The notes: a model not told the origin generated them from the letters alone. A stretch of DNA of 64,000 nucleotides from a virus (IMGVR_UViG_3300007734_000755:50838-114837); one strand, 5' to 3'. Positions 1 through 64,000 are shown, counted from the first letter of the stretch. Program-made: numbers and translations.

Positions 1-28
1 TTAGCAGTAAATCTTTTCTCTTTGACAT
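1..28 (-). CDS. 5' end of a gene running off the window (MSKRKDLLL...)
   Basis: ATG at 28, GGAGA Shine-Dalgarno at 37-41, CTANTTA element at 56-63. Confidence 0.6.
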
Positions 29-55
29 GTTCTATTTCTCCTAAGAAATCACAAA

Positions 56-63
56 TAAATAGT
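56..63 (-). promoter_or_regulatory. putative late promoter ACTATTTA
   Basis: Member of a recurrent motif; 28 nt upstream of ATG 28. Confidence 0.6.
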
Positions 64-73
64 AGTGAGAATT

Positions 74-325
74 CTAAAAAGCCCAATCTTCGTTCTTTGC
101 GGCCTGTTTAATTTTCTCGATTGCCTTATCTTCGATCTGTTTAATTCTAACGTAGGAAACCCCCATTCTTTTTGAAGCCTCTTCCAGAGTTAGAGATCCG
201 TGTTTTCTTGTGCAGATTAACACACAATTTAAATCATCTGGATATTCTATATAGTTTCTACATTCTGTTTTTAGACAGGGCGTATTTGTCTTCTGGCAAA
301 TTTCATCACAATACATTATGATCAT
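74..325 (-). CDS. stand-alone sigma70 region-4-like HTH protein with Cys-rich N-terminus
   Basis: LTLEEASKRMGVSYVRIKQIEDKAIEKIK matches the sigma region 4.2 pattern (TLEEvG..fgVtRERIRQIE.kAl.KL); six Cys upstream. Confidence 0.75.
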   Translation of the reverse strand: MIIMYCDEICQKTNTPCLKTECRNYIEYPDDLNCVLICTRKHGSLTLEEASKRMGVSYVRIKQIEDKAIEKIKQAAKNEDWAF

Positions 326-648
326 CCTGGGAGAGTTTCGTCGAGGATATCATAGATATCTTCTATCTCCTCGTGGTTTAGATCATACAGTACCTTTGAT
401 TTCTTGGCAAGAACCTCTTGCTTTTCAATGTAGGGCTTCTTTAATCTTCCGGAAATCTTATTCCTTTGCTTATAATTTTCCACAATAGTTCTCGCATTCT
501 CATCCCCAGCTAGATAACTTTCAATAAAGAACTTTATAATTCTAGATGGGTGAGGAAGGTTTTCGAACTTAAGTGAGGAAAGAAACTCTCCATATTCATA
601 TTCACCTAGATTGCATATAATTCTCTTTTGGTAGACTGCCGATTTCAT
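322..648 (-). CDS. hypothetical protein, possibly DNA-binding
   Basis: ORF translationally coupled to both neighbours. Confidence 0.6.
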   Translation of the reverse strand: MKSAVYQKRIICNLGEYEYGEFLSSLKFENLPHPSRIIKFFIESYLAGDENARTIVENYKQRNKISGRLKKPYIEKQEVLAKKSKVLYDLNHEEIEDIYDILDETLPG

Positions 649-1706
649 TATTTATTCCTTAGAAGGATGTGGGTTTCGCTTTCAATGATAGAAGAGTTAG
701 ACTGAAGGGTTATTTTTGCCTTCTTGTGCATATCCTTTATGTTTGACACTCCTGAATATGACAGCCCACTTCTGATTCCTTTTTCAAGATCACTCAAAAT
801 ATCTATAACTGTTCCCTTGTACGGGACTGTTGTCGAAATACCCTCTAGTGACCCTATAGAGCCTCTCCATTTTTGTTGTGCTTCTGGGGATGCCATGCCC
901 TGGTAGATTTTATACTTTCGACCATCTCTTTCCAGAACAACACCGGGGGATTCGTCTGTACCAGCTAAGAGCGAGCCAAGCATAACAAGGTCAGCTCCAG
1001 CAGCGATTGCCTTAACAATATCTCCAGAGTTTCTTATGCCACCATCAGCAATTAATAAGGTCTTAGTTCCCTTCTTTGCCTTTGCGCAGTCCATTATGGC
1101 AGTTATGCTAGGAACTCCGTGTCCAGTCTTTATTCTAGTTTCACAAATGCTCCCATTCCCAATCCCAACCTTAATTGAATCTGCACCCCAATTACTTAGG
1201 TCTCGGAAGCCTTCTCCTGTGGCAACATTTCCAACCATAAGATGGCAATCGTAGAGATATTTCTTCAACACCCTCATTGCGTCCTTAACGAGTATGTGGT
1301 GACCATGTGCAACATCTATGCAAAAGATACGACAACCATTTCTTACTAGCTCCTGGGCTCTCTCCAAATAGTCTCCGGTGATTCCAATTGCACATCCGGC
1401 GTATGGAGCCTTATTAAATAACTCTACTTGTTGAGCAACAGAATTATATCTGTGTATAATTCCTAATCCACCGCACCCAATTATAGCGTTAGCCATCTGG
1501 TCCTCTGTTACTGTATCCATCGGACTAGAAATTATGGGAAGTTCAAGTACTCTGCAATCTTCTGTTAGAAACGGATCATCGTAATCCGTGTTCTTCTCCT
1601 TCTTTCTGATTGGAAATTTTGTTGTTAGGATAATATCCTTCCTCGTCTTTACTTCACTAAACTGTGGCACTAAAAGACAATCATCAAACGTATATGTTTT
1701 TTTCAT
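648..1706 (-). CDS. guaB: IMP dehydrogenase / GMP reductase family, no CBS domains
   Basis: TFDDCLLVP, SSPMDTVT, IDVAHGH, catalytic loop GIGNGSICETR, IADGGI, YQGMAS; guaB versus guaC cannot be resolved by eye. Confidence 0.85.
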   Translation of the reverse strand: MKKTYTFDDCLLVPQFSEVKTRKDIILTTKFPIRKKEKNTDYDDPFLTEDCRVLELPIISSPMDTVTEDQMANAIIGCGGLGIIHRYNSVAQQVELFNKAPYAGCAIGITGDYLERAQELVRNGCRIFCIDVAHGHHILVKDAMRVLKKYLYDCHLMVGNVATGEGFRDLSNWGADSIKVGIGNGSICETRIKTGHGVPSITAIMDCAKAKKGTKTLLIADGGIRNSGDIVKAIAAGADLVMLGSLLAGTDESPGVVLERDGRKYKIYQGMASPEAQQKWRGSIGSLEGISTTVPYKGTVIDILSDLEKGIRSGLSYSGVSNIKDMHKKAKITLQSNSSIIESETHILLRNK

Positions 1707-2033
1707 TTATTTACCTTGAATCCTTTTTATTTCTTCTGTTAGAGATGCTTCATCAAACCCAGATTCTGGGTAAACTAACTCATGGAACTTTTGTCCCTTA
1801 ATATAGTATATTGTTGGGACTCCCTCTTCAACAAACAATTCTGCCAACTCTTCCTCTTCATCAATATCAACCTCACAAAAGTCTAGCTCCTTGAATTTAA
1901 GGGATACGTCTTCGTATAGTTGCTCTATATCCGTACACACTGGGCAGTCGTCACTCTTAAACTTTACCAGGAAGGGTTTCCCCGCGTCAACCATCTTTTT
2001 AAATTTAAACAAATCAAGATCTTTCGGCTTCAT
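1707..2033 (-). CDS. thioredoxin
   Basis: CPVC active site, VDID, GVPT cis-Pro motif. Confidence 0.85.
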   Translation of the reverse strand: MKPKDLDLFKFKKMVDAGKPFLVKFKSDDCPVCTDIEQLYEDVSLKFKELDFCEVDIDEEEELAELFVEEGVPTIYYIKGQKFHELVYPESGFDEASLTEEIKRIQGK

Positions 2034-2283
2034 TTGGTACGGCCTCCTTTGCTTTGTCTATACATTGTGGGCAAAAAAGTCTCACGACGGACTCCTCATA
2101 CTTAACCACTACCACCCAGGTATTGGCCATTTCCCTAGATTTCTTGTCAAATTGGGCAGAACACACGTCACACTTGTCAGGAAGTCTACTAAACATTCCA
2201 ACCTTTTCGGATAGGTCCTTTTCGACTTCCTTTCTTTTCTCCAGTGTTTGGCTTCTTTCTATTTTTTTTAGAAGATTTGACAT
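2014..2283 (-). CDS. hypothetical Zn-finger protein
   Basis: CDVC...CPQC. Confidence 0.6.
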   Translation of the reverse strand: MSNLLKKIERSQTLEKRKEVEKDLSEKVGMFSRLPDKCDVCSAQFDKKSREMANTWVVVVKYEESVVRLFCPQCIDKAKEAVPNEAERS

Positions 2284-2747
2284 TATACTCCAGTAGAACC
2301 AAAGCCGCCATCCTGTCTATTGGATAGGGTAAGAGTCCTAAAATAGAGATCTTCGTTTTCTGGAACCTCAACAAACTCTGGTAGCTTGATTGGGTAGACT
2401 ATAATCTGCGCAATCTTCTCTCCCGGATTTATTTGTTGAGATCCAGAACCAACATTGTGTATGTTAACCATTACTTCTCCAGTGTATCCCGAATCAATAA
2501 TACAGGCTCCGACCAACAATTGTTTTTTGCTTGCTATACCTGACTTATTCTTAACTTCACATACGTGTCCAGACGGGACAGCAATTTTGATTCCTGTTGA
2601 TAACAGTCGTGATTCCCCGGCCCAAATAAGCACGGGCTCTGTCCCGTGATAGAATACGTCAGCTCCCGCATCCGATTTATTTGCCCGATTGGGCAGCTTT
2701 GAATCCTCATAAATTTTCTTAACGTCTATAAACAAATTAACCTCCAT
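2283..2747 (-). CDS. dut: trimeric dUTPase
   Basis: DAGAD, KSG, IIDSGYTGE, KIAQ, RQDGGFGSTG (motifs I-V). Confidence 0.95.
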   Translation of the reverse strand: MEVNLFIDVKKIYEDSKLPNRANKSDAGADVFYHGTEPVLIWAGESRLLSTGIKIAVPSGHVCEVKNKSGIASKKQLLVGACIIDSGYTGEVMVNIHNVGSGSQQINPGEKIAQIIVYPIKLPEFVEVPENEDLYFRTLTLSNRQDGGFGSTGV

Positions 2748-2762
2748 TGGTGTTGTCCAAGG

Positions 2763-2791
2763 AGGTTAACATGGTCTTACTTGTCTGTCAA
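2763..2791 (-). promoter_or_regulatory. sigma70-type promoter for the dut-trx-guaB operon
   Basis: TTGACA-N17-TAACCT with extended TGn. Confidence 0.7.
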
Positions 2792-2795
2792 TCGC

Positions 2796-3611
2796 TTAGA
2801 CGTAAGATCCTGAGGATAGAACGACAAATACCCCAGCGACCGGAGTATGTGATTCCTTGGCAGACGATGAAAATTCGACAATTATTCCACCAGCAGTGTT
2901 TATTGTTCCCGTGGCAATCAAGAAGGCTTTTCTGTATAAGGCCGAAGATAGATCCGTTGCTGACGCAGTAGCCACGCTCCCTGTTGGACCGAACGAGGTG
3001 TTAGACCCGGTCGCAACCTTGGAAGCAAATACCGAAGCGTCTGACGGCTTTATTAATCTGATCTGATCTCCAGAGGTCATTTGACCCGCAACATAGACCA
3101 CTAGGTGTGATGGGGTTCCAGCTCCAGTGATTGCTGCGCCAAACTTGATTGAGGCAGTAGCTGTGGTTCCGCCCAAATAGTAGGGGACGTATGCTGATTG
3201 TGGGCCATCGTTACTGTAGATGATGACCGGAGAAACAGGGGCATTAGACTTAGAACAATCCGTTTGAACTGCGCCGACAAGTGGGAAATAGTAATGCTTT
3301 GCTGCCGAACTTAGACCAACCGCGCCGCTTAGTGAGGATGAAAGAAACGCACCAACATTGGTAACTTCTCCAGAGAGTCCGGCATAAGTCCACGCACCAT
3401 CGGCATTTGACACGGCATCACTCAATTGCGTAGCTGATGCCGCAGTAAAGGTTGGAGAGGTTCCTGCCTTACCATATAGAGCAGTGTTTACAAGGGCCGC
3501 TTGGTTGGCAGCAACGCCTCTATCCACTTCTGAAACGTTGGTATACCCAGCCGGGTGCAATACGTTATTATATACTGCCGCAGCCTTTCTTTTTCTGTGT
3601 CCACTTGCCAT
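2796..3611 (-). CDS. Ala/Ser/Gly/Thr-rich putative virion protein
   Basis: Structural-protein composition; AGGAG SD; ACTATTTA at 3636-3643. Confidence 0.6.
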   Translation of the reverse strand: MASGHRKRKAAAVYNNVLHPAGYTNVSEVDRGVAANQAALVNTALYGKAGTSPTFTAASATQLSDAVSNADGAWTYAGLSGEVTNVGAFLSSSLSGAVGLSSAAKHYYFPLVGAVQTDCSKSNAPVSPVIIYSNDGPQSAYVPYYLGGTTATASIKFGAAITGAGTPSHLVVYVAGQMTSGDQIRLIKPSDASVFASKVATGSNTSFGPTGSVATASATDLSSALYRKAFLIATGTINTAGGIIVEFSSSAKESHTPVAGVFVVLSSGSYV

Positions 3612-3635
3612 TCTTCGATCTCCTAAGTTCAGTAG

Positions 3636-3643
3636 TAAATAGT
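3636..3643 (-). promoter_or_regulatory. putative late promoter ACTATTTA
   Basis: Recurrent motif, 25 nt upstream of ATG 3611. Confidence 0.6.
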
Positions 3644-3661
3644 ATTATAAAACGCGAAATA

Positions 3662-6600
3662 CTATCCGACCATCTTCCAATTCTTAGAAATGCCCATACA
3701 AGAATAGCTCTTATAGTTCTCATCATAATCTAGTTTGGCAACATATGGTCTGTTTAAATAGATTAAATCCTTTTCAAGATCTACTCCCCAGCACTTTATT
3801 TCAAACGTCTTTGAGGAATCATCCGCTACCTGCACTGCATAATAGTTCTTGCTATTTTTTGACTTCTTTACCTCAAAGGACATTGGGATAAACCAACAAA
3901 CTCCAAGTTCTGCATCAAACTTGGAGATCGGATAAATCATCTTATCGTCCAATCTCTTATAAAGTTTAGGATCCATAACCAACTCTATGGGGAAGAATCC
4001 CAACAACTCCTTACAATTCTGTATTACCTCGGCCTTTGAGAAGTCTCCCTCTGACTTATAGAGCTCAATATATTCATCAAACTTCTTCTTTGTCTTTGGT
4101 CTTTCTGCGCTAAACGACATCCAAAAATGCTTTGTTCCTGTAAATCGATTGTCTATCAAACAATCCAGCGCTCCGCATCTGGCAAGAGCATCAAACCCTC
4201 TCTTGTTGAGCTTGGAATAAACAATGTCCTCGTTGAAAAGCATTTCATCAATCGTCTTGAATGGCCGATTATTTAGGACTTGTTCGACAGCCTTATCTCC
4301 CAATCCCTTGATTGAGTTTAAAGGTTGATAATAAGTCTTACCATCGGTTGAAACACGCCATTTATCTCCAGAATTATTGATATTTGGGGACTCAATTTTA
4401 TAACCCAGAGACTTAATAGTAGAAATGGCCTTAGCCTTTCCATCATCATCCTTGGTTTCTTCATCTAGGTACGACGCAATCCATTCAGATGGATGATAAG
4501 TAAGAAGGTATGCACACTGATAGGAAAGGATGCTATAACAAACGGCATGAGATTTATTAAAGCCGTAACCAGAGAAGAACTCAAAGGTTTGCCATAGCCT
4601 CTCCGCATCATCAACTTGAATATTCTTTTCAGCACATCCTTCCATAAACTTAACATAAATCCCGTCCTTTACTTCATGACCCTTTCCGGTGCCCTTCTTG
4701 GTAAGTAGTTTTCTAAGTAGATTGCCCTCGTCAAGAGACAAGTCCTTTCCTAGCTTGTGGGCAATCAACGCAATCTGTTCCTGAAAGATGAGAAATCCAA
4801 AGGTCTCCCTTGTTATTTCTTCTACAATTGGATGCAGGTATGAAATACTTTCCGGAGATTCCTTGGCCTTAACATAGTTCTCGTCAACCTTAGCCGATAA
4901 CGGGCCTGGTCTAAAGATCGAGGTTACTGCCGATAGGTCAATGATACTCGTTGGCTTTGCCTTCTTACAAAACTCCTGCGCGCCTCTTTCTGCAAATTGA
5001 AAGACTCCAACCCAGCTTCCGTCATGAAATACGTTTTTATAAACTTTTTGGTCATCAAAGTTTATGACTGACGGGTGTAGTTTTTTATCATAGAAATCTC
5101 TTATCTCCTTAAATGTTGGAGATGGATTTCCGTTCTTGACGAGGATCCTAGAAATAGTATTTTCTATTAGTCGAAGGGTTGTTAATCCAAGAATGTCGAA
5201 CTTGATAAACCCTAGAGGCTCCAAGTGTCTTACATTCTGGCCCTCACTCCATGGGGTTTGTGTAACACCGCCAGAATTTATCAGCGGCATATATCTTGAG
5301 ATATTTTCAGATACAATTACGCCACCAGCGTGCCTACTCGCACTTCTCACTTGTCCCTGTAAGACACCAATGCTCGTCTTTATATCTGGATATTTCGTAA
5401 GAAAGCCTTGCAGGCTTTCTGAATATTCCATCAACTCCTCAAAGGTTGGCACGTACTTACCAGCAGTTAGCCCGTGTTTTTCCTTTGCGGCAACCATCGC
5501 TTCCTTTTCCATCACTGATGTTACATCATTTACTTCCTGATATGGAACGCTATAAAGTTTTGAGAGATCCTTGATAAGAGAACGAAGTTGTAGAGTGTTC
5601 CAGTTTGAAATTGGAACAACGCTGTCATTTCCCCATTCATCAATAAGCATCTGTTTCAATGCCATTGGATCAGAGGTATCAAAGTCGATATCTGGATAAT
5701 CCTTTGCGTTTTTTTGTAGGAACCGGCTAAACAACAGACCGTATTTAATTGGATCTAGTTGAGTGATATTCAGCAAATATGATACCAAGGAACCTGCTGC
5801 CGATCCTCTACCTGCTCCGACTAGCTGATTCTCCACTGCCTTATCGGCAATAGCCTTCATTGTCAGAAAGTACTTAGAGAATCCGCGATCCTTAATAATC
5901 GATAATTCTTCTCTTATTCTTTCAATATATTGCTTATTGGTTCCAAAGCCAAATTTCTTCATTGATTCAGAACACATTTCAACAAGGGCCTGAAAGTCAG
6001 TCTTGCCCTCTGGCACAACAAAGCTTGGAAGTCTCACCGATGAGTCTGGCAGAAAGGATTCAATATGAGCGTGAGCAATTTCATAGGAGTTTTCGATTGA
6101 TTCAAGTACTACTTGATCGTCATAATCACAACCTACCTGTTCCGAATACTTCTTGTATGCATCCCACATTTGTTGCCCGTTCTTGGGGTACAGCTCACAC
6201 TTAAGATCTTCACGGCTCTTGGGAAGAGTTTCTAGAGAGAGATTCTTTGATCCAAGCCAACCAAGCATCTTATAAATTTCTCTTTCCTTCCACAACTCTG
6301 GTCTTGGATAATGGCTATCGCAGGTTGATACGAGCTTAACCCCGTTCTCTTTTGCAACGGAGATGATAAGGTTGTTGATGCTGTGTTGTTCTGAGTAGGC
6401 ATTCCATTGTAATTCGCAATAGAATCTGTCTGAAAAGATTTCCTTAAAACTCTTAACAGTTTTATTCATCTCCTCGAATACTTTTTCTTCTCCCTGCTCC
6501 TTGTAGGCCCAAAACGATTTGGATAAAATCCCACCCATGCAGGCAGAAAGAACTATTACCCCCTCGTTATGTTCCTTCAACATTTCGTAGTCGATTCTTG

Positions 6601-7075
6601 GAAATCTGTAAAAATTTCCTGGTCTGTAAGATTTTGATACTAGTTGATAGATATTAGACAGACCTACTGGGTTTTGTGCCAGCAGTACAAGATGCGCTCT
6701 GAAATTTAGAGAATTCTTTTCCAGTTGCTTGGATTCCTCTTCGTCTTCTACTACTACACCGCTCTCCTCATTGTCATCCTTCTTTGTCTTCTTATCTGCC
6801 TTGCTTTTATCATAGGCGACTTTCCAATCTGATATAGATGGGACAAAATAAGCCTCAACTCCGAAGATTGGCTTGAAGGTCTTTCCCTCGGCCGCTAATT
6901 TCTTTGAGTGCAAAACTTGATATGACAGGCCGTTCATGTTACCGTGATCTGTTAGTGCTAGGGCATCTGCTCCATTCTCCATGGCATAATCAATATGCTG
7001 GGAGGGGTAGCCTAGGCCATCAAAAACACTGAAGGTTGAGTGTCCGTGCAGGTTGGTGAATTTAATATTTGGCAT
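3662..7075 (-). CDS. dnaE: DNA polymerase III alpha subunit (family C)
   Basis: PHP domain (HGHSTFS, LTDHG, DSHY), GRGSAAGS, PDIDFD, HAGG, KFDILGL, YGFNKSHA. Confidence 0.97.
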   Translation of the reverse strand: MPNIKFTNLHGHSTFSVFDGLGYPSQHIDYAMENGADALALTDHGNMNGLSYQVLHSKKLAAEGKTFKPIFGVEAYFVPSISDWKVAYDKSKADKKTKKDDNEESGVVVEDEEESKQLEKNSLNFRAHLVLLAQNPVGLSNIYQLVSKSYRPGNFYRFPRIDYEMLKEHNEGVIVLSACMGGILSKSFWAYKEQGEEKVFEEMNKTVKSFKEIFSDRFYCELQWNAYSEQHSINNLIISVAKENGVKLVSTCDSHYPRPELWKEREIYKMLGWLGSKNLSLETLPKSREDLKCELYPKNGQQMWDAYKKYSEQVGCDYDDQVVLESIENSYEIAHAHIESFLPDSSVRLPSFVVPEGKTDFQALVEMCSESMKKFGFGTNKQYIERIREELSIIKDRGFSKYFLTMKAIADKAVENQLVGAGRGSAAGSLVSYLLNITQLDPIKYGLLFSRFLQKNAKDYPDIDFDTSDPMALKQMLIDEWGNDSVVPISNWNTLQLRSLIKDLSKLYSVPYQEVNDVTSVMEKEAMVAAKEKHGLTAGKYVPTFEELMEYSESLQGFLTKYPDIKTSIGVLQGQVRSASRHAGGVIVSENISRYMPLINSGGVTQTPWSEGQNVRHLEPLGFIKFDILGLTTLRLIENTISRILVKNGNPSPTFKEIRDFYDKKLHPSVINFDDQKVYKNVFHDGSWVGVFQFAERGAQEFCKKAKPTSIIDLSAVTSIFRPGPLSAKVDENYVKAKESPESISYLHPIVEEITRETFGFLIFQEQIALIAHKLGKDLSLDEGNLLRKLLTKKGTGKGHEVKDGIYVKFMEGCAEKNIQVDDAERLWQTFEFFSGYGFNKSHAVCYSILSYQCAYLLTYHPSEWIASYLDEETKDDDGKAKAISTIKSLGYKIESPNINNSGDKWRVSTDGKTYYQPLNSIKGLGDKAVEQVLNNRPFKTIDEMLFNEDIVYSKLNKRGFDALARCGALDCLIDNRFTGTKHFWMSFSAERPKTKKKFDEYIELYKSEGDFSKAEVIQNCKELLGFFPIELVMDPKLYKRLDDKMIYPISKFDAELGVCWFIPMSFEVKKSKNSKNYYAVQVADDSSKTFEIKCWGVDLEKDLIYLNRPYVAKLDYDENYKSYSCMGISKNWKMVG

Positions 7076-7394
7076 TTTGTCCTGTGTTGCTTGGGTTGTC
7101 TAATTGTTCGCTAAGAGCGAAAATTTGATTCGATAAAATCTTCTCTTTATTTCTTAACTCACACTCCATCATATAAAATCTTTGGGCTTGTTGCACATGT
7201 CTCTTTTTTTCTTCTTGAAGTTCTTCGTAAAGCTTTCCATAGAGAGTATTTTCTGGTTCTACCAGACAAAGGACCGAATTTATGTTGTTCATCAACTCAT
7301 AAGCTTCTTCAAATGTCATAGTAACGGGACGCCCGTTTATTGGAACTGTGAGACGTTTGTATTCTTCATGCTGAGAAAGCCCGTTATACATCAA
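7062..7394 (-). CDS. hypothetical coiled-coil protein
   Basis: ORF in operon. Confidence 0.55.
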   Translation of the reverse strand: MMYNGLSQHEEYKRLTVPINGRPVTMTFEEAYELMNNINSVLCLVEPENTLYGKLYEELQEEKKRHVQQAQRFYMMECELRNKEKILSNQIFALSEQLDNPSNTGQNAKY

Positions 7395-8565
7395 CCGCTC
7401 CTCTTACTTCTGAATTATAGGCAAAAATTTCTGCTATCGTTGCCGACTCTCTTTCTCCTAATTCCTTTGGAAGCTCTTTTCCGCCCGATAGGCGATTCCA
7501 GGCCAATCTTAACTCATCTCTATTAAGAGAGCCAACGTGGCATATAGAGGATAATCTACCTGGTCTTTTCATAGCATCATCTATCTGAACTATCGGCTGA
7601 TTTGTCGTGATTAACAATCTTATGTTGCAAACGTCTCCGAGGATGCCATCTCCCATGTTTAGAGCTGCTGAAATGGCATCGATGGAATCCTTCATTCTCT
7701 CCTTTACCAAGATATCTGCGTCCTCAAGAATAAGAACCATTGGACGATTTTCCTTCTTGTGTGATAGCAACGCAGGTAACATATCCGGCTCTCCAAGTTT
7801 CGCAACGAGAGAGGGAGGAACGATAACAAACGAACAATGCTTCCCAAGCTCGGCAATTATAGAACGAATCAGATAGGTCTTCCCTGTTCCCGGAGGGCCA
7901 CTGAGAATACTAATCTTCCCCGTTGGGAATTCTTTCTTTAATTCATCAGATAAAAAGATTTTTTGTTTTTGAAGCTCAGCTGAATAATACTCTGGCGTAA
8001 ATGCACACCCTACCTTGCCAGTTTTTTGGATCGAAATCCCCTCTATAGAGGACAACATCATACCGACTGAACTCTTATTCTTGTCCTCTGCCGGCGGCTT
8101 CTTAAACGGGAGAAAAACTCTCTTGAGAGAGTCGAACATATCTTTGTTTGTTGTACGAAGTGATATGTATTGATACTTCCCGGAATAATTCGATCCCTTT
8201 TGATAGACAACGTTTGTATCCCCACTCTCGTTCACGAAGATGGCACACTCTACAGGATCCTCATCAGAATCCACAATTTCATCGTATTCAGATACTAGGT
8301 CTTGCTCTTCCGAGGAATACAACTCAGCCATATTGAATTTGTATTCTGCCAGTGCTTCCTCGACCTTAGAGTGGGAAAGAGTGGTCGATACCATAAACGT
8401 TCTTAGAGTCTTTTTTTCATTAACTGCCTTTTGCAGGAAGGCATCATCAAATATCCCAGCACCGCGCTCGGTTCTCCCGGCAAATCCATATTGAAACCAC
8501 GGAAGGTTTGTAACCTTTTTTGAAGAAAGTTTATTAAACTGATTCTCTGTCGTATTCATATTCAC
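7384..8565 (-). CDS. AAA+ ATPase
   Basis: GPPGTGKT, LILEDAD, TTN sensor 1, RPGR arginine finger. Confidence 0.9.
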   Translation of the reverse strand: MNMNTTENQFNKLSSKKVTNLPWFQYGFAGRTERGAGIFDDAFLQKAVNEKKTLRTFMVSTTLSHSKVEEALAEYKFNMAELYSSEEQDLVSEYDEIVDSDEDPVECAIFVNESGDTNVVYQKGSNYSGKYQYISLRTTNKDMFDSLKRVFLPFKKPPAEDKNKSSVGMMLSSIEGISIQKTGKVGCAFTPEYYSAELQKQKIFLSDELKKEFPTGKISILSGPPGTGKTYLIRSIIAELGKHCSFVIVPPSLVAKLGEPDMLPALLSHKKENRPMVLILEDADILVKERMKDSIDAISAALNMGDGILGDVCNIRLLITTNQPIVQIDDAMKRPGRLSSICHVGSLNRDELRLAWNRLSGGKELPKELGERESATIAEIFAYNSEVRGAVDV

Positions 8566-8794
8566 ATTCCTTAAGCTCTTCGTAGTAATTGTTTAATTCG
8601 TTTTCAAATGAGAGTGAACATTCCTCGATTATGGCAGACACTAGATCTCTATACTCAAATGGAAGAGAATAAAAATCCTTCTTGAGTGCATCTGGCACCT
8701 GGTTTTTTAACATTATTGAACTCCAAATCCATTCTGGTCTAATCTTCGGGTTGGAGATCCCCGGTAATTCTGTCATAATCATCAAATACTCCAC
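8534..8794 (-). CDS. hypothetical protein
   Basis: ORF in operon. Confidence 0.5.
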   Translation of the reverse strand: MEYLMIMTELPGISNPKIRPEWIWSSIMLKNQVPDALKKDFYSLPFEYRDLVSAIIEECSLSFENELNNYYEELKECEYEYDRESV

Positions 8795-9704
8795 AGTCTA
8801 TTAATCTTTCTTCAAGATCTTTTATTTTGTTATAGCGAAAGTATTTAATCTTCCTTTGCATCTTATAGTGATAATTGGAAGAAATATACTTGACATACCC
8901 ATCCCAAGTCGAAATATCATGTATTCTATACCCAGGAAGGATGGTCGCTCCCTCTAGTGTAGCACAGCTGAACACCTCGTCAAGCCGGATATCTTTGTTA
9001 GAAACTCTCTCGCTCGGATTCCTTCTCTTTAAAAGCTTCAAATCTATTTGTTCACTGGAAATTCCAGTGTATTTCCATTCCCCAATAACCAGAGAATCAA
9101 GATTCTTCTTAAACTGAGGCAACTCTTCTCTAAAAAACGTAAACCCAATAGGAACCCCGTCTCTGATAGACTTGCCTTCTAGGGTAAAATAGAAATTATT
9201 TTTTGAACTTTTAATTCTTTTTCTAAATCTCTGCAATTTCCAGGGTGAATAAACTGTGTGTGGGAATGAAACATAAAACTTATCTGGCTTTATGAAACCA
9301 GATAGTTTCCCAGAGATTTTTAGAGCATAGTCCGCTCCAATTAGAATAGATGATGCGTAGCAATCCTTCTTACCCACATCTCTTACTGGTACTGAGGCAT
9401 ACCAGATTGGTATCCTCATCTTGAAATTGTTCTTAAATTCTACTGGAAGCTGAGCAAGTATGGGATCTTCTACCCATTCGCCCACGACTGTTTTCATGAG
9501 AGGAACATACCTCTTGTCCACTATTACCCAAATAGAGTTACATCCTGCTATGGCACACTCCAAGACACTTCTGTGGAGGGCCGTATAATTCTTATTCAGA
9601 GGAGAGAGAGAACTCGGCCACGGGAGTCCATCATTTGATGGACCATTCTGTATTGGAATGATCCCAACCAAGTGGTTTGCGTAAATTCCCGGCAATCTTT
9701 CCAT
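8739..9704 (-). CDS. divergent sugar-phosphate nucleotidyltransferase-fold protein
   Basis: N-terminal GIIP...P.SLSPL...ALHRSV.ECAIAGC.SIWVIV pattern, but without the GxGTR signature; GAGGA SD. Confidence 0.5.
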   Translation of the reverse strand: MERLPGIYANHLVGIIPIQNGPSNDGLPWPSSLSPLNKNYTALHRSVLECAIAGCNSIWVIVDKRYVPLMKTVVGEWVEDPILAQLPVEFKNNFKMRIPIWYASVPVRDVGKKDCYASSILIGADYALKISGKLSGFIKPDKFYVSFPHTVYSPWKLQRFRKRIKSSKNNFYFTLEGKSIRDGVPIGFTFFREELPQFKKNLDSLVIGEWKYTGISSEQIDLKLLKRRNPSERVSNKDIRLDEVFSCATLEGATILPGYRIHDISTWDGYVKYISSNYHYKMQRKIKYFRYNKIKDLEERLIDCGVFDDYDRITGDLQPED

Positions 9705-10477
9705 ACTTCGTCCTCTGTTCTTTTATCAATTATTATTGATGACGAGGTTTCATACTCGTTCAGATCTTTATCTTGTATGTGTCTCTTAACCCACTCTAGT
9801 TTTATTCTTAGTTTATTTTCTAGCAGAATCTTATTAACCTGCTTTCCTATATAAAACGAAGAATATTCTGGATTTCTCAATTCTTCCATTGTCAATTCTG
9901 AGTGGGACATCAGTCTTTTCTTATCAGTTGATAGATAAATGTTCCTAGGAAATAACCCTTCAGCTGGAATTATATGATAAAATTTATTATCAATAAACTT
10001 AGTATTGAATTCATCCAAAACATATAGGTGTTCTTTTCTTTCTCCTGTTGGAGTTAGAAATTTTATCTCTCTAGTATCAAAGATTCTTAGTTTATTAAAC
10101 TTAAATTTATAAATTCTTTGATTCTTAGATACAACCTTCAATATTTGACTTTCTTCATCTAAGTAAAACTCTGTTACATTCTCAGCCAAAGGAATCTTTC
10201 CACTTAGAGATTGAATATAATATAGATGATTATATACACTCTTTTTTGAATAGGGCTTTACAAATTTTCCCTTTGGGAAATTAAGTTGTTTGTTTTCCTT
10301 ATCCATACCAATTCTACTCAGGTTCATAGAATAGTCTATGAACTCAAAAAACCGAGGTTTTGAGTTAATCTTGTAGAGAATTGGATTTCCAGTAAAATAT
10401 GAATGTATTAATGAAGAGATATTAAGGCCTATGTTAATCTCATCGTATTCATATATATGAGTTTTTAAATCATTCAT
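9596..10477 (-). CDS. hypothetical protein with degenerate Rossmann-like N-terminus
   Basis: YEYDEINIGLNISSL resembles yDviiiGgg.sgl with the glycines lost. Confidence 0.45.
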   Translation of the reverse strand: MNDLKTHIYEYDEINIGLNISSLIHSYFTGNPILYKINSKPRFFEFIDYSMNLSRIGMDKENKQLNFPKGKFVKPYSKKSVYNHLYYIQSLSGKIPLAENVTEFYLDEESQILKVVSKNQRIYKFKFNKLRIFDTREIKFLTPTGERKEHLYVLDEFNTKFIDNKFYHIIPAEGLFPRNIYLSTDKKRLMSHSELTMEELRNPEYSSFYIGKQVNKILLENKLRIKLEWVKRHIQDKDLNEYETSSSIIIDKRTEDEVWKDCREFTQTTWLGSFQYRMVHQMMDSRGRVLSLL

Positions 10478-10664
10478 TTATCCTTGTTGTCTCGTATGCT
10501 ATAAATCTATAGCCTACTATATCAGATATGCCATATTCTGGGGTCACCATAAATACGGGAATCAGTGATACCTCGGACCATTCTACATCCTCTGGCATAT
10601 CATTTAAGACTTCCATTAATTTTATGGGTTTTGAAAAAACCCTACTTTCATATTTTCTCTTCAT
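10470..10664 (-). CDS. hypothetical protein
   Basis: Coupled ORF. Confidence 0.5.
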   Translation of the reverse strand: MKRKYESRVFSKPIKLMEVLNDMPEDVEWSEVSLIPVFMVTPEYGISDIVGYRFIAYETTRINE

Positions 10665-10930
10665 TTTAATCCTGCCTCCGGATAATAAAACACCAACAAT
10701 TTCTCGGCAAGTGTGTTTTGACTCATATCTCGATCGTTACCCATGTTCATCATCCGACCCATATGGAACCAATAAAAGGTTCCATATTCTTCTACAGCCG
10801 GTAGGTCGTTGTCTCGGTGCTCACGCCACAGGTCGAGATCGTCCTTTCTTTTCCAGCAAAATGTTCGATATATTACTTCAGGGCTGTTATATCTTGATGT
10901 AATCGTGAGTCTAATTTTTTTCATATACAT
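10661..10930 (-). CDS. small paralogue 4 of tandem HR(D/E)NxLPA family
   Basis: KKIRLTI ... HRDNDLPAV...FYWF. Confidence 0.65.
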   Translation of the reverse strand: MYMKKIRLTITSRYNSPEVIYRTFCWKRKDDLDLWREHRDNDLPAVEEYGTFYWFHMGRMMNMGNDRDMSQNTLAEKLLVFYYPEAGLK

Positions 10931-11187
10931 CCTTTAATCAGGGGTAGGTCTTTAAGAGTCTTGTCATAGAAATGAGGGTAGTCTTCTCCTGTTCTCCAGG
11001 TGGCAAATAATCTATCCTTGTAATAATAGTCACAATGAGTAGACAGACAAACAGCTGGAAGGTTGTTTTCTCTATAATAATATGTGCTGTACTCATAAAT
11101 ATCAAAAAATACTCGGCACCACTCTTTATATGAGTCGTGCTTGTCCCTACCTTGACTTGTACGTAACAATATTTTCTTACGTCTCAT
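10921..11187 (-). CDS. small paralogue 3
   Basis: KKILL ... YRENNLPAV...DYYY...FATW. Confidence 0.65.
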   Translation of the reverse strand: MRRKKILLRTSQGRDKHDSYKEWCRVFFDIYEYSTYYYRENNLPAVCLSTHCDYYYKDRLFATWRTGEDYPHFYDKTLKDLPLIKGCI

Positions 11188-11468
11188 ATTTTAATATCTT
11201 CAAATTGAATTTCTGGAGTGAAGGTACATTCTTCTTCTGTTTCGTGTCTGCTCTTTATTATCAAAGCATTTTCGTACCAATAAAGATATCCAAATTCATA
11301 TGCAGCTGGTAAATCATTTTCTCTATATGAATAGAAAACGTTATCAGATTCACCTCGGAACCACTCCACGGAAAAATACCCTCTATCCCACGAGTGGTTA
11401 GTTTGGTGGTATGATAAATTTCTTTTAATTGAACTGGAGTTCAATACCAACCTAATTTTTTTCATCAT
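11184..11468 (-). CDS. small paralogue 2
   Basis: KKIRLVL ... YRENDLPAA...LYWY. Confidence 0.65.
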   Translation of the reverse strand: MMKKIRLVLNSSSIKRNLSYHQTNHSWDRGYFSVEWFRGESDNVFYSYRENDLPAAYEFGYLYWYENALIIKSRHETEEECTFTPEIQFEDIKI

Positions 11469-11722
11469 AGATATTTCTCTCGAAAGTATGGACGAACCAA
11501 TTGTAGTGGTCCTGGGCCTCTGACGTATCGTGGGCCAGGACTGTCACGATTCCAAGTGGCATAAAAACGCCCTTTTTCGTCATAATATACTCCCACTATA
11601 GAATCGTACTGGGCGGGTAGAGAGTGGTCTCTGTGTATTCCGTCGTAAACTTCACCTCCCTCCCAAAAATCCTTAGACCATGTGATGTAATCTCTTCTTA
11701 TTGTTAGCCTCACAGTCTTCAT
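11465..11722 (-). CDS. small paralogue 1
   Basis: KTVRLTI ... HRDHSLPAQ...VYY...YATW. Confidence 0.65.
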   Translation of the reverse strand: MKTVRLTIRRDYITWSKDFWEGGEVYDGIHRDHSLPAQYDSIVGVYYDEKGRFYATWNRDSPGPRYVRGPGPLQLVRPYFREKYL

Positions 11723-11730
11723 TTCTAATC

Positions 11731-12384
11731 CTAGGACAGTTGAAATATTTTTGATAAAGCCTCAGCGATAGCGTTCGCAACTTCTCTGTGTTCCTTCTGT
11801 GTTGCCACATCCTGCCGAACTTCAAGATAGTGGATCCACGATCTAATTGATCCCTTCATATACATTCTAGTCTTGGTTAAGCCCTCTGGGAGAACCTTAC
11901 GAGCAACTTCCTTTGCAATCCCCTTATCTATGGCCCACTCATAGGCTTCCTTGGATGACTTCAACACGCTCTCTTGATAGATCTTCCATTGAAGTTTTAG
12001 AGAATCATCCTCAATTTCTATTGAATTTTGACGATTTTTATCGTCTTGCAGTCTCGCATCTGAAAGCTCAAAAGTATCATCGAGATCTCTAATGTCTGAA
12101 TATCGTTGCGAAAATTCTTGGAACGAAAAGCTCCGGTGTCGTAGGATTTGTCTCGCTATATCTCTCGTTGTTTCTATTTCGAATGTTGCATCAACCATTT
12201 CTAGTGGTGACCAGTGGTGATTCTTTATAAGATATTTGATAAGGCGATCTGACGTTTGTGTGTTCATCTGGTTAGATGGATTTGATACTCTTGCGCAATA
12301 GGAAACGAGATCCTTGATATCTTCTATATCTGTTTCCTCTAACTTTCCCGCTGGCTTTGTATGTGATATTAAGCTAACCTTCAT
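11731..12384 (-). CDS. thyX: flavin-dependent thymidylate synthase
   Basis: CARVS, HWSPLE, RHRSFSFQEFSQRY signature, TQKEHR. Confidence 0.97.
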   Translation of the reverse strand: MKVSLISHTKPAGKLEETDIEDIKDLVSYCARVSNPSNQMNTQTSDRLIKYLIKNHHWSPLEMVDATFEIETTRDIARQILRHRSFSFQEFSQRYSDIRDLDDTFELSDARLQDDKNRQNSIEIEDDSLKLQWKIYQESVLKSSKEAYEWAIDKGIAKEVARKVLPEGLTKTRMYMKGSIRSWIHYLEVRQDVATQKEHREVANAIAEALSKIFQLS

Positions 12385-12405
12385 TTCTTCTCCTAGTAGG
12401 AGGTT

Positions 12406-12434
12406 AGTGTCTCATCTAGGGAGTTAGTTGTCAA
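12406..12434 (-). promoter_or_regulatory. sigma70-type promoter for the thyX...dnaE operon
   Basis: TTGACA-N17-GACACT preceded by TG. Confidence 0.55.
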
Positions 12435-13207
12435 CTGTCTTTTTCTATTCTAGATAGAAGTTGGTTTCTCTTCCAATGAAGTCCGATTGGATTTTCAACT
12501 TCTTTATTGACAAAATTATTTACTAACGAAGTTGCTTTTTTTATCGAGACAAAATTAATCCCGGCATCGGGAAGCTCCTTGGCATCATTGTTGATAACAA
12601 TGAAATTATCTTCTCCAAAATCACTCTTATATTTGTCCATGTTAGCGACACACATATGCCACAGATTTGAGGTGAGATCCGCAGGAAGAACACGATCTCT
12701 TTTTTCGTTCCTGTCAAGAGCCGTCTCCAGACTCGTATAGACAAAGATCATTGAGCAGTCATATCCTTGTCTTACTAGCTCCTTTCTTATTCCGTTGGTA
12801 ATTTTATAATCACCGCCCGTTCCATCAATAACAATTCCAATTCTTTCCTTGGAATATGAGTTAAGCAATCTATTCGTCTTATCCTTTGCTACAATTCTAG
12901 GTGAATTTGGCCCACGATTAAGCTTATGAAATTCATCTGGTGGGAGATCCGCAAGCTTAGAAGGGTCTACTCCGGCTTGTTTTAATAACATTGTATAAAC
13001 AGTATCGGAATTGGACATCTTTAATCCAAACCCGGTTAGGGTGTTCATGTTTCCCGACTTGTATCCAAATATTTTATTTGTAACATAGGACTTTCCAGAT
13101 CCAGGTCCCCCGGCCAAGAAAACAGCCTTGAGAGCCCCCTTATCATAAAGCCCCTCGGAAAGAACAGATGTTATCTCCTCTTGGATGAGTGTCAACAAAT
13201 TCTTCAC
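12431..13207 (-). CDS. P-loop kinase (zeta-toxin/AAA_33-like) with N-terminal LxE leader
   Basis: KAVFLAGGPGSGKS, IVIDGTG, ALDRNEKRDR lid. Confidence 0.75.
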   Translation of the reverse strand: MKNLLTLIQEEITSVLSEGLYDKGALKAVFLAGGPGSGKSYVTNKIFGYKSGNMNTLTGFGLKMSNSDTVYTMLLKQAGVDPSKLADLPPDEFHKLNRGPNSPRIVAKDKTNRLLNSYSKERIGIVIDGTGGDYKITNGIRKELVRQGYDCSMIFVYTSLETALDRNEKRDRVLPADLTSNLWHMCVANMDKYKSDFGEDNFIVINNDAKELPDAGINFVSIKKATSLVNNFVNKEVENPIGLHWKRNQLLSRIEKDS

Positions 13208-13455
13208 TTGTCCTCTTCTTCCTTTTTGATGCCTTGTGTGCCTGTGTACCCCTGTACCCCACCACCGGAGCAGGAGGACATCTCCTCAATGGTTTCTGAA
13301 TCTTCGGATTTCTCTTCTTCCTTCTCGGAAACAATGATTTCCTTGCCAGTTTTCTTGTCTATATTCTTCTTTGAGGACTTTTTTTTCTTGTCCTCCTTGA
13401 AGGTATTTTCAGCCAGAAACTGCTTCCATCTATTATTAATATCTCCATAATCCAT
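13204..13455 (-). CDS. small charged late protein
   Basis: GAGG SD; CTATTTA at 13474-13480. Confidence 0.6.
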   Translation of the reverse strand: MDYGDINNRWKQFLAENTFKEDKKKKSSKKNIDKKTGKEIIVSEKEEEKSEDSETIEEMSSCSGGGVQGYTGTQGIKKEEEDK

Positions 13456-13473
13456 AGTATTTTACCTCAACAA

Positions 13474-13480
13474 TAAATAG
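13474..13480 (-). promoter_or_regulatory. putative late promoter CTATTTA
   Basis: Recurrent motif, 19 nt upstream of ATG 13455. Confidence 0.55.
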
Positions 13481-13484
13481 AGTA

Positions 13485-14543
13485 TTATATAGTAATCTTG
13501 CCGATTCTATCGTCAACATTTATCTTAGTTACTCTATCAAACCCCTCTTCTTCGGTTGGCCTTTCATATCTATTCAACATTGATAAAATTACATCTCTTG
13601 AGATTTTCTTTGATTTTCCTTGAGTTCTCAACTGTTCGTCTCTATCCTGGTTTATTTTGATTAATTTTTCCATATTCGACTTATCAATCATGAAGTCAAC
13701 GGCCACTCTTGTAAATCTGTTTCTGTTAAATTTATTCAACCATTGTTTTCTTGTTTTGACATTCATGTTCGTCATATCAATAATGATATCCTTCTCGCTC
13801 TTAGCAGCCTCCTCGATATTTCGCTGAAGCATATTGCTAATACGTTTGTTTAGTTCTTCAATTTTTGGGTCATTTTTCCACATATCATTATATGTAAGTC
13901 CGTTTTCTTCCGCAACTCTATCAACAATGGCATCTCGAGATATAACAGTTGAACTGTTAAATTGCACATTATTTTTTATCCAAGTTGATTTTCCCACCCC
14001 AGGAGGGCCTATTAGGACAAAAAGCTTCTTCTTTTGTATGTCCTCTTGCCCCTCTATCATTGTATATGCCTCCGGAACATGAATAATTTTACATCCAAGG
14101 TTGTTATCGTTACAAAATTCCTTAAAAATAGGGAAATGTTCTTCGCGGTCATCATAAAACGTTATGTAATCAATATATGGGTTGTTAGACAGCAGACTTT
14201 TTACGTGTGCTAGCTTAGATTCGGCTGCTCCACCATCATCGGCAAGCCCAATATATGGAAAACCTAGTTCTTTCTGGGATAATAATTCCTTAACTCTATT
14301 GGAAAACAACTCTTTTCTACCAGTAAGCATAATAACGTAGCATTCTTTGTCCGAGAGATGTTCAAAAGCCCTTTCGCATATTTCATTATTCCACCATGAA
14401 CCATCGGGAACCGGAGGAACCAGTGGCTCCATAAGGGAGGCAGTGTTTCCCCACCATTTTCCTCTCCATTTGTTTGGTCTTCTGGGGCTTTTAAATAGGG
14501 TCCCATCAAAATCAAATATGACGAGGTGTTTTATAACGTTCAT
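13485..14543 (-). CDS. HAD phosphatase plus P-loop kinase fusion (polynucleotide kinase/phosphatase-like)
   Basis: IFDFDGTLF, LTGR, FYDDR (HAD); GPPGVGKST, ISRD, IIDMTN (kinase). True start is ATG 14543 in an ATGA overlap with GGAGG SD, not 14783. Confidence 0.8.
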   Translation of the reverse strand: MNVIKHLVIFDFDGTLFKSPRRPNKWRGKWWGNTASLMEPLVPPVPDGSWWNNEICERAFEHLSDKECYVIMLTGRKELFSNRVKELLSQKELGFPYIGLADDGGAAESKLAHVKSLLSNNPYIDYITFYDDREEHFPIFKEFCNDNNLGCKIIHVPEAYTMIEGQEDIQKKKLFVLIGPPGVGKSTWIKNNVQFNSSTVISRDAIVDRVAEENGLTYNDMWKNDPKIEELNKRISNMLQRNIEEAAKSEKDIIIDMTNMNVKTRKQWLNKFNRNRFTRVAVDFMIDKSNMEKLIKINQDRDEQLRTQGKSKKISRDVILSMLNRYERPTEEEGFDRVTKINVDDRIGKITI

Positions 14544-14851
14544 ATGACCTCCGGTAATAAGGGTAATGGGCACCAGAGGTCTGGCGAGATCGGCGTATCC
14601 GTGCGGGGGTCGCGCATGGTGCCACCGACTTCGTAGGCGATACCGACACCGACCCAGCCGTCGCACCCGTACACGACATGCTGCCCCTCCGCTGGCCTCT
14701 CGTCTGCCAGCCTGCGCCAGCCTGCGGCGGCGACCTGTGCCCGCAGCGCCAGAGTCTCTGCGCCTGCGCGTGTTGGCATCCACCGTGGCTTTTGCACCTC
14801 AGCCAGCCGCTCCACGCGGTCGGCTCTAGCTAATATTTCGGTCGTAGTCAT
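14540..14851 (-). CDS. DUF551-like phage protein, high-GC foreign gene
   Basis: W..LADERP...W.PLP..P pattern; AAGGA SD; GC far above the flanks. Confidence 0.6.
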   Translation of the reverse strand: MTTTEILARADRVERLAEVQKPRWMPTRAGAETLALRAQVAAAGWRRLADERPAEGQHVVYGCDGWVGVGIAYEVGGTMRDPRTDTPISPDLWCPLPLLPEVI

Positions 14852-14862
14852 GATTTTATTCC

Positions 14863-15933
14863 TTAAAAAAATCTATCAATCATTTTGTAGCCTGATTTAT
14901 CATCAAAATCAGACAGTGCCTTAACTGTTTCCTGGAATTCATCGCAAACATATGGGTTATCCGAAAAGTAAGTTACAGCTCCTATTTTAGAGGCTGCTTT
15001 GCTTATCCATCTCTGGAAATCTTCTCTATTCGAGAAGTTCAATAAATCTTTTTCATTATAAATTTTCCAGGTTCCAAGTTCCTCGAGGACATCAATCTTA
15101 TTTACTATTAATTTATTTACTCCGTTCATCTTAATGGCTTGAGCTACCAGATTCCAATTCATCCAATTACACTGTCTCTTCCTTCCAGTTGTTGCTCCGA
15201 ACTCTTTTCCTAGTTCTTGAACTTTTGAGAAGATCGGATCACTTGGTTGAAAGTCCTTTGCTCCAACATAAGTGTCGTATGCCTTTATAACTCCATAAAC
15301 ATCTCTCATGTGTTTATGGTTAAAACCATTTAGCATAAGAGAGCCAATTCCACAATGGCTAGAGGTAACATATGGGTAATCTCCCCAATCTATATCAAGC
15401 CCAAAGGCTTGAGCCCCCTCTGCCAAAACAGAGAATACGTCATTTCTGGTATAAAATTCACTATACATATCGATAAGATATTTTTGTAACAATGGCTCAG
15501 ATTCTGCTCTCCGACCAGTTCTAGCATATTTGTTACTATATGCTGGACCATTCCCGGTCTTAGTCGTACCAATCCTGGAGTCTTTTGAATCGCTTAGAAT
15601 GTCTTCTGGTGTAACGATATGTGCGTTCTTGGCTACAAAGACAAGTCCTTCGGTTTTTATTCCGTTATCATTTAAATATTTTATTTCTTCCAAAAATTTA
15701 TCCACATTAAGAACACAGCCGGGGCCTACTATTGATTTAATACCGTGAAATATCCCAACAGGGATAAGATGAGTTACAAACTTCTTATTGTTGTGATAAA
15801 TGGTATGTCCAGCATTTCCGCCGCCAGAAAACCTAATACAATGTGTATATGACTTCTTTCTTGCCCAATCGTAACAAATTTTTCCCTTGCCCTCATCTCC
15901 ATATTGCAACCCCAAAACTACATCAACCTTCAT
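14863..15933 (-). CDS. purA: adenylosuccinate synthetase (short form)
   Basis: QYGDEGKG, GGGNAGHT, IGTT.TG.GPAY, EGAQ, YPYVTSS, EFGATTGR, NKID; start revised to ATG 15933 (GAGG SD). Confidence 0.92.
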   Translation of the reverse strand: MKVDVVLGLQYGDEGKGKICYDWARKKSYTHCIRFSGGGNAGHTIYHNNKKFVTHLIPVGIFHGIKSIVGPGCVLNVDKFLEEIKYLNDNGIKTEGLVFVAKNAHIVTPEDILSDSKDSRIGTTKTGNGPAYSNKYARTGRRAESEPLLQKYLIDMYSEFYTRNDVFSVLAEGAQAFGLDIDWGDYPYVTSSHCGIGSLMLNGFNHKHMRDVYGVIKAYDTYVGAKDFQPSDPIFSKVQELGKEFGATTGRKRQCNWMNWNLVAQAIKMNGVNKLIVNKIDVLEELGTWKIYNEKDLLNFSNREDFQRWISKAASKIGAVTYFSDNPYVCDEFQETVKALSDFDDKSGYKMIDRFF

Positions 15934-15958
15934 GATACCTCTTGTCTGTGATATGAAC

Positions 15959-15987
15959 ACTGTACCTCGTCCCAAGAAGAAGGTCAA
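15959..15987 (-). promoter_or_regulatory. sigma70-type promoter for purA
   Basis: TTGACC-N17-TACAGT. Confidence 0.6.
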
Positions 15988-15998
15988 GTCCGTGTTGA

Positions 15999-16349
15999 TT
16001 AATCCCTATATTTTTTCCAAGCATGTTTCTTTCTTCTTATCAAATATAGAGGGTTGTTTTGATTGTCGTGCGCCTCTCTCTCAAACGGGGATTCAAGATA
16101 TGCTAATTTAGAATTTTTATATTCTATCAATCCATTTAAATAATAATAGACATACAATATAAAAAACATAAAGAACCAAAGTTCTCTTTGTTGTCTATAA
16201 TGAATCATTTCGTGACGCCAAATTTTTTCTGGTAACTTATCCCGGCAGAAAATAAATATTCCAAGTGAAATTGCATAAATTTCTATAGGAGCGATCTTTG
16301 ACAAGACAATAGGAACCTTAGAATTCTCTACGATAATAGGAAAATCCAT
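15999..16349 (-). CDS. small HExxH (zincin-like) membrane-associated protein
   Basis: RHEMIH..QQ, hydrophobic segment, PFEREA third-ligand motif; start at ATG 16349 after GGAGG. Confidence 0.65.
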   Translation of the reverse strand: MDFPIIVENSKVPIVLSKIAPIEIYAISLGIFIFCRDKLPEKIWRHEMIHYRQQRELWFFMFFILYVYYYLNGLIEYKNSKLAYLESPFEREAHDNQNNPLYLIRRKKHAWKKYRD

Positions 16350-16365
16350 CTTGGCCTCCAAAGAA

Positions 16366-16405
16366 GAAAAGAGCTGCTGAATTAAATAGTCCAGCAGCTC
16401 TTTTC
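16366..16405 (-). terminator. intrinsic terminator whose loop contains ACTATTTA
   Basis: 14 bp perfect inverted repeat GAAAAGAGCTGCTG/CAGCAGCTCTTTTC followed by a U-rich tract on the minus strand. Confidence 0.75.
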
Positions 16406-16426
16406 CAGGCCAATATACTTTGATTA

Positions 16427-16687
16427 TTAAAAGATTCTAACGTGTCCGACAGGACGAGTATCGAGTAGTTTTATCCACTCATCTCTGTTTAGAGGGCATC
16501 CATATGGACCCTGAAGCATTTCAACTGCAACATCACCGGCCCTTGGATCTTGTGAAATGCTACGTCTAACCGTAGCTTCCCATATCTTTTGAGAGGCTCT
16601 GTTTGCTGCCTCGTTTCCAAAGGCTTGTCTGAACTCATCTAGAGTTGCACAAGGGTCTGGTTGTGAGAGAAATTGTTCAACTGTCAT
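16427..16687 (-). CDS. hypothetical protein
   Basis: ORF with GAGG SD. Confidence 0.6.
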   Translation of the reverse strand: MTVEQFLSQPDPCATLDEFRQAFGNEAANRASQKIWEATVRRSISQDPRAGDVAVEMLQGPYGCPLNRDEWIKLLDTRPVGHVRIF

Positions 16688-16689
16688 GG

Positions 16690-16941
16690 TTACACCTCTT
16701 CTAAATATCCAACCATACCAGATGTTGGTACAATTGAGAATTGTTTACCCTGAAAATCAAACTTTTGGATCGTTGAGGTAACGACAACTGCTAGTGCGCC
16801 ATTGTCCTTCCCAGACAGAATCTTAACAACCATCAATTCTCCGGGCTTCTTAGCCCAGGCCATCATTAGTTCTGCTCCAGTGGTTGATTCTTCAACCACT
16901 TCGGACACCTCAATATAACCATTGATTGGGTTTAATTTCAT
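16690..16941 (-). CDS. GroES-like co-chaperonin (divergent)
   Basis: MKLNPINGYIEV start, mobile-loop position, ...GKQFSIV...MVGYL end. Confidence 0.55.
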   Translation of the reverse strand: MKLNPINGYIEVSEVVEESTTGAELMMAWAKKPGELMVVKILSGKDNGALAVVVTSTIQKFDFQGKQFSIVPTSGMVGYLEEV

Positions 16942-17180
16942 TCTTCTTCTCCTGGCATCATATCAAACATTTCTGTTAGTTGATCCATATCCTGGTTATC
17001 CTTGCGGAGTTTATATGCCTTTAGAGCCGTCTTAATTTCTTCCTTAGAAAGCCATCCATTTTCAATATAGGACTTTCTAAGATCTGTCTTTTGTTCTCTA
17101 TACGGCTTAATTGCGTCCTCTAGTGCTGCCACCGAGGTAACATAATCTACTACGTGTTGTTCCTTTGTCTTCTCGCTCAT
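16938..17180 (-). CDS. T4 DsbA/GapR-like dsDNA-binding protein
   Basis: Helical pattern LEDAIK..REQKTDL...GWLSKEEIK.AL...K. Confidence 0.45.
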   Translation of the reverse strand: MSEKTKEQHVVDYVTSVAALEDAIKPYREQKTDLRKSYIENGWLSKEEIKTALKAYKLRKDNQDMDQLTEMFDMMPGEEE

Positions 17181-17199
17181 TGTGCTCCTTTTTTGTTTA

Positions 17200-17451
17200 T
17201 TAGAATTCTATTTCTAGTTCTTCTTGAACCACTTCCGTGGTTGTTGACTTCCAGTTGAATACCCGGAAGTCTCTTGCGTCTACATCATAGACCGTTTCGG
17301 ACCCGATGGCAAGGACCCTTTTTTTGTTTTCCTTATCCTCCGTCAGCCCTATTTTTGTCTTTTGTTCAATTGACATCTCTGATATTTTCAGAAATCTCAT
17401 TTTCCTGACTTCTCCGTTTTTCTTCCGGAATTCTCCGACTCTTACCAGCAT
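17200..17451 (-). CDS. SH3/WYL-like (DUF2693-like) protein
   Basis: F.KKNGEVR.M ... VYDVD..DFRVF. Confidence 0.6.
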   Translation of the reverse strand: MLVRVGEFRKKNGEVRKMRFLKISEMSIEQKTKIGLTEDKENKKRVLAIGSETVYDVDARDFRVFNWKSTTTEVVQEELEIEF

Positions 17452-17460
17452 TTTTTCCTC

Positions 17461-17706
17461 CTATCCAATCATTCCACTCTTGTGGATTACGTGTATAATG
17501 TTGTCTGTACGTCTAAACTCAAAACTTCTCCATTCGGAGTCCGTCTCTTCTCTGCCCAAAGAGGACAACGCGGCCAGCCTATAGCTCTCAAGTATGGCGT
17601 TACACCTCATTATCTCATGAGCCTCTTCTTCGCTCACTCTAAACGAAATGATGTGTTCGTCTTGTACACAATTACTGTGTGTACTTGTTATATTTATAAT
17701 TTCCAT
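17461..17706 (-). CDS. hypothetical protein
   Basis: GGAGG SD downstream of a strong promoter. Confidence 0.55.
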   Translation of the reverse strand: MEIINITSTHSNCVQDEHIISFRVSEEEAHEIMRCNAILESYRLAALSSLGREETDSEWRSFEFRRTDNIIHVIHKSGMIG

Positions 17707-17726
17707 ATTTGCCTCCGACAGGAGAC

Positions 17727-17755
17727 AGTATACTAGGGATAAATTATCTTGTCTA
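17727..17755 (-). promoter_or_regulatory. sigma70-type promoter
   Basis: TAGACA-N17-TATACT. Confidence 0.7.
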
Positions 17756-17776
17756 CTGCTAGAAAAAACTTATTCT

Positions 17777-18010
17777 TTATGACGCTTTTTGTGCAGCGTT
17801 GTAATCTGGGTCTTCCAGGCGAAAGACTCTCTTTTCTAATCTTTCAACTCTCTTTTCGATTTTTTCCACTTGCTCAAATTTTACAAGTAGTTTTTCTACC
17901 GAAAGTCTAATTGATGTTATTTCATTGTGAAGTTTCCACGATACCCCGATCAGAGTAAAGACTATTGTTAAGGCCATTCCAGCGAATGCAAGCCAATTAT
18001 CAACGCTCAT
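17777..18010 (-). CDS. single-TM coiled-coil late protein (holin-like candidate)
   Basis: N-terminal TM helix, RVERLE coiled coil, ACTATTTA at 18033-18040. Confidence 0.5.
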   Translation of the reverse strand: MSVDNWLAFAGMALTIVFTLIGVSWKLHNEITSIRLSVEKLLVKFEQVEKIEKRVERLEKRVFRLEDPDYNAAQKAS

Positions 18011-18032
18011 AATAATCTCCTAGTTACTAGAA

Positions 18033-18040
18033 TAAATAGT
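18033..18040 (-). promoter_or_regulatory. putative late promoter ACTATTTA
   Basis: Recurrent motif, 23 nt upstream of ATG 18010. Confidence 0.6.
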
Positions 18041-18051
18041 AATCTGCGTAG

Positions 18052-18603
18052 CTAACTGCCTTTCCCAACAACTCTGAAAATTGTATTATTGTTGTCTTGT
18101 GGCTCCCATATAGTCCATATAAAATCCATCGTCGGAGAGGATTTAGAATGTTTTTCTCCGCCAAACTGCGGTCTCCAGTTTAGCGCCAAGATCTTTGCGG
18201 GCGGATATTTTTCAAATATCTTAGTTCTTGATTTGGCGTGCCAAAAAGTAGACTTTGTTAACATTGCGACATAAGAACAATTATCAAGAGACTTTATAAT
18301 AAAGGCCTCGGCTAAGCTAAATGGAGGATTTGTTATAATCCCGTCGCACTTAAATTTTCTCGATGATAAATCAACTGTTAAGAAGTCATCCCCAGTTTCA
18401 ATGTCAGAACTCTTTACCTCATCAAAGTACGACGTAAGAACCTTCGCCATTGCGCCATCACCGCAGGCAGGCTCTAAAATAATAACAGATTTAGGCCAAT
18501 CAATATTGTCCAATAGAACTTTCGTTACTTCTGCTGGAGTCGGATAGAAGTCCCTTTCGTTCCTCGTTCCGTTTCCGCCTATAATGTTTGAAGAGTCTAT
18601 CAC
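18052..18603 (-). CDS. orphan DNA amino-methyltransferase (N6-adenine type)
   Basis: DFYPTP, LEPACGDG, ITNPPF. Confidence 0.85.
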   Translation of the reverse strand: MIDSSNIIGGNGTRNERDFYPTPAEVTKVLLDNIDWPKSVIILEPACGDGAMAKVLTSYFDEVKSSDIETGDDFLTVDLSSRKFKCDGIITNPPFSLAEAFIIKSLDNCSYVAMLTKSTFWHAKSRTKIFEKYPPAKILALNWRPQFGGEKHSKSSPTMDFIWTIWEPQDNNNTIFRVVGKGS

Positions 18604-20456
18604 TTTAATTCACAAGCTCCACCGCTACAGGCTATCTCTCCCTGTAGGTTTGTTTCATCATCTGTCTCAAAGACCATTGAGAGATCAACATTCTTTAATG
18701 TTTCCATTAGGGATTCAAATTCCTCCTTAGAACAATCAGTAAACGGCATTTGCCTATAATTTCCGCCATCGTGTGGAATGACACTAAGACCTGAATAATA
18801 ATTTTTATTATTCCACATCCATTCTCCAACTTCGTCCCATCCGCTATCCTTGATAGCTATTGTTGCAGAGACGTTATGCGTGTTTTGTCCCTTTAGATGT
18901 CCTGGCTTTATCCAACTATTGTGAATTTTCTTAATTCTTTCTAGAAGATCTACCTCACTCTCTGTTCTAAGGATAGCGCCTTCTGGAGCTTTTTGCGGAA
19001 CAGAAATAACAGCAGAATCGTGTGGTCTAAAATATTCATCCTCAACTAGTTCTGGGTGGTTGTCGGACAGGTATCTATAAATGGCCTCGCCCTTACCAAC
19101 ACGAAGTCTGCGAATATAAAAATCGTTGTGCCAGGCATGAACACCGCTGGAGGTTCCCAGGATTAGGCTTGTAGTTCCAGACGGCTTAACAGTAGTTACT
19201 CTTGCTGCCTGATTAATTCCTATCAGAGCAGCAACTCTCTTGTTCTCTTCTATAGCTATCAGGGCTGCCTGCCCCATGTCCAACTCTGTTACCTTGTTAG
19301 ACGCTATTCCGGTCATCCCAATGCCCAACAGAGCCTCTTTCTCGGTTGTACGACGCCACACATCTCTTAGATAGTGAAAGTCGGTATATGAGGCTTGTAG
19401 TGTGCCTATGAACGATGCAGCTTTTACTCTAGCATTGAAGTCCTCTTGAGATTCAAGATCACTAACGTTTGTCTCGACAAGATTACAGAATTGGTTACTT
19501 CTTAGTGCAATTTCGGCACACGGGTTTGTTCCCCATTCCTTATCGTTTGTAAAGAAGATTCCTGGCTCGCCAGCTCCGGAGGCTCTTATTCTATCCCAAA
19601 TTCCAAGAAAATAATCCTTGGTGATACGGTGTCTAAGAATCACTGCCGAATTGTTTGCTCTTCCTCGGTGAGGGTGGGTTTCCGACCAGTTCCCAGACTT
19701 GGCAGCGATCATTTCATCATCATCTGCGCTAAACAAACAGATAAGAGCAGAGCGCCTAATTCCGCCTGCAAGTACGGCATCCGCAATGTAGCAAATAATA
19801 TCATGTACCTCAATTGGTTGAAGTTTGTCTCCCTCTTCCTTTCCATTTAAAACTCCCTCTATTTTTAATAGACATTCCTTTAGTGGTTGTGGGCCGGGAG
19901 CCTTACCTCCGGCGGTTATAAGTCTCGAACCCTTTGCTCTAATATCTCTGAAGTCAAACGTAAGACTTGATCCGCCCTCAAAGTACGATTTCATTAACGA
20001 TTTGACCGCATCGGCCCATCCCTCAATGCTATCTCCAACAAGATATCTTCTCTTCCTCTTACCGTTTGGTTTCTTTATTTCTGGAAGTTTCTCAACGTGA
20101 TGTTTTTGGACCGAATATCCTACGCCTGTTCCGCCCAATAGGAGGAACATGATTTCGTTGAATGCCCGATAATCATCCACCGCCGTGAATGCACAATTAA
20201 AGATTCTTGATGGACATACGTCGATCGCCTTCCCGGCAAACTGCATTGATCTCATAGATGGCAAGACCTTTCTTTGAAGGACAAACTGATACGCCTCTTT
20301 GATTTGTTCTGAAAGTTCTGGAAACTTGCGTATATGCATTTGCATATTTCTATCTACTGTTTCCTCGTATGTCTCTCTTCTAAGCTCTTCTCTAAGATAG
20401 CGAGCATACTTCATATGATGCGTAATGTCGCTCAAAATTTTCTGTGAAATATCCAT
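18600..20456 (-). CDS. nrdJ: class II (B12-dependent) ribonucleotide reductase
   Basis: FNC, GGIRRSA, TNPCAEI, VKPSGT, C-terminal CSGGAC; no beta subunit nearby. Confidence 0.9.
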   Translation of the reverse strand: MDISQKILSDITHHMKYARYLREELRRETYEETVDRNMQMHIRKFPELSEQIKEAYQFVLQRKVLPSMRSMQFAGKAIDVCPSRIFNCAFTAVDDYRAFNEIMFLLLGGTGVGYSVQKHHVEKLPEIKKPNGKRKRRYLVGDSIEGWADAVKSLMKSYFEGGSSLTFDFRDIRAKGSRLITAGGKAPGPQPLKECLLKIEGVLNGKEEGDKLQPIEVHDIICYIADAVLAGGIRRSALICLFSADDDEMIAAKSGNWSETHPHRGRANNSAVILRHRITKDYFLGIWDRIRASGAGEPGIFFTNDKEWGTNPCAEIALRSNQFCNLVETNVSDLESQEDFNARVKAASFIGTLQASYTDFHYLRDVWRRTTEKEALLGIGMTGIASNKVTELDMGQAALIAIEENKRVAALIGINQAARVTTVKPSGTTSLILGTSSGVHAWHNDFYIRRLRVGKGEAIYRYLSDNHPELVEDEYFRPHDSAVISVPQKAPEGAILRTESEVDLLERIKKIHNSWIKPGHLKGQNTHNVSATIAIKDSGWDEVGEWMWNNKNYYSGLSVIPHDGGNYRQMPFTDCSKEEFESLMETLKNVDLSMVFETDDETNLQGEIACSGGACELK

Positions 20457-20484
20457 TAAAACCCCTGTTGTATGGTGTTCGTGT

Positions 20485-20514
20485 AGTATAGCGCGGGATG
20501 TGTTAGGTTGTCAA
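20485..20514 (-). promoter_or_regulatory. sigma70-type promoter for nrdJ
   Basis: TTGACA-N18-TATACT. Confidence 0.8.
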
Positions 20515-20523
20515 CTAGGACAG

Positions 20524-21096
20524 TTATATTTTCTGTAGGAGAGATTTCAGAGACTTAAGAAGCGTCTCCTCAATTTTCTCTCTTGGGGCAAAACTGCCCT
20601 TGGGCCTTGGAAGACGAGTTGGCGCGTCCTTAATGGTAGAATCTAAACTATTATCTAGGGAACCAGAGGGGACAACCTCTCTTTCTGGCTTCGTGGCGGC
20701 ACTTAGCTTGTTCTCGGAATCAACCGTCTTTGCAAAGGCATCTCTTCTGGCATTTGCCTTGGCGACAACTTTTGTAAAGATAGGAAGATTTCCCATTACT
20801 TCTTCCTTGGTGCAATTCTTCTTTGTAACCTTGCTTATAGCAGCAAGAGTCTTTGGACCAAGATATCCGTCCGGCTTATTCTTAGTACCGTTTTCTCCGG
20901 TAACATTATATCCCATTTTGATTAGGTCAGATTGTAGTTGTCCAATCGGGCTATTCTCAATTCGGCTTGAATAGTGTTCTGCTCCCTTTGAAGCAAGTTG
21001 TCCTGCGCCGGGTCCAAGTTTCCTACCGGCGTCCTGTTCACTTAGGACCTTCTTGATCTCTTCCATAATAATCTTTCTTAAGAAACTTTGTTGCAT
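20524..21096 (-). CDS. peptidoglycan-binding-domain protein with N-terminal LxE leader
   Basis: IGQLQSDLIKMGY...PDGYLGPKTLAAI (PG_binding_1 pattern). Confidence 0.7.
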   Translation of the reverse strand: MQQSFLRKIIMEEIKKVLSEQDAGRKLGPGAGQLASKGAEHYSSRIENSPIGQLQSDLIKMGYNVTGENGTKNKPDGYLGPKTLAAISKVTKKNCTKEEVMGNLPIFTKVVAKANARRDAFAKTVDSENKLSAATKPEREVVPSGSLDNSLDSTIKDAPTRLPRPKGSFAPREKIEETLLKSLKSLLQKI

Positions 21097-21118
21097 ATAG
21101 AATATCTCCTGTGTTTTA

Positions 21119-21126
21119 TAAATAGT
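21119..21126 (-). promoter_or_regulatory. putative late promoter ACTATTTA
   Basis: Recurrent motif, 23 nt upstream of ATG 21096. Confidence 0.6.
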
Positions 21127-21132
21127 TTGATT

Positions 21133-22494
21133 TTATTTTGCAGTCCGATATTTATCAAAGATTTCCTGTTTCTTGTTTTTTGTTTTCTTAAATTTCATGG
21201 GTTCTTGTTCTGGTTCATTTGGTTCGTCTAGCACCTCAATCTTAACCACGGAAGTATCCATAAAAATTGGCATAACAATACCATCTGGGCCATTTCGATT
21301 CTTAGCAATAAAGAATCTGCCAGAATTGGTCTTTTTATCATCCATAGTTCTTGATAATGAGAAGATAAAGTCAGCCACGAAGCATTTGTTAAATGCCTCA
21401 GAAATAGATTCCATTGTAACGATCTCTGCGTTTAATCCCGATCTGTTTGTTTGAGAGGCTGTTATAATTGGACAAGTAAACTCCTGAGCCATTGCTCTCA
21501 ATTCTTCATAGATTGATTCCAACTCAGTTCTCTTCTCCTTATACACAACTGTCGGCTTTAACAGATCTCCATAATCCACAATAATTAAATCTACCTTCTG
21601 TCCCATCGACATAACCCTCTTAGCATGATTCTTAATTGTTGTCGTTGAGGCTGATTTTGTTGGATATTCCTTAATAATAAGCTTACCCTTAAGATCTTTA
21701 ATGCCCTCCAGAACAGCATCCTTCTCATTCATTAATTCAGACAGCGGAACTCCGGTTAAACAGGCATCGTATCTTCCGGCTATGATCGTATCGGACAATT
21801 CAAGAGTATAATGAAGTACGTGTAGGCCCGCCTTTAGTGCCTGAGCTCCTAGATGTACTAGGAGATGAGTCTTTCCAGCCCCAGTTGGAGCTACTGCCAC
21901 CGTTAATTCCCCTCTTCCAAAGCCGCCCTTTGTAATAGCGTCAATTTGCGGCCATCCGGTAGAGACTGGATTTCTGTCCTTAGCTAGGAACCTTTTTTCG
22001 AAATCTAGTTTGTAATCATAACCAAAGTTGTTGTCTGTCCCTAACTTAAGGGCGTTTGTTACGATAACACCAATCTCATCTAGAGAGGTAGACTTCCCCA
22101 TAAGAGCGGCACTCTTAACAAGAGCTTCCTTGATTTTCTGACGGCGACAAAAATCTAGAGAAGTATCCTTAATATACTCCTCGTCCTCTATTTCTGGTGA
22201 TGCCGTTATCCTGGCGAAGTAATCCCTTATTTGTTTATTAAGGGCATCATTGTCATCTTCTAGTTCTGTACGAAGGATTGTCGTCATTGTTGAATTCGAT
22301 GGGTACATATCATACTTGTCTCTGTACTCAAACAACTTCTTACAAAAGAACTGAAGGTATTTCAACTCAAAGAAATTAAGATCTAAAACTTCTCTTAGTT
22401 GGTCTGCAAACTGCCTATCCTGAAATATTAACTGCGTTAATCGTTCCTGGAACGATTTCCCAAATTTAGAAAAATCTATTTGGTTATTACTCAT
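21133..22494 (-). CDS. replicative helicase (DnaB / T4 gp41-like)
   Basis: APTGAGKT, YTLEL, IIVDYGD, TASQTNR, KNRNG. Confidence 0.92.
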   Translation of the reverse strand: MSNNQIDFSKFGKSFQERLTQLIFQDRQFADQLREVLDLNFFELKYLQFFCKKLFEYRDKYDMYPSNSTMTTILRTELEDDNDALNKQIRDYFARITASPEIEDEEYIKDTSLDFCRRQKIKEALVKSAALMGKSTSLDEIGVIVTNALKLGTDNNFGYDYKLDFEKRFLAKDRNPVSTGWPQIDAITKGGFGRGELTVAVAPTGAGKTHLLVHLGAQALKAGLHVLHYTLELSDTIIAGRYDACLTGVPLSELMNEKDAVLEGIKDLKGKLIIKEYPTKSASTTTIKNHAKRVMSMGQKVDLIIVDYGDLLKPTVVYKEKRTELESIYEELRAMAQEFTCPIITASQTNRSGLNAEIVTMESISEAFNKCFVADFIFSLSRTMDDKKTNSGRFFIAKNRNGPDGIVMPIFMDTSVVKIEVLDEPNEPEQEPMKFKKTKNKKQEIFDKYRTAK

Positions 22495-22502
22495 TTGTTT
22501 CC

Positions 22503-23468
22503 TTATTTATTGTGTAGTGAGACCTTATTAAGTCTGGCGAATAATTCAACCCAAGAATAATTACCTGTTCCATCTTCCATCATAAACTTGCGAATATTTG
22601 TCTTGTTGAACGACGATGGATAGTTGTCGATTATATCTCTTGTCTTTATTGTTGTATCAATAGATACAGATGGAGAATACAGTTGCATCATTTCATAGTT
22701 TTCTCTGATAAGAGATTCTGATTTTAAAATTGAGCTATGCAGTTGCAGAGGCTTGGCCACATTCTTGCACGCATCGAAGATTTCGGTCAACATCACAGAT
22801 TTTTCTTCTCGAAGGCTCGGGAATCTCTTTGCCATAGTCTTGATTCCGACCCCCTCTGCTCCTGGCAAATTATCGGAAGCATCACCAACAAACGCCCTTG
22901 CAAGAGCAAAGTTGTTGGGGTGGATATCAAACTCTCCCACAACCTTATCAACGTCATAGATCTCTTCCTTGCAGGGCCTATATAAAAACGTTGTCGAATT
23001 TAGAAGTTGTAGGAAGTCCTTGTCGTTAGATACGATGACCTTATTATCACTTGGAAGCTCTCTACAGAGAATAGAAATAATATCGTCTGCCTCAACAAAA
23101 TCTAGATAAATTTGTGCTATTGGCATTTCATTTAAATATTCCATCACTCTAGAGTTCTGCCAATACTTGTTTTTTCTTTCGTCATCTTCACTTAATTCCC
23201 CAAAGGTTCGATTCAGCCGAACAGGCTTTCTACCCTCCTTATAATTACTGTTTATGGCTCTTCTTCGTATAGAAGATTTATGTCCATCCCAACAAAAGAA
23301 AATCTTATCGGGTTCTATTTCTCGAACCATTTTTTGTAGAATCTTAAACGTTCCCTTTATTCCTCCAACAGGATCTCCATTGGGGCCAAGAGATGGATCC
23401 ATAAGATATGCTCTAAAGAATAGATTAAGCCCATCAATTATTAAAATTTTATCGGGTGTTTTACTCAT
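22503..23468 (-). CDS. 5'-3' exonuclease / flap endonuclease (T4 RNase H-like)
   Basis: IIDG.N...R, YKEGR, EADD, SNDKDFLQL, GDASDNLPG..GVG.KT. Confidence 0.92.
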   Translation of the reverse strand: MSKTPDKILIIDGLNLFFRAYLMDPSLGPNGDPVGGIKGTFKILQKMVREIEPDKIFFCWDGHKSSIRRRAINSNYKEGRKPVRLNRTFGELSEDDERKNKYWQNSRVMEYLNEMPIAQIYLDFVEADDIISILCRELPSDNKVIVSNDKDFLQLLNSTTFLYRPCKEEIYDVDKVVGEFDIHPNNFALARAFVGDASDNLPGAEGVGIKTMAKRFPSLREEKSVMLTEIFDACKNVAKPLQLHSSILKSESLIRENYEMMQLYSPSVSIDTTIKTRDIIDNYPSSFNKTNIRKFMMEDGTGNYSWVELFARLNKVSLHNK

Positions 23469-24600
23469 CTATATCACAATCCTCTTCTGAATCATCAATG
23501 TCGTAAAAACTCTTAGCACTTCCTTCCTTAGAATCAAACTTGTGGATCACTTCCTTATCCATAACTCTGAGGACCTGAGATCTAAAATCATCATCCTTTA
23601 GCTTCTCGATCCAATCCTTAAATTGAAATTTGACTTCCTTTCCATCATCAAATATCAGAGTATACCAGGCCCCACCCTGCTTCAACTTGTCAGAGTTCTT
23701 TATAGCCTCAAACCAACTTTCCTCATCCTGAATAGCAATATCCTCTCCACCCCACAAAATCTTAAAGGTACACTCTCTTCCCTGAGTGCCAAATCTAGAT
23801 TTTTCGATCTTCGCCTTAAGCTCATTACCAACTCTAAACCCAGCATCGTTTAATATAAAACTAGCCTTACCCTTTCTGGCCGTAAGCCAGATTCGCAATG
23901 AGTACGCATAAGCCAGTGCTTTCCCACCAGGAGTAAAGTATGGCGTCATCATAGCTTCCTGCGGAGTTCTTGCAATATTGGTCTTCAATTGATTTAGGCA
24001 GAGCAGAGTGCTCCCGGAGTTTGCAAGGGGCTGTATGAGCTTGGAGAAGGCCTTAGAAAGGATTCTGGGCTTCACTGCCATAGATGACTGCGGATTGAAG
24101 TCTCCCTCAACGTCCGTTTCTGTTGGAGTAAACGCAATAGAATCCCATACAAACAACAGCTTATTTTGGTTTGCCGCCAATAGGGTCTCAATTGTTTCTA
24201 AGACAAATTCTACCGACCGTGCCTGTACATACAACAGATTAGAAATGTCTACTCCGGCACTTGTCATGAAGTCTGACGAGATGGCGGATTCAGAATCGAA
24301 ATAGATAACATCTATTCCCATCTTCTGCGCGTTGGCCGCAACCTGTGCTGCCATATAGGACTTACCGGCAGATTCCAATCCTGCTAACTCCACAATCTTA
24401 CCAGTTGGTATTCCGGCGACCATTCCCTTGCATATGATGGAATCTAGCCATCTTGAGCCGGTTGGAATCCAATCATGGACATCTGTGGGATTGAGTTCAC
24501 CCAAATCAAATGCAACAATTGATCCATCTTTCTTGTTAATCATGTCCCTCATTTGAGACATGGGGATTCTTCCCTTAACTTCCTCTTTCTTCTTCTTCAT
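23461..24600 (-). CDS. RecA/UvsX-like recombinase
   Basis: GLESAGKS, FDSE, VWDS, NQLK, TPGGKAL. Confidence 0.92.
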   Translation of the reverse strand: MKKKKEEVKGRIPMSQMRDMINKKDGSIVAFDLGELNPTDVHDWIPTGSRWLDSIICKGMVAGIPTGKIVELAGLESAGKSYMAAQVAANAQKMGIDVIYFDSESAISSDFMTSAGVDISNLLYVQARSVEFVLETIETLLAANQNKLLFVWDSIAFTPTETDVEGDFNPQSSMAVKPRILSKAFSKLIQPLANSGSTLLCLNQLKTNIARTPQEAMMTPYFTPGGKALAYAYSLRIWLTARKGKASFILNDAGFRVGNELKAKIEKSRFGTQGRECTFKILWGGEDIAIQDEESWFEAIKNSDKLKQGGAWYTLIFDDGKEVKFQFKDWIEKLKDDDFRSQVLRVMDKEVIHKFDSKEGSAKSFYDIDDSEEDCDIDE

Positions 24601-24619
24601 TTTTTAACTCCTAATAGGT

Positions 24620-24655
24620 TAAGAGGGAGAATGAAATTATCCATTCTCCCTCTTA
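24620..24655. terminator. 14 bp perfect hairpin (terminator or processing stem)
   Basis: TAAGAGGGAGAATG / CATTCTCCCTCTTA, 8 nt loop, weak U tract. Confidence 0.6.
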
Positions 24656-24753
24656 TGCACACGGCAGGCGCGACCTGGTGTGGAAGGGTGGCAACGGGAC
24701 GGTGCGCGCCGTTGAGAGATTTTGATCCGAAACACACCCTAACTGGTCAAGTC
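24656..24753. ncRNA. unidentified GC-rich structured element
   Basis: Several overlapping complementary segments in the longest non-coding gap; no family recognised. Confidence 0.35.
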
Positions 24754-25506
24754 TTAGACTCCAAGAGACTTGAGAGCAGAATCAAGTTCTTCTGCTTCAC
24801 CGGGGACAGCCGTAGAAACATCACCCCCTTCTTCACTGCCGCCGTTTAAGAATTTATCCAAGGCTTCGGCAACCTGCCCAGTTGTTTTACGCTCGAAGAT
24901 CGCATTGAAATCTAGACCGTGGCTGAGGAAATCTTCGATTTCCTTCTTGGTTTGCGCCAACGGTGTTGACTTGCGCTTTGGCGTCATAACCGCCTCTGCG
25001 AACTTCTTTCCACCCTTCTTTGTGGATTGGACGGTTAGATCCAGTCCCTCGGTAACATCAGTGATATCGCCGTAATCGGGATTAAGCATTAGCTTAAGTA
25101 ACTCTTCGTAGATTGTCTTAGAGAACCCCCAAACCATAACGCCCTTGTCCTCTTCTCCTCTAGCGATGACCGGAGCAAAGAACCGTTGTTTCGATCCAAT
25201 CTCCTTGGCCATTGTGCGACTTTCCTCATCGCCCTCTTTATAGAGCTTAGAGACTAGATCACAGATCGGGCAGGATTCACTTAGGTTTCTCTTGAGACAG
25301 AAGATACTCGTAACCTTCTTTGAGTCCTCGCGTAGGTAATGGAAGAAGAATTCCTTGAGTGGATCTCCATCCTCGGTGGGCACAATACGAATTGTGGTGT
25401 CCACGTTTTCTAGAGGCTTCCAATAGGTTACGGTCTTACCCTTTCCGCCGGTTCTATCATTCAGCTTAGCCAATTTTTCTTTAATTTTTTTAATATCGAA
25501 CGCCAT
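24754..25506 (-). CDS. ssDNA-binding protein (T4 gp32-like)
   Basis: YWKP, IRIVP, H..C..CPIC Zn site, YGDITD...GLDL, acidic tail. Confidence 0.85.
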   Translation of the reverse strand: MAFDIKKIKEKLAKLNDRTGGKGKTVTYWKPLENVDTTIRIVPTEDGDPLKEFFFHYLREDSKKVTSIFCLKRNLSESCPICDLVSKLYKEGDEESRTMAKEIGSKQRFFAPVIARGEEDKGVMVWGFSKTIYEELLKLMLNPDYGDITDVTEGLDLTVQSTKKGGKKFAEAVMTPKRKSTPLAQTKKEIEDFLSHGLDFNAIFERKTTGQVAEALDKFLNGGSEEGGDVSTAVPGEAEELDSALKSLGV

Positions 25507-25522
25507 TTTTATTCACTCCTGT

Positions 25523-26347
25523 TTATTGTTGTATTATGTTGGTATTAGCAACGAGGTAGACAAAATTTGTATCATAGTTTGTAGTTGTTATCTTGTAAGA
25601 GATATCAATTTCCGTACCGGAATAGGCCTCTTTCGTCTGCTGTTGGATCAGTTTAGTCAAGTTTTTGTTCTGTGTCAAGTCCTCTTTTCCGATGGCATAA
25701 AGAAAAACTTTCTGCATTGGTTGAGACAACTTGTATAAATAAGCCTCTTGTCCATCCTCGATATTATATATCCCAACAGTAGAGATTCTGTCTATCTCTC
25801 TTGTTGAAGACATCTTACCAAAGACTTCCTTTCCTGTCAATAAGTAGTTTATCATATGAAAAGTGGTTACAATTGTCTGGTTTATGCTCTCATAATACTC
25901 TGTAATCGATAAACCACCAAGAAGATTTTCTACTTGTGAGTTAGAAATTATCACAATTCTGTTTATGAGAGAGCTTCTAGCATACTCCTGAAGAATGCCA
26001 AATACTACCTTATCCCTGATTTTCTTCTCGTTGGAAATAAGGGCCGAATCTGGTCTTATATAAAGAAGGTCTACCTTTAGATGTTTAATCTTCTCTAAGA
26101 TTCTCAATGTTATACCCGATATCTCTCCACCACCCGCTAAAATTACGGTGGCGTCTCCCTTCAATTTCCCCAGTAGCTTTATTTCCGGAATGTTATCTTC
26201 GTATTCTTCTATAGAGTTCTTTTTGGGGATAGAAAAGCAATTTTTGCCCTTTATTCCGACATCTATTTTGTATATTTTATATTCTGGATATTGTGAGAAT
26301 AAGTCAGCAATACAACATCCACCATTTCCAATCCCAATTATGTTCAT
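25523..26347 (-). CDS. divergent tubulin/FtsZ-family protein
   Basis: IIGIGNGGCCIA T1 loop; LAGGGEISG at the tubulin signature position; ISN; N..I. Confidence 0.6.
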   Translation of the reverse strand: MNIIGIGNGGCCIADLFSQYPEYKIYKIDVGIKGKNCFSIPKKNSIEEYEDNIPEIKLLGKLKGDATVILAGGGEISGITLRILEKIKHLKVDLLYIRPDSALISNEKKIRDKVVFGILQEYARSSLINRIVIISNSQVENLLGGLSITEYYESINQTIVTTFHMINYLLTGKEVFGKMSSTREIDRISTVGIYNIEDGQEAYLYKLSQPMQKVFLYAIGKEDLTQNKNLTKLIQQQTKEAYSGTEIDISYKITTTNYDTNFVYLVANTNIIQQ

Positions 26348-27546
26348 AGTGTCCTCATATCTCCAAATCCCTTTCCAACTTTCCTGGTTATTAGAAATTT
26401 ACCAAAACAGGTATTAGAGAACGTTTCACAGATCTCCTTTGCCATGTCTTTTTCCGTTACATCCATATCAACCACAATAGAATCGTGAATTAGAAACTTT
26501 ACAAAAGATTTTTTGTTATGAAGTAACTTATCAACTAGAATTGCTTGTCTTAGAAAGACATCGGAGGCGGTACTTTGAACAATATAGTTAAGAGAATGCT
26601 CCGCATCTGCCATTATTTCACGTTGAAAGAAATTTTTAACTATATTTCCGTCATAATATTTGTTCTTTATAGAATTCTTATCATAAACGCTGCAAGATAT
26701 TTTTTCTTGTGAAGCAGTCAACTTATGGGTGCCACGCTCATCATACATCCACGCCAAGAACTTCTTCTTTGCCTCGTCTCTTGGTATCTCCTCGCAGAAA
26801 ATGTTTATTCTATTCCATTCGTGGACATCTATTTCTGGTTGTTTTTTCCCGTTTAGAGCTAGCATAACTCTAGGTTCGAAGGCATTGAAGTCCAGCTCCA
26901 GCAAGAAACTATTTGTTGATTCTATAGCTGGTCGCATAGCCTTCGACAGAGTCAAGATAGGGAAGCTATCGGGCTCAGTTGTAAGACGACCGGTAATTGC
27001 TCCGAACAAATTGTATTTGGTTGCTTTTTCTGTCTTTCCCAGGCTTTTCCCCAATTGTATCAGGGAACTTACGCTTGCAACCTCTTTTAAGTGTTGTGGG
27101 GAAAACTTTACTTTTTTATCCGAAAGATTAATTAACATTCTGTTCAAATCATAAAGAAAATCATAGTTTTTTGGTCTCTCTTTTGTTAGAAAGATTTCTT
27201 GAATCAGCTCATTTCTTATAGAGAAGAATTCCTTGATGAAGGAAATCGGGACAAGATCATAGAAACAATATTCATCCAAGGAGACTTGAGCTGTTACGAA
27301 TGACTTAAGATAGGACCTTAATTTACTCTTGCTAATAAGATATCGCTCTCTCATAGAGTGAGAGCAGGCGTCTTCTATATTCTTTGTCCCGGCGTACAAA
27401 CAAGCTAGTTCATATTTTTTATCGCCCATCATTGGAGAATAATCCCAAGTATGAGATCCGCTCTCTAATGAAGAGAACTTTATGATTTCTCCGTCTACGA
27501 AACAGGAATCACATTTTTTCTTAGAGTCTATGAGTTCAAAAATCAT
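26344..27546 (-). CDS. minimal family A DNA polymerase-like protein
   Basis: TGRL, motif A ELDFNAFEPR, motif B RDEAK...AWMY, NYIVQSTASD, motif C IHDS. Confidence 0.75.
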   Translation of the reverse strand: MIFELIDSKKKCDSCFVDGEIIKFSSLESGSHTWDYSPMMGDKKYELACLYAGTKNIEDACSHSMRERYLISKSKLRSYLKSFVTAQVSLDEYCFYDLVPISFIKEFFSIRNELIQEIFLTKERPKNYDFLYDLNRMLINLSDKKVKFSPQHLKEVASVSSLIQLGKSLGKTEKATKYNLFGAITGRLTTEPDSFPILTLSKAMRPAIESTNSFLLELDFNAFEPRVMLALNGKKQPEIDVHEWNRINIFCEEIPRDEAKKKFLAWMYDERGTHKLTASQEKISCSVYDKNSIKNKYYDGNIVKNFFQREIMADAEHSLNYIVQSTASDVFLRQAILVDKLLHNKKSFVKFLIHDSIVVDMDVTEKDMAKEICETFSNTCFGKFLITRKVGKGFGDMRTL

Positions 27547-27552
27547 AGACGT

Positions 27553-27581
27553 ATCTTACCAACTTGACTATTTGCTGTCAA
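27553..27581 (-). promoter_or_regulatory. sigma70-type promoter for the replication operon, probably leaderless
   Basis: TTGACA-N17-TAAGAT with TGn; ATG only 6 nt after the -10 box; no SD. Confidence 0.7.
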
Positions 27582-28812
27582 ACTCGATTGTTGCTTGGTT
27601 TCGATATGTAACAGTTCCAACATTATCTGTAAAATATTTTATAGCGGCGATAGCAGCCTTTGCTGGATTGGTGTCCTGATTAGATCTAAAAATTTCTATT
27701 GACGTCTCTCTAGCTCTATCTAATGTTTCTTCTTCGACAGTACCAGTCAACTCTGCACTTCTAAACAAGAGATAGAGTCTTATGTAATCCTCTATCCCAG
27801 TAGGAGTCATAGTTTCTCTGGGAGTATCCTGTACGTTTGCTGTACCACACGGATTTATCAAATAACTCTTATACGAGGAGGTAGAGGCGATAAACGCAGA
27901 ATAAAATGATTTAATTGTCGTTATAAATTCATTAAGATAACTGTAAGAATCCATGTCGTATGGTATCACTCGATCGTAATATGTGTCAAAGAATAGTTGT
28001 AGCTTTTCCTCTGGATTCTCCTTGGTGAGTATCCCTGGTATAAAGTTTGCCGCAACTGTTTCGAAGTCTAATTGATTCTCTCCGGAATCCGCCGGTTTAG
28101 TCCTTATATCAACGTAAACTCTCCACGGAATTTCTCTATCAATTTTTAAATTATTTCTAATACACAGCTCTAGAAACGGTTCGTGATTTGGGTCCTCAAA
28201 AAACCCGGCTCTTTCATCTTCGTTTATGGTTTTCTCGTTATAAATCTCTATGCCTAATCCGGTATGTAATAAAGAAAAATCCACCGACTCGACGTACCCT
28301 GCTCTTGTGAAGTATTCTCTGTTGTTTTTCACAAAAGAAACAAGTTCATCGGCAAAATCATTAAACGACTTGATAGAATTTGTTTTATTTGATGATTTCA
28401 AATATTGAAAAAACCTTTGATATAGATTTTTTAGAAGCTCAACAAATTCGAGACTCCCGTTTATGTATCCTTTTAATGGCGGAATATCCTTTGCAAAATA
28501 CTTGCTATTTCTGCTCATTGAACCTAGAGCATAATATTCTTTATATTGTTGTCTTAGAGGAAATACAAAGTCTAAAACTGGCTGAATAGCCCTAACCTGA
28601 ATTTTATCCTTGCTGTAGGTACAGTGTCTTAGCAACCCTGGCTTTGGTATAATCGGGATACCTAGAGTGTCAACCTTCCCATAGAATGGCGATGTATACC
28701 AAGAGTCTAGGTAATATTTAGTATAAACAAGACCGGGTTTGGGAGAAACAAACAAATCATTTTTATCGTCGAACTCCTTCCTTCTTAAGAAAGTTTCTTT
28801 TATATTTCCCAT
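27568..28812 (-). CDS. hypothetical protein (tail/baseplate region)
   Basis: Long ORF; position. Confidence 0.55.
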   Translation of the reverse strand: MGNIKETFLRRKEFDDKNDLFVSPKPGLVYTKYYLDSWYTSPFYGKVDTLGIPIIPKPGLLRHCTYSKDKIQVRAIQPVLDFVFPLRQQYKEYYALGSMSRNSKYFAKDIPPLKGYINGSLEFVELLKNLYQRFFQYLKSSNKTNSIKSFNDFADELVSFVKNNREYFTRAGYVESVDFSLLHTGLGIEIYNEKTINEDERAGFFEDPNHEPFLELCIRNNLKIDREIPWRVYVDIRTKPADSGENQLDFETVAANFIPGILTKENPEEKLQLFFDTYYDRVIPYDMDSYSYLNEFITTIKSFYSAFIASTSSYKSYLINPCGTANVQDTPRETMTPTGIEDYIRLYLLFRSAELTGTVEEETLDRARETSIEIFRSNQDTNPAKAAIAAIKYFTDNVGTVTYRNQATIEFDSK

Positions 28813-28821
28813 TTTGTTCCT

Positions 28822-31539
28822 TTATGGCAGCTTCGCGTCTTTACCAAAATGTTCAGCTCTGTCAAGCGATGTCACCTTTATCTTTTTAACGTTTTTGTTC
28901 TTCTTTGCTTCTTCCTTGCTCTTTGTTTCTGGAGGGATTACATTTTGAGCCTCTATTTTTATAATAGATTCAACGTCATTCTCTAGAAGCTGAATAACAT
29001 GATCAACTGGATTTGTCATCAAGATTGATACGCTATCAGTTATTTTTCCGCTAGCAACCGGAATAGAGGCGGTCTTCGTTTTTTCCCTATTGTTATTTCT
29101 TGGATTATAAAACCAGTCTGCCTTGGCCACTGTGGTATATTCGTTTGTTGAACTAAAAGTATCGGTCGTTTCCTTCACTTTATAATATCCGGCTATACCG
29201 GGATCGTTTTCTTCAGAATCTATTCCTAACGGATTAGAAGGAATACAAATCACTGAGTCGTAATCAAACATATTATTACCCAGCATTGTTGCACTAGTTT
29301 GATAATAAAAGAAAAATGTTCTCGATTCCTTATTGGAAAGAGCTTCTAACGCAAGAGCCGACCTAATCTTTGTAAAATCTTGCGCCATAAAGTTCATCGC
29401 TGTAACAGCACCACCATCTGCTCCAATCTTTATATGAATTATTCCTCTCTTAGAATCTTCAATCTCATCAAACTTGAACTCTGAATTCCCTAGGTTAGTA
29501 AACATCGGAGATGATATCTGCGAAGTCTTATTATTGATTTGCCCGTGATAAATTAACGGAAGAGCTTTATCGGTTGGATTTTTGCTAATCAACTCAGACA
29601 ACTTCCTCAAGTTAGTTTCGTCACTAGAAAAATATACTTGTTCCACCAAATCTTTTGGTGGAGGACTCTTTAAATAAAATTGAGTTTGTTTTATTGCAGT
29701 GGTTGGCGATTTGTCATCAAACCCAACTCTGTTGCGATATAATATTTCCGGAACCAAATCAGTTAGAATATCGGTTATAAATGCCCCAAACGAATATTCT
29801 AGAAGATCCTTCTTGAAAAATTTATTGTAGTACCACTGCTGGAAAACTCCGGTTTCTACCAGAAGGTCCCCAATGTTGACAGAGCAGGTTTCTTCCCCAA
29901 CCTTCATCAACACGCTTCCAAACATCATATGTGGTAGTGACACTTTTTCTTCTTTTTCTAAGAACATATATCCTGCCGACAGCAGTGCCTTTAATGGAAA
30001 AAACATTATATTCCCGTAGTGAGAAGTTTTTACTTTTTCATCGTATGGAGCGTTGAATATTCTTGCAAATATTCTGGTTAACAACTCTTCTGTTCCGGCC
30101 TTGTTTGTCTTGATAAATTCCTTTATGGTCGCATTTTCTTTAAATTTTGATGAGTTATACGTGCTTGTATTTTGAACAAGATCAACAAAATCTCCATTAT
30201 CGGGGTGTACTATCGAAAAGATTGTTTTAATTATAAATTCATCCGATGGGGTCTTTATCGTATTAAACCTCACCGAAAACAACTGACCCTGGCTCTTAAT
30301 TTGATCAAGAAACACCGTCGTCAACTCATTTTTTAATCCGCTCATAAGGAGGGCTATTGTCTTGTTTGTTCTTGAAAGATCTTTCGTTATATCTTTTATT
30401 TTGAACTCTTTTCTTTTCTGCTCAATTTTGCTTATTTCCCCAACTTCGTGTTCTGTTTTTGAATTTCTTAGTTGTTCATCTAATAATTTTGATTGATTCT
30501 TCAGATCTCCAAGTCTTTTTAGTTTATCAAGAGATTCTTTCTTTATCTTTAAATTTTCAATATTTTTTGAAGTTGGTGCAGGCTTAGATATGTCGTTCAC
30601 GGCGCGTAAAGATGTATCATGAAAGTTATAGAAGGACACTCCAAGAGAAATTACCCCTTTTTCATCAAATCCAAAGTCATGCTTAAATTTGTTTAAGAGA
30701 TAAACCTTTTTTTCCTTGGCCTCTATTACACTTATCAAGTGGTCGCTTACTCCAGTTATTCCATTGGCAACCTTACGCCCGTATTCAAGCCTTATTATCT
30801 CTTTTTTTGTATCGAGATTAGTAACTAACTTCATAAAACTTAGGCCATATGGAAGCTTTGTTTCGCCCTTTCTACACGGAGTTCCCTGTTCATTAATTTC
30901 TTGCGTAAGAACATTCATATTCCCAAACACAAACTTAATGTCTATCATAGAATTTATGTGAGTAGACAAATTGAACTTGTTCTCAACAGAAATATCTAAG
31001 ATTCCACATCCTTCCGACCTTGCATTTTTGTTGTTTAAGATAAAGTCCAAATCGTATTTTTGTTTGAACGGAAAGTCTATAAATTGAAACTTATCTCTGG
31101 GCGTTTTTTTGTATCCATATTGAAGTTTCACATATGGCTGAAGAAAGGCCGCCTGATACGGTTTCATTGATGACATAAACAACAGGTAGTCTTGAAGATC
31201 CTTAGAAGAGACTGATTGGCCTTTTAGAGTTTCATCTATTTCAAATATGTCTAGGAATCTTCCGTTTAGGAAAATAAACTTATCCTCCTTCTCACCTGCT
31301 CTTTCCACAATAAATTTATTAAAAGAAGCGTCAGTTCCCAACCCCTTACGCAACGCATTATACAGAGCCAGTTGAGTTGGTGTTCCAGGAAAAGTCTTAT
31401 CATAAAATAAACGCGCCAGGACGCTTTTTTTTCTTTCTCCTCGAGAAAGAATAGGGGTGATAAATTCAGATATCCATCCCTGTGGGTTCAGATGATTAAG
31501 AGGGAAATAAACATTTAATTCGTTAGATAATTCTATCAT
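28822..31539 (-). CDS. putative baseplate hub protein
   Basis: 905 aa; follows the LysM-like gene; C-terminal LGNNMF...GYYKV..T..FS...YTT resembles late-control D/hub ends. Confidence 0.45.
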   Translation of the reverse strand: MIELSNELNVYFPLNHLNPQGWISEFITPILSRGERKKSVLARLFYDKTFPGTPTQLALYNALRKGLGTDASFNKFIVERAGEKEDKFIFLNGRFLDIFEIDETLKGQSVSSKDLQDYLLFMSSMKPYQAAFLQPYVKLQYGYKKTPRDKFQFIDFPFKQKYDLDFILNNKNARSEGCGILDISVENKFNLSTHINSMIDIKFVFGNMNVLTQEINEQGTPCRKGETKLPYGLSFMKLVTNLDTKKEIIRLEYGRKVANGITGVSDHLISVIEAKEKKVYLLNKFKHDFGFDEKGVISLGVSFYNFHDTSLRAVNDISKPAPTSKNIENLKIKKESLDKLKRLGDLKNQSKLLDEQLRNSKTEHEVGEISKIEQKRKEFKIKDITKDLSRTNKTIALLMSGLKNELTTVFLDQIKSQGQLFSVRFNTIKTPSDEFIIKTIFSIVHPDNGDFVDLVQNTSTYNSSKFKENATIKEFIKTNKAGTEELLTRIFARIFNAPYDEKVKTSHYGNIMFFPLKALLSAGYMFLEKEEKVSLPHMMFGSVLMKVGEETCSVNIGDLLVETGVFQQWYYNKFFKKDLLEYSFGAFITDILTDLVPEILYRNRVGFDDKSPTTAIKQTQFYLKSPPPKDLVEQVYFSSDETNLRKLSELISKNPTDKALPLIYHGQINNKTSQISSPMFTNLGNSEFKFDEIEDSKRGIIHIKIGADGGAVTAMNFMAQDFTKIRSALALEALSNKESRTFFFYYQTSATMLGNNMFDYDSVICIPSNPLGIDSEENDPGIAGYYKVKETTDTFSSTNEYTTVAKADWFYNPRNNNREKTKTASIPVASGKITDSVSILMTNPVDHVIQLLENDVESIIKIEAQNVIPPETKSKEEAKKNKNVKKIKVTSLDRAEHFGKDAKLP

Positions 31540-31542
31540 TAA

Positions 31543-31887
31543 TTAAAATCCATAAAGGTTTAGGATGACATCCAACGGAACCGGTATTTTTATGATATCT
31601 CCAAATTTAATATCAGCTTCGGTGGCTATCCCGTTAAAAAGCGCAATTAGCCACCAATATTGAGAATTTCCATAATGGGTATGAGACATCTTATATAATC
31701 TCTTTCCAAGTCCCCAGGTTTCGTTGATATATGTAATCCCAGATAGCTCAGTTTCGGAAGGCTGTCTTGTTGTCGCCGTGCCAGTTTGGATAAGACCAGA
31801 TGGACCAAACCTGCTACTAAATATTTTTTTATAATCAGAATCAATATTCTTAATGATATTTTCTTTTTTATATCGAGAAATAGACAT
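31543..31887 (-). CDS. LysM-like baseplate wedge / tail X protein (gp53-like)
   Basis: RLYKMS..HYG...YWWLIALFN....GDIIKIP. Confidence 0.75.
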   Translation of the reverse strand: MSISRYKKENIIKNIDSDYKKIFSSRFGPSGLIQTGTATTRQPSETELSGITYINETWGLGKRLYKMSHTHYGNSQYWWLIALFNGIATEADIKFGDIIKIPVPLDVILNLYGF

Positions 31888-31889
31888 AA

Positions 31890-32543
31890 TTATTTTTGAC
31901 TCCTTAGAATGTTTACGGGATTACCCCCACCACTGATAAACCCTGGCGTGTAATGGTGTAGCACATTAAAGTTAAAGGATAACGAATATGCCTTTGGATA
32001 GGTTTCATATCCCTCTCCTCGAGAGAATACTCCCTTGGTTAGGTCGTGCTTTATAACAACTCCCCCATCAAAATATCCCAATAAAGAACTGTCTGTCGTC
32101 TTATCATAGATTAAATTAGAGAAGAAGATTGTAACGAGAGGAGGAGATGATATAACATTTACCGCGCCATTCTTTTGATATGACGGATATAAATTTTGGA
32201 CTAGAGTATTCAATTTATCGGCAATCTCTCTTGAGTGAGCCAGCCCGTTGGATGGAAGAGTTAAGTCAAAGGAAATTTTTCTTGTAGTTCCTTGATAGAT
32301 GGGAATCGGGTCCATTCTTCCATACACCTTCTTAGAATCATATGATAAAGAAAAGTTGTCAGACACGTCCTTGATATAAGCCGGGAAGGCTATGGATTTT
32401 GATTTTAGATCATCTGTGTTGCGAGTTGGAAAATAAAAGACCAGATTATATCCTGGCATCTTTGTGCTGATATTGCTCTCATAGTCTGGAGCGTTAATGC
32501 TAACACTACTATCAACTATTTCTTTTATCGTTGGTATTGCCAT
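31890..32543 (-). CDS. baseplate / tube-initiator-like protein
   Basis: FPAYI..SD.F..Y...YGRMDPI..YQGT.RKISF. Confidence 0.6.
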   Translation of the reverse strand: MAIPTIKEIVDSSVSINAPDYESNISTKMPGYNLVFYFPTRNTDDLKSKSIAFPAYIKDVSDNFSLSYDSKKVYGRMDPIPIYQGTTRKISFDLTLPSNGLAHSREIADKLNTLVQNLYPSYQKNGAVNVISSPPLVTIFFSNLIYDKTTDSSLLGYFDGGVVIKHDLTKGVFSRGEGYETYPKAYSLSFNFNVLHHYTPGFISGGGNPVNILRSQK

Positions 32544-32546
32544 AAT

Positions 32547-34145
32547 TTAGAGTCTCCGAGCGGGTGGATTAGTTGAGGTTAGGGCACCAGCGGCAGTATC
32601 CACAACTCGTCCACCAATCTTATAGTCTACAGACAACTTTAGTCCTGTTCCGCTTAGAACTTTGCTTAATTCAGCCATTGCCGCTCCTCCCCTGCTCATG
32701 GCTGAATCGGGGTCCGAGAGCACTTCCTTTAAAGTCGTTCCGACAGACTTACCAAAGGCTTCGAAGGATGACTTAAGTGCAGCGGTATTTCCAGAAACAA
32801 TTGGAGATAGAAATTTTTCGTCCAGAAGTCTTGTGAGCTTTATGGCAGAGTCGGTTCTGCTTCTATCGGAGATCTTAACCTTCTCTGCAAAGGTTTGCGC
32901 CGCCTTACCAGCCTCCAACAGGCCGTCTCTAGCCTCGGCAAAATCTTTAGAGAGGCTAAGGTCTACCATCTTGTCTGCGCGCTCCCTAGGGGTATATCCC
33001 TCTGTTATGAGGGGCCTCTTAGATATATCGGCTATATCTCTAGACAGATCAGTTGATTTATTTAATAAACCGACAACCGTCTTCAAATCCACCCCTGTTG
33101 ATTCTTGAAGCTGCTTTGCGAAATTTCTCTTTGCCTGCGTTGTATTCAATTCTGAATATTTATCTGCCACGCCAGCTATGGCCTCGTATATCATCTTGGC
33201 ACGTTCTTCGTCCTCAGCCTGAAACGCCTTAAACGTATCGAAGGAACCACCCATAAAGGACAGGACTCGATTTATTTGTCCACCCTTTTCGAATCCGGAA
33301 TCTATATCATCAAACTTTCCTACAATGTCAATAAGACCAGACATAGACTGCCCAGTTCTGGCAGCGGTCATCTGCAATCTTTCAAATGACGCTATAGCCT
33401 TATCTGCCGTTTGAACAGAGAATCTATCGAGATTGGTATTAAATGCAGTAAATACAGCATTTGTATTTTGTCCCGTAGATTTTGCAAACCTCTCAAGTTG
33501 TTCAGAAAACCTAATAGCGGCCTCTGTTCCGCCTCCCATCGTATTCTTTGTAAAATTTAGCAGATCCGAGGTGGCCCTTAGACCTATTCCAAATTTATCA
33601 TTAAACACAAGGAGTTGAGACATGGCCTTGCGGTTATCCTCGAAGCTCTTGCTTTGTGTTTCCGTTATTCTTATGGCTGCATTATAAGAATCCACAAGCT
33701 CCAGATTTGCTTTCTTTAAAGAATCATACGAAATACCAAGCGTGGCTAAATCTCGTGCCTGTTCCCCGATTGCTTTCTGAAAGCTTTTATCCTGTCCATA
33801 TTGGACTAGTGTTTTTTGAAATTCTTGAGCGTTTGTATAGGCTCCCTTGAATAGGGTCGTTACATCCTTTATGGCTGCTCCGAACTCTCCCTTTGCCATA
33901 TGTGAAAAGGCAGACATGGCTGCGGTCTCTGTCTTACTTCTTTCATATAGTTCATATACCGCTTCTGACAGGTCCTTAATATTAGATGCGGCCTTGTCTC
34001 CTGCGGTTCCCAAAAGTCCAAATGCCGAAGCCAGGGCCTTAGTTGTTAACTCTACCTTCGCAAAGTCCTCTAGGGTTGCTTCACCACCAAGAACTCTAGA
34101 TGCGGTTTCGCTAGCACCATTTAATAGATCATCCCCTACTCCCAT
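32547..34145 (-). CDS. tape measure protein
   Basis: Ala-rich helical protein immediately after the chaperone pair. Confidence 0.6.
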   Translation of the reverse strand: MGVGDDLLNGASETASRVLGGEATLEDFAKVELTTKALASAFGLLGTAGDKAASNIKDLSEAVYELYERSKTETAAMSAFSHMAKGEFGAAIKDVTTLFKGAYTNAQEFQKTLVQYGQDKSFQKAIGEQARDLATLGISYDSLKKANLELVDSYNAAIRITETQSKSFEDNRKAMSQLLVFNDKFGIGLRATSDLLNFTKNTMGGGTEAAIRFSEQLERFAKSTGQNTNAVFTAFNTNLDRFSVQTADKAIASFERLQMTAARTGQSMSGLIDIVGKFDDIDSGFEKGGQINRVLSFMGGSFDTFKAFQAEDEERAKMIYEAIAGVADKYSELNTTQAKRNFAKQLQESTGVDLKTVVGLLNKSTDLSRDIADISKRPLITEGYTPRERADKMVDLSLSKDFAEARDGLLEAGKAAQTFAEKVKISDRSRTDSAIKLTRLLDEKFLSPIVSGNTAALKSSFEAFGKSVGTTLKEVLSDPDSAMSRGGAAMAELSKVLSGTGLKLSVDYKIGGRVVDTAAGALTSTNPPARRL

Positions 34146-34167
34146 ATCAAATCCTCTATATTAAGTA

Positions 34168-34354
34168 CTACTCATTATCTTTTTTATTTTCCTCGAGGTA
34201 TCTATCGAAGAACCAATCTCGTAGTTTTCTTGGCAACATATAGATCTCCTCGAATGACCACCCCATATGAGTCTTCATTAGATAGATTTTTTCGTATACG
34301 TCGTTTATATAGTCGGCGGGAAGCTCAATGAATTCATAGTTCGGGCCAAAAAAA
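34168..34354 (-). CDS. frameshift-accessed C-terminal extension of the tail assembly chaperone
   Basis: No credible start of its own; GWSFEEIYMLP...R.WF motif typical of gpGT-type C-termini; entered via T7 at 34348-34354. Confidence 0.65.
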
Positions 34355-35164
34355 GTTTGCTGCCAATGGCACGCCCCCCTTATTTGTGTGACCACACTTA
34401 GAACAATCGCTTGTATAATCGAATATTAAATTAGGATTAAGCTCGGAATAATTTGATCTTAGGAATCTAGAATCCCTAACGGGCATTGCCTCAAGGAACT
34501 GGACAATTGTTTCCGTGTCTGTCTTTCCGTTAACAGACAACATCATGTATCTATATCTCGTGAGAAGAGATTCCGCTGGAAGGTTATTTGAAACTCTTTT
34601 TTGTACCACTTGTTCCACAGCGGTCTCATCCTCCCCCGTTAAGAGTTTTACTTCTATTGTCGCCTTAGAAACCGGGAGTGTCATCATTATCGTTCCTGTT
34701 TCCAATATCGTGCAATCTTCTCTTGGGACGAGTTCTTTTATCTTCATATTACTGAAATATTCAGTATGCTTGTTCTCTGTATTACAATTTTCACACTTAT
34801 AGGAAAAATTATACTCATCTCCAAACGCATTTTTTCTAACATTCAAAAGAATTGCATTCTTATCTCCAACAAGAAGATCCTTGGCTCGTATTCTCTTATC
34901 AACCAACAAGGACTCTATAACTCTATCAACAGCTATGCCAGCTTTTTGTAGTCCAGGAGACACCAACAGGTCCTCCTCTCTTGCTGTCATGTACTTTACT
35001 TCTAGCTTTTCTACGCCAAACAGCGGGGAGTCTACTGGATAGAATTTCCCCTGTGATGGTAGGTCTACGAAGTCGGTTGGAACCTCGTAAACGCCTCTAG
35101 GTCTTGAGCCAGTATTCCCGCCACCAAGACCGGGTGGCAGGCCAAATTTGTTTGCATTACTCAT
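34334..35164 (-). CDS. tail/baseplate assembly chaperone (T4 gp26/gp51-like)
   Basis: VDLPSQG.FY, MTAREED, LLVGD, two CxxC, ends NFFWPEL. Confidence 0.75.
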   Translation of the reverse strand: MSNANKFGLPPGLGGGNTGSRPRGVYEVPTDFVDLPSQGKFYPVDSPLFGVEKLEVKYMTAREEDLLVSPGLQKAGIAVDRVIESLLVDKRIRAKDLLVGDKNAILLNVRKNAFGDEYNFSYKCENCNTENKHTEYFSNMKIKELVPREDCTILETGTIMMTLPVSKATIEVKLLTGEDETAVEQVVQKRVSNNLPAESLLTRYRYMMLSVNGKTDTETIVQFLEAMPVRDSRFLRSNYSELNPNLIFDYTSDCSKCGHTNKGGVPLAANFFWPEL

Positions 35165-35179
35165 TTTTTCCTTTTTTGA

Positions 35180-35869
35180 TTAAATACCTAATATTCGCAG
35201 GACAGAATCTTCTTCGGCATAAACACCTCGGAAGCCATAACTCGCCCAGTCGTAATTCAATTCTACCTTAATTGTAGAAAGTTTTTCACCGTCATAAGTT
35301 AAATCAGTTGGAGTAATTCCAGTTATAAAGGCCTGATTTAACCGCCATGATTCAAACACCTTGCCCTGTTCATCTAGTACCTTTATTTCAACCTTCCCTA
35401 GAGCGGCTGTTAGTTTCTGTTTTGATAAATCTAGAACAGTTCCCTCGTTCGAAGTTCTAACATAGCCGGTATTTGGGCCATTGTTAATAAAAGAAGAAAT
35501 CTTATCTCTAATATTATAGAGAGAGTTTGGAAGAACTAAATCACGCTCCCCAGTCCCTATTCCCATTGGGCTGGCATAATAGGCCGAACTATACAACTTA
35601 GACATAAAGTATCCAAGGGTGCTAACAACGGCTTCATCGTCCAATATCTGAATTACGTCAAACGATACCGGACCCTGCCACTCTACCTTCTTCGGATAAT
35701 TAAATTTATATTCTAGAAGCTCATAGGATTCTGTTGTCACTTTGTACTTCGGAACAGTGACTTCTCTAATGATGGCAGCATCAACGCCCTTTATGTTTAA
35801 TATAAAGCGGTGGCTCTGTTGTGCCTGTTTCCCGTTTACAAGGGAACTTTTGTCGAAGAATAGAGGCAT
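35180..35869 (-). CDS. tail tube-like protein 2
   Basis: Paralogue of the upstream tube gene (HRFIL.I.G, YP..VEW, E.W.L..AF, L.YDWA). Confidence 0.75.
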   Translation of the reverse strand: MPLFFDKSSLVNGKQAQQSHRFILNIKGVDAAIIREVTVPKYKVTTESYELLEYKFNYPKKVEWQGPVSFDVIQILDDEAVVSTLGYFMSKLYSSAYYASPMGIGTGERDLVLPNSLYNIRDKISSFINNGPNTGYVRTSNEGTVLDLSKQKLTAALGKVEIKVLDEQGKVFESWRLNQAFITGITPTDLTYDGEKLSTIKVELNYDWASYGFRGVYAEEDSVLRILGI

Positions 35870-35882
35870 CGTTACCTCCTAA

Positions 35883-36458
35883 TTATTTTGGGAATGACGG
35901 AGGATTGCCAGAATCGCCATCTCTCAGTTCTGCCCAATCGTAGGTGAACTCAACTCCCATCTCGATTAGACCTTCCTTATCGTAGTCGGCAGATCCAAAA
36001 TCTACCTTGCTGATCCATGGATTATTAAGAACCCAAGTTTCGTATGTAGCACCCTCAGAATCAATTCTTTGAATTTTAACCTGCTTGAATGGGAATTTGG
36101 CCTTTGAAATGGTCTTTCTGAAATATTCTGGATTTGACGATGACTCGCTAAAATTAGAGGGATAGACATATCCTGCCTTTCTAACATAATCAACAAATTT
36201 CTTTGACATATTATAGTCAATGGTGTCAACTAGCTTTATTTCTGACTTCCCGTTCCATTCTACGGATCCTGGAAAACGAAACTTATGTCCAAGAAACTTG
36301 TGTGTTCCACCCTCTGTAATTGTGAACGATGGCACAGTTGCCGACTTTACAAAGTATGTTGGAATGCCATCAAGATATAGAATAAATCTATGGCTTCTCT
36401 TGGGATCTAGGCCAGCCTTATCTGCTGCCCAAATTGGTTTGACTGGTGGCTGCGCCAT
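35883..36458 (-). CDS. tail tube protein (gp19-like)
   Basis: DPKRSHRFIL, FPGSVEW, ETWVL, FTYDWA; follows the sheath gene. Confidence 0.85.
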   Translation of the reverse strand: MAQPPVKPIWAADKAGLDPKRSHRFILYLDGIPTYFVKSATVPSFTITEGGTHKFLGHKFRFPGSVEWNGKSEIKLVDTIDYNMSKKFVDYVRKAGYVYPSNFSESSSNPEYFRKTISKAKFPFKQVKIQRIDSEGATYETWVLNNPWISKVDFGSADYDKEGLIEMGVEFTYDWAELRDGDSGNPPSFPK

Positions 36459-36471
36459 TTATATTCTCCTA

Positions 36472-39366
36472 TTAAGCATCAAACGATGCACCGCTCTTGG
36501 TGATAAAGAAATCAATTGCAATAAATTCAATTGCTCTCGCTGGTTTAATTAGTACCTTGGCATAAAGTATATTCTGATCAATTAGGTCAGGAGTTGTGGT
36601 TGTTGAATCTAGAATCAGTCTATATTCAGTAGTGCCAAATCTAGCCTTAACATCCGAGAGGAACGGCTCTGCCTTATCCTTAAAGTTATTCCATGTATCC
36701 TCTACGTTTGGTTCGAAGAGGATACCGTTCGAAATTAAATTAATCCCTCTCTTGACATACAGCATTAATCTGCGAACATTAATTCTATCAAGGGCACTTG
36801 GGACTGCTTGTAGTGTCTTTTGCCCAAAGATAACAATTCCCTCATTTGGGAACGAGGTAATCGGATTGACGTTTACTAAATAAAGCTTATCTCTGTCTGC
36901 TTGATTTAGTTTCTTGACAACATTAACAACATTAACCCCCGCATTACCAGTTGACAACCCACCTCTGTTGAAACCGGCAGGAGCGAACCAGGGAGCTTGA
37001 ACCTTGTCTGTGTAGGACATCGCTCCGACTGCCGGGATAGACGGAGGAATCGGCAGGATCTTTCCAGAATTTGCATCTGAAATTTGTACCCAAGGATAAT
37101 AAACTGCACCATAGCTTGTGTTAAGATTTCTTCCCTTGATTTGATCTACCACAGAATCAACAGATGCCGCTCTTATTAAAGTTCCATCCTGATCGCTATT
37201 CTCGTATTTTGTAACATATGACGCCTGGTTTTCGGCTTCTCCAGAGGCATCAATAACAGCTAACATGTCGCCTCTTTGTTCTGCCATCTGCGCTAGATAT
37301 TGAGTAATTGGCTCAAACACAAGACCAGGAACAGAAACCAAATTAGCTTCTACTTCCTCCGGATCTCTTACTAAATCTATGGCGCGCTTGTAGGTATAGT
37401 AAACATAGTTACTGTCGTTGTCGGAATTAGAATCCATTATTGTGTTTCTAAGCGGCTCGCCTTCTAGAATATTAAATCCGTCAGAACCACCCTGAAACAC
37501 TGTCGTAAAGGAATTAACACCTGTGTTTAGAAGAGCATCATATGTGCCGCCAATAGAGGTGTATGACGTTCCATCAGCCTTAGACCCAGATACGTGCTTA
37601 AAGAACGTTCCTGTCCAAGTTAATCCAGAGCCAGAGGCTCCAGTAATTTCGATATCATCAAGGCTGAACTGCCACGCATAGGTTAATCCACCTCCTGCAA
37701 CTCCATTGGTAAATGCTACCGCACCAGTTACTGGAAGTCTTAAAATATCATTGACTCCATCATTGTACAATAGTGATGAGACATCTCTAGTTGTGGACGC
37801 TCCCCAATCTGCTAATTTATATGTTGTTAAAGAATCTTCCTTTGAATCAGCTCTCTCCCTGAGGGAGGGAAACGTCCACACATAAGTCGTGGCAGAATGA
37901 TCAGAACCGGTTATAGCCGAAGAGGAGTAATTCTCTCCTGCGGTGAGAACCTCTATCATACCGGATTTTGTACTTCTAAGAGAAGAGATGGATGCTGTGA
38001 CATTATTATATTTTAGTGGGCCAAGAACTCCAAACGGAACTAAAGAAGAATCTAGCTGGTCACTATACATTTCAACTCTAACAAACTTAGAGTTGTTGTC
38101 GTAGAGGCCAATTTCTGTTTGTCTTCTATCGGTGTCATCCCAAGAGAAATATTTGTCGCCTATTTTTCTAGCAACATAATTCGGAGATGATGGATCAAGA
38201 GTACAGCCAACATAGGATTCAACCAATTTCTTATTAGAATCGGTATCGTAAACTCGTCTAATTTCTATATCAAATGAGGCATATTTTTGAGCGTCATTTT
38301 GCGGAGGAATAATGTTATTAATCGTAACCTTTAAATTGTTTCTGATCCATTCGCCAGAATCAAGCGCGACAAGCCTGAACAGCTTGGCCGCCTTTGTTGC
38401 GGGGGTATATGAAGAATCCGTTCCTGCTGCTACCTGAGAAATGAACCACCCGGTTCTAGCCGCATTGTCTTCGCTAGCTGGTCTGTTAAGCCTGCCAGTG
38501 TGGAAGTTTGTAAGTGGTACAATAATGCCCACCATCTCTTGGGATGAGCTTGTTAGAACAGAGTTTGTTACTCCATTAAAGAGATCATTTTCGAACGTTT
38601 CTCCAAGCCAATATCCATAGAAGCTGCTATTGTCAGAAGCTAATCCAGATACGGAATCTGGGTTTGCATTCTGAGGATTTGTGTTGAAAGTTTTTCTAAT
38701 AAATTTACCTGATGAGGGAGAGAAATTGAATTTCTTAGCTGTGCTAACATCAACACCAGCCGAGCCGCTCATGTAAACAGTGAAATTTCCGTCTGTTGAT
38801 TCCTTCATAGACGAGTTGCGATAGTCAGTGTCGTGTCCGCCGCCAAAAATGTTTCCTCCTAACACTGGAACGGTGCCAGAGCAGTACCAGATAGCAGCGA
38901 GTGTTCCGATTAGTTGTGAACCTGCGGATGCTGAATTGAAAATGAATAGGCCAACAGATCCATGCTTTGTATCGGTGGTGCTTGGTCCGAACTGCCAACC
39001 AGCATATCCGGCATTGTTGTCTGTTGTTGCAGTTGCGGTATCGCTTTGCACGCCAAGCATTCTAACATAGGTAACAGTTGGGCTGTTTGCAAGCCAAGCC
39101 TGGGCAGCATAACCTCCGTATGTTGGACCGGCTGGGATGCCACTTCTCCATACATCGCCAGACGAATCTCCACCGGCAACCGGTTCTCCGAATGTCTCTA
39201 CAAACTCCTTATAGGATGAAACAGTAACAGGACGCATCGCTGGCCCTCTTTGTGCTCTACCGATGATTACTGGTCCTACAGGGGCCGCATTCTTCTGAAC
39301 CTGTGATTGATCGACTTCGTTCAGAAAGACACCTGGGGATGAAAAGTTGAAAGATTTTACTGTCAT
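36472..39366 (-). CDS. contractile tail sheath (gp18-like)
   Basis: SPGVF..EVD, PWFAPAG.NRG, GQKTL, LDRINVRRL, KPARAIEFI. Confidence 0.95.
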   Translation of the reverse strand: MTVKSFNFSSPGVFLNEVDQSQVQKNAAPVGPVIIGRAQRGPAMRPVTVSSYKEFVETFGEPVAGGDSSGDVWRSGIPAGPTYGGYAAQAWLANSPTVTYVRMLGVQSDTATATTDNNAGYAGWQFGPSTTDTKHGSVGLFIFNSASAGSQLIGTLAAIWYCSGTVPVLGGNIFGGGHDTDYRNSSMKESTDGNFTVYMSGSAGVDVSTAKKFNFSPSSGKFIRKTFNTNPQNANPDSVSGLASDNSSFYGYWLGETFENDLFNGVTNSVLTSSSQEMVGIIVPLTNFHTGRLNRPASEDNAARTGWFISQVAAGTDSSYTPATKAAKLFRLVALDSGEWIRNNLKVTINNIIPPQNDAQKYASFDIEIRRVYDTDSNKKLVESYVGCTLDPSSPNYVARKIGDKYFSWDDTDRRQTEIGLYDNNSKFVRVEMYSDQLDSSLVPFGVLGPLKYNNVTASISSLRSTKSGMIEVLTAGENYSSSAITGSDHSATTYVWTFPSLRERADSKEDSLTTYKLADWGASTTRDVSSLLYNDGVNDILRLPVTGAVAFTNGVAGGGLTYAWQFSLDDIEITGASGSGLTWTGTFFKHVSGSKADGTSYTSIGGTYDALLNTGVNSFTTVFQGGSDGFNILEGEPLRNTIMDSNSDNDSNYVYYTYKRAIDLVRDPEEVEANLVSVPGLVFEPITQYLAQMAEQRGDMLAVIDASGEAENQASYVTKYENSDQDGTLIRAASVDSVVDQIKGRNLNTSYGAVYYPWVQISDANSGKILPIPPSIPAVGAMSYTDKVQAPWFAPAGFNRGGLSTGNAGVNVVNVVKKLNQADRDKLYLVNVNPITSFPNEGIVIFGQKTLQAVPSALDRINVRRLMLYVKRGINLISNGILFEPNVEDTWNNFKDKAEPFLSDVKARFGTTEYRLILDSTTTTPDLIDQNILYAKVLIKPARAIEFIAIDFFITKSGASFDA

Positions 39367-39397
39367 CTAACGAGTCTCCTATGATTCTAACTCTTAG

Positions 39398-39405
39398 TAA
39401 ATAGT
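39398..39405 (-). promoter_or_regulatory. putative late promoter ACTATTTA
   Basis: Recurrent motif, 32 nt upstream of the sheath ATG. Confidence 0.6.
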
Positions 39406-39421
39406 TTGGGTAAGATGAAAA

Positions 39422-40267
39422 TCATTGTCTAAATGGGGTATCTAGATTGCCAAGGGTATTTATGTCCCCCAATACGACTCGTTCCCTCTGTATTCTCACT
39501 TTTGCAGGGCCTTCCCTATAGACAACGTTTGGAGTTTGTTGTGATGTCTGTGAAGTTGTGGTAAACCCAAGAACATTGATAGAGAATTTTGCCTCATATA
39601 TTTTTTCTGTCTCCCCTATGTCCGGCGAGTTTGATGAGAATCCGGTATCCTTTGGCATAAAAACCTCATATTTGAATCCGTCATATTTTATAGTAAAGAC
39701 CTGGGAGTTGTAGGGAACGACAACTCTTTGTATTGGAGCCATCATTTCATTGATCTGTTGCATATAGATCGCCTTCAATGAAATCTCGTACTTCATATCA
39801 TAATAGGAGGGATAGGGAACAAATACATATTCATTAACCACCTCTATATTATCCATCTTAAAATTTTGTTGTCCACGGACTCGATTGGACTTGGCATTGG
39901 CGAAGTTTGATGTCTTTTCCTGGTTTATTTTTCTCCAAAAACCAAACTGACTGTTCTTATAATCTAAGCCCTTTCTTATTATTCCCGGAAGCGGGCGATT
40001 TCCGACATCTGTTAGCTGAACACCGGTTCTTTGCAGTTGAATCTGTGGAAAGTCTAGGAATCCATTTTCATCCCTCATGTCATTCTGTTCTTTGATTTGA
40101 TAAGCTCTCTCCCTGGAAAACCAAACGACAGGAACCTTTCTCATGCCATCGTTGGTAATGGTTTGAATGTCCAGGGTTTCGTTTAACCAAGTAAACAGCG
40201 CCATGTCCACGGTCTCGAATGTGGAAGTTGGAGTTGAATTATTCTGATTTTTGTATGACGTATCCAT
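39422..40267 (-). CDS. tail terminator / sheath stabiliser (gp15-like)
   Basis: VPVV...ER, P.I...RT, P.YYD..Y; position. Confidence 0.6.
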   Translation of the reverse strand: MDTSYKNQNNSTPTSTFETVDMALFTWLNETLDIQTITNDGMRKVPVVWFSRERAYQIKEQNDMRDENGFLDFPQIQLQRTGVQLTDVGNRPLPGIIRKGLDYKNSQFGFWRKINQEKTSNFANAKSNRVRGQQNFKMDNIEVVNEYVFVPYPSYYDMKYEISLKAIYMQQINEMMAPIQRVVVPYNSQVFTIKYDGFKYEVFMPKDTGFSSNSPDIGETEKIYEAKFSINVLGFTTTSQTSQQTPNVVYREGPAKVRIQRERVVLGDINTLGNLDTPFRQ

Positions 40268-40269
40268 TG

Positions 40270-41490
40270 TTATCCTCTTCTATATATGATTCTGATTGTC
40301 CTTCCTTTCCTCCCTATTGATTCTGTCATGCCCCTCTGCTTCTTAGCCTGTTCCCACCGCTCTTTTGTTGGATAACCTATTCCATATAAATGATATAATG
40401 GTTCGTGTTCATTTCCAAACACATCAGTAAATGATTTTGTATAAACCACAGCTGGGCCGTCTGTTCTATGAATTTGCCCATTTAGATACCACACCTCTAT
40501 TCCGTTGCTAAGTATGTCTGCTGGTCCATCGCGTCTATCAAGACGCCCATTCAGAGTCCACTTCTTATTTCCCCTTGTTTCAGTGTACGTTCTTCCATCT
40601 CCTAGGTTTATGTGTTTATATTCATTTGTTTGGCTTATTGTATTCTTGGGTAATTTATCCGATAACTTCTTAACTATTTCGTTTAAACGGAAGAACAGAT
40701 GACTTTCTTCGAGATCATCATCTTCCTTATCCTTGAACTGGCTCTCCTCTCCATCATAGTGAAATTGATATTTTTCTTCTGGGTTTTTCTTTGAGATGAA
40801 GATGATCAATGGTTTTTCCCTGGAGTGATATTTTTCATAATATTGCAGTCCAGGAGCTGCCGTACACCACCTTGTACCCTTCCCCAGCTGTATTGCTGCT
40901 GCTTTATTTTCTGGTATAAAAATTTCCCAGTTCTCATCCTCATAGATTTTGTTGATTATCGCATTTTTTTCTGCCTTCTTTTGTTTATATTCTTCATAGG
41001 CTGGCATTGCATCATCAACAATTTTAACGAATTCATCTGTTGTCTTTATTGAATATATATCCTGTTTGGCTAATATTCTGCCGATTCCCTGTTCCTTGAT
41101 TTGATAGAAGGTTTCTAGTGGACGGCTTAGTATAATATAAAATACCACATCTTTTTCATTAACGACACTAGACAGAAAAACGCTTATAAGCCAATTGAGG
41201 GCTTCTGCTCGATTTGAAGGAGAAATATCGTCTGGAATGGCGCTTTTTATCATTTCTTCCATTCCCTCGGTGCTATATTTTGCGTTCAGAGAGTCTTCTG
41301 CTATTTCTTCCTTTGTCATACCCATTCTTATAGATTTTTCATCAGATACGAATCTAGCGAAATATTTTATAGAGTTTCTCATAACCTCTTCGCACTTTGA
41401 CTTAAATGCCTTAGACTTGAATCTTGGGAGGACTTGTTCCATCTTTATTTCATTAAGAATTCTTCTATTTTCAAATATAATTCTTATCAT
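40270..41490 (-). CDS. hypothetical protein with GTRWCTA domain and HRxDGPA repeats
   Basis: AAIQLGKGTRWCTA...EKYQFH; LDRRDGPA and IHRTDGPA repeats. Confidence 0.65.
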   Translation of the reverse strand: MIRIIFENRRILNEIKMEQVLPRFKSKAFKSKCEEVMRNSIKYFARFVSDEKSIRMGMTKEEIAEDSLNAKYSTEGMEEMIKSAIPDDISPSNRAEALNWLISVFLSSVVNEKDVVFYIILSRPLETFYQIKEQGIGRILAKQDIYSIKTTDEFVKIVDDAMPAYEEYKQKKAEKNAIINKIYEDENWEIFIPENKAAAIQLGKGTRWCTAAPGLQYYEKYHSREKPLIIFISKKNPEEKYQFHYDGEESQFKDKEDDDLEESHLFFRLNEIVKKLSDKLPKNTISQTNEYKHINLGDGRTYTETRGNKKWTLNGRLDRRDGPADILSNGIEVWYLNGQIHRTDGPAVVYTKSFTDVFGNEHEPLYHLYGIGYPTKERWEQAKKQRGMTESIGRKGRTIRIIYRRG

Positions 41491-41978
41491 TGGGCTGAAA
41501 AATTTCCTTTTCTAGATTTAATGCAGGTTGCCACTATTTCTACCTTATTCTCATCCTGTCCATAGGGAGAAATTGGTTCCTTTAGTTTGACAATTTCAAA
41601 CAGGATTTGGTTGTGAAGAATAAAATCTCCCTCTCTAACATATAGGTTTTGGTCCTCTGTTAACCTTCTCTTGTGGAAGAACACTTCAATATTTCGTTCC
41701 TTCTCTAGACCAAACTTATCAACTCTCGTCTCGACACCACTTGGCTTAACAAAGGCATAAACTCTTATGGGAGGGAGGAAATTTTTCTGAATGGCTTCAC
41801 CATATAGAGGATGATATTCAGTGGTGTTTGTATCAATTGCGTAATAAAGGATAGCCTGGCCAACAACTCTTTCTGCAACCTCTGTAACGACTTGTTTATT
41901 AAAGTCCCTCTCTGGCTGGTTAATAAACAGCGGAGCGGGAGGAGCGGCGGGTTGTGTAAATTGGTTTATTTTTGGCAT
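41487..41978 (-). CDS. neck protein (gp14-like)
   Basis: LYGEA..K.F, KFGL, EGDFI; position. Confidence 0.7.
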   Translation of the reverse strand: MPKINQFTQPAAPPAPLFINQPERDFNKQVVTEVAERVVGQAILYYAIDTNTTEYHPLYGEAIQKNFLPPIRVYAFVKPSGVETRVDKFGLEKERNIEVFFHKRRLTEDQNLYVREGDFILHNQILFEIVKLKEPISPYGQDENKVEIVATCIKSRKGNFSAQ

Positions 41979-41988
41979 TGTTTAAATT

Positions 41989-43227
41989 TTAACCAACGTA
42001 TATCGGGAGGGGCACCATCTTCATTGTGTCTGCCGTATTCTTTACCATCGCTGCCTGTGTTTCAGCAATCTTGGAATAGGTTAACTCGTCCAAGACTTTT
42101 ATCAACTCATCTCTGAGCGATGTTTTTTCCTTATCTGCCTCTGCTAGAAGAGCTGAGGAATTAAGTGTAATCGTAACACCTGGAGCCGGAATAGCTCCAC
42201 TAAACTTTCCTCGGATCTGGCCCAGCATTTCCTTGCTAAGAGCTAGGGCATATCTTCTAATCCATTGCTTTCCAATGCTGTTAATATTTTGATAGGGAAT
42301 ATTCTCAAACGGTAAGGTATTAAGGTTGTTAATACCAGAAATCTCTCCTGGAGTATCGCCCTCGTCCCATCCATCCGGAACAACATAAAATTTAAAAAAT
42401 ACCTTATGAACATCCGTTACAGCCGGGACTGGGTATAATCTCAGTTTGTTGTTAACGATCTCATAGGAGTGGTGTGAGGTCCTTGTATAGATTGAATCCT
42501 CATACATCATCGCCTGTAACTTATTCTGCCATGTGGGGATAACCTCAAAGGTGGAATCGTCTGTATACATACCGTACGTTGACATATTTCCAATAACATT
42601 CATCCCACCATAGTAAGCGAAGAATCTCCACATAGCCCGAGGAGTTATGTAATATATCTTTGTTATTACGGCTCTCTTGCCGTTTAGCTCTGGATATTGT
42701 GAATCGACAGCTTCCTGGAGATCATAGTCTTGAACGCTGGATGTTAGGTTAACCGAAGCAGAGTAGGTCGTTATATCACCACCAACACTTGTTGATGCCC
42801 CAAACCCCTTTGCGACGTTTCTGGGGAGTTGTGGGAAAAATCTTGGGAACTTCAGGGCGACGTTACTTCCGGACACAGAACCAGAAAGCAAATTGCCTGC
42901 ATTATCAAAGCTTCCGGTAGAGTTACCTAGGAGGCTCGGAAGAGCATTCTTGGCCTGATGGATATTGACAAGATAGGAATATTCTAGACAGGCTTCCTGA
43001 TAGGCTGCAAACACATTCTGGTTTGTTAGTTCTATATCAAGAACATCTCCACCCAATCTCTTGTAGACATAGGAAACCTGCTCTGCTGCCCCAGATAGAA
43101 AGTAGTCGTCGCTTATGTATGTTGTAAAGGGATATGAGGTTACAACCGCAGCATCGGTAGTTGTAGCTATCGAGGACAATCTAACAGTTGTTGTTGTTGA
43201 TATTGGTGTAAGGGTGGGTAGGGCCAT
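41989..43227 (-). CDS. neck protein (gp13-like)
   Basis: LGGDVLDIELT, WIRRYALAL.KEMLG.IRGKF. Confidence 0.75.
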   Translation of the reverse strand: MALPTLTPISTTTTVRLSSIATTTDAAVVTSYPFTTYISDDYFLSGAAEQVSYVYKRLGGDVLDIELTNQNVFAAYQEACLEYSYLVNIHQAKNALPSLLGNSTGSFDNAGNLLSGSVSGSNVALKFPRFFPQLPRNVAKGFGASTSVGGDITTYSASVNLTSSVQDYDLQEAVDSQYPELNGKRAVITKIYYITPRAMWRFFAYYGGMNVIGNMSTYGMYTDDSTFEVIPTWQNKLQAMMYEDSIYTRTSHHSYEIVNNKLRLYPVPAVTDVHKVFFKFYVVPDGWDEGDTPGEISGINNLNTLPFENIPYQNINSIGKQWIRRYALALSKEMLGQIRGKFSGAIPAPGVTITLNSSALLAEADKEKTSLRDELIKVLDELTYSKIAETQAAMVKNTADTMKMVPLPIYVG

Positions 43228-43247
43228 TTACTATTTCTCCGCACATA

Positions 43248-43254
43248 TAAATAG
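43248..43254 (-). promoter_or_regulatory. putative late promoter CTATTTA
   Basis: Recurrent motif, 21 nt upstream of ATG 43227. Confidence 0.6.
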
Positions 43255-43288
43255 CCTTGTTAATGATAAACGGCAAAATAACACATTG

Positions 43289-45355
43289 CTATATTAGTTT
43301 AGATTTGGCAGTTAGGGTCTTAAGTATTGGTACGACCTTCTTGTCCTTTGTTGTAAATTGAATTTCGACCTGCAATAGATTCCCGATTATATTTATCTTA
43401 GCTAGATTATATGGAAAAATCTCCGGTGGAAAATAAATAGGGTCAGACCAAGAAGCAGTTTCAAGCTCCACCTTTGTGTTTCCGGCTCTTAATCTAAATC
43501 TTAATGCAGTTCCCTCTGGCAAATCTGCCTCTGCCGAGATTGACTGCCACAATTGTTTCGGCTTGTTCGTTGTAATTGGGTTAAGGTTTATACCTCCAAA
43601 GAATACCGTACTATATTGACCCTTGGGAGCCGTGAAGTAGTTAAGGGTGTATCCTGTCATATCTGAATATGTGTAGGGCGATGAACCAACTGAAACCAAT
43701 CCTACCTTCGTCATAGTCTTTGGTTCAATTTTCGCCGTACTTGAGCCGCCCTGATTAACCGCCCACACAAACCCATCATAATCCAGCGCAACACCAACCG
43801 GATTACCAGAACTCGAGACAAACCCCTCGGTCTTTGGTGGATCAAGATTCCCGTTTATTTTTACAATACCTCCAGAACTATCAACCGCAACATAGATATA
43901 TCCATCATTAGAACTTGCAACTCCTCTTCCCCCACCCCATTGCATACTTACAACCTTCCACTTTAATGTCTTTGGATCATAAACAGAAGCGGTATTACCA
44001 GAAGCAACCCAAACTCTCCCGTACTTGTCGATGTTCAACCCATAGGCTCCGGATGGATAGGCTAGAGCCGGAAGGGTACTGGATTTTGTAACAACGCCGG
44101 TTGAGGGATCAACCATAATTAAACTACCACAACCAGCCCCCTGTCCCCAGATAATCCCCTTCTGGTCGATTACAAGACCATATGGTTCACAACCAATATT
44201 TATATCTGTCATCGTTGCCCCGTCATTTTGATTTAGTCTAACGAGAGACTTCGTATTCCAGTAGCCAATCCAAACATTGTTATCCTTATCTACCGCTGCC
44301 CCTCTGGCATAGGTTCCCTTGTTCGGCTGGACAATAAACTTAACGCACTCGTCATTGGGAATCGTATTGCTACCCGTAGAAGTTTCAATAATTCCATTTC
44401 CGTTCTTGTCTATGCACTTTGATGTCTCTGATATAATCTTTGCCACCTTCCCATCTCCTCGACAGGCAACCCACACGTTTCCCTCTAGGTCCACAGATGT
44501 TCTTGATGGGTCCTGACAAACAGTATATCGCCCAACCTCCACGACAGTCTTGCAATCTACCTTTGATACCGTATTCTGCGGAGAGTTGGCGATCCAGATG
44601 AATTTTAGGTTTAATGAAATTTGAGACACATCAAGCGTTACATTACCCTGATCATTTAATCCAAGACCAGTTGAATTCTCGCTATTTAGATTCCAGGGAT
44701 TTGCACCACCAATTGTTTGTTGGTTACAGGTTAAATCACAATTTCCACAGGTAGACTTCACACCCTCGTCTGTCTCTCCATCACAATCATCATCCTTTCC
44801 GTTGCAAGTCTCTGCGGATGGTCCCACGTCACCCTTACAACCCTGCCAGAAGCCATCCACACACGACTGGGTTCCTTTCTTGCAAGCTCCCTTCCCCGCA
44901 GTTGGAGGATCGTATGAATAACATAATGTGGATGGGGTATTACAGATACAACCCACGATGCCTCCCTTAGAGCAATCTGGGCACGTTGTTGTAAAGTTGG
45001 GGTTTGTATCGTCGCAGTCGTTACCGGGTACACAATTAACTCCATACCCATCTCCGTCCTCATCTATACAAACTGCTATAGTCTCTTCAATCTCGGCGGA
45101 ATCCTCGGACACCTCTCCCGTATCCTCCGGTACTTCCTCTGCAACATCAACTCCCAACACCTCTTCTGTTGTATCCTCTGCTACCTCAGCAACAATAGCA
45201 ATATCCACATCTACCACAACATCGACTTGTGAGGAATCCTTTCCAAACATATTCGAGATCACTGTTGTATCAGGCCCATTTTGGCTCTGGATTGTGGGAT
45301 TTGCAACCTGACTTGAACAGGCCACAAGTAAGATAAATATCAATTTTTTAAACAT
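43289..45355 (-). CDS. Cys-rich lipoprotein with metal-binding repeats and beta-propeller (moron)
   Basis: Lipobox LVAC; DEDGDGYG..DCDD and ETCNGKDDDCDGETDE repeats; repeated D..G.VW propeller blades. Confidence 0.75.
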   Translation of the reverse strand: MFKKLIFILLVACSSQVANPTIQSQNGPDTTVISNMFGKDSSQVDVVVDVDIAIVAEVAEDTTEEVLGVDVAEEVPEDTGEVSEDSAEIEETIAVCIDEDGDGYGVNCVPGNDCDDTNPNFTTTCPDCSKGGIVGCICNTPSTLCYSYDPPTAGKGACKKGTQSCVDGFWQGCKGDVGPSAETCNGKDDDCDGETDEGVKSTCGNCDLTCNQQTIGGANPWNLNSENSTGLGLNDQGNVTLDVSQISLNLKFIWIANSPQNTVSKVDCKTVVEVGRYTVCQDPSRTSVDLEGNVWVACRGDGKVAKIISETSKCIDKNGNGIIETSTGSNTIPNDECVKFIVQPNKGTYARGAAVDKDNNVWIGYWNTKSLVRLNQNDGATMTDINIGCEPYGLVIDQKGIIWGQGAGCGSLIMVDPSTGVVTKSSTLPALAYPSGAYGLNIDKYGRVWVASGNTASVYDPKTLKWKVVSMQWGGGRGVASSNDGYIYVAVDSSGGIVKINGNLDPPKTEGFVSSSGNPVGVALDYDGFVWAVNQGGSSTAKIEPKTMTKVGLVSVGSSPYTYSDMTGYTLNYFTAPKGQYSTVFFGGINLNPITTNKPKQLWQSISAEADLPEGTALRFRLRAGNTKVELETASWSDPIYFPPEIFPYNLAKINIIGNLLQVEIQFTTKDKKVVPILKTLTAKSKLI

Positions 45356-45388
45356 AGTAGTTCTCCGTCTAAGTAACTACTATACCAC

Positions 45389-45436
45389 AAATAGAAACCC
45401 CCTGGTAAAATTTCTTCTAACAAGGGGCTTCTATTT
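45389..45436. terminator. imperfect hairpin / terminator overlapping an extended -10 (TGGTATAGT, 45379-45387)
   Basis: AAATAGAAACCCC...GGGGCTTCTATTT. Confidence 0.5.
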
Positions 45437-45451
45437 TTATCGGTTGTTTAA

Positions 45452-45886
45452 TTATACTTCCTGTTCATATTGCGCTACTACGTCTTCTATTTCTGATTTA
45501 GAATTTCTGACAAGAAGAATACACGCATACTCGTTATCCGCCCCGAGTTCAGCATTATCAAAGGGATGCACAGCGCAATAAAGATGTACTTTATTACCGG
45601 TTGAATTCTTTGCCGCTCTCCTTACAATGTCGCCGCCAGATTCGTCATAAATCTGTTGGAGCGAGGTCTCTGGATCTGATACGGTTAAACCTAGTAATTT
45701 CACAAATTGTCTTGGTGTATATATTTTATCGTCATAATCTATTCCTAATGGAATTTTAGATTCATCTTCGTCGTCTTCTGAGTTGTCCTCTGGCTCGTCC
45801 TCAAAGCTCTCAAAGTCGCTTTGTTCTCTTAATATCTTTTTTATTTCCCGAAGGACCATTTTCTTTAAAATCAAACCATTATTCAT
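45452..45886 (-). CDS. hypothetical late protein with N-terminal LxE leader
   Basis: LKKMVLREIKKILREQ; ACTAATTA at 45906-45913. Confidence 0.6.
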   Translation of the reverse strand: MNNGLILKKMVLREIKKILREQSDFESFEDEPEDNSEDDEDESKIPLGIDYDDKIYTPRQFVKLLGLTVSDPETSLQQIYDESGGDIVRRAAKNSTGNKVHLYCAVHPFDNAELGADNEYACILLVRNSKSEIEDVVAQYEQEV

Positions 45887-45924
45887 ATCGGATTCTCCTG
45901 TGTTATAATTAGTATATCAAATAC

Positions 45925-45964
45925 GCAAAGACCCTCGTTGAATCTCTCCAACGAGGGTCTTTGC
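45925..45964 (-). terminator. terminator after the major capsid gene
   Basis: 16 bp perfect inverted repeat GCAAAGACCCTCGTTG/CAACGAGGGTCTTTGC. Confidence 0.8.
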
Positions 45965-45983
45965 TTAACTATTCTCTAGCTGT

Positions 45984-47768
45984 TTAGCCGATTAGGTCTT
46001 GTACAACTACTAGGCCGAAAAAGTCTGGGCGTACCATTTTCTTCGCGTATCTTGTCATTAGACCCTTTCTTGGAACGAAATCTTCAGTTCCAAAGATGGT
46101 TGGGGTGATCATCAGCGGGACGTATGGAGCGTAGACATAGCCACTCTCTAGGAACGCCTTGCCTCTACGACCAACTAGGATTAGATTTCTTGGGAAGTAT
46201 GGATCAACATACACATCCCATTTCTTGCTAATCGAGCCAGCCTTAACCGCACCAATTGAACCACCCTTGACGTCTTCCATCGAGATATCAGCTCTGAAGC
46301 CAGAGGTGAATTCTAGAATGTTCGCAACTTCTGGAGAGGTTACGAGGAAGTTTGCACCACCACGAAGAGTCTTTCTGTGAATCTGAGCAGACACATCGTT
46401 GATTGTCTCAACAAGGGTCTCGTACCACATGCTAACATTTCCGGTGAAGTCAGGAGGGGCACCAACAGAGGTTACGGCAGCGCCGGTGTCTCTATTGAGG
46501 AACTTACCTGGTCTACGGCTCCAGTATTTAGTTGCTGCTGTCGCACCCTTGACTAGATCGTTGAGGATTTCCTGATCGATTTCTAGAGCAACATGCTCAG
46601 AAAGGATACTGGTTAGCTCAACTTCTGCATCGAGGTTGTGATAGGCATTTAGGTCCTGGCCGAGTTCCGGTGACCACTTAGCCTTGAGCTTCTTGGTTTG
46701 TGCCGTAACTGCAATGCTGTCAACCTTGATGTCCAATTCTGGAATTGAGGCATTACCATCAGAGTTAATGAGGTTGCCCTGTGAACCACCAGCCGCTCCT
46801 TCGTCAAACAGAGTTGTAGCGACTACTGATCCAAGCGCCCCACCGTTCGCCCAAACATCTCTAATGATCCACGAAGCTTTATCGGCAGGGACCTTTACGG
46901 TTCCCGCTGCGGAGCCAAGATCATCATTCGCCGTTTTAGACAAGACAACGATATATTTCGTAGAGTCCGCTGGATCAATCTGTGTTAGTCTTCTAACTGT
47001 TGAGACAGTTTTGGTTGTGAGAACAGTCCCAGAGACCTGGATAACATTCAGTCCAATAAGATTGTTTGTATCAAAGTTCGTGAAATCGGCAGCAGTAAAT
47101 GTCATAGCTGCGTAATAGTTTGTACTATCGCTTAGTACATCAAGATCGTACTTTATGACTGCTAGAGCGCCTTCCTCTGTCAGTTCAGTTCCTTTCTTTT
47201 GGCCATCAAGTTGAGTTATGGTGAACCCCTTAAAAGAAGTTACTTCTGTAATAGCAGTGCTGACTGCCGTTGAAGAAGCGGAAGGACTAGAAAACCCATT
47301 GTTTAGGGCGTAAAAGCTATTTTCCGCGTTAATTCCAGTTAGGCTTACACCACCAGTAATCTCGTGGGCTACCTTACCACCACCATAGATAGATGAGCCA
47401 GCGACAGCGTTTCCGACTGTTGAGCTCCCATTATAGGTAAAGTCCATGAAGAAGATAAGGCCAGATGGAAGGCTCATTGGTTGAACTGCAACCAACTCAT
47501 TTGCAATGAGTCCACCAAACACTCTTCTAACAATTGGGAATGCTACAGCGGCAAAGCCCTCAACGTCACCAGCGGACATTGTGGAAGCCTCACGCAATAG
47601 TTCCTTTGCCTGATTCTCTAGAAGACGAGCCATTGTCGTCTTATTTTGTTCTCTATCGATTCCTTCAAGTAGACCTGTCTTTTCCCATTTCTTTGAGAGA
47701 GCAGCGCCTTCACGAAGGAGATTTCTTTCTACAATATTTTCTGTTAATCTTTCAACTATACTTGCCAT
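45984..47768 (-). CDS. major capsid protein (T4 gp23-like)
   Basis: A.LLENQ, VQPMSLPSGLIF, KLKAKWSPEL.QDL.A.H.LDAE.EL, YAPYVPL, GLMTRYA. Confidence 0.97.
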   Translation of the reverse strand: MASIVERLTENIVERNLLREGAALSKKWEKTGLLEGIDREQNKTTMARLLENQAKELLREASTMSAGDVEGFAAVAFPIVRRVFGGLIANELVAVQPMSLPSGLIFFMDFTYNGSSTVGNAVAGSSIYGGGKVAHEITGGVSLTGINAENSFYALNNGFSSPSASSTAVSTAITEVTSFKGFTITQLDGQKKGTELTEEGALAVIKYDLDVLSDSTNYYAAMTFTAADFTNFDTNNLIGLNVIQVSGTVLTTKTVSTVRRLTQIDPADSTKYIVVLSKTANDDLGSAAGTVKVPADKASWIIRDVWANGGALGSVVATTLFDEGAAGGSQGNLINSDGNASIPELDIKVDSIAVTAQTKKLKAKWSPELGQDLNAYHNLDAEVELTSILSEHVALEIDQEILNDLVKGATAATKYWSRRPGKFLNRDTGAAVTSVGAPPDFTGNVSMWYETLVETINDVSAQIHRKTLRGGANFLVTSPEVANILEFTSGFRADISMEDVKGGSIGAVKAGSISKKWDVYVDPYFPRNLILVGRRGKAFLESGYVYAPYVPLMITPTIFGTEDFVPRKGLMTRYAKKMVRPDFFGLVVVQDLIG

Positions 47769-47806
47769 AATGTTTTATCTCCTTTGATAAAAGTTAAATG
47801 GAATAT

Positions 47807-49534
47807 TTAAATTCCCGCTAATCGTTTCATACGTTCAGCAAAATCATCCTTCGGTTTGTCTTCCGCTCGGGAAGCTCTTAGAAGGATTGAAGAAGAACGT
47901 CTTTCAACTGCCTCGCTCAATGATTTGGGTCCACTGTTACTTGTTGCGTCCCGCATTGTGCTCTGTAATGTCTCGTAAAGCAATTTTACTTCTTCTGTCG
48001 TCTTAGCACCATTGATGGACTCTACAATCTTGTTTTTCTGTCGCTCATTTAGGGAGCCGTCCATTAATGCCTTATTTATATATAGTAATCTATGATTCAA
48101 AAACCTCGATTCGTTAACATTTTTTTCATATCTAGAAATCTTCGTTAATAATCTTTGATTTTCCTTGGTTACATTTTCTATGAGAGCAATTGACTCTCCG
48201 AGTCCAGCCTTGAGTTTCTTGTTTGTTTCCTCAAGAGTTTCAACTTCCTGTTCCATTTCCTGGATTTCTGCCTGTAGATTCGCAAGTTCTACGTCGTGTT
48301 CTGCTTCCTCTGGGTTTACACCAGTCCACTTAGAACGAGGTCCAGATCTCTTCCAATCAAGCTTAATGGTTTCATCAATCTTGTCCTTGGAAGCAGCTGG
48401 GGCCTTCTTATCGGCGGAGGGCTTCTTTGTCTTGTTGTCTAGTTCCTTCACCATATCAATAATATACTTAAGTTCAGCTCCAAGTCCAGGATGTTTCTTC
48501 TCAACCTTGCCCTGCATGTTTATTAATTTCTGCATAACAACCGCAAGAGACTGTTTCTTGGCAGCTTCGTTGAGTTCATCCTCTTGTAGGATATCATCGT
48601 CGTCAAAATCTTCCTCGTCATCATCTATATCATCAAAATCATCGTCCGAATCAAAGTCATCATCCTCAACGCTGGTCTCATCTCCCAGGTCGGTGCCGTC
48701 CTTGACTGGTTCTGAATCGAAGTCTATTTCAAAATTTTCTTCGCCTTCTGAGTCTTCTTCCTCACCAAAATCGTCGTCCATGCCGTCGTCCAACTCTTCA
48801 TCAGAGTCGAAATCGTCGTCTAGGTCTTCCTCTTCCTCGTCAACTCCAACAACTTTGTCTCCTCTATATTCATCTAGCCCCTCAATAGAATCGTCATCGT
48901 CGTCATACCCCTCAAGGTCCGGGCACGCACAACTTTCAACATCATTGCCACACTCCTCGCAGAACTCGTCCTCTCCAGCAAGATCCGTATCTTCCTTGCC
49001 GTATGGAAAATCATCGCTACCAATCTCTTCCCATTCATCATCGTCTGATGCCCGGTTGTTTTCCTTAAGTCTTGGTCTCTTCATTAATTGTCTCAACTCC
49101 TGAAGCGCCATCTGATCAACAGATTCCTTCTTGTTGTTTTCAAATCCAAACTCCGAGAGAGAATCTAGGTCTATTTCCACAACTCCAGTTGGATATGCCT
49201 TATCATCAATAATTTCTCCGTCCTTAAAGGCATATTGTAGTTTCCCGAATAAATCCGACTTTGCATCCGAATCATCCTTGGCCTTCTCTGGATCTACAGG
49301 CTGCGCAGATGCAGTAGCGCCAGTTGCAGCCATTGGCATGGCCGGAGGCATCGCAGGAGCTGATGGATCTACAGGAGGAGCTGTTGGCGGTACTTCCGTT
49401 TGTTCTAGGAGTCTTTCTATTTCTCCCTCAAACTCCGCTGAATATTTCTCAACAATAGCTTGCTGAGCATTTCTTACAGCAGCTTCCTTCAGTTCCTTAG
49501 CGTCTAATATCGCCTGTTCTAACAATGAACTCAT
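47807..49534 (-). CDS. prohead core scaffold (gp22-like) with long acidic insert
   Basis: Coiled coils, many LxE sites, C-terminal RMKRLAGI; directly upstream of the capsid gene. Confidence 0.8.
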   Translation of the reverse strand: MSSLLEQAILDAKELKEAAVRNAQQAIVEKYSAEFEGEIERLLEQTEVPPTAPPVDPSAPAMPPAMPMAATGATASAQPVDPEKAKDDSDAKSDLFGKLQYAFKDGEIIDDKAYPTGVVEIDLDSLSEFGFENNKKESVDQMALQELRQLMKRPRLKENNRASDDDEWEEIGSDDFPYGKEDTDLAGEDEFCEECGNDVESCACPDLEGYDDDDDSIEGLDEYRGDKVVGVDEEEEDLDDDFDSDEELDDGMDDDFGEEEDSEGEENFEIDFDSEPVKDGTDLGDETSVEDDDFDSDDDFDDIDDDEEDFDDDDILQEDELNEAAKKQSLAVVMQKLINMQGKVEKKHPGLGAELKYIIDMVKELDNKTKKPSADKKAPAASKDKIDETIKLDWKRSGPRSKWTGVNPEEAEHDVELANLQAEIQEMEQEVETLEETNKKLKAGLGESIALIENVTKENQRLLTKISRYEKNVNESRFLNHRLLYINKALMDGSLNERQKNKIVESINGAKTTEEVKLLYETLQSTMRDATSNSGPKSLSEAVERRSSSILLRASRAEDKPKDDFAERMKRLAGI

Positions 49535-49555
49535 ATTTTTATCTCCGTTTAATAA

Positions 49556-49978
49556 TTATCCAACCCCAGATGATCCTGACCAGTTATTCCCAGTCGCAGA
49601 ACCCAACGGAGGCACCCCTCTTGGAATTGGAGTAAGCCCTGCAATTATAGAGGCAGAACTCTGGGCAGACGTGTCTGAAATTAGGTATAGGTCCTCTATC
49701 CTCCAATCTCCGGTATATGATGACCCTGATGAAACAACAAAATAGTTTGATGCAGAGCCAGAAACCCCCTTCGCACTGAACCCTACTCGGAATGGTACAG
49801 ATGATCCCACGTTTGCAATCGTTACAAACTTAGCAACATATGGGAATTGTATACACAGTGGAGTGGCAGATCCCGATGGGACTGTTATGGAAGCAGAGGC
49901 ATACGGAATTCCGCTCATTTGATATGAGCCTACCGACCCCAGGCCAGCATTGGGCCACTGCATTGTCTCGTTCGCCAT
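49556..49978 (-). CDS. putative virion protein
   Basis: Ser/Gly-rich; CTAATTA at 50000-50006. Confidence 0.55.
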   Translation of the reverse strand: MANETMQWPNAGLGSVGSYQMSGIPYASASITVPSGSATPLCIQFPYVAKFVTIANVGSSVPFRVGFSAKGVSGSASNYFVVSSGSSYTGDWRIEDLYLISDTSAQSSASIIAGLTPIPRGVPPLGSATGNNWSGSSGVG

Positions 49979-49998
49979 GTTCTATCTCCTGATCTCTA

Positions 49999-50265
49999 TT
50001 AATTAGATCGTGATTTCTTGTTTTTCTGTCTTTCTGTCGTATTATCTATCGACTCTCTTTCGGCTCTTAATTTTTGAAGAACTTTCTTCCGTCTGTGTCT
50101 TGCCTTAACCTTCTTTACCGAGGGTGGCTCGTAGAACTCTCTGTTCTTAACCTCCTCAACGATTCTTTCTTTCTTAACCTTGTTAAGAAATCTCTTAATA
50201 AGCTTCTCTGGATGTTCCCACTGCTTCGCCCTAACTTCTACGTTAAAATTTTTATTTGCCATCAC
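49999..50265 (-). CDS. rpsU: phage-encoded 30S ribosomal protein bS21
   Basis: V.V...E..EKLIKRF..KVKK..I..E...REFYEPPSVKK. Confidence 0.88.
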   Translation of the reverse strand: MMANKNFNVEVRAKQWEHPEKLIKRFLNKVKKERIVEEVKNREFYEPPSVKKVKARHRRKKVLQKLRAERESIDNTTERQKNKKSRSN

Positions 50266-50272
50266 TTCCTCT

Positions 50273-50638
50273 TTAAAACTTTTTCATTCCAGGAATCCTG
50301 GAAAGTATTGATAAATCTATACCCGGGTCGCCTTCCTCTTCCGAGGAAGCGTTAGATACGTCTGATATTGGAGTAATATTCTCAAAAATATTTGAATAAG
50401 CTCCATTGCCGATCGCATCCGCAAGCATCTTTCTCTTGTCGCTTATCGGAGTTGTCTTTTGTCTTGATTGAGACAAGACTCTATTTGTTGGCTGTCTATT
50501 CTCTGATACAACAGCCTTTTGTTGTCCTCTTAGAACTTCCCCAATTAGATTAGAAAGAAGTCCCTCCTCTAGGAGCATTTCGCTAAGACACTCCTTCACA
50601 ATTGGCTTCATTAGTTTCTTCATTTCTATCTTTGTCAT
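50273..50638 (-). CDS. hypothetical head-module protein
   Basis: MKKLMKPIVKECLSEMLLEE leader. Confidence 0.6.
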   Translation of the reverse strand: MTKIEMKKLMKPIVKECLSEMLLEEGLLSNLIGEVLRGQQKAVVSENRQPTNRVLSQSRQKTTPISDKRKMLADAIGNGAYSNIFENITPISDVSNASSEEEGDPGIDLSILSRIPGMKKF

Positions 50639-51234
50639 TAATCGCTCTCTAATAGAATATCATTCAATGCCCGATAAATTTTGTCAGCCTTTGTAAAAAT
50701 GTTTGGATCCTTATGTTCCTTAAAGAGGAAGGCTCCCGTTGTTGACGGCTCTGATACAAGATCAAAACAAATTAGTTGGAAGTCGTCTTGAACTACGGTT
50801 TCTCCACCCTGCTCCTTGGTGGAACCAAGACCTCGTGATGAAACTCCCAATTTAACTCCACCCCTAATAAGATCCTTTGCAATCTTTCCAGAGGGAGTAT
50901 CCAAGATTCTTAACTTTCCAATAACCTCATCGTTTTTCATTTCAATGAAGGAAACTAGATGAGAAGCGTTTTTTAACTCAATAACGCTAGAATCTGGGTG
51001 GTCCAGTTCTCCCAATGCTCTTTTCTCGGAAACAAGCTTTCTATAATTTTCTACTTCTCGTTGTAGGATCTTCTTGGGATATATTCTACCATTACCGTTC
51101 TTTGTATCGGCCTTCTGGAGCCTTCCGGCAAGGATAAGTTCCTGTCCAGAGGCATTCAGAGATCTTTCCTCCTCTGTTAATAGAGTTGAATCGTTTTCTA
51201 ATTCTAGGAATTCTGTTAGGATATATTTATTCAT
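50638..51234 (-). CDS. prohead protease (T4 gp21-like)
   Basis: NGNGRIYP, GELDHP, SH, TPSG, GVSSRG.GS, DLVSEPS. Confidence 0.95.
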   Translation of the reverse strand: MNKYILTEFLELENDSTLLTEEERSLNASGQELILAGRLQKADTKNGNGRIYPKKILQREVENYRKLVSEKRALGELDHPDSSVIELKNASHLVSFIEMKNDEVIGKLRILDTPSGKIAKDLIRGGVKLGVSSRGLGSTKEQGGETVVQDDFQLICFDLVSEPSTTGAFLFKEHKDPNIFTKADKIYRALNDILLESD

Positions 51235-51440
51235 TATTTTATCCCGCGAAGTAATCCAGTTAATCTAACCGCAGCTTCCTTTGTAGAAGCGAGTTGCCTT
51301 ATTCTTGAAACCTCAGCATCGAAGGACACCATGGCCGGATCATTTGTCAGGGGAGTGTCCTCGTTTAACTTCTTAAACCGTACAACCTCCTCCTCTATAA
51401 TTTGATTTAATCTTTCATATGAGATTTTCATAGTCAGCAT
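51234..51440 (-). CDS. small head-module protein
   Basis: KISYERLNQIIEEEV...LNE leader. Confidence 0.6.
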   Translation of the reverse strand: MLTMKISYERLNQIIEEEVVRFKKLNEDTPLTNDPAMVSFDAEVSRIRQLASTKEAAVRLTGLLRGIK

Positions 51441-51446
51441 CCCTTT

Positions 51447-51800
51447 CTACAATTTGTTGGCGGTCTCTTCATCCACTTTGTCGTCCAAAGATTGTGACCC
51501 TGATTTGATCTTAAAATTAAAGCCATCATCATCCACTCCCATACTTAACATATAACTAGTTCCAGAACTTAGACATCCAAGAAGGATACAATTAATAAAG
51601 GATCGCTCAAAACTAAATAGTTCTGTATATGGAGAAACTCCACAAAGAACTACTCCTACCCAAAACCCAATACACATTGGACAACGAAAGAATTTTCCCA
51701 ACAAACCTCTATCTGGCCTTATAGGATCAAATATCGATCCATAGCAAAGAATTGAAGTTAATCCATAGGATATTAAAATAAAATAAATTAGTTGAAGAAT
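51447..51800 (-). CDS. membrane protein with CxxC (DUF1360-like), probable ATT start
   Basis: Frame stays open upstream of TTG 51704 through a hydrophobic helix (LQLIYFILISYGLTSIL) to ATT 51798-51800, preceded by GAGGT. Confidence 0.55.
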   Translation of the reverse strand: MLQLIYFILISYGLTSILCYGSIFDPIRPDRGLLGKFFRCPMCIGFWVGVVLCGVSPYTELFSFERSFINCILLGCLSSGTSYMLSMGVDDDGFNFKIKSGSQSLDDKVDEETANKL

Positions 51801-51838
51801 TTGAACCTCGACTCCAACAGTTTATCAGAAGAAATAAA

Positions 51839-52303
51839 TTATTTAATGAATTTTAGCTCGGCATATACAGAAAGGTTAACCAGGAAAGAACTTGCGTTGG
51901 AGTTGTTAACAACAATCCCACAACTTCCATTTACCAAATAAACAGTTGAGGTAAGAGGGTCAATTTCTTGTCCAGCTAAAATTGGATACTGCACAGCTCC
52001 CGCTGTCGCCCTAATGATTGATCCTCCCGTCTTTTTCCAATAGCCAGAGAAACTCATTATTCCATAAGCTCCACCACTTTCCATAAGGACGTGTCCTGAA
52101 ACGTTCCATATGTCTCCGTTAGCGAATAATGATGAATCAAAAAGGGGAATTGTCCCACTTCCGCCAAGATTAGCAGCGGAATATGTTCCAGTTGGAACCT
52201 CAACTGTTGTTGGAACTGCCGCCGCTACTGCGGCAACCGATGCTACTAGTGCTGTGTCATCGTAAGAGGCTCCAGAAGTTGGTACGTATGTAAATCCTGA
52301 CAT
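51839..52303 (-). CDS. putative virion protein
   Basis: AGGAG SD; CTACTTA at 52322-52328. Confidence 0.55.
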   Translation of the reverse strand: MSGFTYVPTSGASYDDTALVASVAAVAAAVPTTVEVPTGTYSAANLGGSGTIPLFDSSLFANGDIWNVSGHVLMESGGAYGIMSFSGYWKKTGGSIIRATAGAVQYPILAGQEIDPLTSTVYLVNGSCGIVVNNSNASSFLVNLSVYAELKFIK

Positions 52304-52346
52304 TATTTGTTTCTCCTATATTAAGTAGATATGTCAAACATTAAAA

Positions 52347-53537
52347 TTAATATCTTTCATACCACTGAAGAGCTCCATCTGTATCCACGTTTGCTGTTGA
52401 TTGTGCAGTTAATATAACACTCTCTCCAGGCAAGATTTCAAAAACCCAGGGAGAAAGATCCTCATCAATACGATCGTTCTTCATCAACGTTGCTGCCCAT
52501 CTCTCTGTTCCACCAGTATAGGTGATTCCAACAGTTGTTGACACACTAACTGGCGATTGATTTGTTAATATATCTGTATAACTGGGATTTGTTCCTCCCA
52601 GCGTTGGGTTTCTTACAAGCTTAAAGTTGGTAACCTTTGTCCCATCAGTTGTTAAATTAAGGTTGGATAGATCAATGTTCATGCGGTTTGTTACACCATT
52701 AAGAGAGCCGCTGTTTCTAAGAACAATCAACACCGTTTCCGCTTGAACAGTGTTTCGGGAGAATAGGGTGTGTCTTGAAACGGTTAGCGGATCATGAAAA
52801 ATAGGTACATATCCCTGTGGATTTTCTACAAATCCCATTGCTGAGGGGGTATACATAACGTAATTTCCGGTAGCAAATGTATTATAGTTGTGCGCCTTTA
52901 TAGGAAGATTAGGATTCAACATTGAACAGGATACTGCGGTGTTTCCATATTTTATGCGATGAACAGGGGTAAACCTTCCAGTGGCCGGATCTTCTATATC
53001 GAACTTTATTTCTCCAAACCCAAGCCATTGATATCCAATTTGATAAACATTCCCCTTACTGATATCCAGCCAAGGACAGGTGTTTTCGGACCACGAAGAT
53101 TGCGAATAAAATGTATCAACGCTGTTGACCCTGTGTATTACTCCAAAACTTGAACCAGAGGTTCCAAAGAACAGTCCGTCAACAGCATTACCAAGACCAA
53201 TAATTCTAAAATTTCCGTTTGCCGGAGCCGTCTCCCAAATACATGATGTTCTTATCACTCCACCAATACCGGGAACATATCTAACGGCCTTCTTGGTTAT
53301 AATTTTTGCTTCGGAGGATGATCCAGTTATTGTACTTAATTTTACTCGCGAGGATGATAAAGTTGTCGTTCCGCTTCCGACAGAACTTGTTGTAACCATT
53401 TCATCAATAATATTATATGCAAATGTCCAACCAGCTACAGGGCACAGGCTTGTTGTTCTTGCCTCACCAAATGCGGATATTTCTTTTGGATCTGTAAGAG
53501 AGATCACCTTGAACGGACCTGTTGCTGAGTGTGCCAT
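52347..53537 (-). CDS. putative virion / fibre-associated protein
   Basis: Beta-rich; SAFGE, RY.PG.G, YQWLGFG motifs. Confidence 0.55.
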   Translation of the reverse strand: MAHSATGPFKVISLTDPKEISAFGEARTTSLCPVAGWTFAYNIIDEMVTTSSVGSGTTTLSSSRVKLSTITGSSSEAKIITKKAVRYVPGIGGVIRTSCIWETAPANGNFRIIGLGNAVDGLFFGTSGSSFGVIHRVNSVDTFYSQSSWSENTCPWLDISKGNVYQIGYQWLGFGEIKFDIEDPATGRFTPVHRIKYGNTAVSCSMLNPNLPIKAHNYNTFATGNYVMYTPSAMGFVENPQGYVPIFHDPLTVSRHTLFSRNTVQAETVLIVLRNSGSLNGVTNRMNIDLSNLNLTTDGTKVTNFKLVRNPTLGGTNPSYTDILTNQSPVSVSTTVGITYTGGTERWAATLMKNDRIDEDLSPWVFEILPGESVILTAQSTANVDTDGALQWYERY

Positions 53538-53860
53538 TATGAAATCTCCTCGCCAAATGCATTGAAACTTAGCGTTCCCAACGTTGCGTAAACTCTTATG
53601 ACATCAGTTGTGGCAAGAGTTATTCCCAATGTTGCCGCAAATGTTGTATTGCCTTCAATGGGTACGTCATAGTAAAGATATTGATTTGTTGCTAGCACAG
53701 CACCGGCTACCGCTATAGAGATTCTAAACGAAGTAGGTGTAGCAGATTGGTTACAAACAGTTATTGTCGAGACAACTGTTGATGTCAAAGCTGGAACTGT
53801 GTAAAACAGCGTTGAGGTTGCTGCTCCAGGAATAGATTGTCCTAATACTTTTAAACCCAT
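53537..53860 (-). CDS. small virion protein
   Basis: KVLGQ..P.A...LFYTVP...FGEEI. Confidence 0.55.
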   Translation of the reverse strand: MGLKVLGQSIPGAATSTLFYTVPALTSTVVSTITVCNQSATPTSFRISIAVAGAVLATNQYLYYDVPIEGNTTFAATLGITLATTDVIRVYATLGTLSFNAFGEEIS

Positions 53861-53862
53861 TG

Positions 53863-55344
53863 TTATGCTCCCATCATCATAAATATTCTTGCGTAACTCT
53901 TTTGTGCAGAACCAGTTGGCTCTGTTGTTGTTAATCTTCCAGCGGTTGTTGCGTATACTGGGTTCCCCGCTGTTAACGCTGGAATGCGAACAGTACCGTC
54001 AGAGCGCAAATCCATCACAGTAACATCAGCAAGTTCTGTAAAAGTCGCTGTAGACTTTAGATTGAATTCAAGTTTTGTTGCAGGATTGTAACCGTTTGGA
54101 GCCCCTCCAGCTTGATATGCTGAAACTGCCAAATCTACAACGCCAGGATAATAGTTTGCTGTATCAGTATTTCGAACCAAACGAGCAAGAACTTCTGCTG
54201 TTTGTGACTGAATAGACGAACCATGAACAGCTAATCGTGAATCTGTTCCGCCAACGTGGTATGTTGCATTACGATCCCCAATTTGAACAAGAGCCTTAGC
54301 TTCCCAGCCTGCACCCGACACCCAACCAGATGAACCAACAGCTAATGTGCCACCACGTCCAAGAATCATTCTGGGTGTTGATGTTGTGCCAAAAACTATT
54401 GGATGTGAGTAACCCGTCCGAAAATAGAGACATGCAAGCAGTGGATTATTTAGGAAAACTCCAGATCCATCAGCAAAGAACTGCCCAAGCATCGTTGGAA
54501 CAGCTGAGTTATTCTTGCCTTGCATACGAAATGATGCAAAACTATAATCTGCAAGTGCTGTTGATACGTAATCATTCTGCACATTGATCGTTGGTAGTAA
54601 AGGATCTGTTCCGACTGATGACGAGTAGGTTACATCGACATCATAAACTGGTGCGATATTAGTGCCAACACCGAACTTACCTGTTGTATTATTCCATGCA
54701 GCTTTTGTGCTTCCAAGTAAAGTTCTCCATCCAGGTAATAATGATGCAGAAGTCCAAGTGCTAACGCCCGTCGAATAAAGCATTTGATTTGCAGCTGTTG
54801 CAATAGATTTGGGTATTGCGGCAGAAGCTGTAGCAGATACATTGCTAATCATGATCGCCATTGATGAACTAAGATTTGCTAGTGCTGTTGCAGCTGAAGA
54901 GCTCAACGAAACAATGCTCGAACTCAGCGAGGCTAACGAGGCAGTAAGACCAGTCACTTGCGTATCGGAAATTTGTATAAGTGTTGAGGTTAGGGTAGAT
55001 ACTCTACCCTTTGAATCCACAGTAATAATGGCTGACCTGGTTGCGCTACCCAATGGCCCTGCTGCTCCACCACCATAATTTATTAATATAGGATTAGGGT
55101 AGGAGCCTGTGAGATCACCGCTTGTGGGGTCTGGTAGACTGCTAGAAACACTGGCAGTTGTAAGGGCAGTAACCCTTCCCTTTGCATCAATAGTTATAAC
55201 CGGAATTCTGTATGAATCTCCAATTGGGCCGGTCGCCAACCCAATCGTTCTAAGTTCTGGGCAGGGATATGAGCCCGTAAGATCACCACACGCGCTTCCG
55301 GTAGGCGGTCTACCTCTGGCTGTCGCACATGGTATACCCGCCAT
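53863..55344 (-). CDS. fibre protein
   Basis: Duplicated GDLTGSYP.P and IT(I/V)D(A/S)KGRV fibre repeats; G.VG.GT..P repeats. Confidence 0.7.
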   Translation of the reverse strand: MAGIPCATARGRPPTGSACGDLTGSYPCPELRTIGLATGPIGDSYRIPVITIDAKGRVTALTTASVSSSLPDPTSGDLTGSYPNPILINYGGGAAGPLGSATRSAIITVDSKGRVSTLTSTLIQISDTQVTGLTASLASLSSSIVSLSSSAATALANLSSSMAIMISNVSATASAAIPKSIATAANQMLYSTGVSTWTSASLLPGWRTLLGSTKAAWNNTTGKFGVGTNIAPVYDVDVTYSSSVGTDPLLPTINVQNDYVSTALADYSFASFRMQGKNNSAVPTMLGQFFADGSGVFLNNPLLACLYFRTGYSHPIVFGTTSTPRMILGRGGTLAVGSSGWVSGAGWEAKALVQIGDRNATYHVGGTDSRLAVHGSSIQSQTAEVLARLVRNTDTANYYPGVVDLAVSAYQAGGAPNGYNPATKLEFNLKSTATFTELADVTVMDLRSDGTVRIPALTAGNPVYATTAGRLTTTEPTGSAQKSYARIFMMMGA

Positions 55345-55346
55345 AA

Positions 55347-55955
55347 TTAAACCCTATAAAGAATGCCGTAAGCGGTTTGATAAACGTTTACGTTTCCTTT
55401 TCGTGCCTTTTGCGGGATCTCTCCCAGTTCAGTAGTTTCTTCTTCATCTGGGTTGACATACATATCCTCGACACTTTCTTCATAGTTTTCAGCTACATTT
55501 ATGAATTCGTTTTCCTTATCCATAAATCTCTTAGTAAGAAGCAATATGACTTGCAATACATCTATTTTGTTGTTTGGAGGATAGAACGATTCTAGAGAAT
55601 TTAGAATAACCCCACTTCTTGTTGTCCCTCTTACAAGGGCTCCCTTTTCATCAAGAAATCTAAAATATCTATCCTGTGCAGGATAGGAATCAAAGGCAGA
55701 GTCTTCCTTTGGAACCGTGAATATCTTATTCTTAGTTGGAATTATAATAATATCCATTGATGGGTGGTCATAAATAACAATATTGTTGTCAAGTGTTTTT
55801 CTTATTTTTAGTTTTATCTTAATTAATCTATCACCAAATACAATCTTTAATCCATCTTTTTCATCTGGTTGTGACGAAGAAATATCTCCCAATGAAGCAG
55901 CATTCATTCCAGCGGCATCTATTTCCTTGTCTGTTATGGTAATAGTTATTGCCAT
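55347..55955 (-). CDS. hypothetical head-module protein
   Basis: ORF in the portal operon. Confidence 0.6.
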   Translation of the reverse strand: MAITITITDKEIDAAGMNAASLGDISSSQPDEKDGLKIVFGDRLIKIKLKIRKTLDNNIVIYDHPSMDIIIIPTKNKIFTVPKEDSAFDSYPAQDRYFRFLDEKGALVRGTTRSGVILNSLESFYPPNNKIDVLQVILLLTKRFMDKENEFINVAENYEESVEDMYVNPDEEETTELGEIPQKARKGNVNVYQTAYGILYRV

Positions 55956-55958
55956 TCG

Positions 55959-56777
55959 TTAATTCTCTATCTCGTGTATTAGTTTTTGGAACTTAAGGAC
56001 CTTCTGAAGGAAGGATTCGTCTATCTCTTCTTCCTTCATCTTTTCAAATTTTATTTTTACTTCTGCGAGCTTCTTGAGAATTTCCTTGTCTTCCTTCGCT
56101 TCTGCTATTTTGTGAGCATTTGAAAGACTTGTTGAAATAACACCAAGCTCGTCATTCATAAAAACCAAGAAATCGGCATTGTCCTCTCCGCTCGATATCA
56201 TAAATTTTTTCAGCAAGATTTTTTGATTTTCTAAAAGACCGGAATATTTTTTGTTAAATGAATTGAGAAAACTATGAATTACGTATTTATCGATCTTTTC
56301 CGCATTTTCTTCGATAGTCTCCCTGGGTGAGGACATTTTCATAATGATTTGTCTCTCCATCAACATTCTTGTTGGAATGTCTCCCTTCTTATTAAAAATT
56401 TGATGTATAGTTGCTACATCCTTGTAGTTCGGAACATAATTTGAAAAAAAGTTTGGCGTCAGTTTTCTATTGATTTTTGCTATCATAGAACTCTGCTGTT
56501 GAAATATGTGTTTTTGATTAAGTCCTGCAAACATAATCTTGGCCTCTTCAAGAATTTTTTCTGCCAGTTCCTTGTCTGAGTTCCGAGTATCTAAAATTGT
56601 TCTATATAATTTCAATTCCTCTCGAAGAACCTTCCCCTCACCAAAATACTCCACAAAGAGAGACTTTACTTCGTTAACACGAAGTTCGTCTTTATCGAGT
56701 TTTGCTCTTGTATATTCTCTAACAAGAGCCTCGTATAAAAACAAGGTATTTCTTTTTTTATTGTGGGATATTTTCAT
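55959..56777 (-). CDS. hypothetical head-module protein
   Basis: HNKKRNT..LYEAL start; directly after the portal gene. Confidence 0.6.
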   Translation of the reverse strand: MKISHNKKRNTLFLYEALVREYTRAKLDKDELRVNEVKSLFVEYFGEGKVLREELKLYRTILDTRNSDKELAEKILEEAKIMFAGLNQKHIFQQQSSMIAKINRKLTPNFFSNYVPNYKDVATIHQIFNKKGDIPTRMLMERQIIMKMSSPRETIEENAEKIDKYVIHSFLNSFNKKYSGLLENQKILLKKFMISSGEDNADFLVFMNDELGVISTSLSNAHKIAEAKEDKEILKKLAEVKIKFEKMKEEEIDESFLQKVLKFQKLIHEIEN

Positions 56778-56780
56778 GTT

Positions 56781-58811
56781 TTACTTTTCCATTAAAGATT
56801 TAATGTCTTGGTCAAGTTTATTTAATTCTTCTTCGACACTCTTGTTATAATTAGTGTCCATTGACTCAGCAATACCCTTTGCAAGTCTGTCTGCTGTAAC
56901 ATATCCGTGTCCGAAAATGTTTCTCTTAGAATTTGATCCGAAGGAATCACCGCCAAGAGCGTTCATGTGTCTCTTTCTTGGTCCGCCGTCCTCTCTCTTG
57001 TCTGTAATTGGAGGAGTGTGTCTCTTTCCTTTCGAACCTGCGGTTACATACGATCCGTCTGCGTATTCTACCCTAACAGCACCACTCTTATTTCTTCTGA
57101 CAGCGTTATAATCTCTCTTGGCTGGAGCCTCCGCTGGCGGCATGGCCAGCAACGGTGTTCCACCCTCCTCTCCAGCCTTTGGCTCTCCTCCACCAGCAGG
57201 AGTCGCCCCCTCCTCTCCCGGAGCCGCTGGGGCTAGCGCATTTCCTAGCCCGCCTGGTGTCATGGGAAGTTCAGACTCGGAGCCGCCAGTTGGTTCTTCT
57301 CCTCCGAGATCTGCTCCTCCGACTCCACTAACACCACTCATGTCACTGGCGGTTGAGACGTCCTGAGCAGAGGCTTCAATGGCCGCATCAACTCTCTTGT
57401 CATAAAATCTTTGTCTTTCCATCTTCTCTAGTTCTTCATCAGAGAAGCCGAAGATATTCTTCGAAATCCATTGTCTTGAGAAGAAATTTTGTCCAGCAGC
57501 AGAAGCCGCTACATCTAGCTTACTCTTAAGGCCTTCCAGTTCTTGCATTTGGGCTATCTTTGAAGGATTGTTTAAAGATAATTTAAACGAAGTGAGGTCA
57601 TCTCCTCTAAATCCTAGCGTATAAAGATGAACCATCCCGATTTTTTCCATCTCTGTTAACATTGCTCTCTGTAACCTCTGTACTGTTCTTGCAAACCTTA
57701 CGTCCTTCTGGGCCAGTGTAGACTTGTCATCTCTCTCTCCATCTGATTGTGAGAGATAAGCCTTGGGTATTTTTATTGCAGAAAACAACTTGTCCTTAAG
57801 ATACTTGATATCATCGATAGAGTCGATTCCCTTTTGACCAGCAAGAGGTTCTATCGTTGAATTAGATCCGGCTCTTACTGGGAGGTAATAATCTTCTTCA
57901 ACACTCATCGGATTATATCTTAGGTCTACTTGTCCCGACTCATCATTGACGACCTGGTGCCTCTTCATCTGGGTCATTACTTTTTGCATATATTGCTCAA
58001 CATCCTCCGGAGGAATTCCAGTAACGTCGATCTTAAACACCTTCCTGTCTGGTGCCCTGATAACTCTGGATGCCATCATTGCATCCTCAACCAACACGAG
58101 TTGTCTCCAAATTCTTCTCGCCGGATCCAAGACGGATGTTCCATACGGGCAGTATTTATCATTGCCGAGGACTCTAAAATGAGCAACCTGCCAGTTTTCG
58201 AACGTTAGTCCGCCGGCATTCCACTGAAATTGAATGTAGTTAGGGTTTGTTGCATCTTCTCCCTCTAGTCTTTCAATTTCTGCTGAGGGTAATCCAATAC
58301 CAGATTTGACTCCCATTGTTTCATCGGTGTCAAGATACAGAAAAAAATCTCCATACTTACACATGGTTCTTGCCCAGTTAAATAAGTTTGATTCTATGCT
58401 AAGAACTTTATAGAACAGGACATCTAAGATATTTTTTATTTCTTCATTTCTACAATCAATCTTTAGAACCTTTGAAACCTCTGTAAACGTGGTCATCTCA
58501 TCTGCGTAAATGTCTAGACAAGAAGCGAGCTCTGGAGCAAACTCCATCTGCTCAAAGTCAACATACCTCTGGGCGCGGCTCTGAATAGCCATATTCCCAG
58601 ATCTAAGAGAGTCAAACGGGTTATATGTGTTTTTCTTATAGGATAAACCACCAAGAGAATTAAACTTACTGGCATATTTATCTAGTTCATATTTCTTCTC
58701 CTTGGTTGGCCTTTGCGCCCGAAAGTTTATGATCGGGCCAGAAAAAATCTTAGTTAGTCTCTTAAAGAGAGGATTAGCGTTGTTCTTTGGATTGTTATTG
58801 CGATCTGCCAT
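56781..58811 (-). CDS. portal protein (T4 gp20-like)
   Basis: L..EDAM...R..RAPDRKVF.ID.G.IP, EDYYLP.R, DI.YL..KL..A.KIP. Confidence 0.95.
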   Translation of the reverse strand: MADRNNNPKNNANPLFKRLTKIFSGPIINFRAQRPTKEKKYELDKYASKFNSLGGLSYKKNTYNPFDSLRSGNMAIQSRAQRYVDFEQMEFAPELASCLDIYADEMTTFTEVSKVLKIDCRNEEIKNILDVLFYKVLSIESNLFNWARTMCKYGDFFLYLDTDETMGVKSGIGLPSAEIERLEGEDATNPNYIQFQWNAGGLTFENWQVAHFRVLGNDKYCPYGTSVLDPARRIWRQLVLVEDAMMASRVIRAPDRKVFKIDVTGIPPEDVEQYMQKVMTQMKRHQVVNDESGQVDLRYNPMSVEEDYYLPVRAGSNSTIEPLAGQKGIDSIDDIKYLKDKLFSAIKIPKAYLSQSDGERDDKSTLAQKDVRFARTVQRLQRAMLTEMEKIGMVHLYTLGFRGDDLTSFKLSLNNPSKIAQMQELEGLKSKLDVAASAAGQNFFSRQWISKNIFGFSDEELEKMERQRFYDKRVDAAIEASAQDVSTASDMSGVSGVGGADLGGEEPTGGSESELPMTPGGLGNALAPAAPGEEGATPAGGGEPKAGEEGGTPLLAMPPAEAPAKRDYNAVRRNKSGAVRVEYADGSYVTAGSKGKRHTPPITDKREDGGPRKRHMNALGGDSFGSNSKRNIFGHGYVTADRLAKGIAESMDTNYNKSVEEELNKLDQDIKSLMEK

Positions 58812-58820
58812 TTTTATTTC

Positions 58821-60404
58821 CTACTTTAGAAGCCAAGAATATTCTCTTGAATTTGTATAAGCTTCTGACCATCTCTTTCGCTTTTCTGCCGAAACATTTT
58901 GTGACATTCCAGGAATTGTTGTATCAATGGTTCTTGAATTAGTCTTGATAGAATTAATTAGAGCCTTTCTATATTCTACATCTCTTTGTGAGATTATTAA
59001 AGCTCCCTCGTGAACCCAACAAGAAATTGCACAACTCATGACTAGATCGTCATTATAACCCTTCATCGCTTCCGCCTTGCCGTTGTTCCACACGAAGGTT
59101 TTTAATTCATCTACCAACCTTTCTGAATTTATTTTTATTTGTCCGGTTCTAATAAACTCGTCTAATTTCACAATAGCAAGAGATCTCATTTTTTGGTTTG
59201 TTGTAAAACCAGGAATCGCAGTCGGATCGTAGGTGGCCTCAACCGGCTCAATAAAATCTGAACTGCCTCGCTTGTGATGATATATCGCCGGATGGTTTGT
59301 TGCCTTAAGTTTTTCTAGGACCCCATAGCCATATGTGTTGTTCTCTACAATAATAAGACAGAAACCATATTCCTTAGACGTGCTATAGAGAAGATCGGCA
59401 TATAGTTCTGGGGTAATTTTACCCTTATATTCCGCTACCTGTTCCATAGAATCAACATCAAAGACGTGGAATGCCGAACTGTCTTCGGCATCTCCTCTCG
59501 CCACATCGGCGGCCAATAAATATCTTTTGTTTTGCTCTGGCTCTTTAAATATCCAAATATTGTTATCTATGCCAGCTTTTCTTATTGGCTTGATCGTACA
59601 GTCTCGGATCTTTTGAATCACATCTCCATCAATAAGAGTATTGCCGGAAAAGTTAAATGAACATTCTAATTCTTGAGCTATTGCCTTTGGGCTCATGTTT
59701 TTTGATTCACCATCGAACCACTTCTTGTCTCGACCTGGGTGAACGTCCCAATTTAACTTGATTGGGTTAAAATCATTAACGCCTGTTTCAGCATCAATAA
59801 AGGTCTTGTGAAACCAGTTTCCAACCCCCTTTGGAGTAGACACCACTATACAACGACCACCAGTGGAGATGGTGGGATAAATACCGGCCCACATTTCTTC
59901 CATACCCTGAATTATTCCAGCCTCATCAACAACAAGTAATGATAGAGCCTCAGAACGACCAGAGTCTCCTGTGGTAGATGCCGCCTTAATCCAAGATCCA
60001 TTATTTAGTTCAAAAGTGTTTTTGTTGTCACCCTCAATTTTTGCAATCTTGATCCACTCGGGAAGATTTTTATACATTCCCTTGACTTTTCTGACCATTC
60101 CGACCGCAACGTTTAGCTGAGTGGCTACGGAGAGAATCGACTTCTCTCTATGAAATAGCATCATCCATAGAACGAAGCCTGCCACTGACGTTGAGAGACC
60201 AAGTTGACGGGCCTTTAGAACTATATTAAACCTATAATCTTGGAATTGTTTTATACAGTTTTCTTGAAACGGATAAAGCTTGAAATCAAGTAGCCCTTCC
60301 ATAGGATGGGAAATTTTAACAAAGTTGTTTATAAAGTAGACTGGATCTTTTCCACATCTAATAATTTCTTTAACAATTTCCTTCTTTGTTAACTGATAGG
60401 TCAT
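58821..60404 (-). CDS. terminase large subunit (T4 gp17-like)
   Basis: DPVYFI, KARQLGLST, LVVDEAG, STPKG, ADVARG, NDDLVMS. Confidence 0.95.
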   Translation of the reverse strand: MTYQLTKKEIVKEIIRCGKDPVYFINNFVKISHPMEGLLDFKLYPFQENCIKQFQDYRFNIVLKARQLGLSTSVAGFVLWMMLFHREKSILSVATQLNVAVGMVRKVKGMYKNLPEWIKIAKIEGDNKNTFELNNGSWIKAASTTGDSGRSEALSLLVVDEAGIIQGMEEMWAGIYPTISTGGRCIVVSTPKGVGNWFHKTFIDAETGVNDFNPIKLNWDVHPGRDKKWFDGESKNMSPKAIAQELECSFNFSGNTLIDGDVIQKIRDCTIKPIRKAGIDNNIWIFKEPEQNKRYLLAADVARGDAEDSSAFHVFDVDSMEQVAEYKGKITPELYADLLYSTSKEYGFCLIIVENNTYGYGVLEKLKATNHPAIYHHKRGSSDFIEPVEATYDPTAIPGFTTNQKMRSLAIVKLDEFIRTGQIKINSERLVDELKTFVWNNGKAEAMKGYNDDLVMSCAISCWVHEGALIISQRDVEYRKALINSIKTNSRTIDTTIPGMSQNVSAEKRKRWSEAYTNSREYSWLLK

Positions 60405-60991
60405 GCAATTCTTTTCGGTGTTGCTTCAGCCTTCTTCTTGTTCTTTAGAACGTCCTTGTGATATTTTTCATACTGATCGATTATTTCGCTCTTATATTCT
60501 TCTGGCTCTGGTATCCCAGTTAGCTCGTATGACTTATGTGCCGTTATCGAAGTTCTAACTCTAGAAATTGGTTGAATCAACACGTCGAAATCCTTAACAC
60601 TCTTTCCGCTCTTTGTTTCTCTCTTGAGTTCCTTTACAGCCAACGTCTTTCCTGTGGTCTTCTTAAACTGCTTCTTAATAAAGGCCAAACACTTCTCAAT
60701 CATATCTTCAATCTCGCCCTCAAACTTTGAAGGTCCCATCTTGGAAATCTCATGTAGGGAGAGTTCAACATGATAATTGATCGTTAGTTTTCTTCCGCCA
60801 ACCTTAACTCCAAACCCGTCCATAATTCTCTTGTCAACAAGAGGATTCCCTTCTTCCCTACGAAGACCGATCTTGTTATCTTCATCTTCATTATAGGTCG
60901 GACCATCATAGGCCAACGATGCCGCCTTGTAGATTCCTCTAACAATTTCATAGATATCATTTTGAATATCGTTATTTACTATTTCGGCCAT
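60401..60991 (-). CDS. hypothetical protein
   Basis: Coupled to the terminase gene. Confidence 0.6.
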   Translation of the reverse strand: MAEIVNNDIQNDIYEIVRGIYKAASLAYDGPTYNEDEDNKIGLRREEGNPLVDKRIMDGFGVKVGGRKLTINYHVELSLHEISKMGPSKFEGEIEDMIEKCLAFIKKQFKKTTGKTLAVKELKRETKSGKSVKDFDVLIQPISRVRTSITAHKSYELTGIPEPEEYKSEIIDQYEKYHKDVLKNKKKAEATPKRIA

Positions 60992-61337
60992 TTGTTGTTC
61001 TTCCTTCTATTTTCAAGATGTAACACCTAAAACAGGAATTAAATTTCTGCATATAAATTTCATCTTCTGACTTGTATGCCTGTTTGTTGCACAATAAACA
61101 ATTTTTGAAATTGTTCTTATTAACTAGCTTTTCCTTCATTATAAACCCACCCTGATCAACACATTGTTCGTGTGGTTGTTGTCTATAGTATTTCTCTACA
61201 GATCTAACTTGATCAAGATAGACTTTTTCTTTTTCGGGAGTCCAAAGGTCTGATGGGTTTAATATGGCCTGTTGCCCATATTTTTCTTCAATAGCCTTCT
61301 CTAGGGCCGAAATTTGTTTATAATCATAATTCGGCAT
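60972..61337 (-). CDS. hypothetical Zn-finger protein
   Basis: CLLC...CFRC; start revised to ATG 61337 (MPNYDY) after AAGGA. Confidence 0.6.
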   Translation of the reverse strand: MPNYDYKQISALEKAIEEKYGQQAILNPSDLWTPEKEKVYLDQVRSVEKYYRQQPHEQCVDQGGFIMKEKLVNKNNFKNCLLCNKQAYKSEDEIYMQKFNSCFRCYILKIEGRTTNGRNSK

Positions 61338-61344
61338 CAGTTCC

Positions 61345-61500
61345 TTACTTCTTTGGTTCTTGCGCGCCCTTACGGACCTTCTCGCTCCAACCCTTAGTGT
61401 TGGGGTCGCCTGGCTTCGGCCAATTATGGCCTTTTCCGCCGGGAGCTTGAGTAAATGGAGCAACCTTTCCTGGTCCGCTTCCTTTCTGTTGTTCTGCCAT
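61345..61500 (-). CDS. unannotated 51-aa Gly/Pro/Lys-rich late protein
   Basis: MAEQQKGSGPGKVAPFTQAPGGKGHNWPKPGDPNTKGWSEKVRKGAQEPKK; AGGAGG SD; ACTATTTA at 61526-61533. Confidence 0.7.
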   Translation of the reverse strand: MAEQQKGSGPGKVAPFTQAPGGKGHNWPKPGDPNTKGWSEKVRKGAQEPKK

Positions 61501-61539
61501 AATAAATCCTCCTAAGATTGTGTAGTAAATAGTGTTAAA

Positions 61540-61998
61540 TTACTTAAACTTCTCGTATAAATAGATTGAACCGCCGCCAATGATGGCTCCAATTGCTATC
61601 CCTATTGTCATCCACAATTTAGAGTTGTCATCTCGAATCACTATAGGCGGCCTTTGTTTGTTCAAGAGATCAAGGAGTCCCTTCTTCTCTTTGTCACAGT
61701 TGGCTAGAGATAGATTCAATATATTGATCTGCGAGTCAGAAAAAGTCTTTTGTTGTGATTTCTCCAGGAGACATTTTTCTGCATCTCTCTTGGTACGAAA
61801 TTCTTCCTTTGTTTGGCAACTAGCGTTTGTGTATTCTAGTTCTGCTTGAATAACTGCGTCTGCCTGATAATTATACAGTATTCCATCATAGGGAGATTCT
61901 TCCCCCTTCTTTATGGGGTACACGCAGGGTCCCAACGGTTGTTGTCCGAATGCCGTGACTGGAATTATCAAAAGCAAAAGAAAAGCCATTACTTTCAT
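61540..61998 (-). CDS. exported coiled-coil protein with C-terminal TM (spanin-like candidate)
   Basis: Signal peptide, coiled coil, C-terminal Gly-rich TM. Confidence 0.45.
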   Translation of the reverse strand: MKVMAFLLLLIIPVTAFGQQPLGPCVYPIKKGEESPYDGILYNYQADAVIQAELEYTNASCQTKEEFRTKRDAEKCLLEKSQQKTFSDSQINILNLSLANCDKEKKGLLDLLNKQRPPIVIRDDNSKLWMTIGIAIGAIIGGGSIYLYEKFK

Positions 61999-62447
61999 TT
62001 TGGGATGTCCTTCTTATAGACTTCAATCCCAAACCTCTTGTAAATGTCTTCGGCTCTAGAATCGGGATTTTTTGTGATGGATTTTGTTAAAGAAGTAATC
62101 CTAGCAGTCTTAGAGGTTTTAATCTCCTCGAACGCCTTGAGCTCCTCGCTGTTTAATATCTCTATCCTCTGATTATAAATATCCATTTCAGATTTTAGAG
62201 CTTCTTCTGTTTCCCTGCCGACTCTTTGGACTTCTTGAACGAATTTAGAATTATCGGCTTCGTTCTTAGATAGAAGTGATATTAGTTCTTGTGAAAATTT
62301 TAATTGAGATTCCTCAGATTGCTTCAGGTATTGGAGTCTCGTATCCGATTCGTTGGTTGAAAAATGCTTATACATCAAAACGATTAACACAACCAATAAT
62401 ACGTTTAATATATATGACCAATATTTTTTTGCAAAAATTAAGAACAT
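61995..62447 (-). CDS. N-terminal TM coiled-coil protein (i-spanin-like candidate)
   Basis: TM then coiled coil; ACTAGTTA at 62467-62474. Confidence 0.45.
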   Translation of the reverse strand: MFLIFAKKYWSYILNVLLVVLIVLMYKHFSTNESDTRLQYLKQSEESQLKFSQELISLLSKNEADNSKFVQEVQRVGRETEEALKSEMDIYNQRIEILNSEELKAFEEIKTSKTARITSLTKSITKNPDSRAEDIYKRFGIEVYKKDIPK

Positions 62448-62469
62448 AAAGATATACTCCCTATGTTAA

Positions 62470-63999
62470 CTAGTTTACGGAGGCAAACCCGTCCTCGTTC
62501 TTTTGGACTTCAATTATTTTATCCACAGAATCTTTCAATGTTTCAAGGTGGGTAACGAGCAGAACGACCTTGAATTCACTCTTAATCATGTCAAGAACTC
62601 TAACAAACCCCTCCAGATGTTCAGCGTCTAGCGACGTTGCCGGTTCATCCAGGATAAAGATATCGCTAACCGGAAGGCTTCCACATTTGACCAGTGCCAA
62701 CCGTATCGCCATAGCAACAAGAGATTTTTCTGCGCCAGAGCAATTTTCTATTGATCTAGATAAATATCCGGGATGACTAATATAAATTTCTAATTTTCCA
62801 TCTTCATTTTCAAAATTTGCTTCAAAATCAACAACGTTGCACAACAACTTGTTGATTTCTTCGTTTATGATCGGAAGACTCTTCTTTATCAACTCAAAAG
62901 GGATCCCGTTATTGTGAACACATTTTAGGAATAATTCATATACAGAATATTCTTTATTTAATCTTTCCAGTTCTGCCTTTTGCTCCTCAAGTCCAAGTAT
63001 GATCTGTTCTGTGGCGGCAACTTTTTTTATTGCCTCTAATTTATCCCTCACGCCAGCAGCTATGTGCTGATTAATTATTTTAATTTCATCCTCAACGGCT
63101 AGTTTGTTCTCTCTCAGTTCATTGATATTCTCATAGAATTCCCTACTATCTTCATATTTTTTTAGGTTATTATTGATAATATTCAAGTTGTCTATATGCT
63201 TTCTTAAATTTTCGTTTTCTTCATTGAGAATTAATTTATACTTGAGAAGAAGAATTTCCGATTCGGCAATAGTATCCTTAAGGGAAGTAAATGAATTTAA
63301 TTTACTCTGTGCGTTATGAGACCTGAGGGTTTCTATTTCTTCTGTCATTTTTTCTAATTCTTGCTGTAAGGCTAAGAATTCGCTCTTGATAGTAATTGAT
63401 AGTTTTTGTGACTCTAGGGCACTTTTCTTGAAGGAACAGTCGTTGAATTGTGATGTTCCGCAGGAGGCGAGCTTTATCTTTTCACGATTCTTATTATGCA
63501 TGTCCAAATCTTTCCTTTTGGATGAAATATTAAAAGATAAAATACTATATTGTGAAACCAGAGCAGCTTCTTTATTTTTTATATCTAGTAGCCACTCGAC
63601 ATCGATTAATGATTTCTCTTGTTCTAATAAATCAAGAGAGTCTGTTCGTCTTTCTATACTCAATTCCTGTCTACTAATTTCAGCATGGCATTTCTCTACC
63701 AGATCTTCAAAATAAGACTTTTTTCGCTCCAGATCTTTAAGGTTTATATTAATATCTACCTTTGTAATTCCATCGTCTAGTCTTTGGACTTCCAACATCT
63801 TCTCATCTCGGGCTTTCTTTAAACTCTCCATGTTCTCTTCGATCTCATGGAGATTAACATCTAAAATTTCTTTTTTTGTTACAGCTTCGAACAGCAACTT
63901 AGAATAATCCTTAACTTGAAGTTTTTTGATTAAAGACTTTAATTCATTCGCTTCTTGATTAGCCGGCTTGTGTTTTCTTTCAAATACTTGTAGATCCAG
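62470..63999 (-). CDS. SbcC/Rad50 (T4 gp46-like) ATPase, 5' truncated by the window
   Basis: Coiled coil, CSGAEK signature, FILDEP, VTH; frame open to the window edge. Confidence 0.9.
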   Translation of the reverse strand: MDLQVFERKHKPANQEANELKSLIKKLQVKDYSKLLFEAVTKKEILDVNLHEIEENMESLKKARDEKMLEVQRLDDGITKVDININLKDLERKKSYFEDLVEKCHAEISRQELSIERRTDSLDLLEQEKSLIDVEWLLDIKNKEAALVSQYSILSFNISSKRKDLDMHNKNREKIKLASCGTSQFNDCSFKKSALESQKLSITIKSEFLALQQELEKMTEEIETLRSHNAQSKLNSFTSLKDTIAESEILLLKYKLILNEENENLRKHIDNLNIINNNLKKYEDSREFYENINELRENKLAVEDEIKIINQHIAAGVRDKLEAIKKVAATEQIILGLEEQKAELERLNKEYSVYELFLKCVHNNGIPFELIKKSLPIINEEINKLLCNVVDFEANFENEDGKLEIYISHPGYLSRSIENCSGAEKSLVAMAIRLALVKCGSLPVSDIFILDEPATSLDAEHLEGFVRVLDMIKSEFKVVLLVTHLETLKDSVDKIIEVQKNEDGFASVN

Positions 64000-64000
64000 G

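Follow-up and report, generated by a model that had tools for sequence, protein, structure and literature searches.

The window analysed here, the whole 64,000-nucleotide stretch of DNA, is part of the 114,837-bp (~115-kb) genome of a T4-like phage. Seven proteins of this genome have a common N-terminal leader (hereafter designated class-1), four of them encoded in the window and three at the left end of the contig. The genes concerned, the head module and two genes with leaders of another type (class-2) are listed below, in window coordinates unless marked as genome positions.

12431–13207, minus strand: P-loop kinase of the Zeta_toxin/AAA_33 type; class-1 leader, residues 1–18 (13154–13207)
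13204–13455, minus strand: 83-residue, highly charged protein; T4-CTS-like segment N-R-W-K-Q-F-L-A-E at residues 8–16, as read from the sequence
20524–21096, minus strand: 190-residue protein with a weak PG_binding_1-like domain; class-1 leader, residues 1–20 (21037–21096), ending in L-S-E
40270–41490, minus strand: 406-residue protein of the structural region; class-2-type leader, residues 1–14 (41449–41490), I-I-F-E-N-R-R-I-L-N-E
45452–45886, minus strand: 144-residue protein just downstream of the capsid gene; class-1 leader, residues 1–21 (45824–45886), ending in L-R-E
45984–47768, minus strand: gp23-type major capsid protein, from tblastn against T4-like capsid proteins
47807–49534, minus strand: 575-residue coiled-coil protein, scaffold-like, in the gp22 position, from a coiled-coil-type Pfam match and gene order
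50273–50638, minus strand: 121-residue conserved head-module protein adjoining the protease gene; orthologous family; N-terminus with (L/I)-x-E sites
50638–51234, minus strand: prohead protease of the Peptidase_S77 (T4 gp21) family; Pfam 4.2e-24, phrog_207 3e-51
51234–51440, minus strand: small protein directly upstream of the protease gene, in the gp67/gp68 position; class-1 leader ending in L-N-E (51360–51431)
Genome 1562–1975, 3044–3178 and 3207–3605: the class-1 carriers outside the window

The N-termini quoted in a preliminary description of this DNA were all found again on the minus strand where it had placed them. For the gene at 51234–51440, the start is most likely the second ATG (window position 51431), giving MKISYERLNQIIEEE, as in the closest relative, which begins MKIS.

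The protease, to which removal of the leaders had been ascribed, is a true gp21-type S77 enzyme: its Peptidase_S77 match scored 85.6 bits against a curated cut-off of 27, and the protein shares 34% identity with T4 gp21, including the ELxHP and GVSSRGLGS motifs. Its ELDHP aligns with ELNHP of T4 (His85) and its GVSSRGLGS is identical to that of T4 (Ser140), two residues that we take to be catalytic in T4 gp21. The capsid protein, 28% identical to T4 gp23, has a predicted propeptide of residues 1–60 (47589–47768) that ends in L-R-E before A-S-T-M. In the alignment, this LRE|A falls at the position of the T4 cleavage site LTE|AEIGG, and L-(R/K)-E|(A/S/T) is found at the propeptide boundary in all 71 clade homologues. 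Between the protease and capsid genes, as in T4 and Flavobacterium phage immuto, lies the coiled-coil protein with 19 (L/I)-x-E sites, which is likely to be the docking partner and a protease substrate in its presumed scaffold role.

The class-1 leader in this genome

The class-1 leader is ~20 residues long (18–22), has the consensus x-L-(R/K)-x-(I/M)-(I/V)-x-E-E-(I/L)-x-x-(V/I)-L-x-E in this genome and begins no more than six residues from the start codon in 7 of 7 copies. As had been claimed, every copy ends in L-x-E (LSE, LSE, LRE, LNE, LAE, LVE and LTE), the predicted cut motif of the head protease. The same residues are specified by different codons in different copies, so that it is the peptide that is conserved and not a DNA repeat.

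For 162 minus-strand ORFs, taken from the entire 114,837-bp genome, the first 32 residues were compared all versus all without gaps. The class-1 pairs came directly under one family of true paralogues, with scores of 46 for 20524 versus 45452, 45 and 43 for these two versus genome 3207, and 33 for the kinase versus 20524. The genome-wide scan with a leader model that had been recommended earlier was performed on the six-frame translation, using an independent model built from the leaders of other phages only. Its top four matches were all class-1 N-termini, namely genome 1562–1975 (12.5 bits), 20524 (11.5), 51234 (7.6) and the kinase (5.4), to be compared with maxima of 2.1–7.6 bits in 20 shuffled proteomes. 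The pairwise scores and the independent model, set against these shuffles, place the common leader above chance. The protein at 50273–50638, which the preliminary description had included among the tagged ORFs, scored only 3.6 bits, and its N-terminus (MKKxELKKxxKPxxKEC...) is conserved as that of an orthologous family with 32 homologues in relatives; it was therefore rejected as a carrier of the portable tag.

The carriers had been described as otherwise unrelated. This is correct for the kinase, 45452, 51234 and genome 3207, whose cargos show no mutual similarity, but not for 20524, a weak paralogue of genome 1562–1975 (a clear PG_binding_1 protein, 7e-14) with which it shares PG_binding_1-type cargo; genome 3044 probably also has cargo of the PG-binding type. 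An 84%-identical relative of 20524 retains the leader. No signal peptide is present on the PG-binding cargos, for which ejection from the capsid may be one route to the cell wall. The signature of the T4 capsid-targeting sequence (CTS), MKTYQEFIAE, consists of an aromatic residue at position 4 and another at 7, followed by Ile/Leu at position 8 and Glu at position 10. Class-1 does not match this signature, and with its different consensus it is not homologous to the CTS in sequence. Collectively, the tag is real, under peptide-level selection, essentially N-terminal and portable across unrelated cargo.

The CTANTTA element noted earlier upstream of the tagged genes is also real. It is strand-biased (39 sense versus 4 antisense) and is located 25–35 nt upstream of 20524, 45452, 13204 and genome 3207, reading CTATTTAT at ~21118–21125 for 20524 (with AGGAG before the first ATG), CTAATTAT at ~45905–45912 for 45452 and CTATTTAT at 13473–13480 (~18–25 nt upstream) for 13204. 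The 13204 gene overlaps the start of the kinase gene, and the kinase is co-transcribed with it.

The proteins at 40270 and 13204 had been regarded as having shorter versions of the same leader. They do not belong to class-1; their leaders are of the second, T4-CTS-like class, that of 13204 more loosely. Class-2 leaders, of the MKLLLENWRKYLNE type, are shorter than class-1 and follow the pattern W-x-x-Y-L-x-E, with an aromatic residue at P7 and P4, an aliphatic one at P3 and Glu at P1, the same positions that matter in mutagenesis of the T4 CTS (PMC9026906). The search pattern contained no start codon, and Met was found exactly four residues upstream in 84 of the 90 matches. The homologue of 40270 in L144 (34% identity, 185 aa) begins MKLLLESWRQYLNE. 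In 13204, the segment W-K-Q-F-L-A-E has residues of these same kinds at P7, P4, P3 and P1, comparable with T4 MKTYQEFIAE (PMC9026906).

In the kinase, the leader ends in L-S-E, followed by an invariant G-x-x-D. The Pfam Zeta_toxin match (3.3e-8; 33.6 bits against a cut-off of 22.3) covers part of the domain only. An AF2 model (pLDDT 90.9) shows the leader as a helix of residues 2–16 with pLDDT 54–63, followed by coil and a confident core; the best folds were zeta/PezT toxins at a TM score of ~0.5 and an rmsd of >12 Å, with adenylate and polynucleotide kinases scoring alike, and no cognate antitoxin gene was seen for this kinase. The family has 4,898 homologues and keeps (L/I/V)-x-E|G, with a variable peptide upstream of it; (L/I/V/M)-x-E stands directly before G(V/I/L)xD in ~116 of 120 homologues. 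The leaders of the family are class-1-like (MKLSQLKRIIKEEIANVMQE), 9–12 residues long (MKTFQELQE, MILKSFDQFIAE) or tandem; MKTFQELQE|G and MILKSFDQFIAE are near the T4 CTS MKTYQEFIAE, and a form with F-x-Q-F-I-A-E shows its signature too. E18 is nearly invariant or invariant, as is G19, a conservation that could serve the kinase fold and not cleavage. The neighbours of the kinase gene are nucleotide-metabolism genes, and the kinase could simply be a cytoplasmic enzyme.

The leader across uncultured phages

The clade consensus of class-1 is MK(I/L)TKxQLKxIIKEE(L/I)xx(V/L)LxE. A profile search detected 10,973 representative proteins (clusters) at E ≤ 0.001, with the leader nearly always at residue 1 and with very diverse cargo, and in 147 of the 150 top matches the leader copy begins at or before residue 15. 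The pattern MK.TK.QLK.IIKEE matched >120 stretches in IMG/VR, where residues 16–22, left free by the pattern, are conserved nonetheless. In 67 of 119 IMG/VR leaders, an (L/I/V/M)-x-E has its Glu at residue 21 or 22, with Gly/Glu/Asp/Pro-rich sequence after it; in 27 of the 119, no (L/I/V/M)-x-E was found within residues 16–30, which counts against reading the leader as a cleavable tag. The portability claimed for the tag is confirmed by 110 complete IMG/VR cargo proteins behind class-1 leaders, which fell into 90 BLAST clusters, and by the kinase family, which has different leader types in different phage lineages.

The number of class-1 genes per genome is 4–23, and at least 15 leader genes are consecutive in one 289-kb relative. 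Many database proteins contain internal leader copies (multi-copy polyproteins); if each copy were cut only at its end, the preceding cargo would keep a leader at its C-terminus, which would count against capsid targeting. None of the cultured relatives tested yielded a class-1 leader, Pfam has no entry for the tag, and no paper of the searchable literature contains its core string.

The leader genes lie beside the protease gene or in arrays upstream of the terminase gene. The terminase, gp20-like portal or S77 protease of the same clade was encoded at 51 of 80 leader loci, and with all proteins of the genome as queries, a homologue was shared at 62 of the 80. Peptidase_S77 was present in 10 of 10 large leader-bearing records, a count for which no base rate among large IMG/VR contigs is available.

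Proposed function and alternatives

We interpret both leader classes as capsid-targeting propeptides of the T4 internal-protein kind, with a probability of about 0.6. The tagged proteins would be made late in infection from CTANTTA-type late promoters, and the class-1 leader, as an N-terminal amphipathic helix of 18–22 residues, would dock the cargo to the scaffold core while the prohead is assembling. A cut by the gp21-type S77 protease (50638–51234) after the terminal (L/I/V)-x-E would then free the cargo inside the head, from which at least part of it would exit with the DNA. Scaffold binding, cleavage, virion retention and ejection are the steps that we infer. The original proposal of a portable capsid-addressing tag is upheld in part, as regards portability, the S77 protease, the L-x-E ends, the L-(R/K)-E of the capsid protein and the clustering with head genes. 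Prohead loading, removal by the protease and ejection into the next host would follow by analogy with T4, and 50273 is lost as a carrier. A broader extension, to which we give slightly less than an even chance, is that marine and freshwater uncultured T4-like phages pre-load a large, fast-evolving arsenal via class-1 (MKITKxQLKQIIKEEL..LxE) and class-2 (MKLLLENWRKYLNE) tags for injection with the DNA. Each genome might contribute tens of proteins to this arsenal, which overall would span thousands of families and take in kinases, cell-wall-binding modules, exonucleases and phosphatases; the head protease would split multi-leader polyproteins into several cargos.

The helix might instead serve to assemble prohead-core or scaffold-accessory proteins into the core; these would later be degraded and expelled like T4 gp22, gp67 and gp68 and would not be cargo for the next host. 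Indeed, many of the tags belong to small, acidic or low-complexity proteins encoded next to the protease and scaffold genes, the acidic tract that follows the leader of 45452 resembles T4 gp67, and the multi-copy leader polyproteins look like multivalent core components. We nevertheless consider this unlikely; the tags also occur on folded kinase, PG_binding_1, RNase_T-type exonuclease, HAD-like and P-loop cargos, which would hardly serve as disposable scaffold. The two readings overlap, moreover, in that the T4 mechanism serves retained and expelled proteins alike (PMC9026906).

An equally small likelihood is assigned to a leader with no capsid role. It could be a helix for oligomerisation or for binding a partner such as a phage chaperonin or host factor, it could signal stability or degradation of the protein, or its 5′ coding sequence could be selected for starting the translation of late genes. 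Such a leader would not be expected to end in (L/I/V)-x-E, to co-occur with S77 in the large records or to cluster with head modules, and class-2 agrees with the T4 CTS at the positions mapped as important for its function (PMC9026906). The amphipathic helix is of generic look, a GroEL-like protein is encoded in the genome, internal leader copies exist, and the tie between tag and virion is inferential, all of which would suit a function outside the capsid. The leader DNA is also A/T-rich with some codon preferences, although at most positions different synonymous codons are used for a constant residue. That the common N-termini arose by chance, or by ordinary paralogy within a small set of related genes, is very improbable. 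Short helical K/E/L/I-rich peptides are easily alike, and 20524, genome 1562–1975 and probably genome 3044 share PG-binding-type cargo; this explanation is, however, largely refuted by the 90 cargo clusters behind one leader, the mutual dissimilarity of the kinase, 45452, 51234 and genome 3207 cargos, the independent-model scores above those of the shuffles and the 10,973 profile matches.

If the leaders are capsid-targeting propeptides, the proteins that thousands of uncultured T4-like phages package, and possibly inject, could be catalogued with a single motif search, and metagenomes could give direct access to their injected proteome. Such a search would bring up new enzymes of anti-defence or host takeover, the zeta-like kinase family of ~4,900 members being one candidate. 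The leaders and their proteases would also be natural pairs with which to load phage heads with foreign proteins.

Comparison with known systems

Most likely, the tag works like the capsid-loading signal of T4. The CTS of the T4 internal proteins was reportedly described by Mullaney and Black in 1996. The T4 proteins bearing it, three internal proteins and Alt, are first-strike weapons against host defences. The CTS is present on IPI, IPII and IPIII and, like the propeptide of Alt, is removed by gp21 (PMC9026906; PMC3012670). As in T4, where the peptide has 10–19 residues, an N-terminal peptide ending in (L/I)-x-E is found on unrelated proteins, a gp21-type S77 protease is encoded, and the capsid propeptide ends in the same motif; class-2 and 13204 carry the key positions of MKTYQEFIAE, and some kinase homologues begin MKTFQELQE or MILKSFDQFIAE. 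Class-1 differs from the T4 CTS in being longer (18–22 residues), with another, very strongly conserved consensus known here from sequence alone, and in occurring on far more families (4–23 genes per genome, >10,000 clusters), with enzymes among the cargos and internal repeats in polyproteins.

In the polymorphic ip loci of T-even phages, the CTS is conserved and the cargo variable (PMC3012670; PMC9026906). The leader arrays are similar in consisting of small genes of the late/head region that share the leader only and have highly variable cargo, but are larger (at least 15 genes) and belong to a distant uncultured T4-like clade with a capsid protein 28% identical to gp23. In phiKZ-like giant phages, phiKZ gp175 and SPN3US gp245 cleave head and ejection propeptides after S/A-x-E (PMC5694885, PMC10052503, PMC9026906). 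Head-internal proteins with a short x-x-Glu site and a gp21-related protease are common to both systems, and phiKZ propeptides may hold several sites; the phiKZ-like phages differ in the small P3 residue, in having no single conserved portable leader and in belonging to another lineage. By analogy, class-1 as interpreted here also resembles the cargo-loading peptides of encapsulins, short portable addresses that direct diverse enzymes into an HK97-fold shell. Unlike the tag proposed for class-1, the encapsulin peptide is usually C-terminal and uncleaved, binds to the shell protein itself and is unconnected with DNA packaging or ejection.

A leader shared by dissimilar genes

The observation in the preliminary description that several otherwise unrelated ORFs open with one and the same helix was confirmed with corrections, and every N-terminus quoted there is present in the sequence. 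This class-1 leader, a helix of about 20 residues ending in L-x-E, follows the consensus x-L-(R/K)-x-(I/M)-(I/V)-x-E-E-(I/L)-x-x-(V/I)-L-x-E.

Carriers of the class-1 leader (window coordinates; "genome" marks coordinates of the whole contig)
12431-13207, minus strand: P-loop kinase
20524-21096
45452-45886
51234-51440
genome 1562-1975, outside the window: clear PG_binding_1 protein
genome 3044-3178, outside the window: 44 aa
genome 3207-3605, outside the window

Its significance was tested in two ways, both independent of the initial alignment. In an ungapped all-against-all comparison of the first 32 residues of 162 minus-strand ORFs from the whole genome, only one true paralogue family (small MORN-like proteins with HRDNDLPA) scored above the leader cluster, in which 20524, 45452 and genome 3207 gave 46, 45 and 43 with one another, genome 3044 gave 37-39, and the kinase gave 33 when paired with 20524. 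Further, a profile made from leaders of other phages only and scored on the six-frame translation of this genome gave four top matches, all N-terminal, in genome 1562-1975 (12.5 bits), 20524 (11.5), 51234 (7.6) and the kinase (5.4), followed within the top ten by 50273, genome 3207 and genome 3044; maxima in the shuffled-proteome control (n = 20) were 2.1-7.6 bits. The MORN-like proteins themselves form a large family of small paralogues (about 60-110 aa) in window 10661-11722 (minus strand) and genome 16850-32717 (stretches L001 and L002), with repeated W-x-x-N-G-x-L-H-R-D-N-D-L-P-A motifs and at least 15 copies across the early region.

Two more ordinary causes of the similarity were weighed. 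A DNA-level repeat or promoter cassette is ruled out, because the same leader residues are encoded by differing codons across copies, which indicates that selection acts on the peptide. Conservation within a gene family accounts for 50273, which had been named among five tagged ORFs: its orthologues in 32 relatives share an N-terminus of their own, MKKxELKKxxKPxxKEC, and it was removed from the carriers. As to the cargos, that is, the proteins behind the leader, most are mutually unrelated as claimed, but weak paralogy links those of 20524 and genome 1562-1975; a search for homologues of 20524 returned one close relative only and hence no family-wide view of its leader.

Class-1 and class-2 leaders in other phages

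In close relatives, MK(I/L/V)(T/S)KxQLKxIIKEE(L/I)xx(V/L)LxE opens several adjacent genes. A degenerate DNA pattern for MK.TK.QLK.IIKEE matched IMG/VR in at least 120 stretches, many of which have two to four leader copies in consecutive small genes. Residues 16-22 lie outside the search pattern yet are conserved (L/I at 16, V/L/I at 19, L/M/I at 20, E at 22). Among the matches listed, 67 of 119 leaders have (L/I/V/M)-x-E with its Glu at residue 21 or 22, past which the sequence becomes Gly/Glu/Asp/Pro-rich, and BLAST sorts the 110 complete cargos into 90 clusters. The profile scan of genome and relatives proposed earlier was extended to 1.84 billion proteins, where a profile of 42 class-1 leaders (E ≤ 0.001) matched 10,973 representatives of clusters at 50% identity. 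In the best 150 of these matches, a leader copy begins at or before residue 15 in 147, and most have more than one copy (two to four), some internal and without Met, a layout that suggests polyproteins built of several leader-cargo units. For example, P0123, P0126, P0128, P0133 and P0141 each have one copy at residue 1 and others internal, some Met-less, making two to four in all.

No Pfam family matches the leader, and PHROGs gave only weak matches to families of unknown function, with phrog_134 and phrog_7338 weakly matching the helix; following up phrog_134 yielded nothing. Among cultured phages, tblastn with a 25-residue leader had no match, and an 18-column class-1 profile, for which the prefilter is insensitive at such short length, found nothing convincing in immuto, HTVC008M, RM378, Mel-JY01 or T4. 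By eye, one immuto N-terminus contains A-Y-I-E-N-I-I-K-E-I-L-S-E. The core string QLKQIIKEE occurs in no paper of the searched literature, in which work on the capsid targeting sequence (CTS) and T4-like phages covered T4, SPN3US/phiKZ and P1 only.

A second, shorter leader (class 2), with the consensus M-(K/R)-x-L-(L/F)-E-(S/N)-(W/F)-R-x-(Y/F), opens four more ORFs of this genome.

Carriers of the class-2 leader (coordinates of the whole contig)
genome 41723-42760: RNase_T-type exonuclease
genome 42763-43161
genome 47780-48718
genome 1-90 (stretch L001), minus strand, running off the left contig end: M-K-K-I-L-R-E-W-K-H-Y-L-N-E

Of the two ORFs previously described as having shorter versions of the helix, window 40270 is by sequence a class-2 member, because its homologue in a relative begins MKLLLESWRQYLNE, and window 13204 has W-K-Q-F-L-A-E, which fits the T4 CTS pattern. 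A search with L-E-x-W-R-x-Y-L-N-E, from which the start codon was left out, gave 90 matches, with Met exactly four residues upstream in 84, so that these proteins begin with MKLLLENWRKYLNE; the leaders precede a diverse set of cargos, HAD-like and P-loop proteins among them. Class-2-tagged genes also surround a gene for a 522-aa GroEL-like chaperonin (genome 45755-47323 in stretch L003, minus strand), recognized by its N-terminal sequence only.

The tagged kinase served as a test case, with 4,898 homologues. Of the best 120, about 116 have a variable peptide at the N-terminus whose last residues are (L/I/V/M)-x-E, directly followed by G-(V/I/L)-x-D, which is invariant, and then by the P-loop. 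The peptide may be class-1-like (MKLSQLKRIIKEEIANVMQE), of 9-10 residues (MRLTDLLNE, MKTFQELQE), of a further form (MILKSFDQFIAE), or long, starting directly with a class-1 leader and having another L-x-E ahead of the kinase. Judged from these N-termini, the leader type of one cargo family varies by phage lineage, as expected if the tag must suit each phage's own assembly machinery. The surroundings (10 kb) of 63 kinase loci contained no other gene with the short kinase leader, and this search showed no lineage-specific leader sets.

Cultured carriers of the kinase are T4-type phages, namely Pelagibacter phage HTVC008M, Methylophilales phage Melnitz, the Agrobacterium jumbo phage Atu_ph07 and RsoM2USA. 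The HTVC008M homologue begins MIPFILKE|GLYDPG, and in Atu_ph07 (L086:2263-4599) the kinase domain follows V-T-E|G in a 778-aa protein. In this protein, V-T-E|G is preceded by an N-terminal domain of about 250 aa that has no annotation; the protein starts M-K-W-N-D-L-N-E, and an adjoining 490-aa protein starts M-R-W-E-Q-L-N-E. The AF2 model of the window kinase (pLDDT 90.9) is confident except for residues 1-20, in which a helix (2-16) is joined to the core by a coil; its modelled fold is that of a generic P-loop kinase, nearest to Zeta/PezT toxins, adenylate kinases and polynucleotide kinases. The region around the tagged kinase is flanked by genes assigned by N-terminal motifs only: a DnaE/PHP-type DNA polymerase (window 3662-7075), a ThyX-like gene (11731-12384) and an adenylosuccinate-synthetase-like gene (14863-15987), all on the minus strand.

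Head module, protease and putative promoter element

The window takes up the right-hand 64 kb of one viral contig of 114,837 bp, in which nearly every gene lies on the minus strand, and gene order from terminase through capsid protein is as in T4.

Head module and adjoining genes (window coordinates, in gene order)
58821-60404: terminase, first in the T4-like order
56781-58811: gp20-like portal, followed by several genes
51234-51440: 68-aa ORF next to the protease; class-1 carrier
50638-51234, minus strand: prohead protease, Peptidase_S77 (85.6 bits; phrog_207, 3e-51)
50273: 121-aa ORF
49999-50265, minus strand: ribosomal protein S21 gene (Pfam Ribosomal_S21, 1.8e-8)
between the S21 and capsid protein genes: 575-aa scaffold-like protein
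45984-47768: gp23-like capsid protein
45452-45886: 144-aa ORF, last in the order; class-1 carrier

The best cultured relatives of the capsid protein are those of Flavobacterium phage immuto, Microcystis phage Mel-JY01 and Rhodothermus phage RM378 (40-47% identity over aligned parts; globally, 42% to immuto and 28% to T4 gp23), and hundreds of uncultured relatives in IMG/VR are 54-70% identical. The S21 gene lies within the head module, between the protease and scaffold-like genes, and the corresponding place in Mel-JY01 is occupied by an annotated RpsU.

The protease, correctly recognized earlier, is by its sequence a bona fide Peptidase_S77, 34% identical to T4 gp21 with conserved ELxHP and GVSSRGLGS motifs. 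It has I-L-T-E and L-L-T-E close to the N-terminus and I-L-L-E|S-D two residues from the C-terminus, recalling gp21 autoprocessing. At the position of the T4 gp23 cut LTE|AEIGG, the capsid protein aligns L58-R59-E60|A, and L-(R/K)-E|(A/S/T) is found there in 71 of 71 clade capsid proteins.

Leader genes adjoin the protease, as 51234 does, or form arrays that lie a few kb upstream of the terminase. Among 80 class-1 loci, 51 include a terminase, portal or protease of the clade and 62 have some homologue in this genome, the remaining loci being mostly short. Every one of ten large records with leaders of either class encodes S77 (172-289 kb; completeness estimated at 90% or more for eight), and such genomes have 4-23 class-1 leader genes each. 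No terminal repeats of the contig were found, the ORFs open at its two ends are offset in frame by one base, and that at the right end (window 62470-63999) is 5'-open; the contig may be circularly permuted and slightly incomplete, in which case the left-end cluster (1562-3605) also lies a few kb upstream of the terminase. The CTANTTA element previously noted upstream of tagged genes lies 25-35 nt before structural genes and several leader genes, with a strand bias of 39 versus 4, and fits a late promoter element.

Proposed capsid loading and comparison with the T4 targeting sequence

The capsid-loading interpretation offered earlier is partly supported. The analysis shows the portability of the leader (90 cargo clusters), its link to head genes and the protease motif; we infer the steps themselves, in which the leader would dock the tagged protein and be cleaved, and the protein would be retained and its cargo ejected. 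We consider it somewhat probable (about 0.6) that the leader works by a CTS-like mechanism.

In T4, gp21 cuts after (L/I)-x-E, and the internal proteins bear N-terminal propeptides of 10-19 residues, the CTS, which give them affinity for the core; in IPIII, the initial ten residues are enough for foreign proteins to be packaged, positions 4 and 7 are important for targeting and positions 8 and 10 for processing, and the CTS is thought to allow packaging of varied proteins by T4-like phages (PMC9026906, PMC3012670). The concept of leader-based packaging is therefore already known. Two of the kinase leaders, MKTFQELQE and MILKSFDQFIAE, bear a striking resemblance to the T4 CTS MKTYQEFIAE. In T4, replacing the terminal Glu by Asp prevents processing while targeting still occurs. 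What is new is a class-1 tag distinct from the T4 CTS, longer and extremely conserved, another tag in which the key positions of the T4 CTS recur, the scale of tag use with enzymes among the cargos, the polyprotein forms of the leader, and the occurrence of such tags in a distant uncultured clade.
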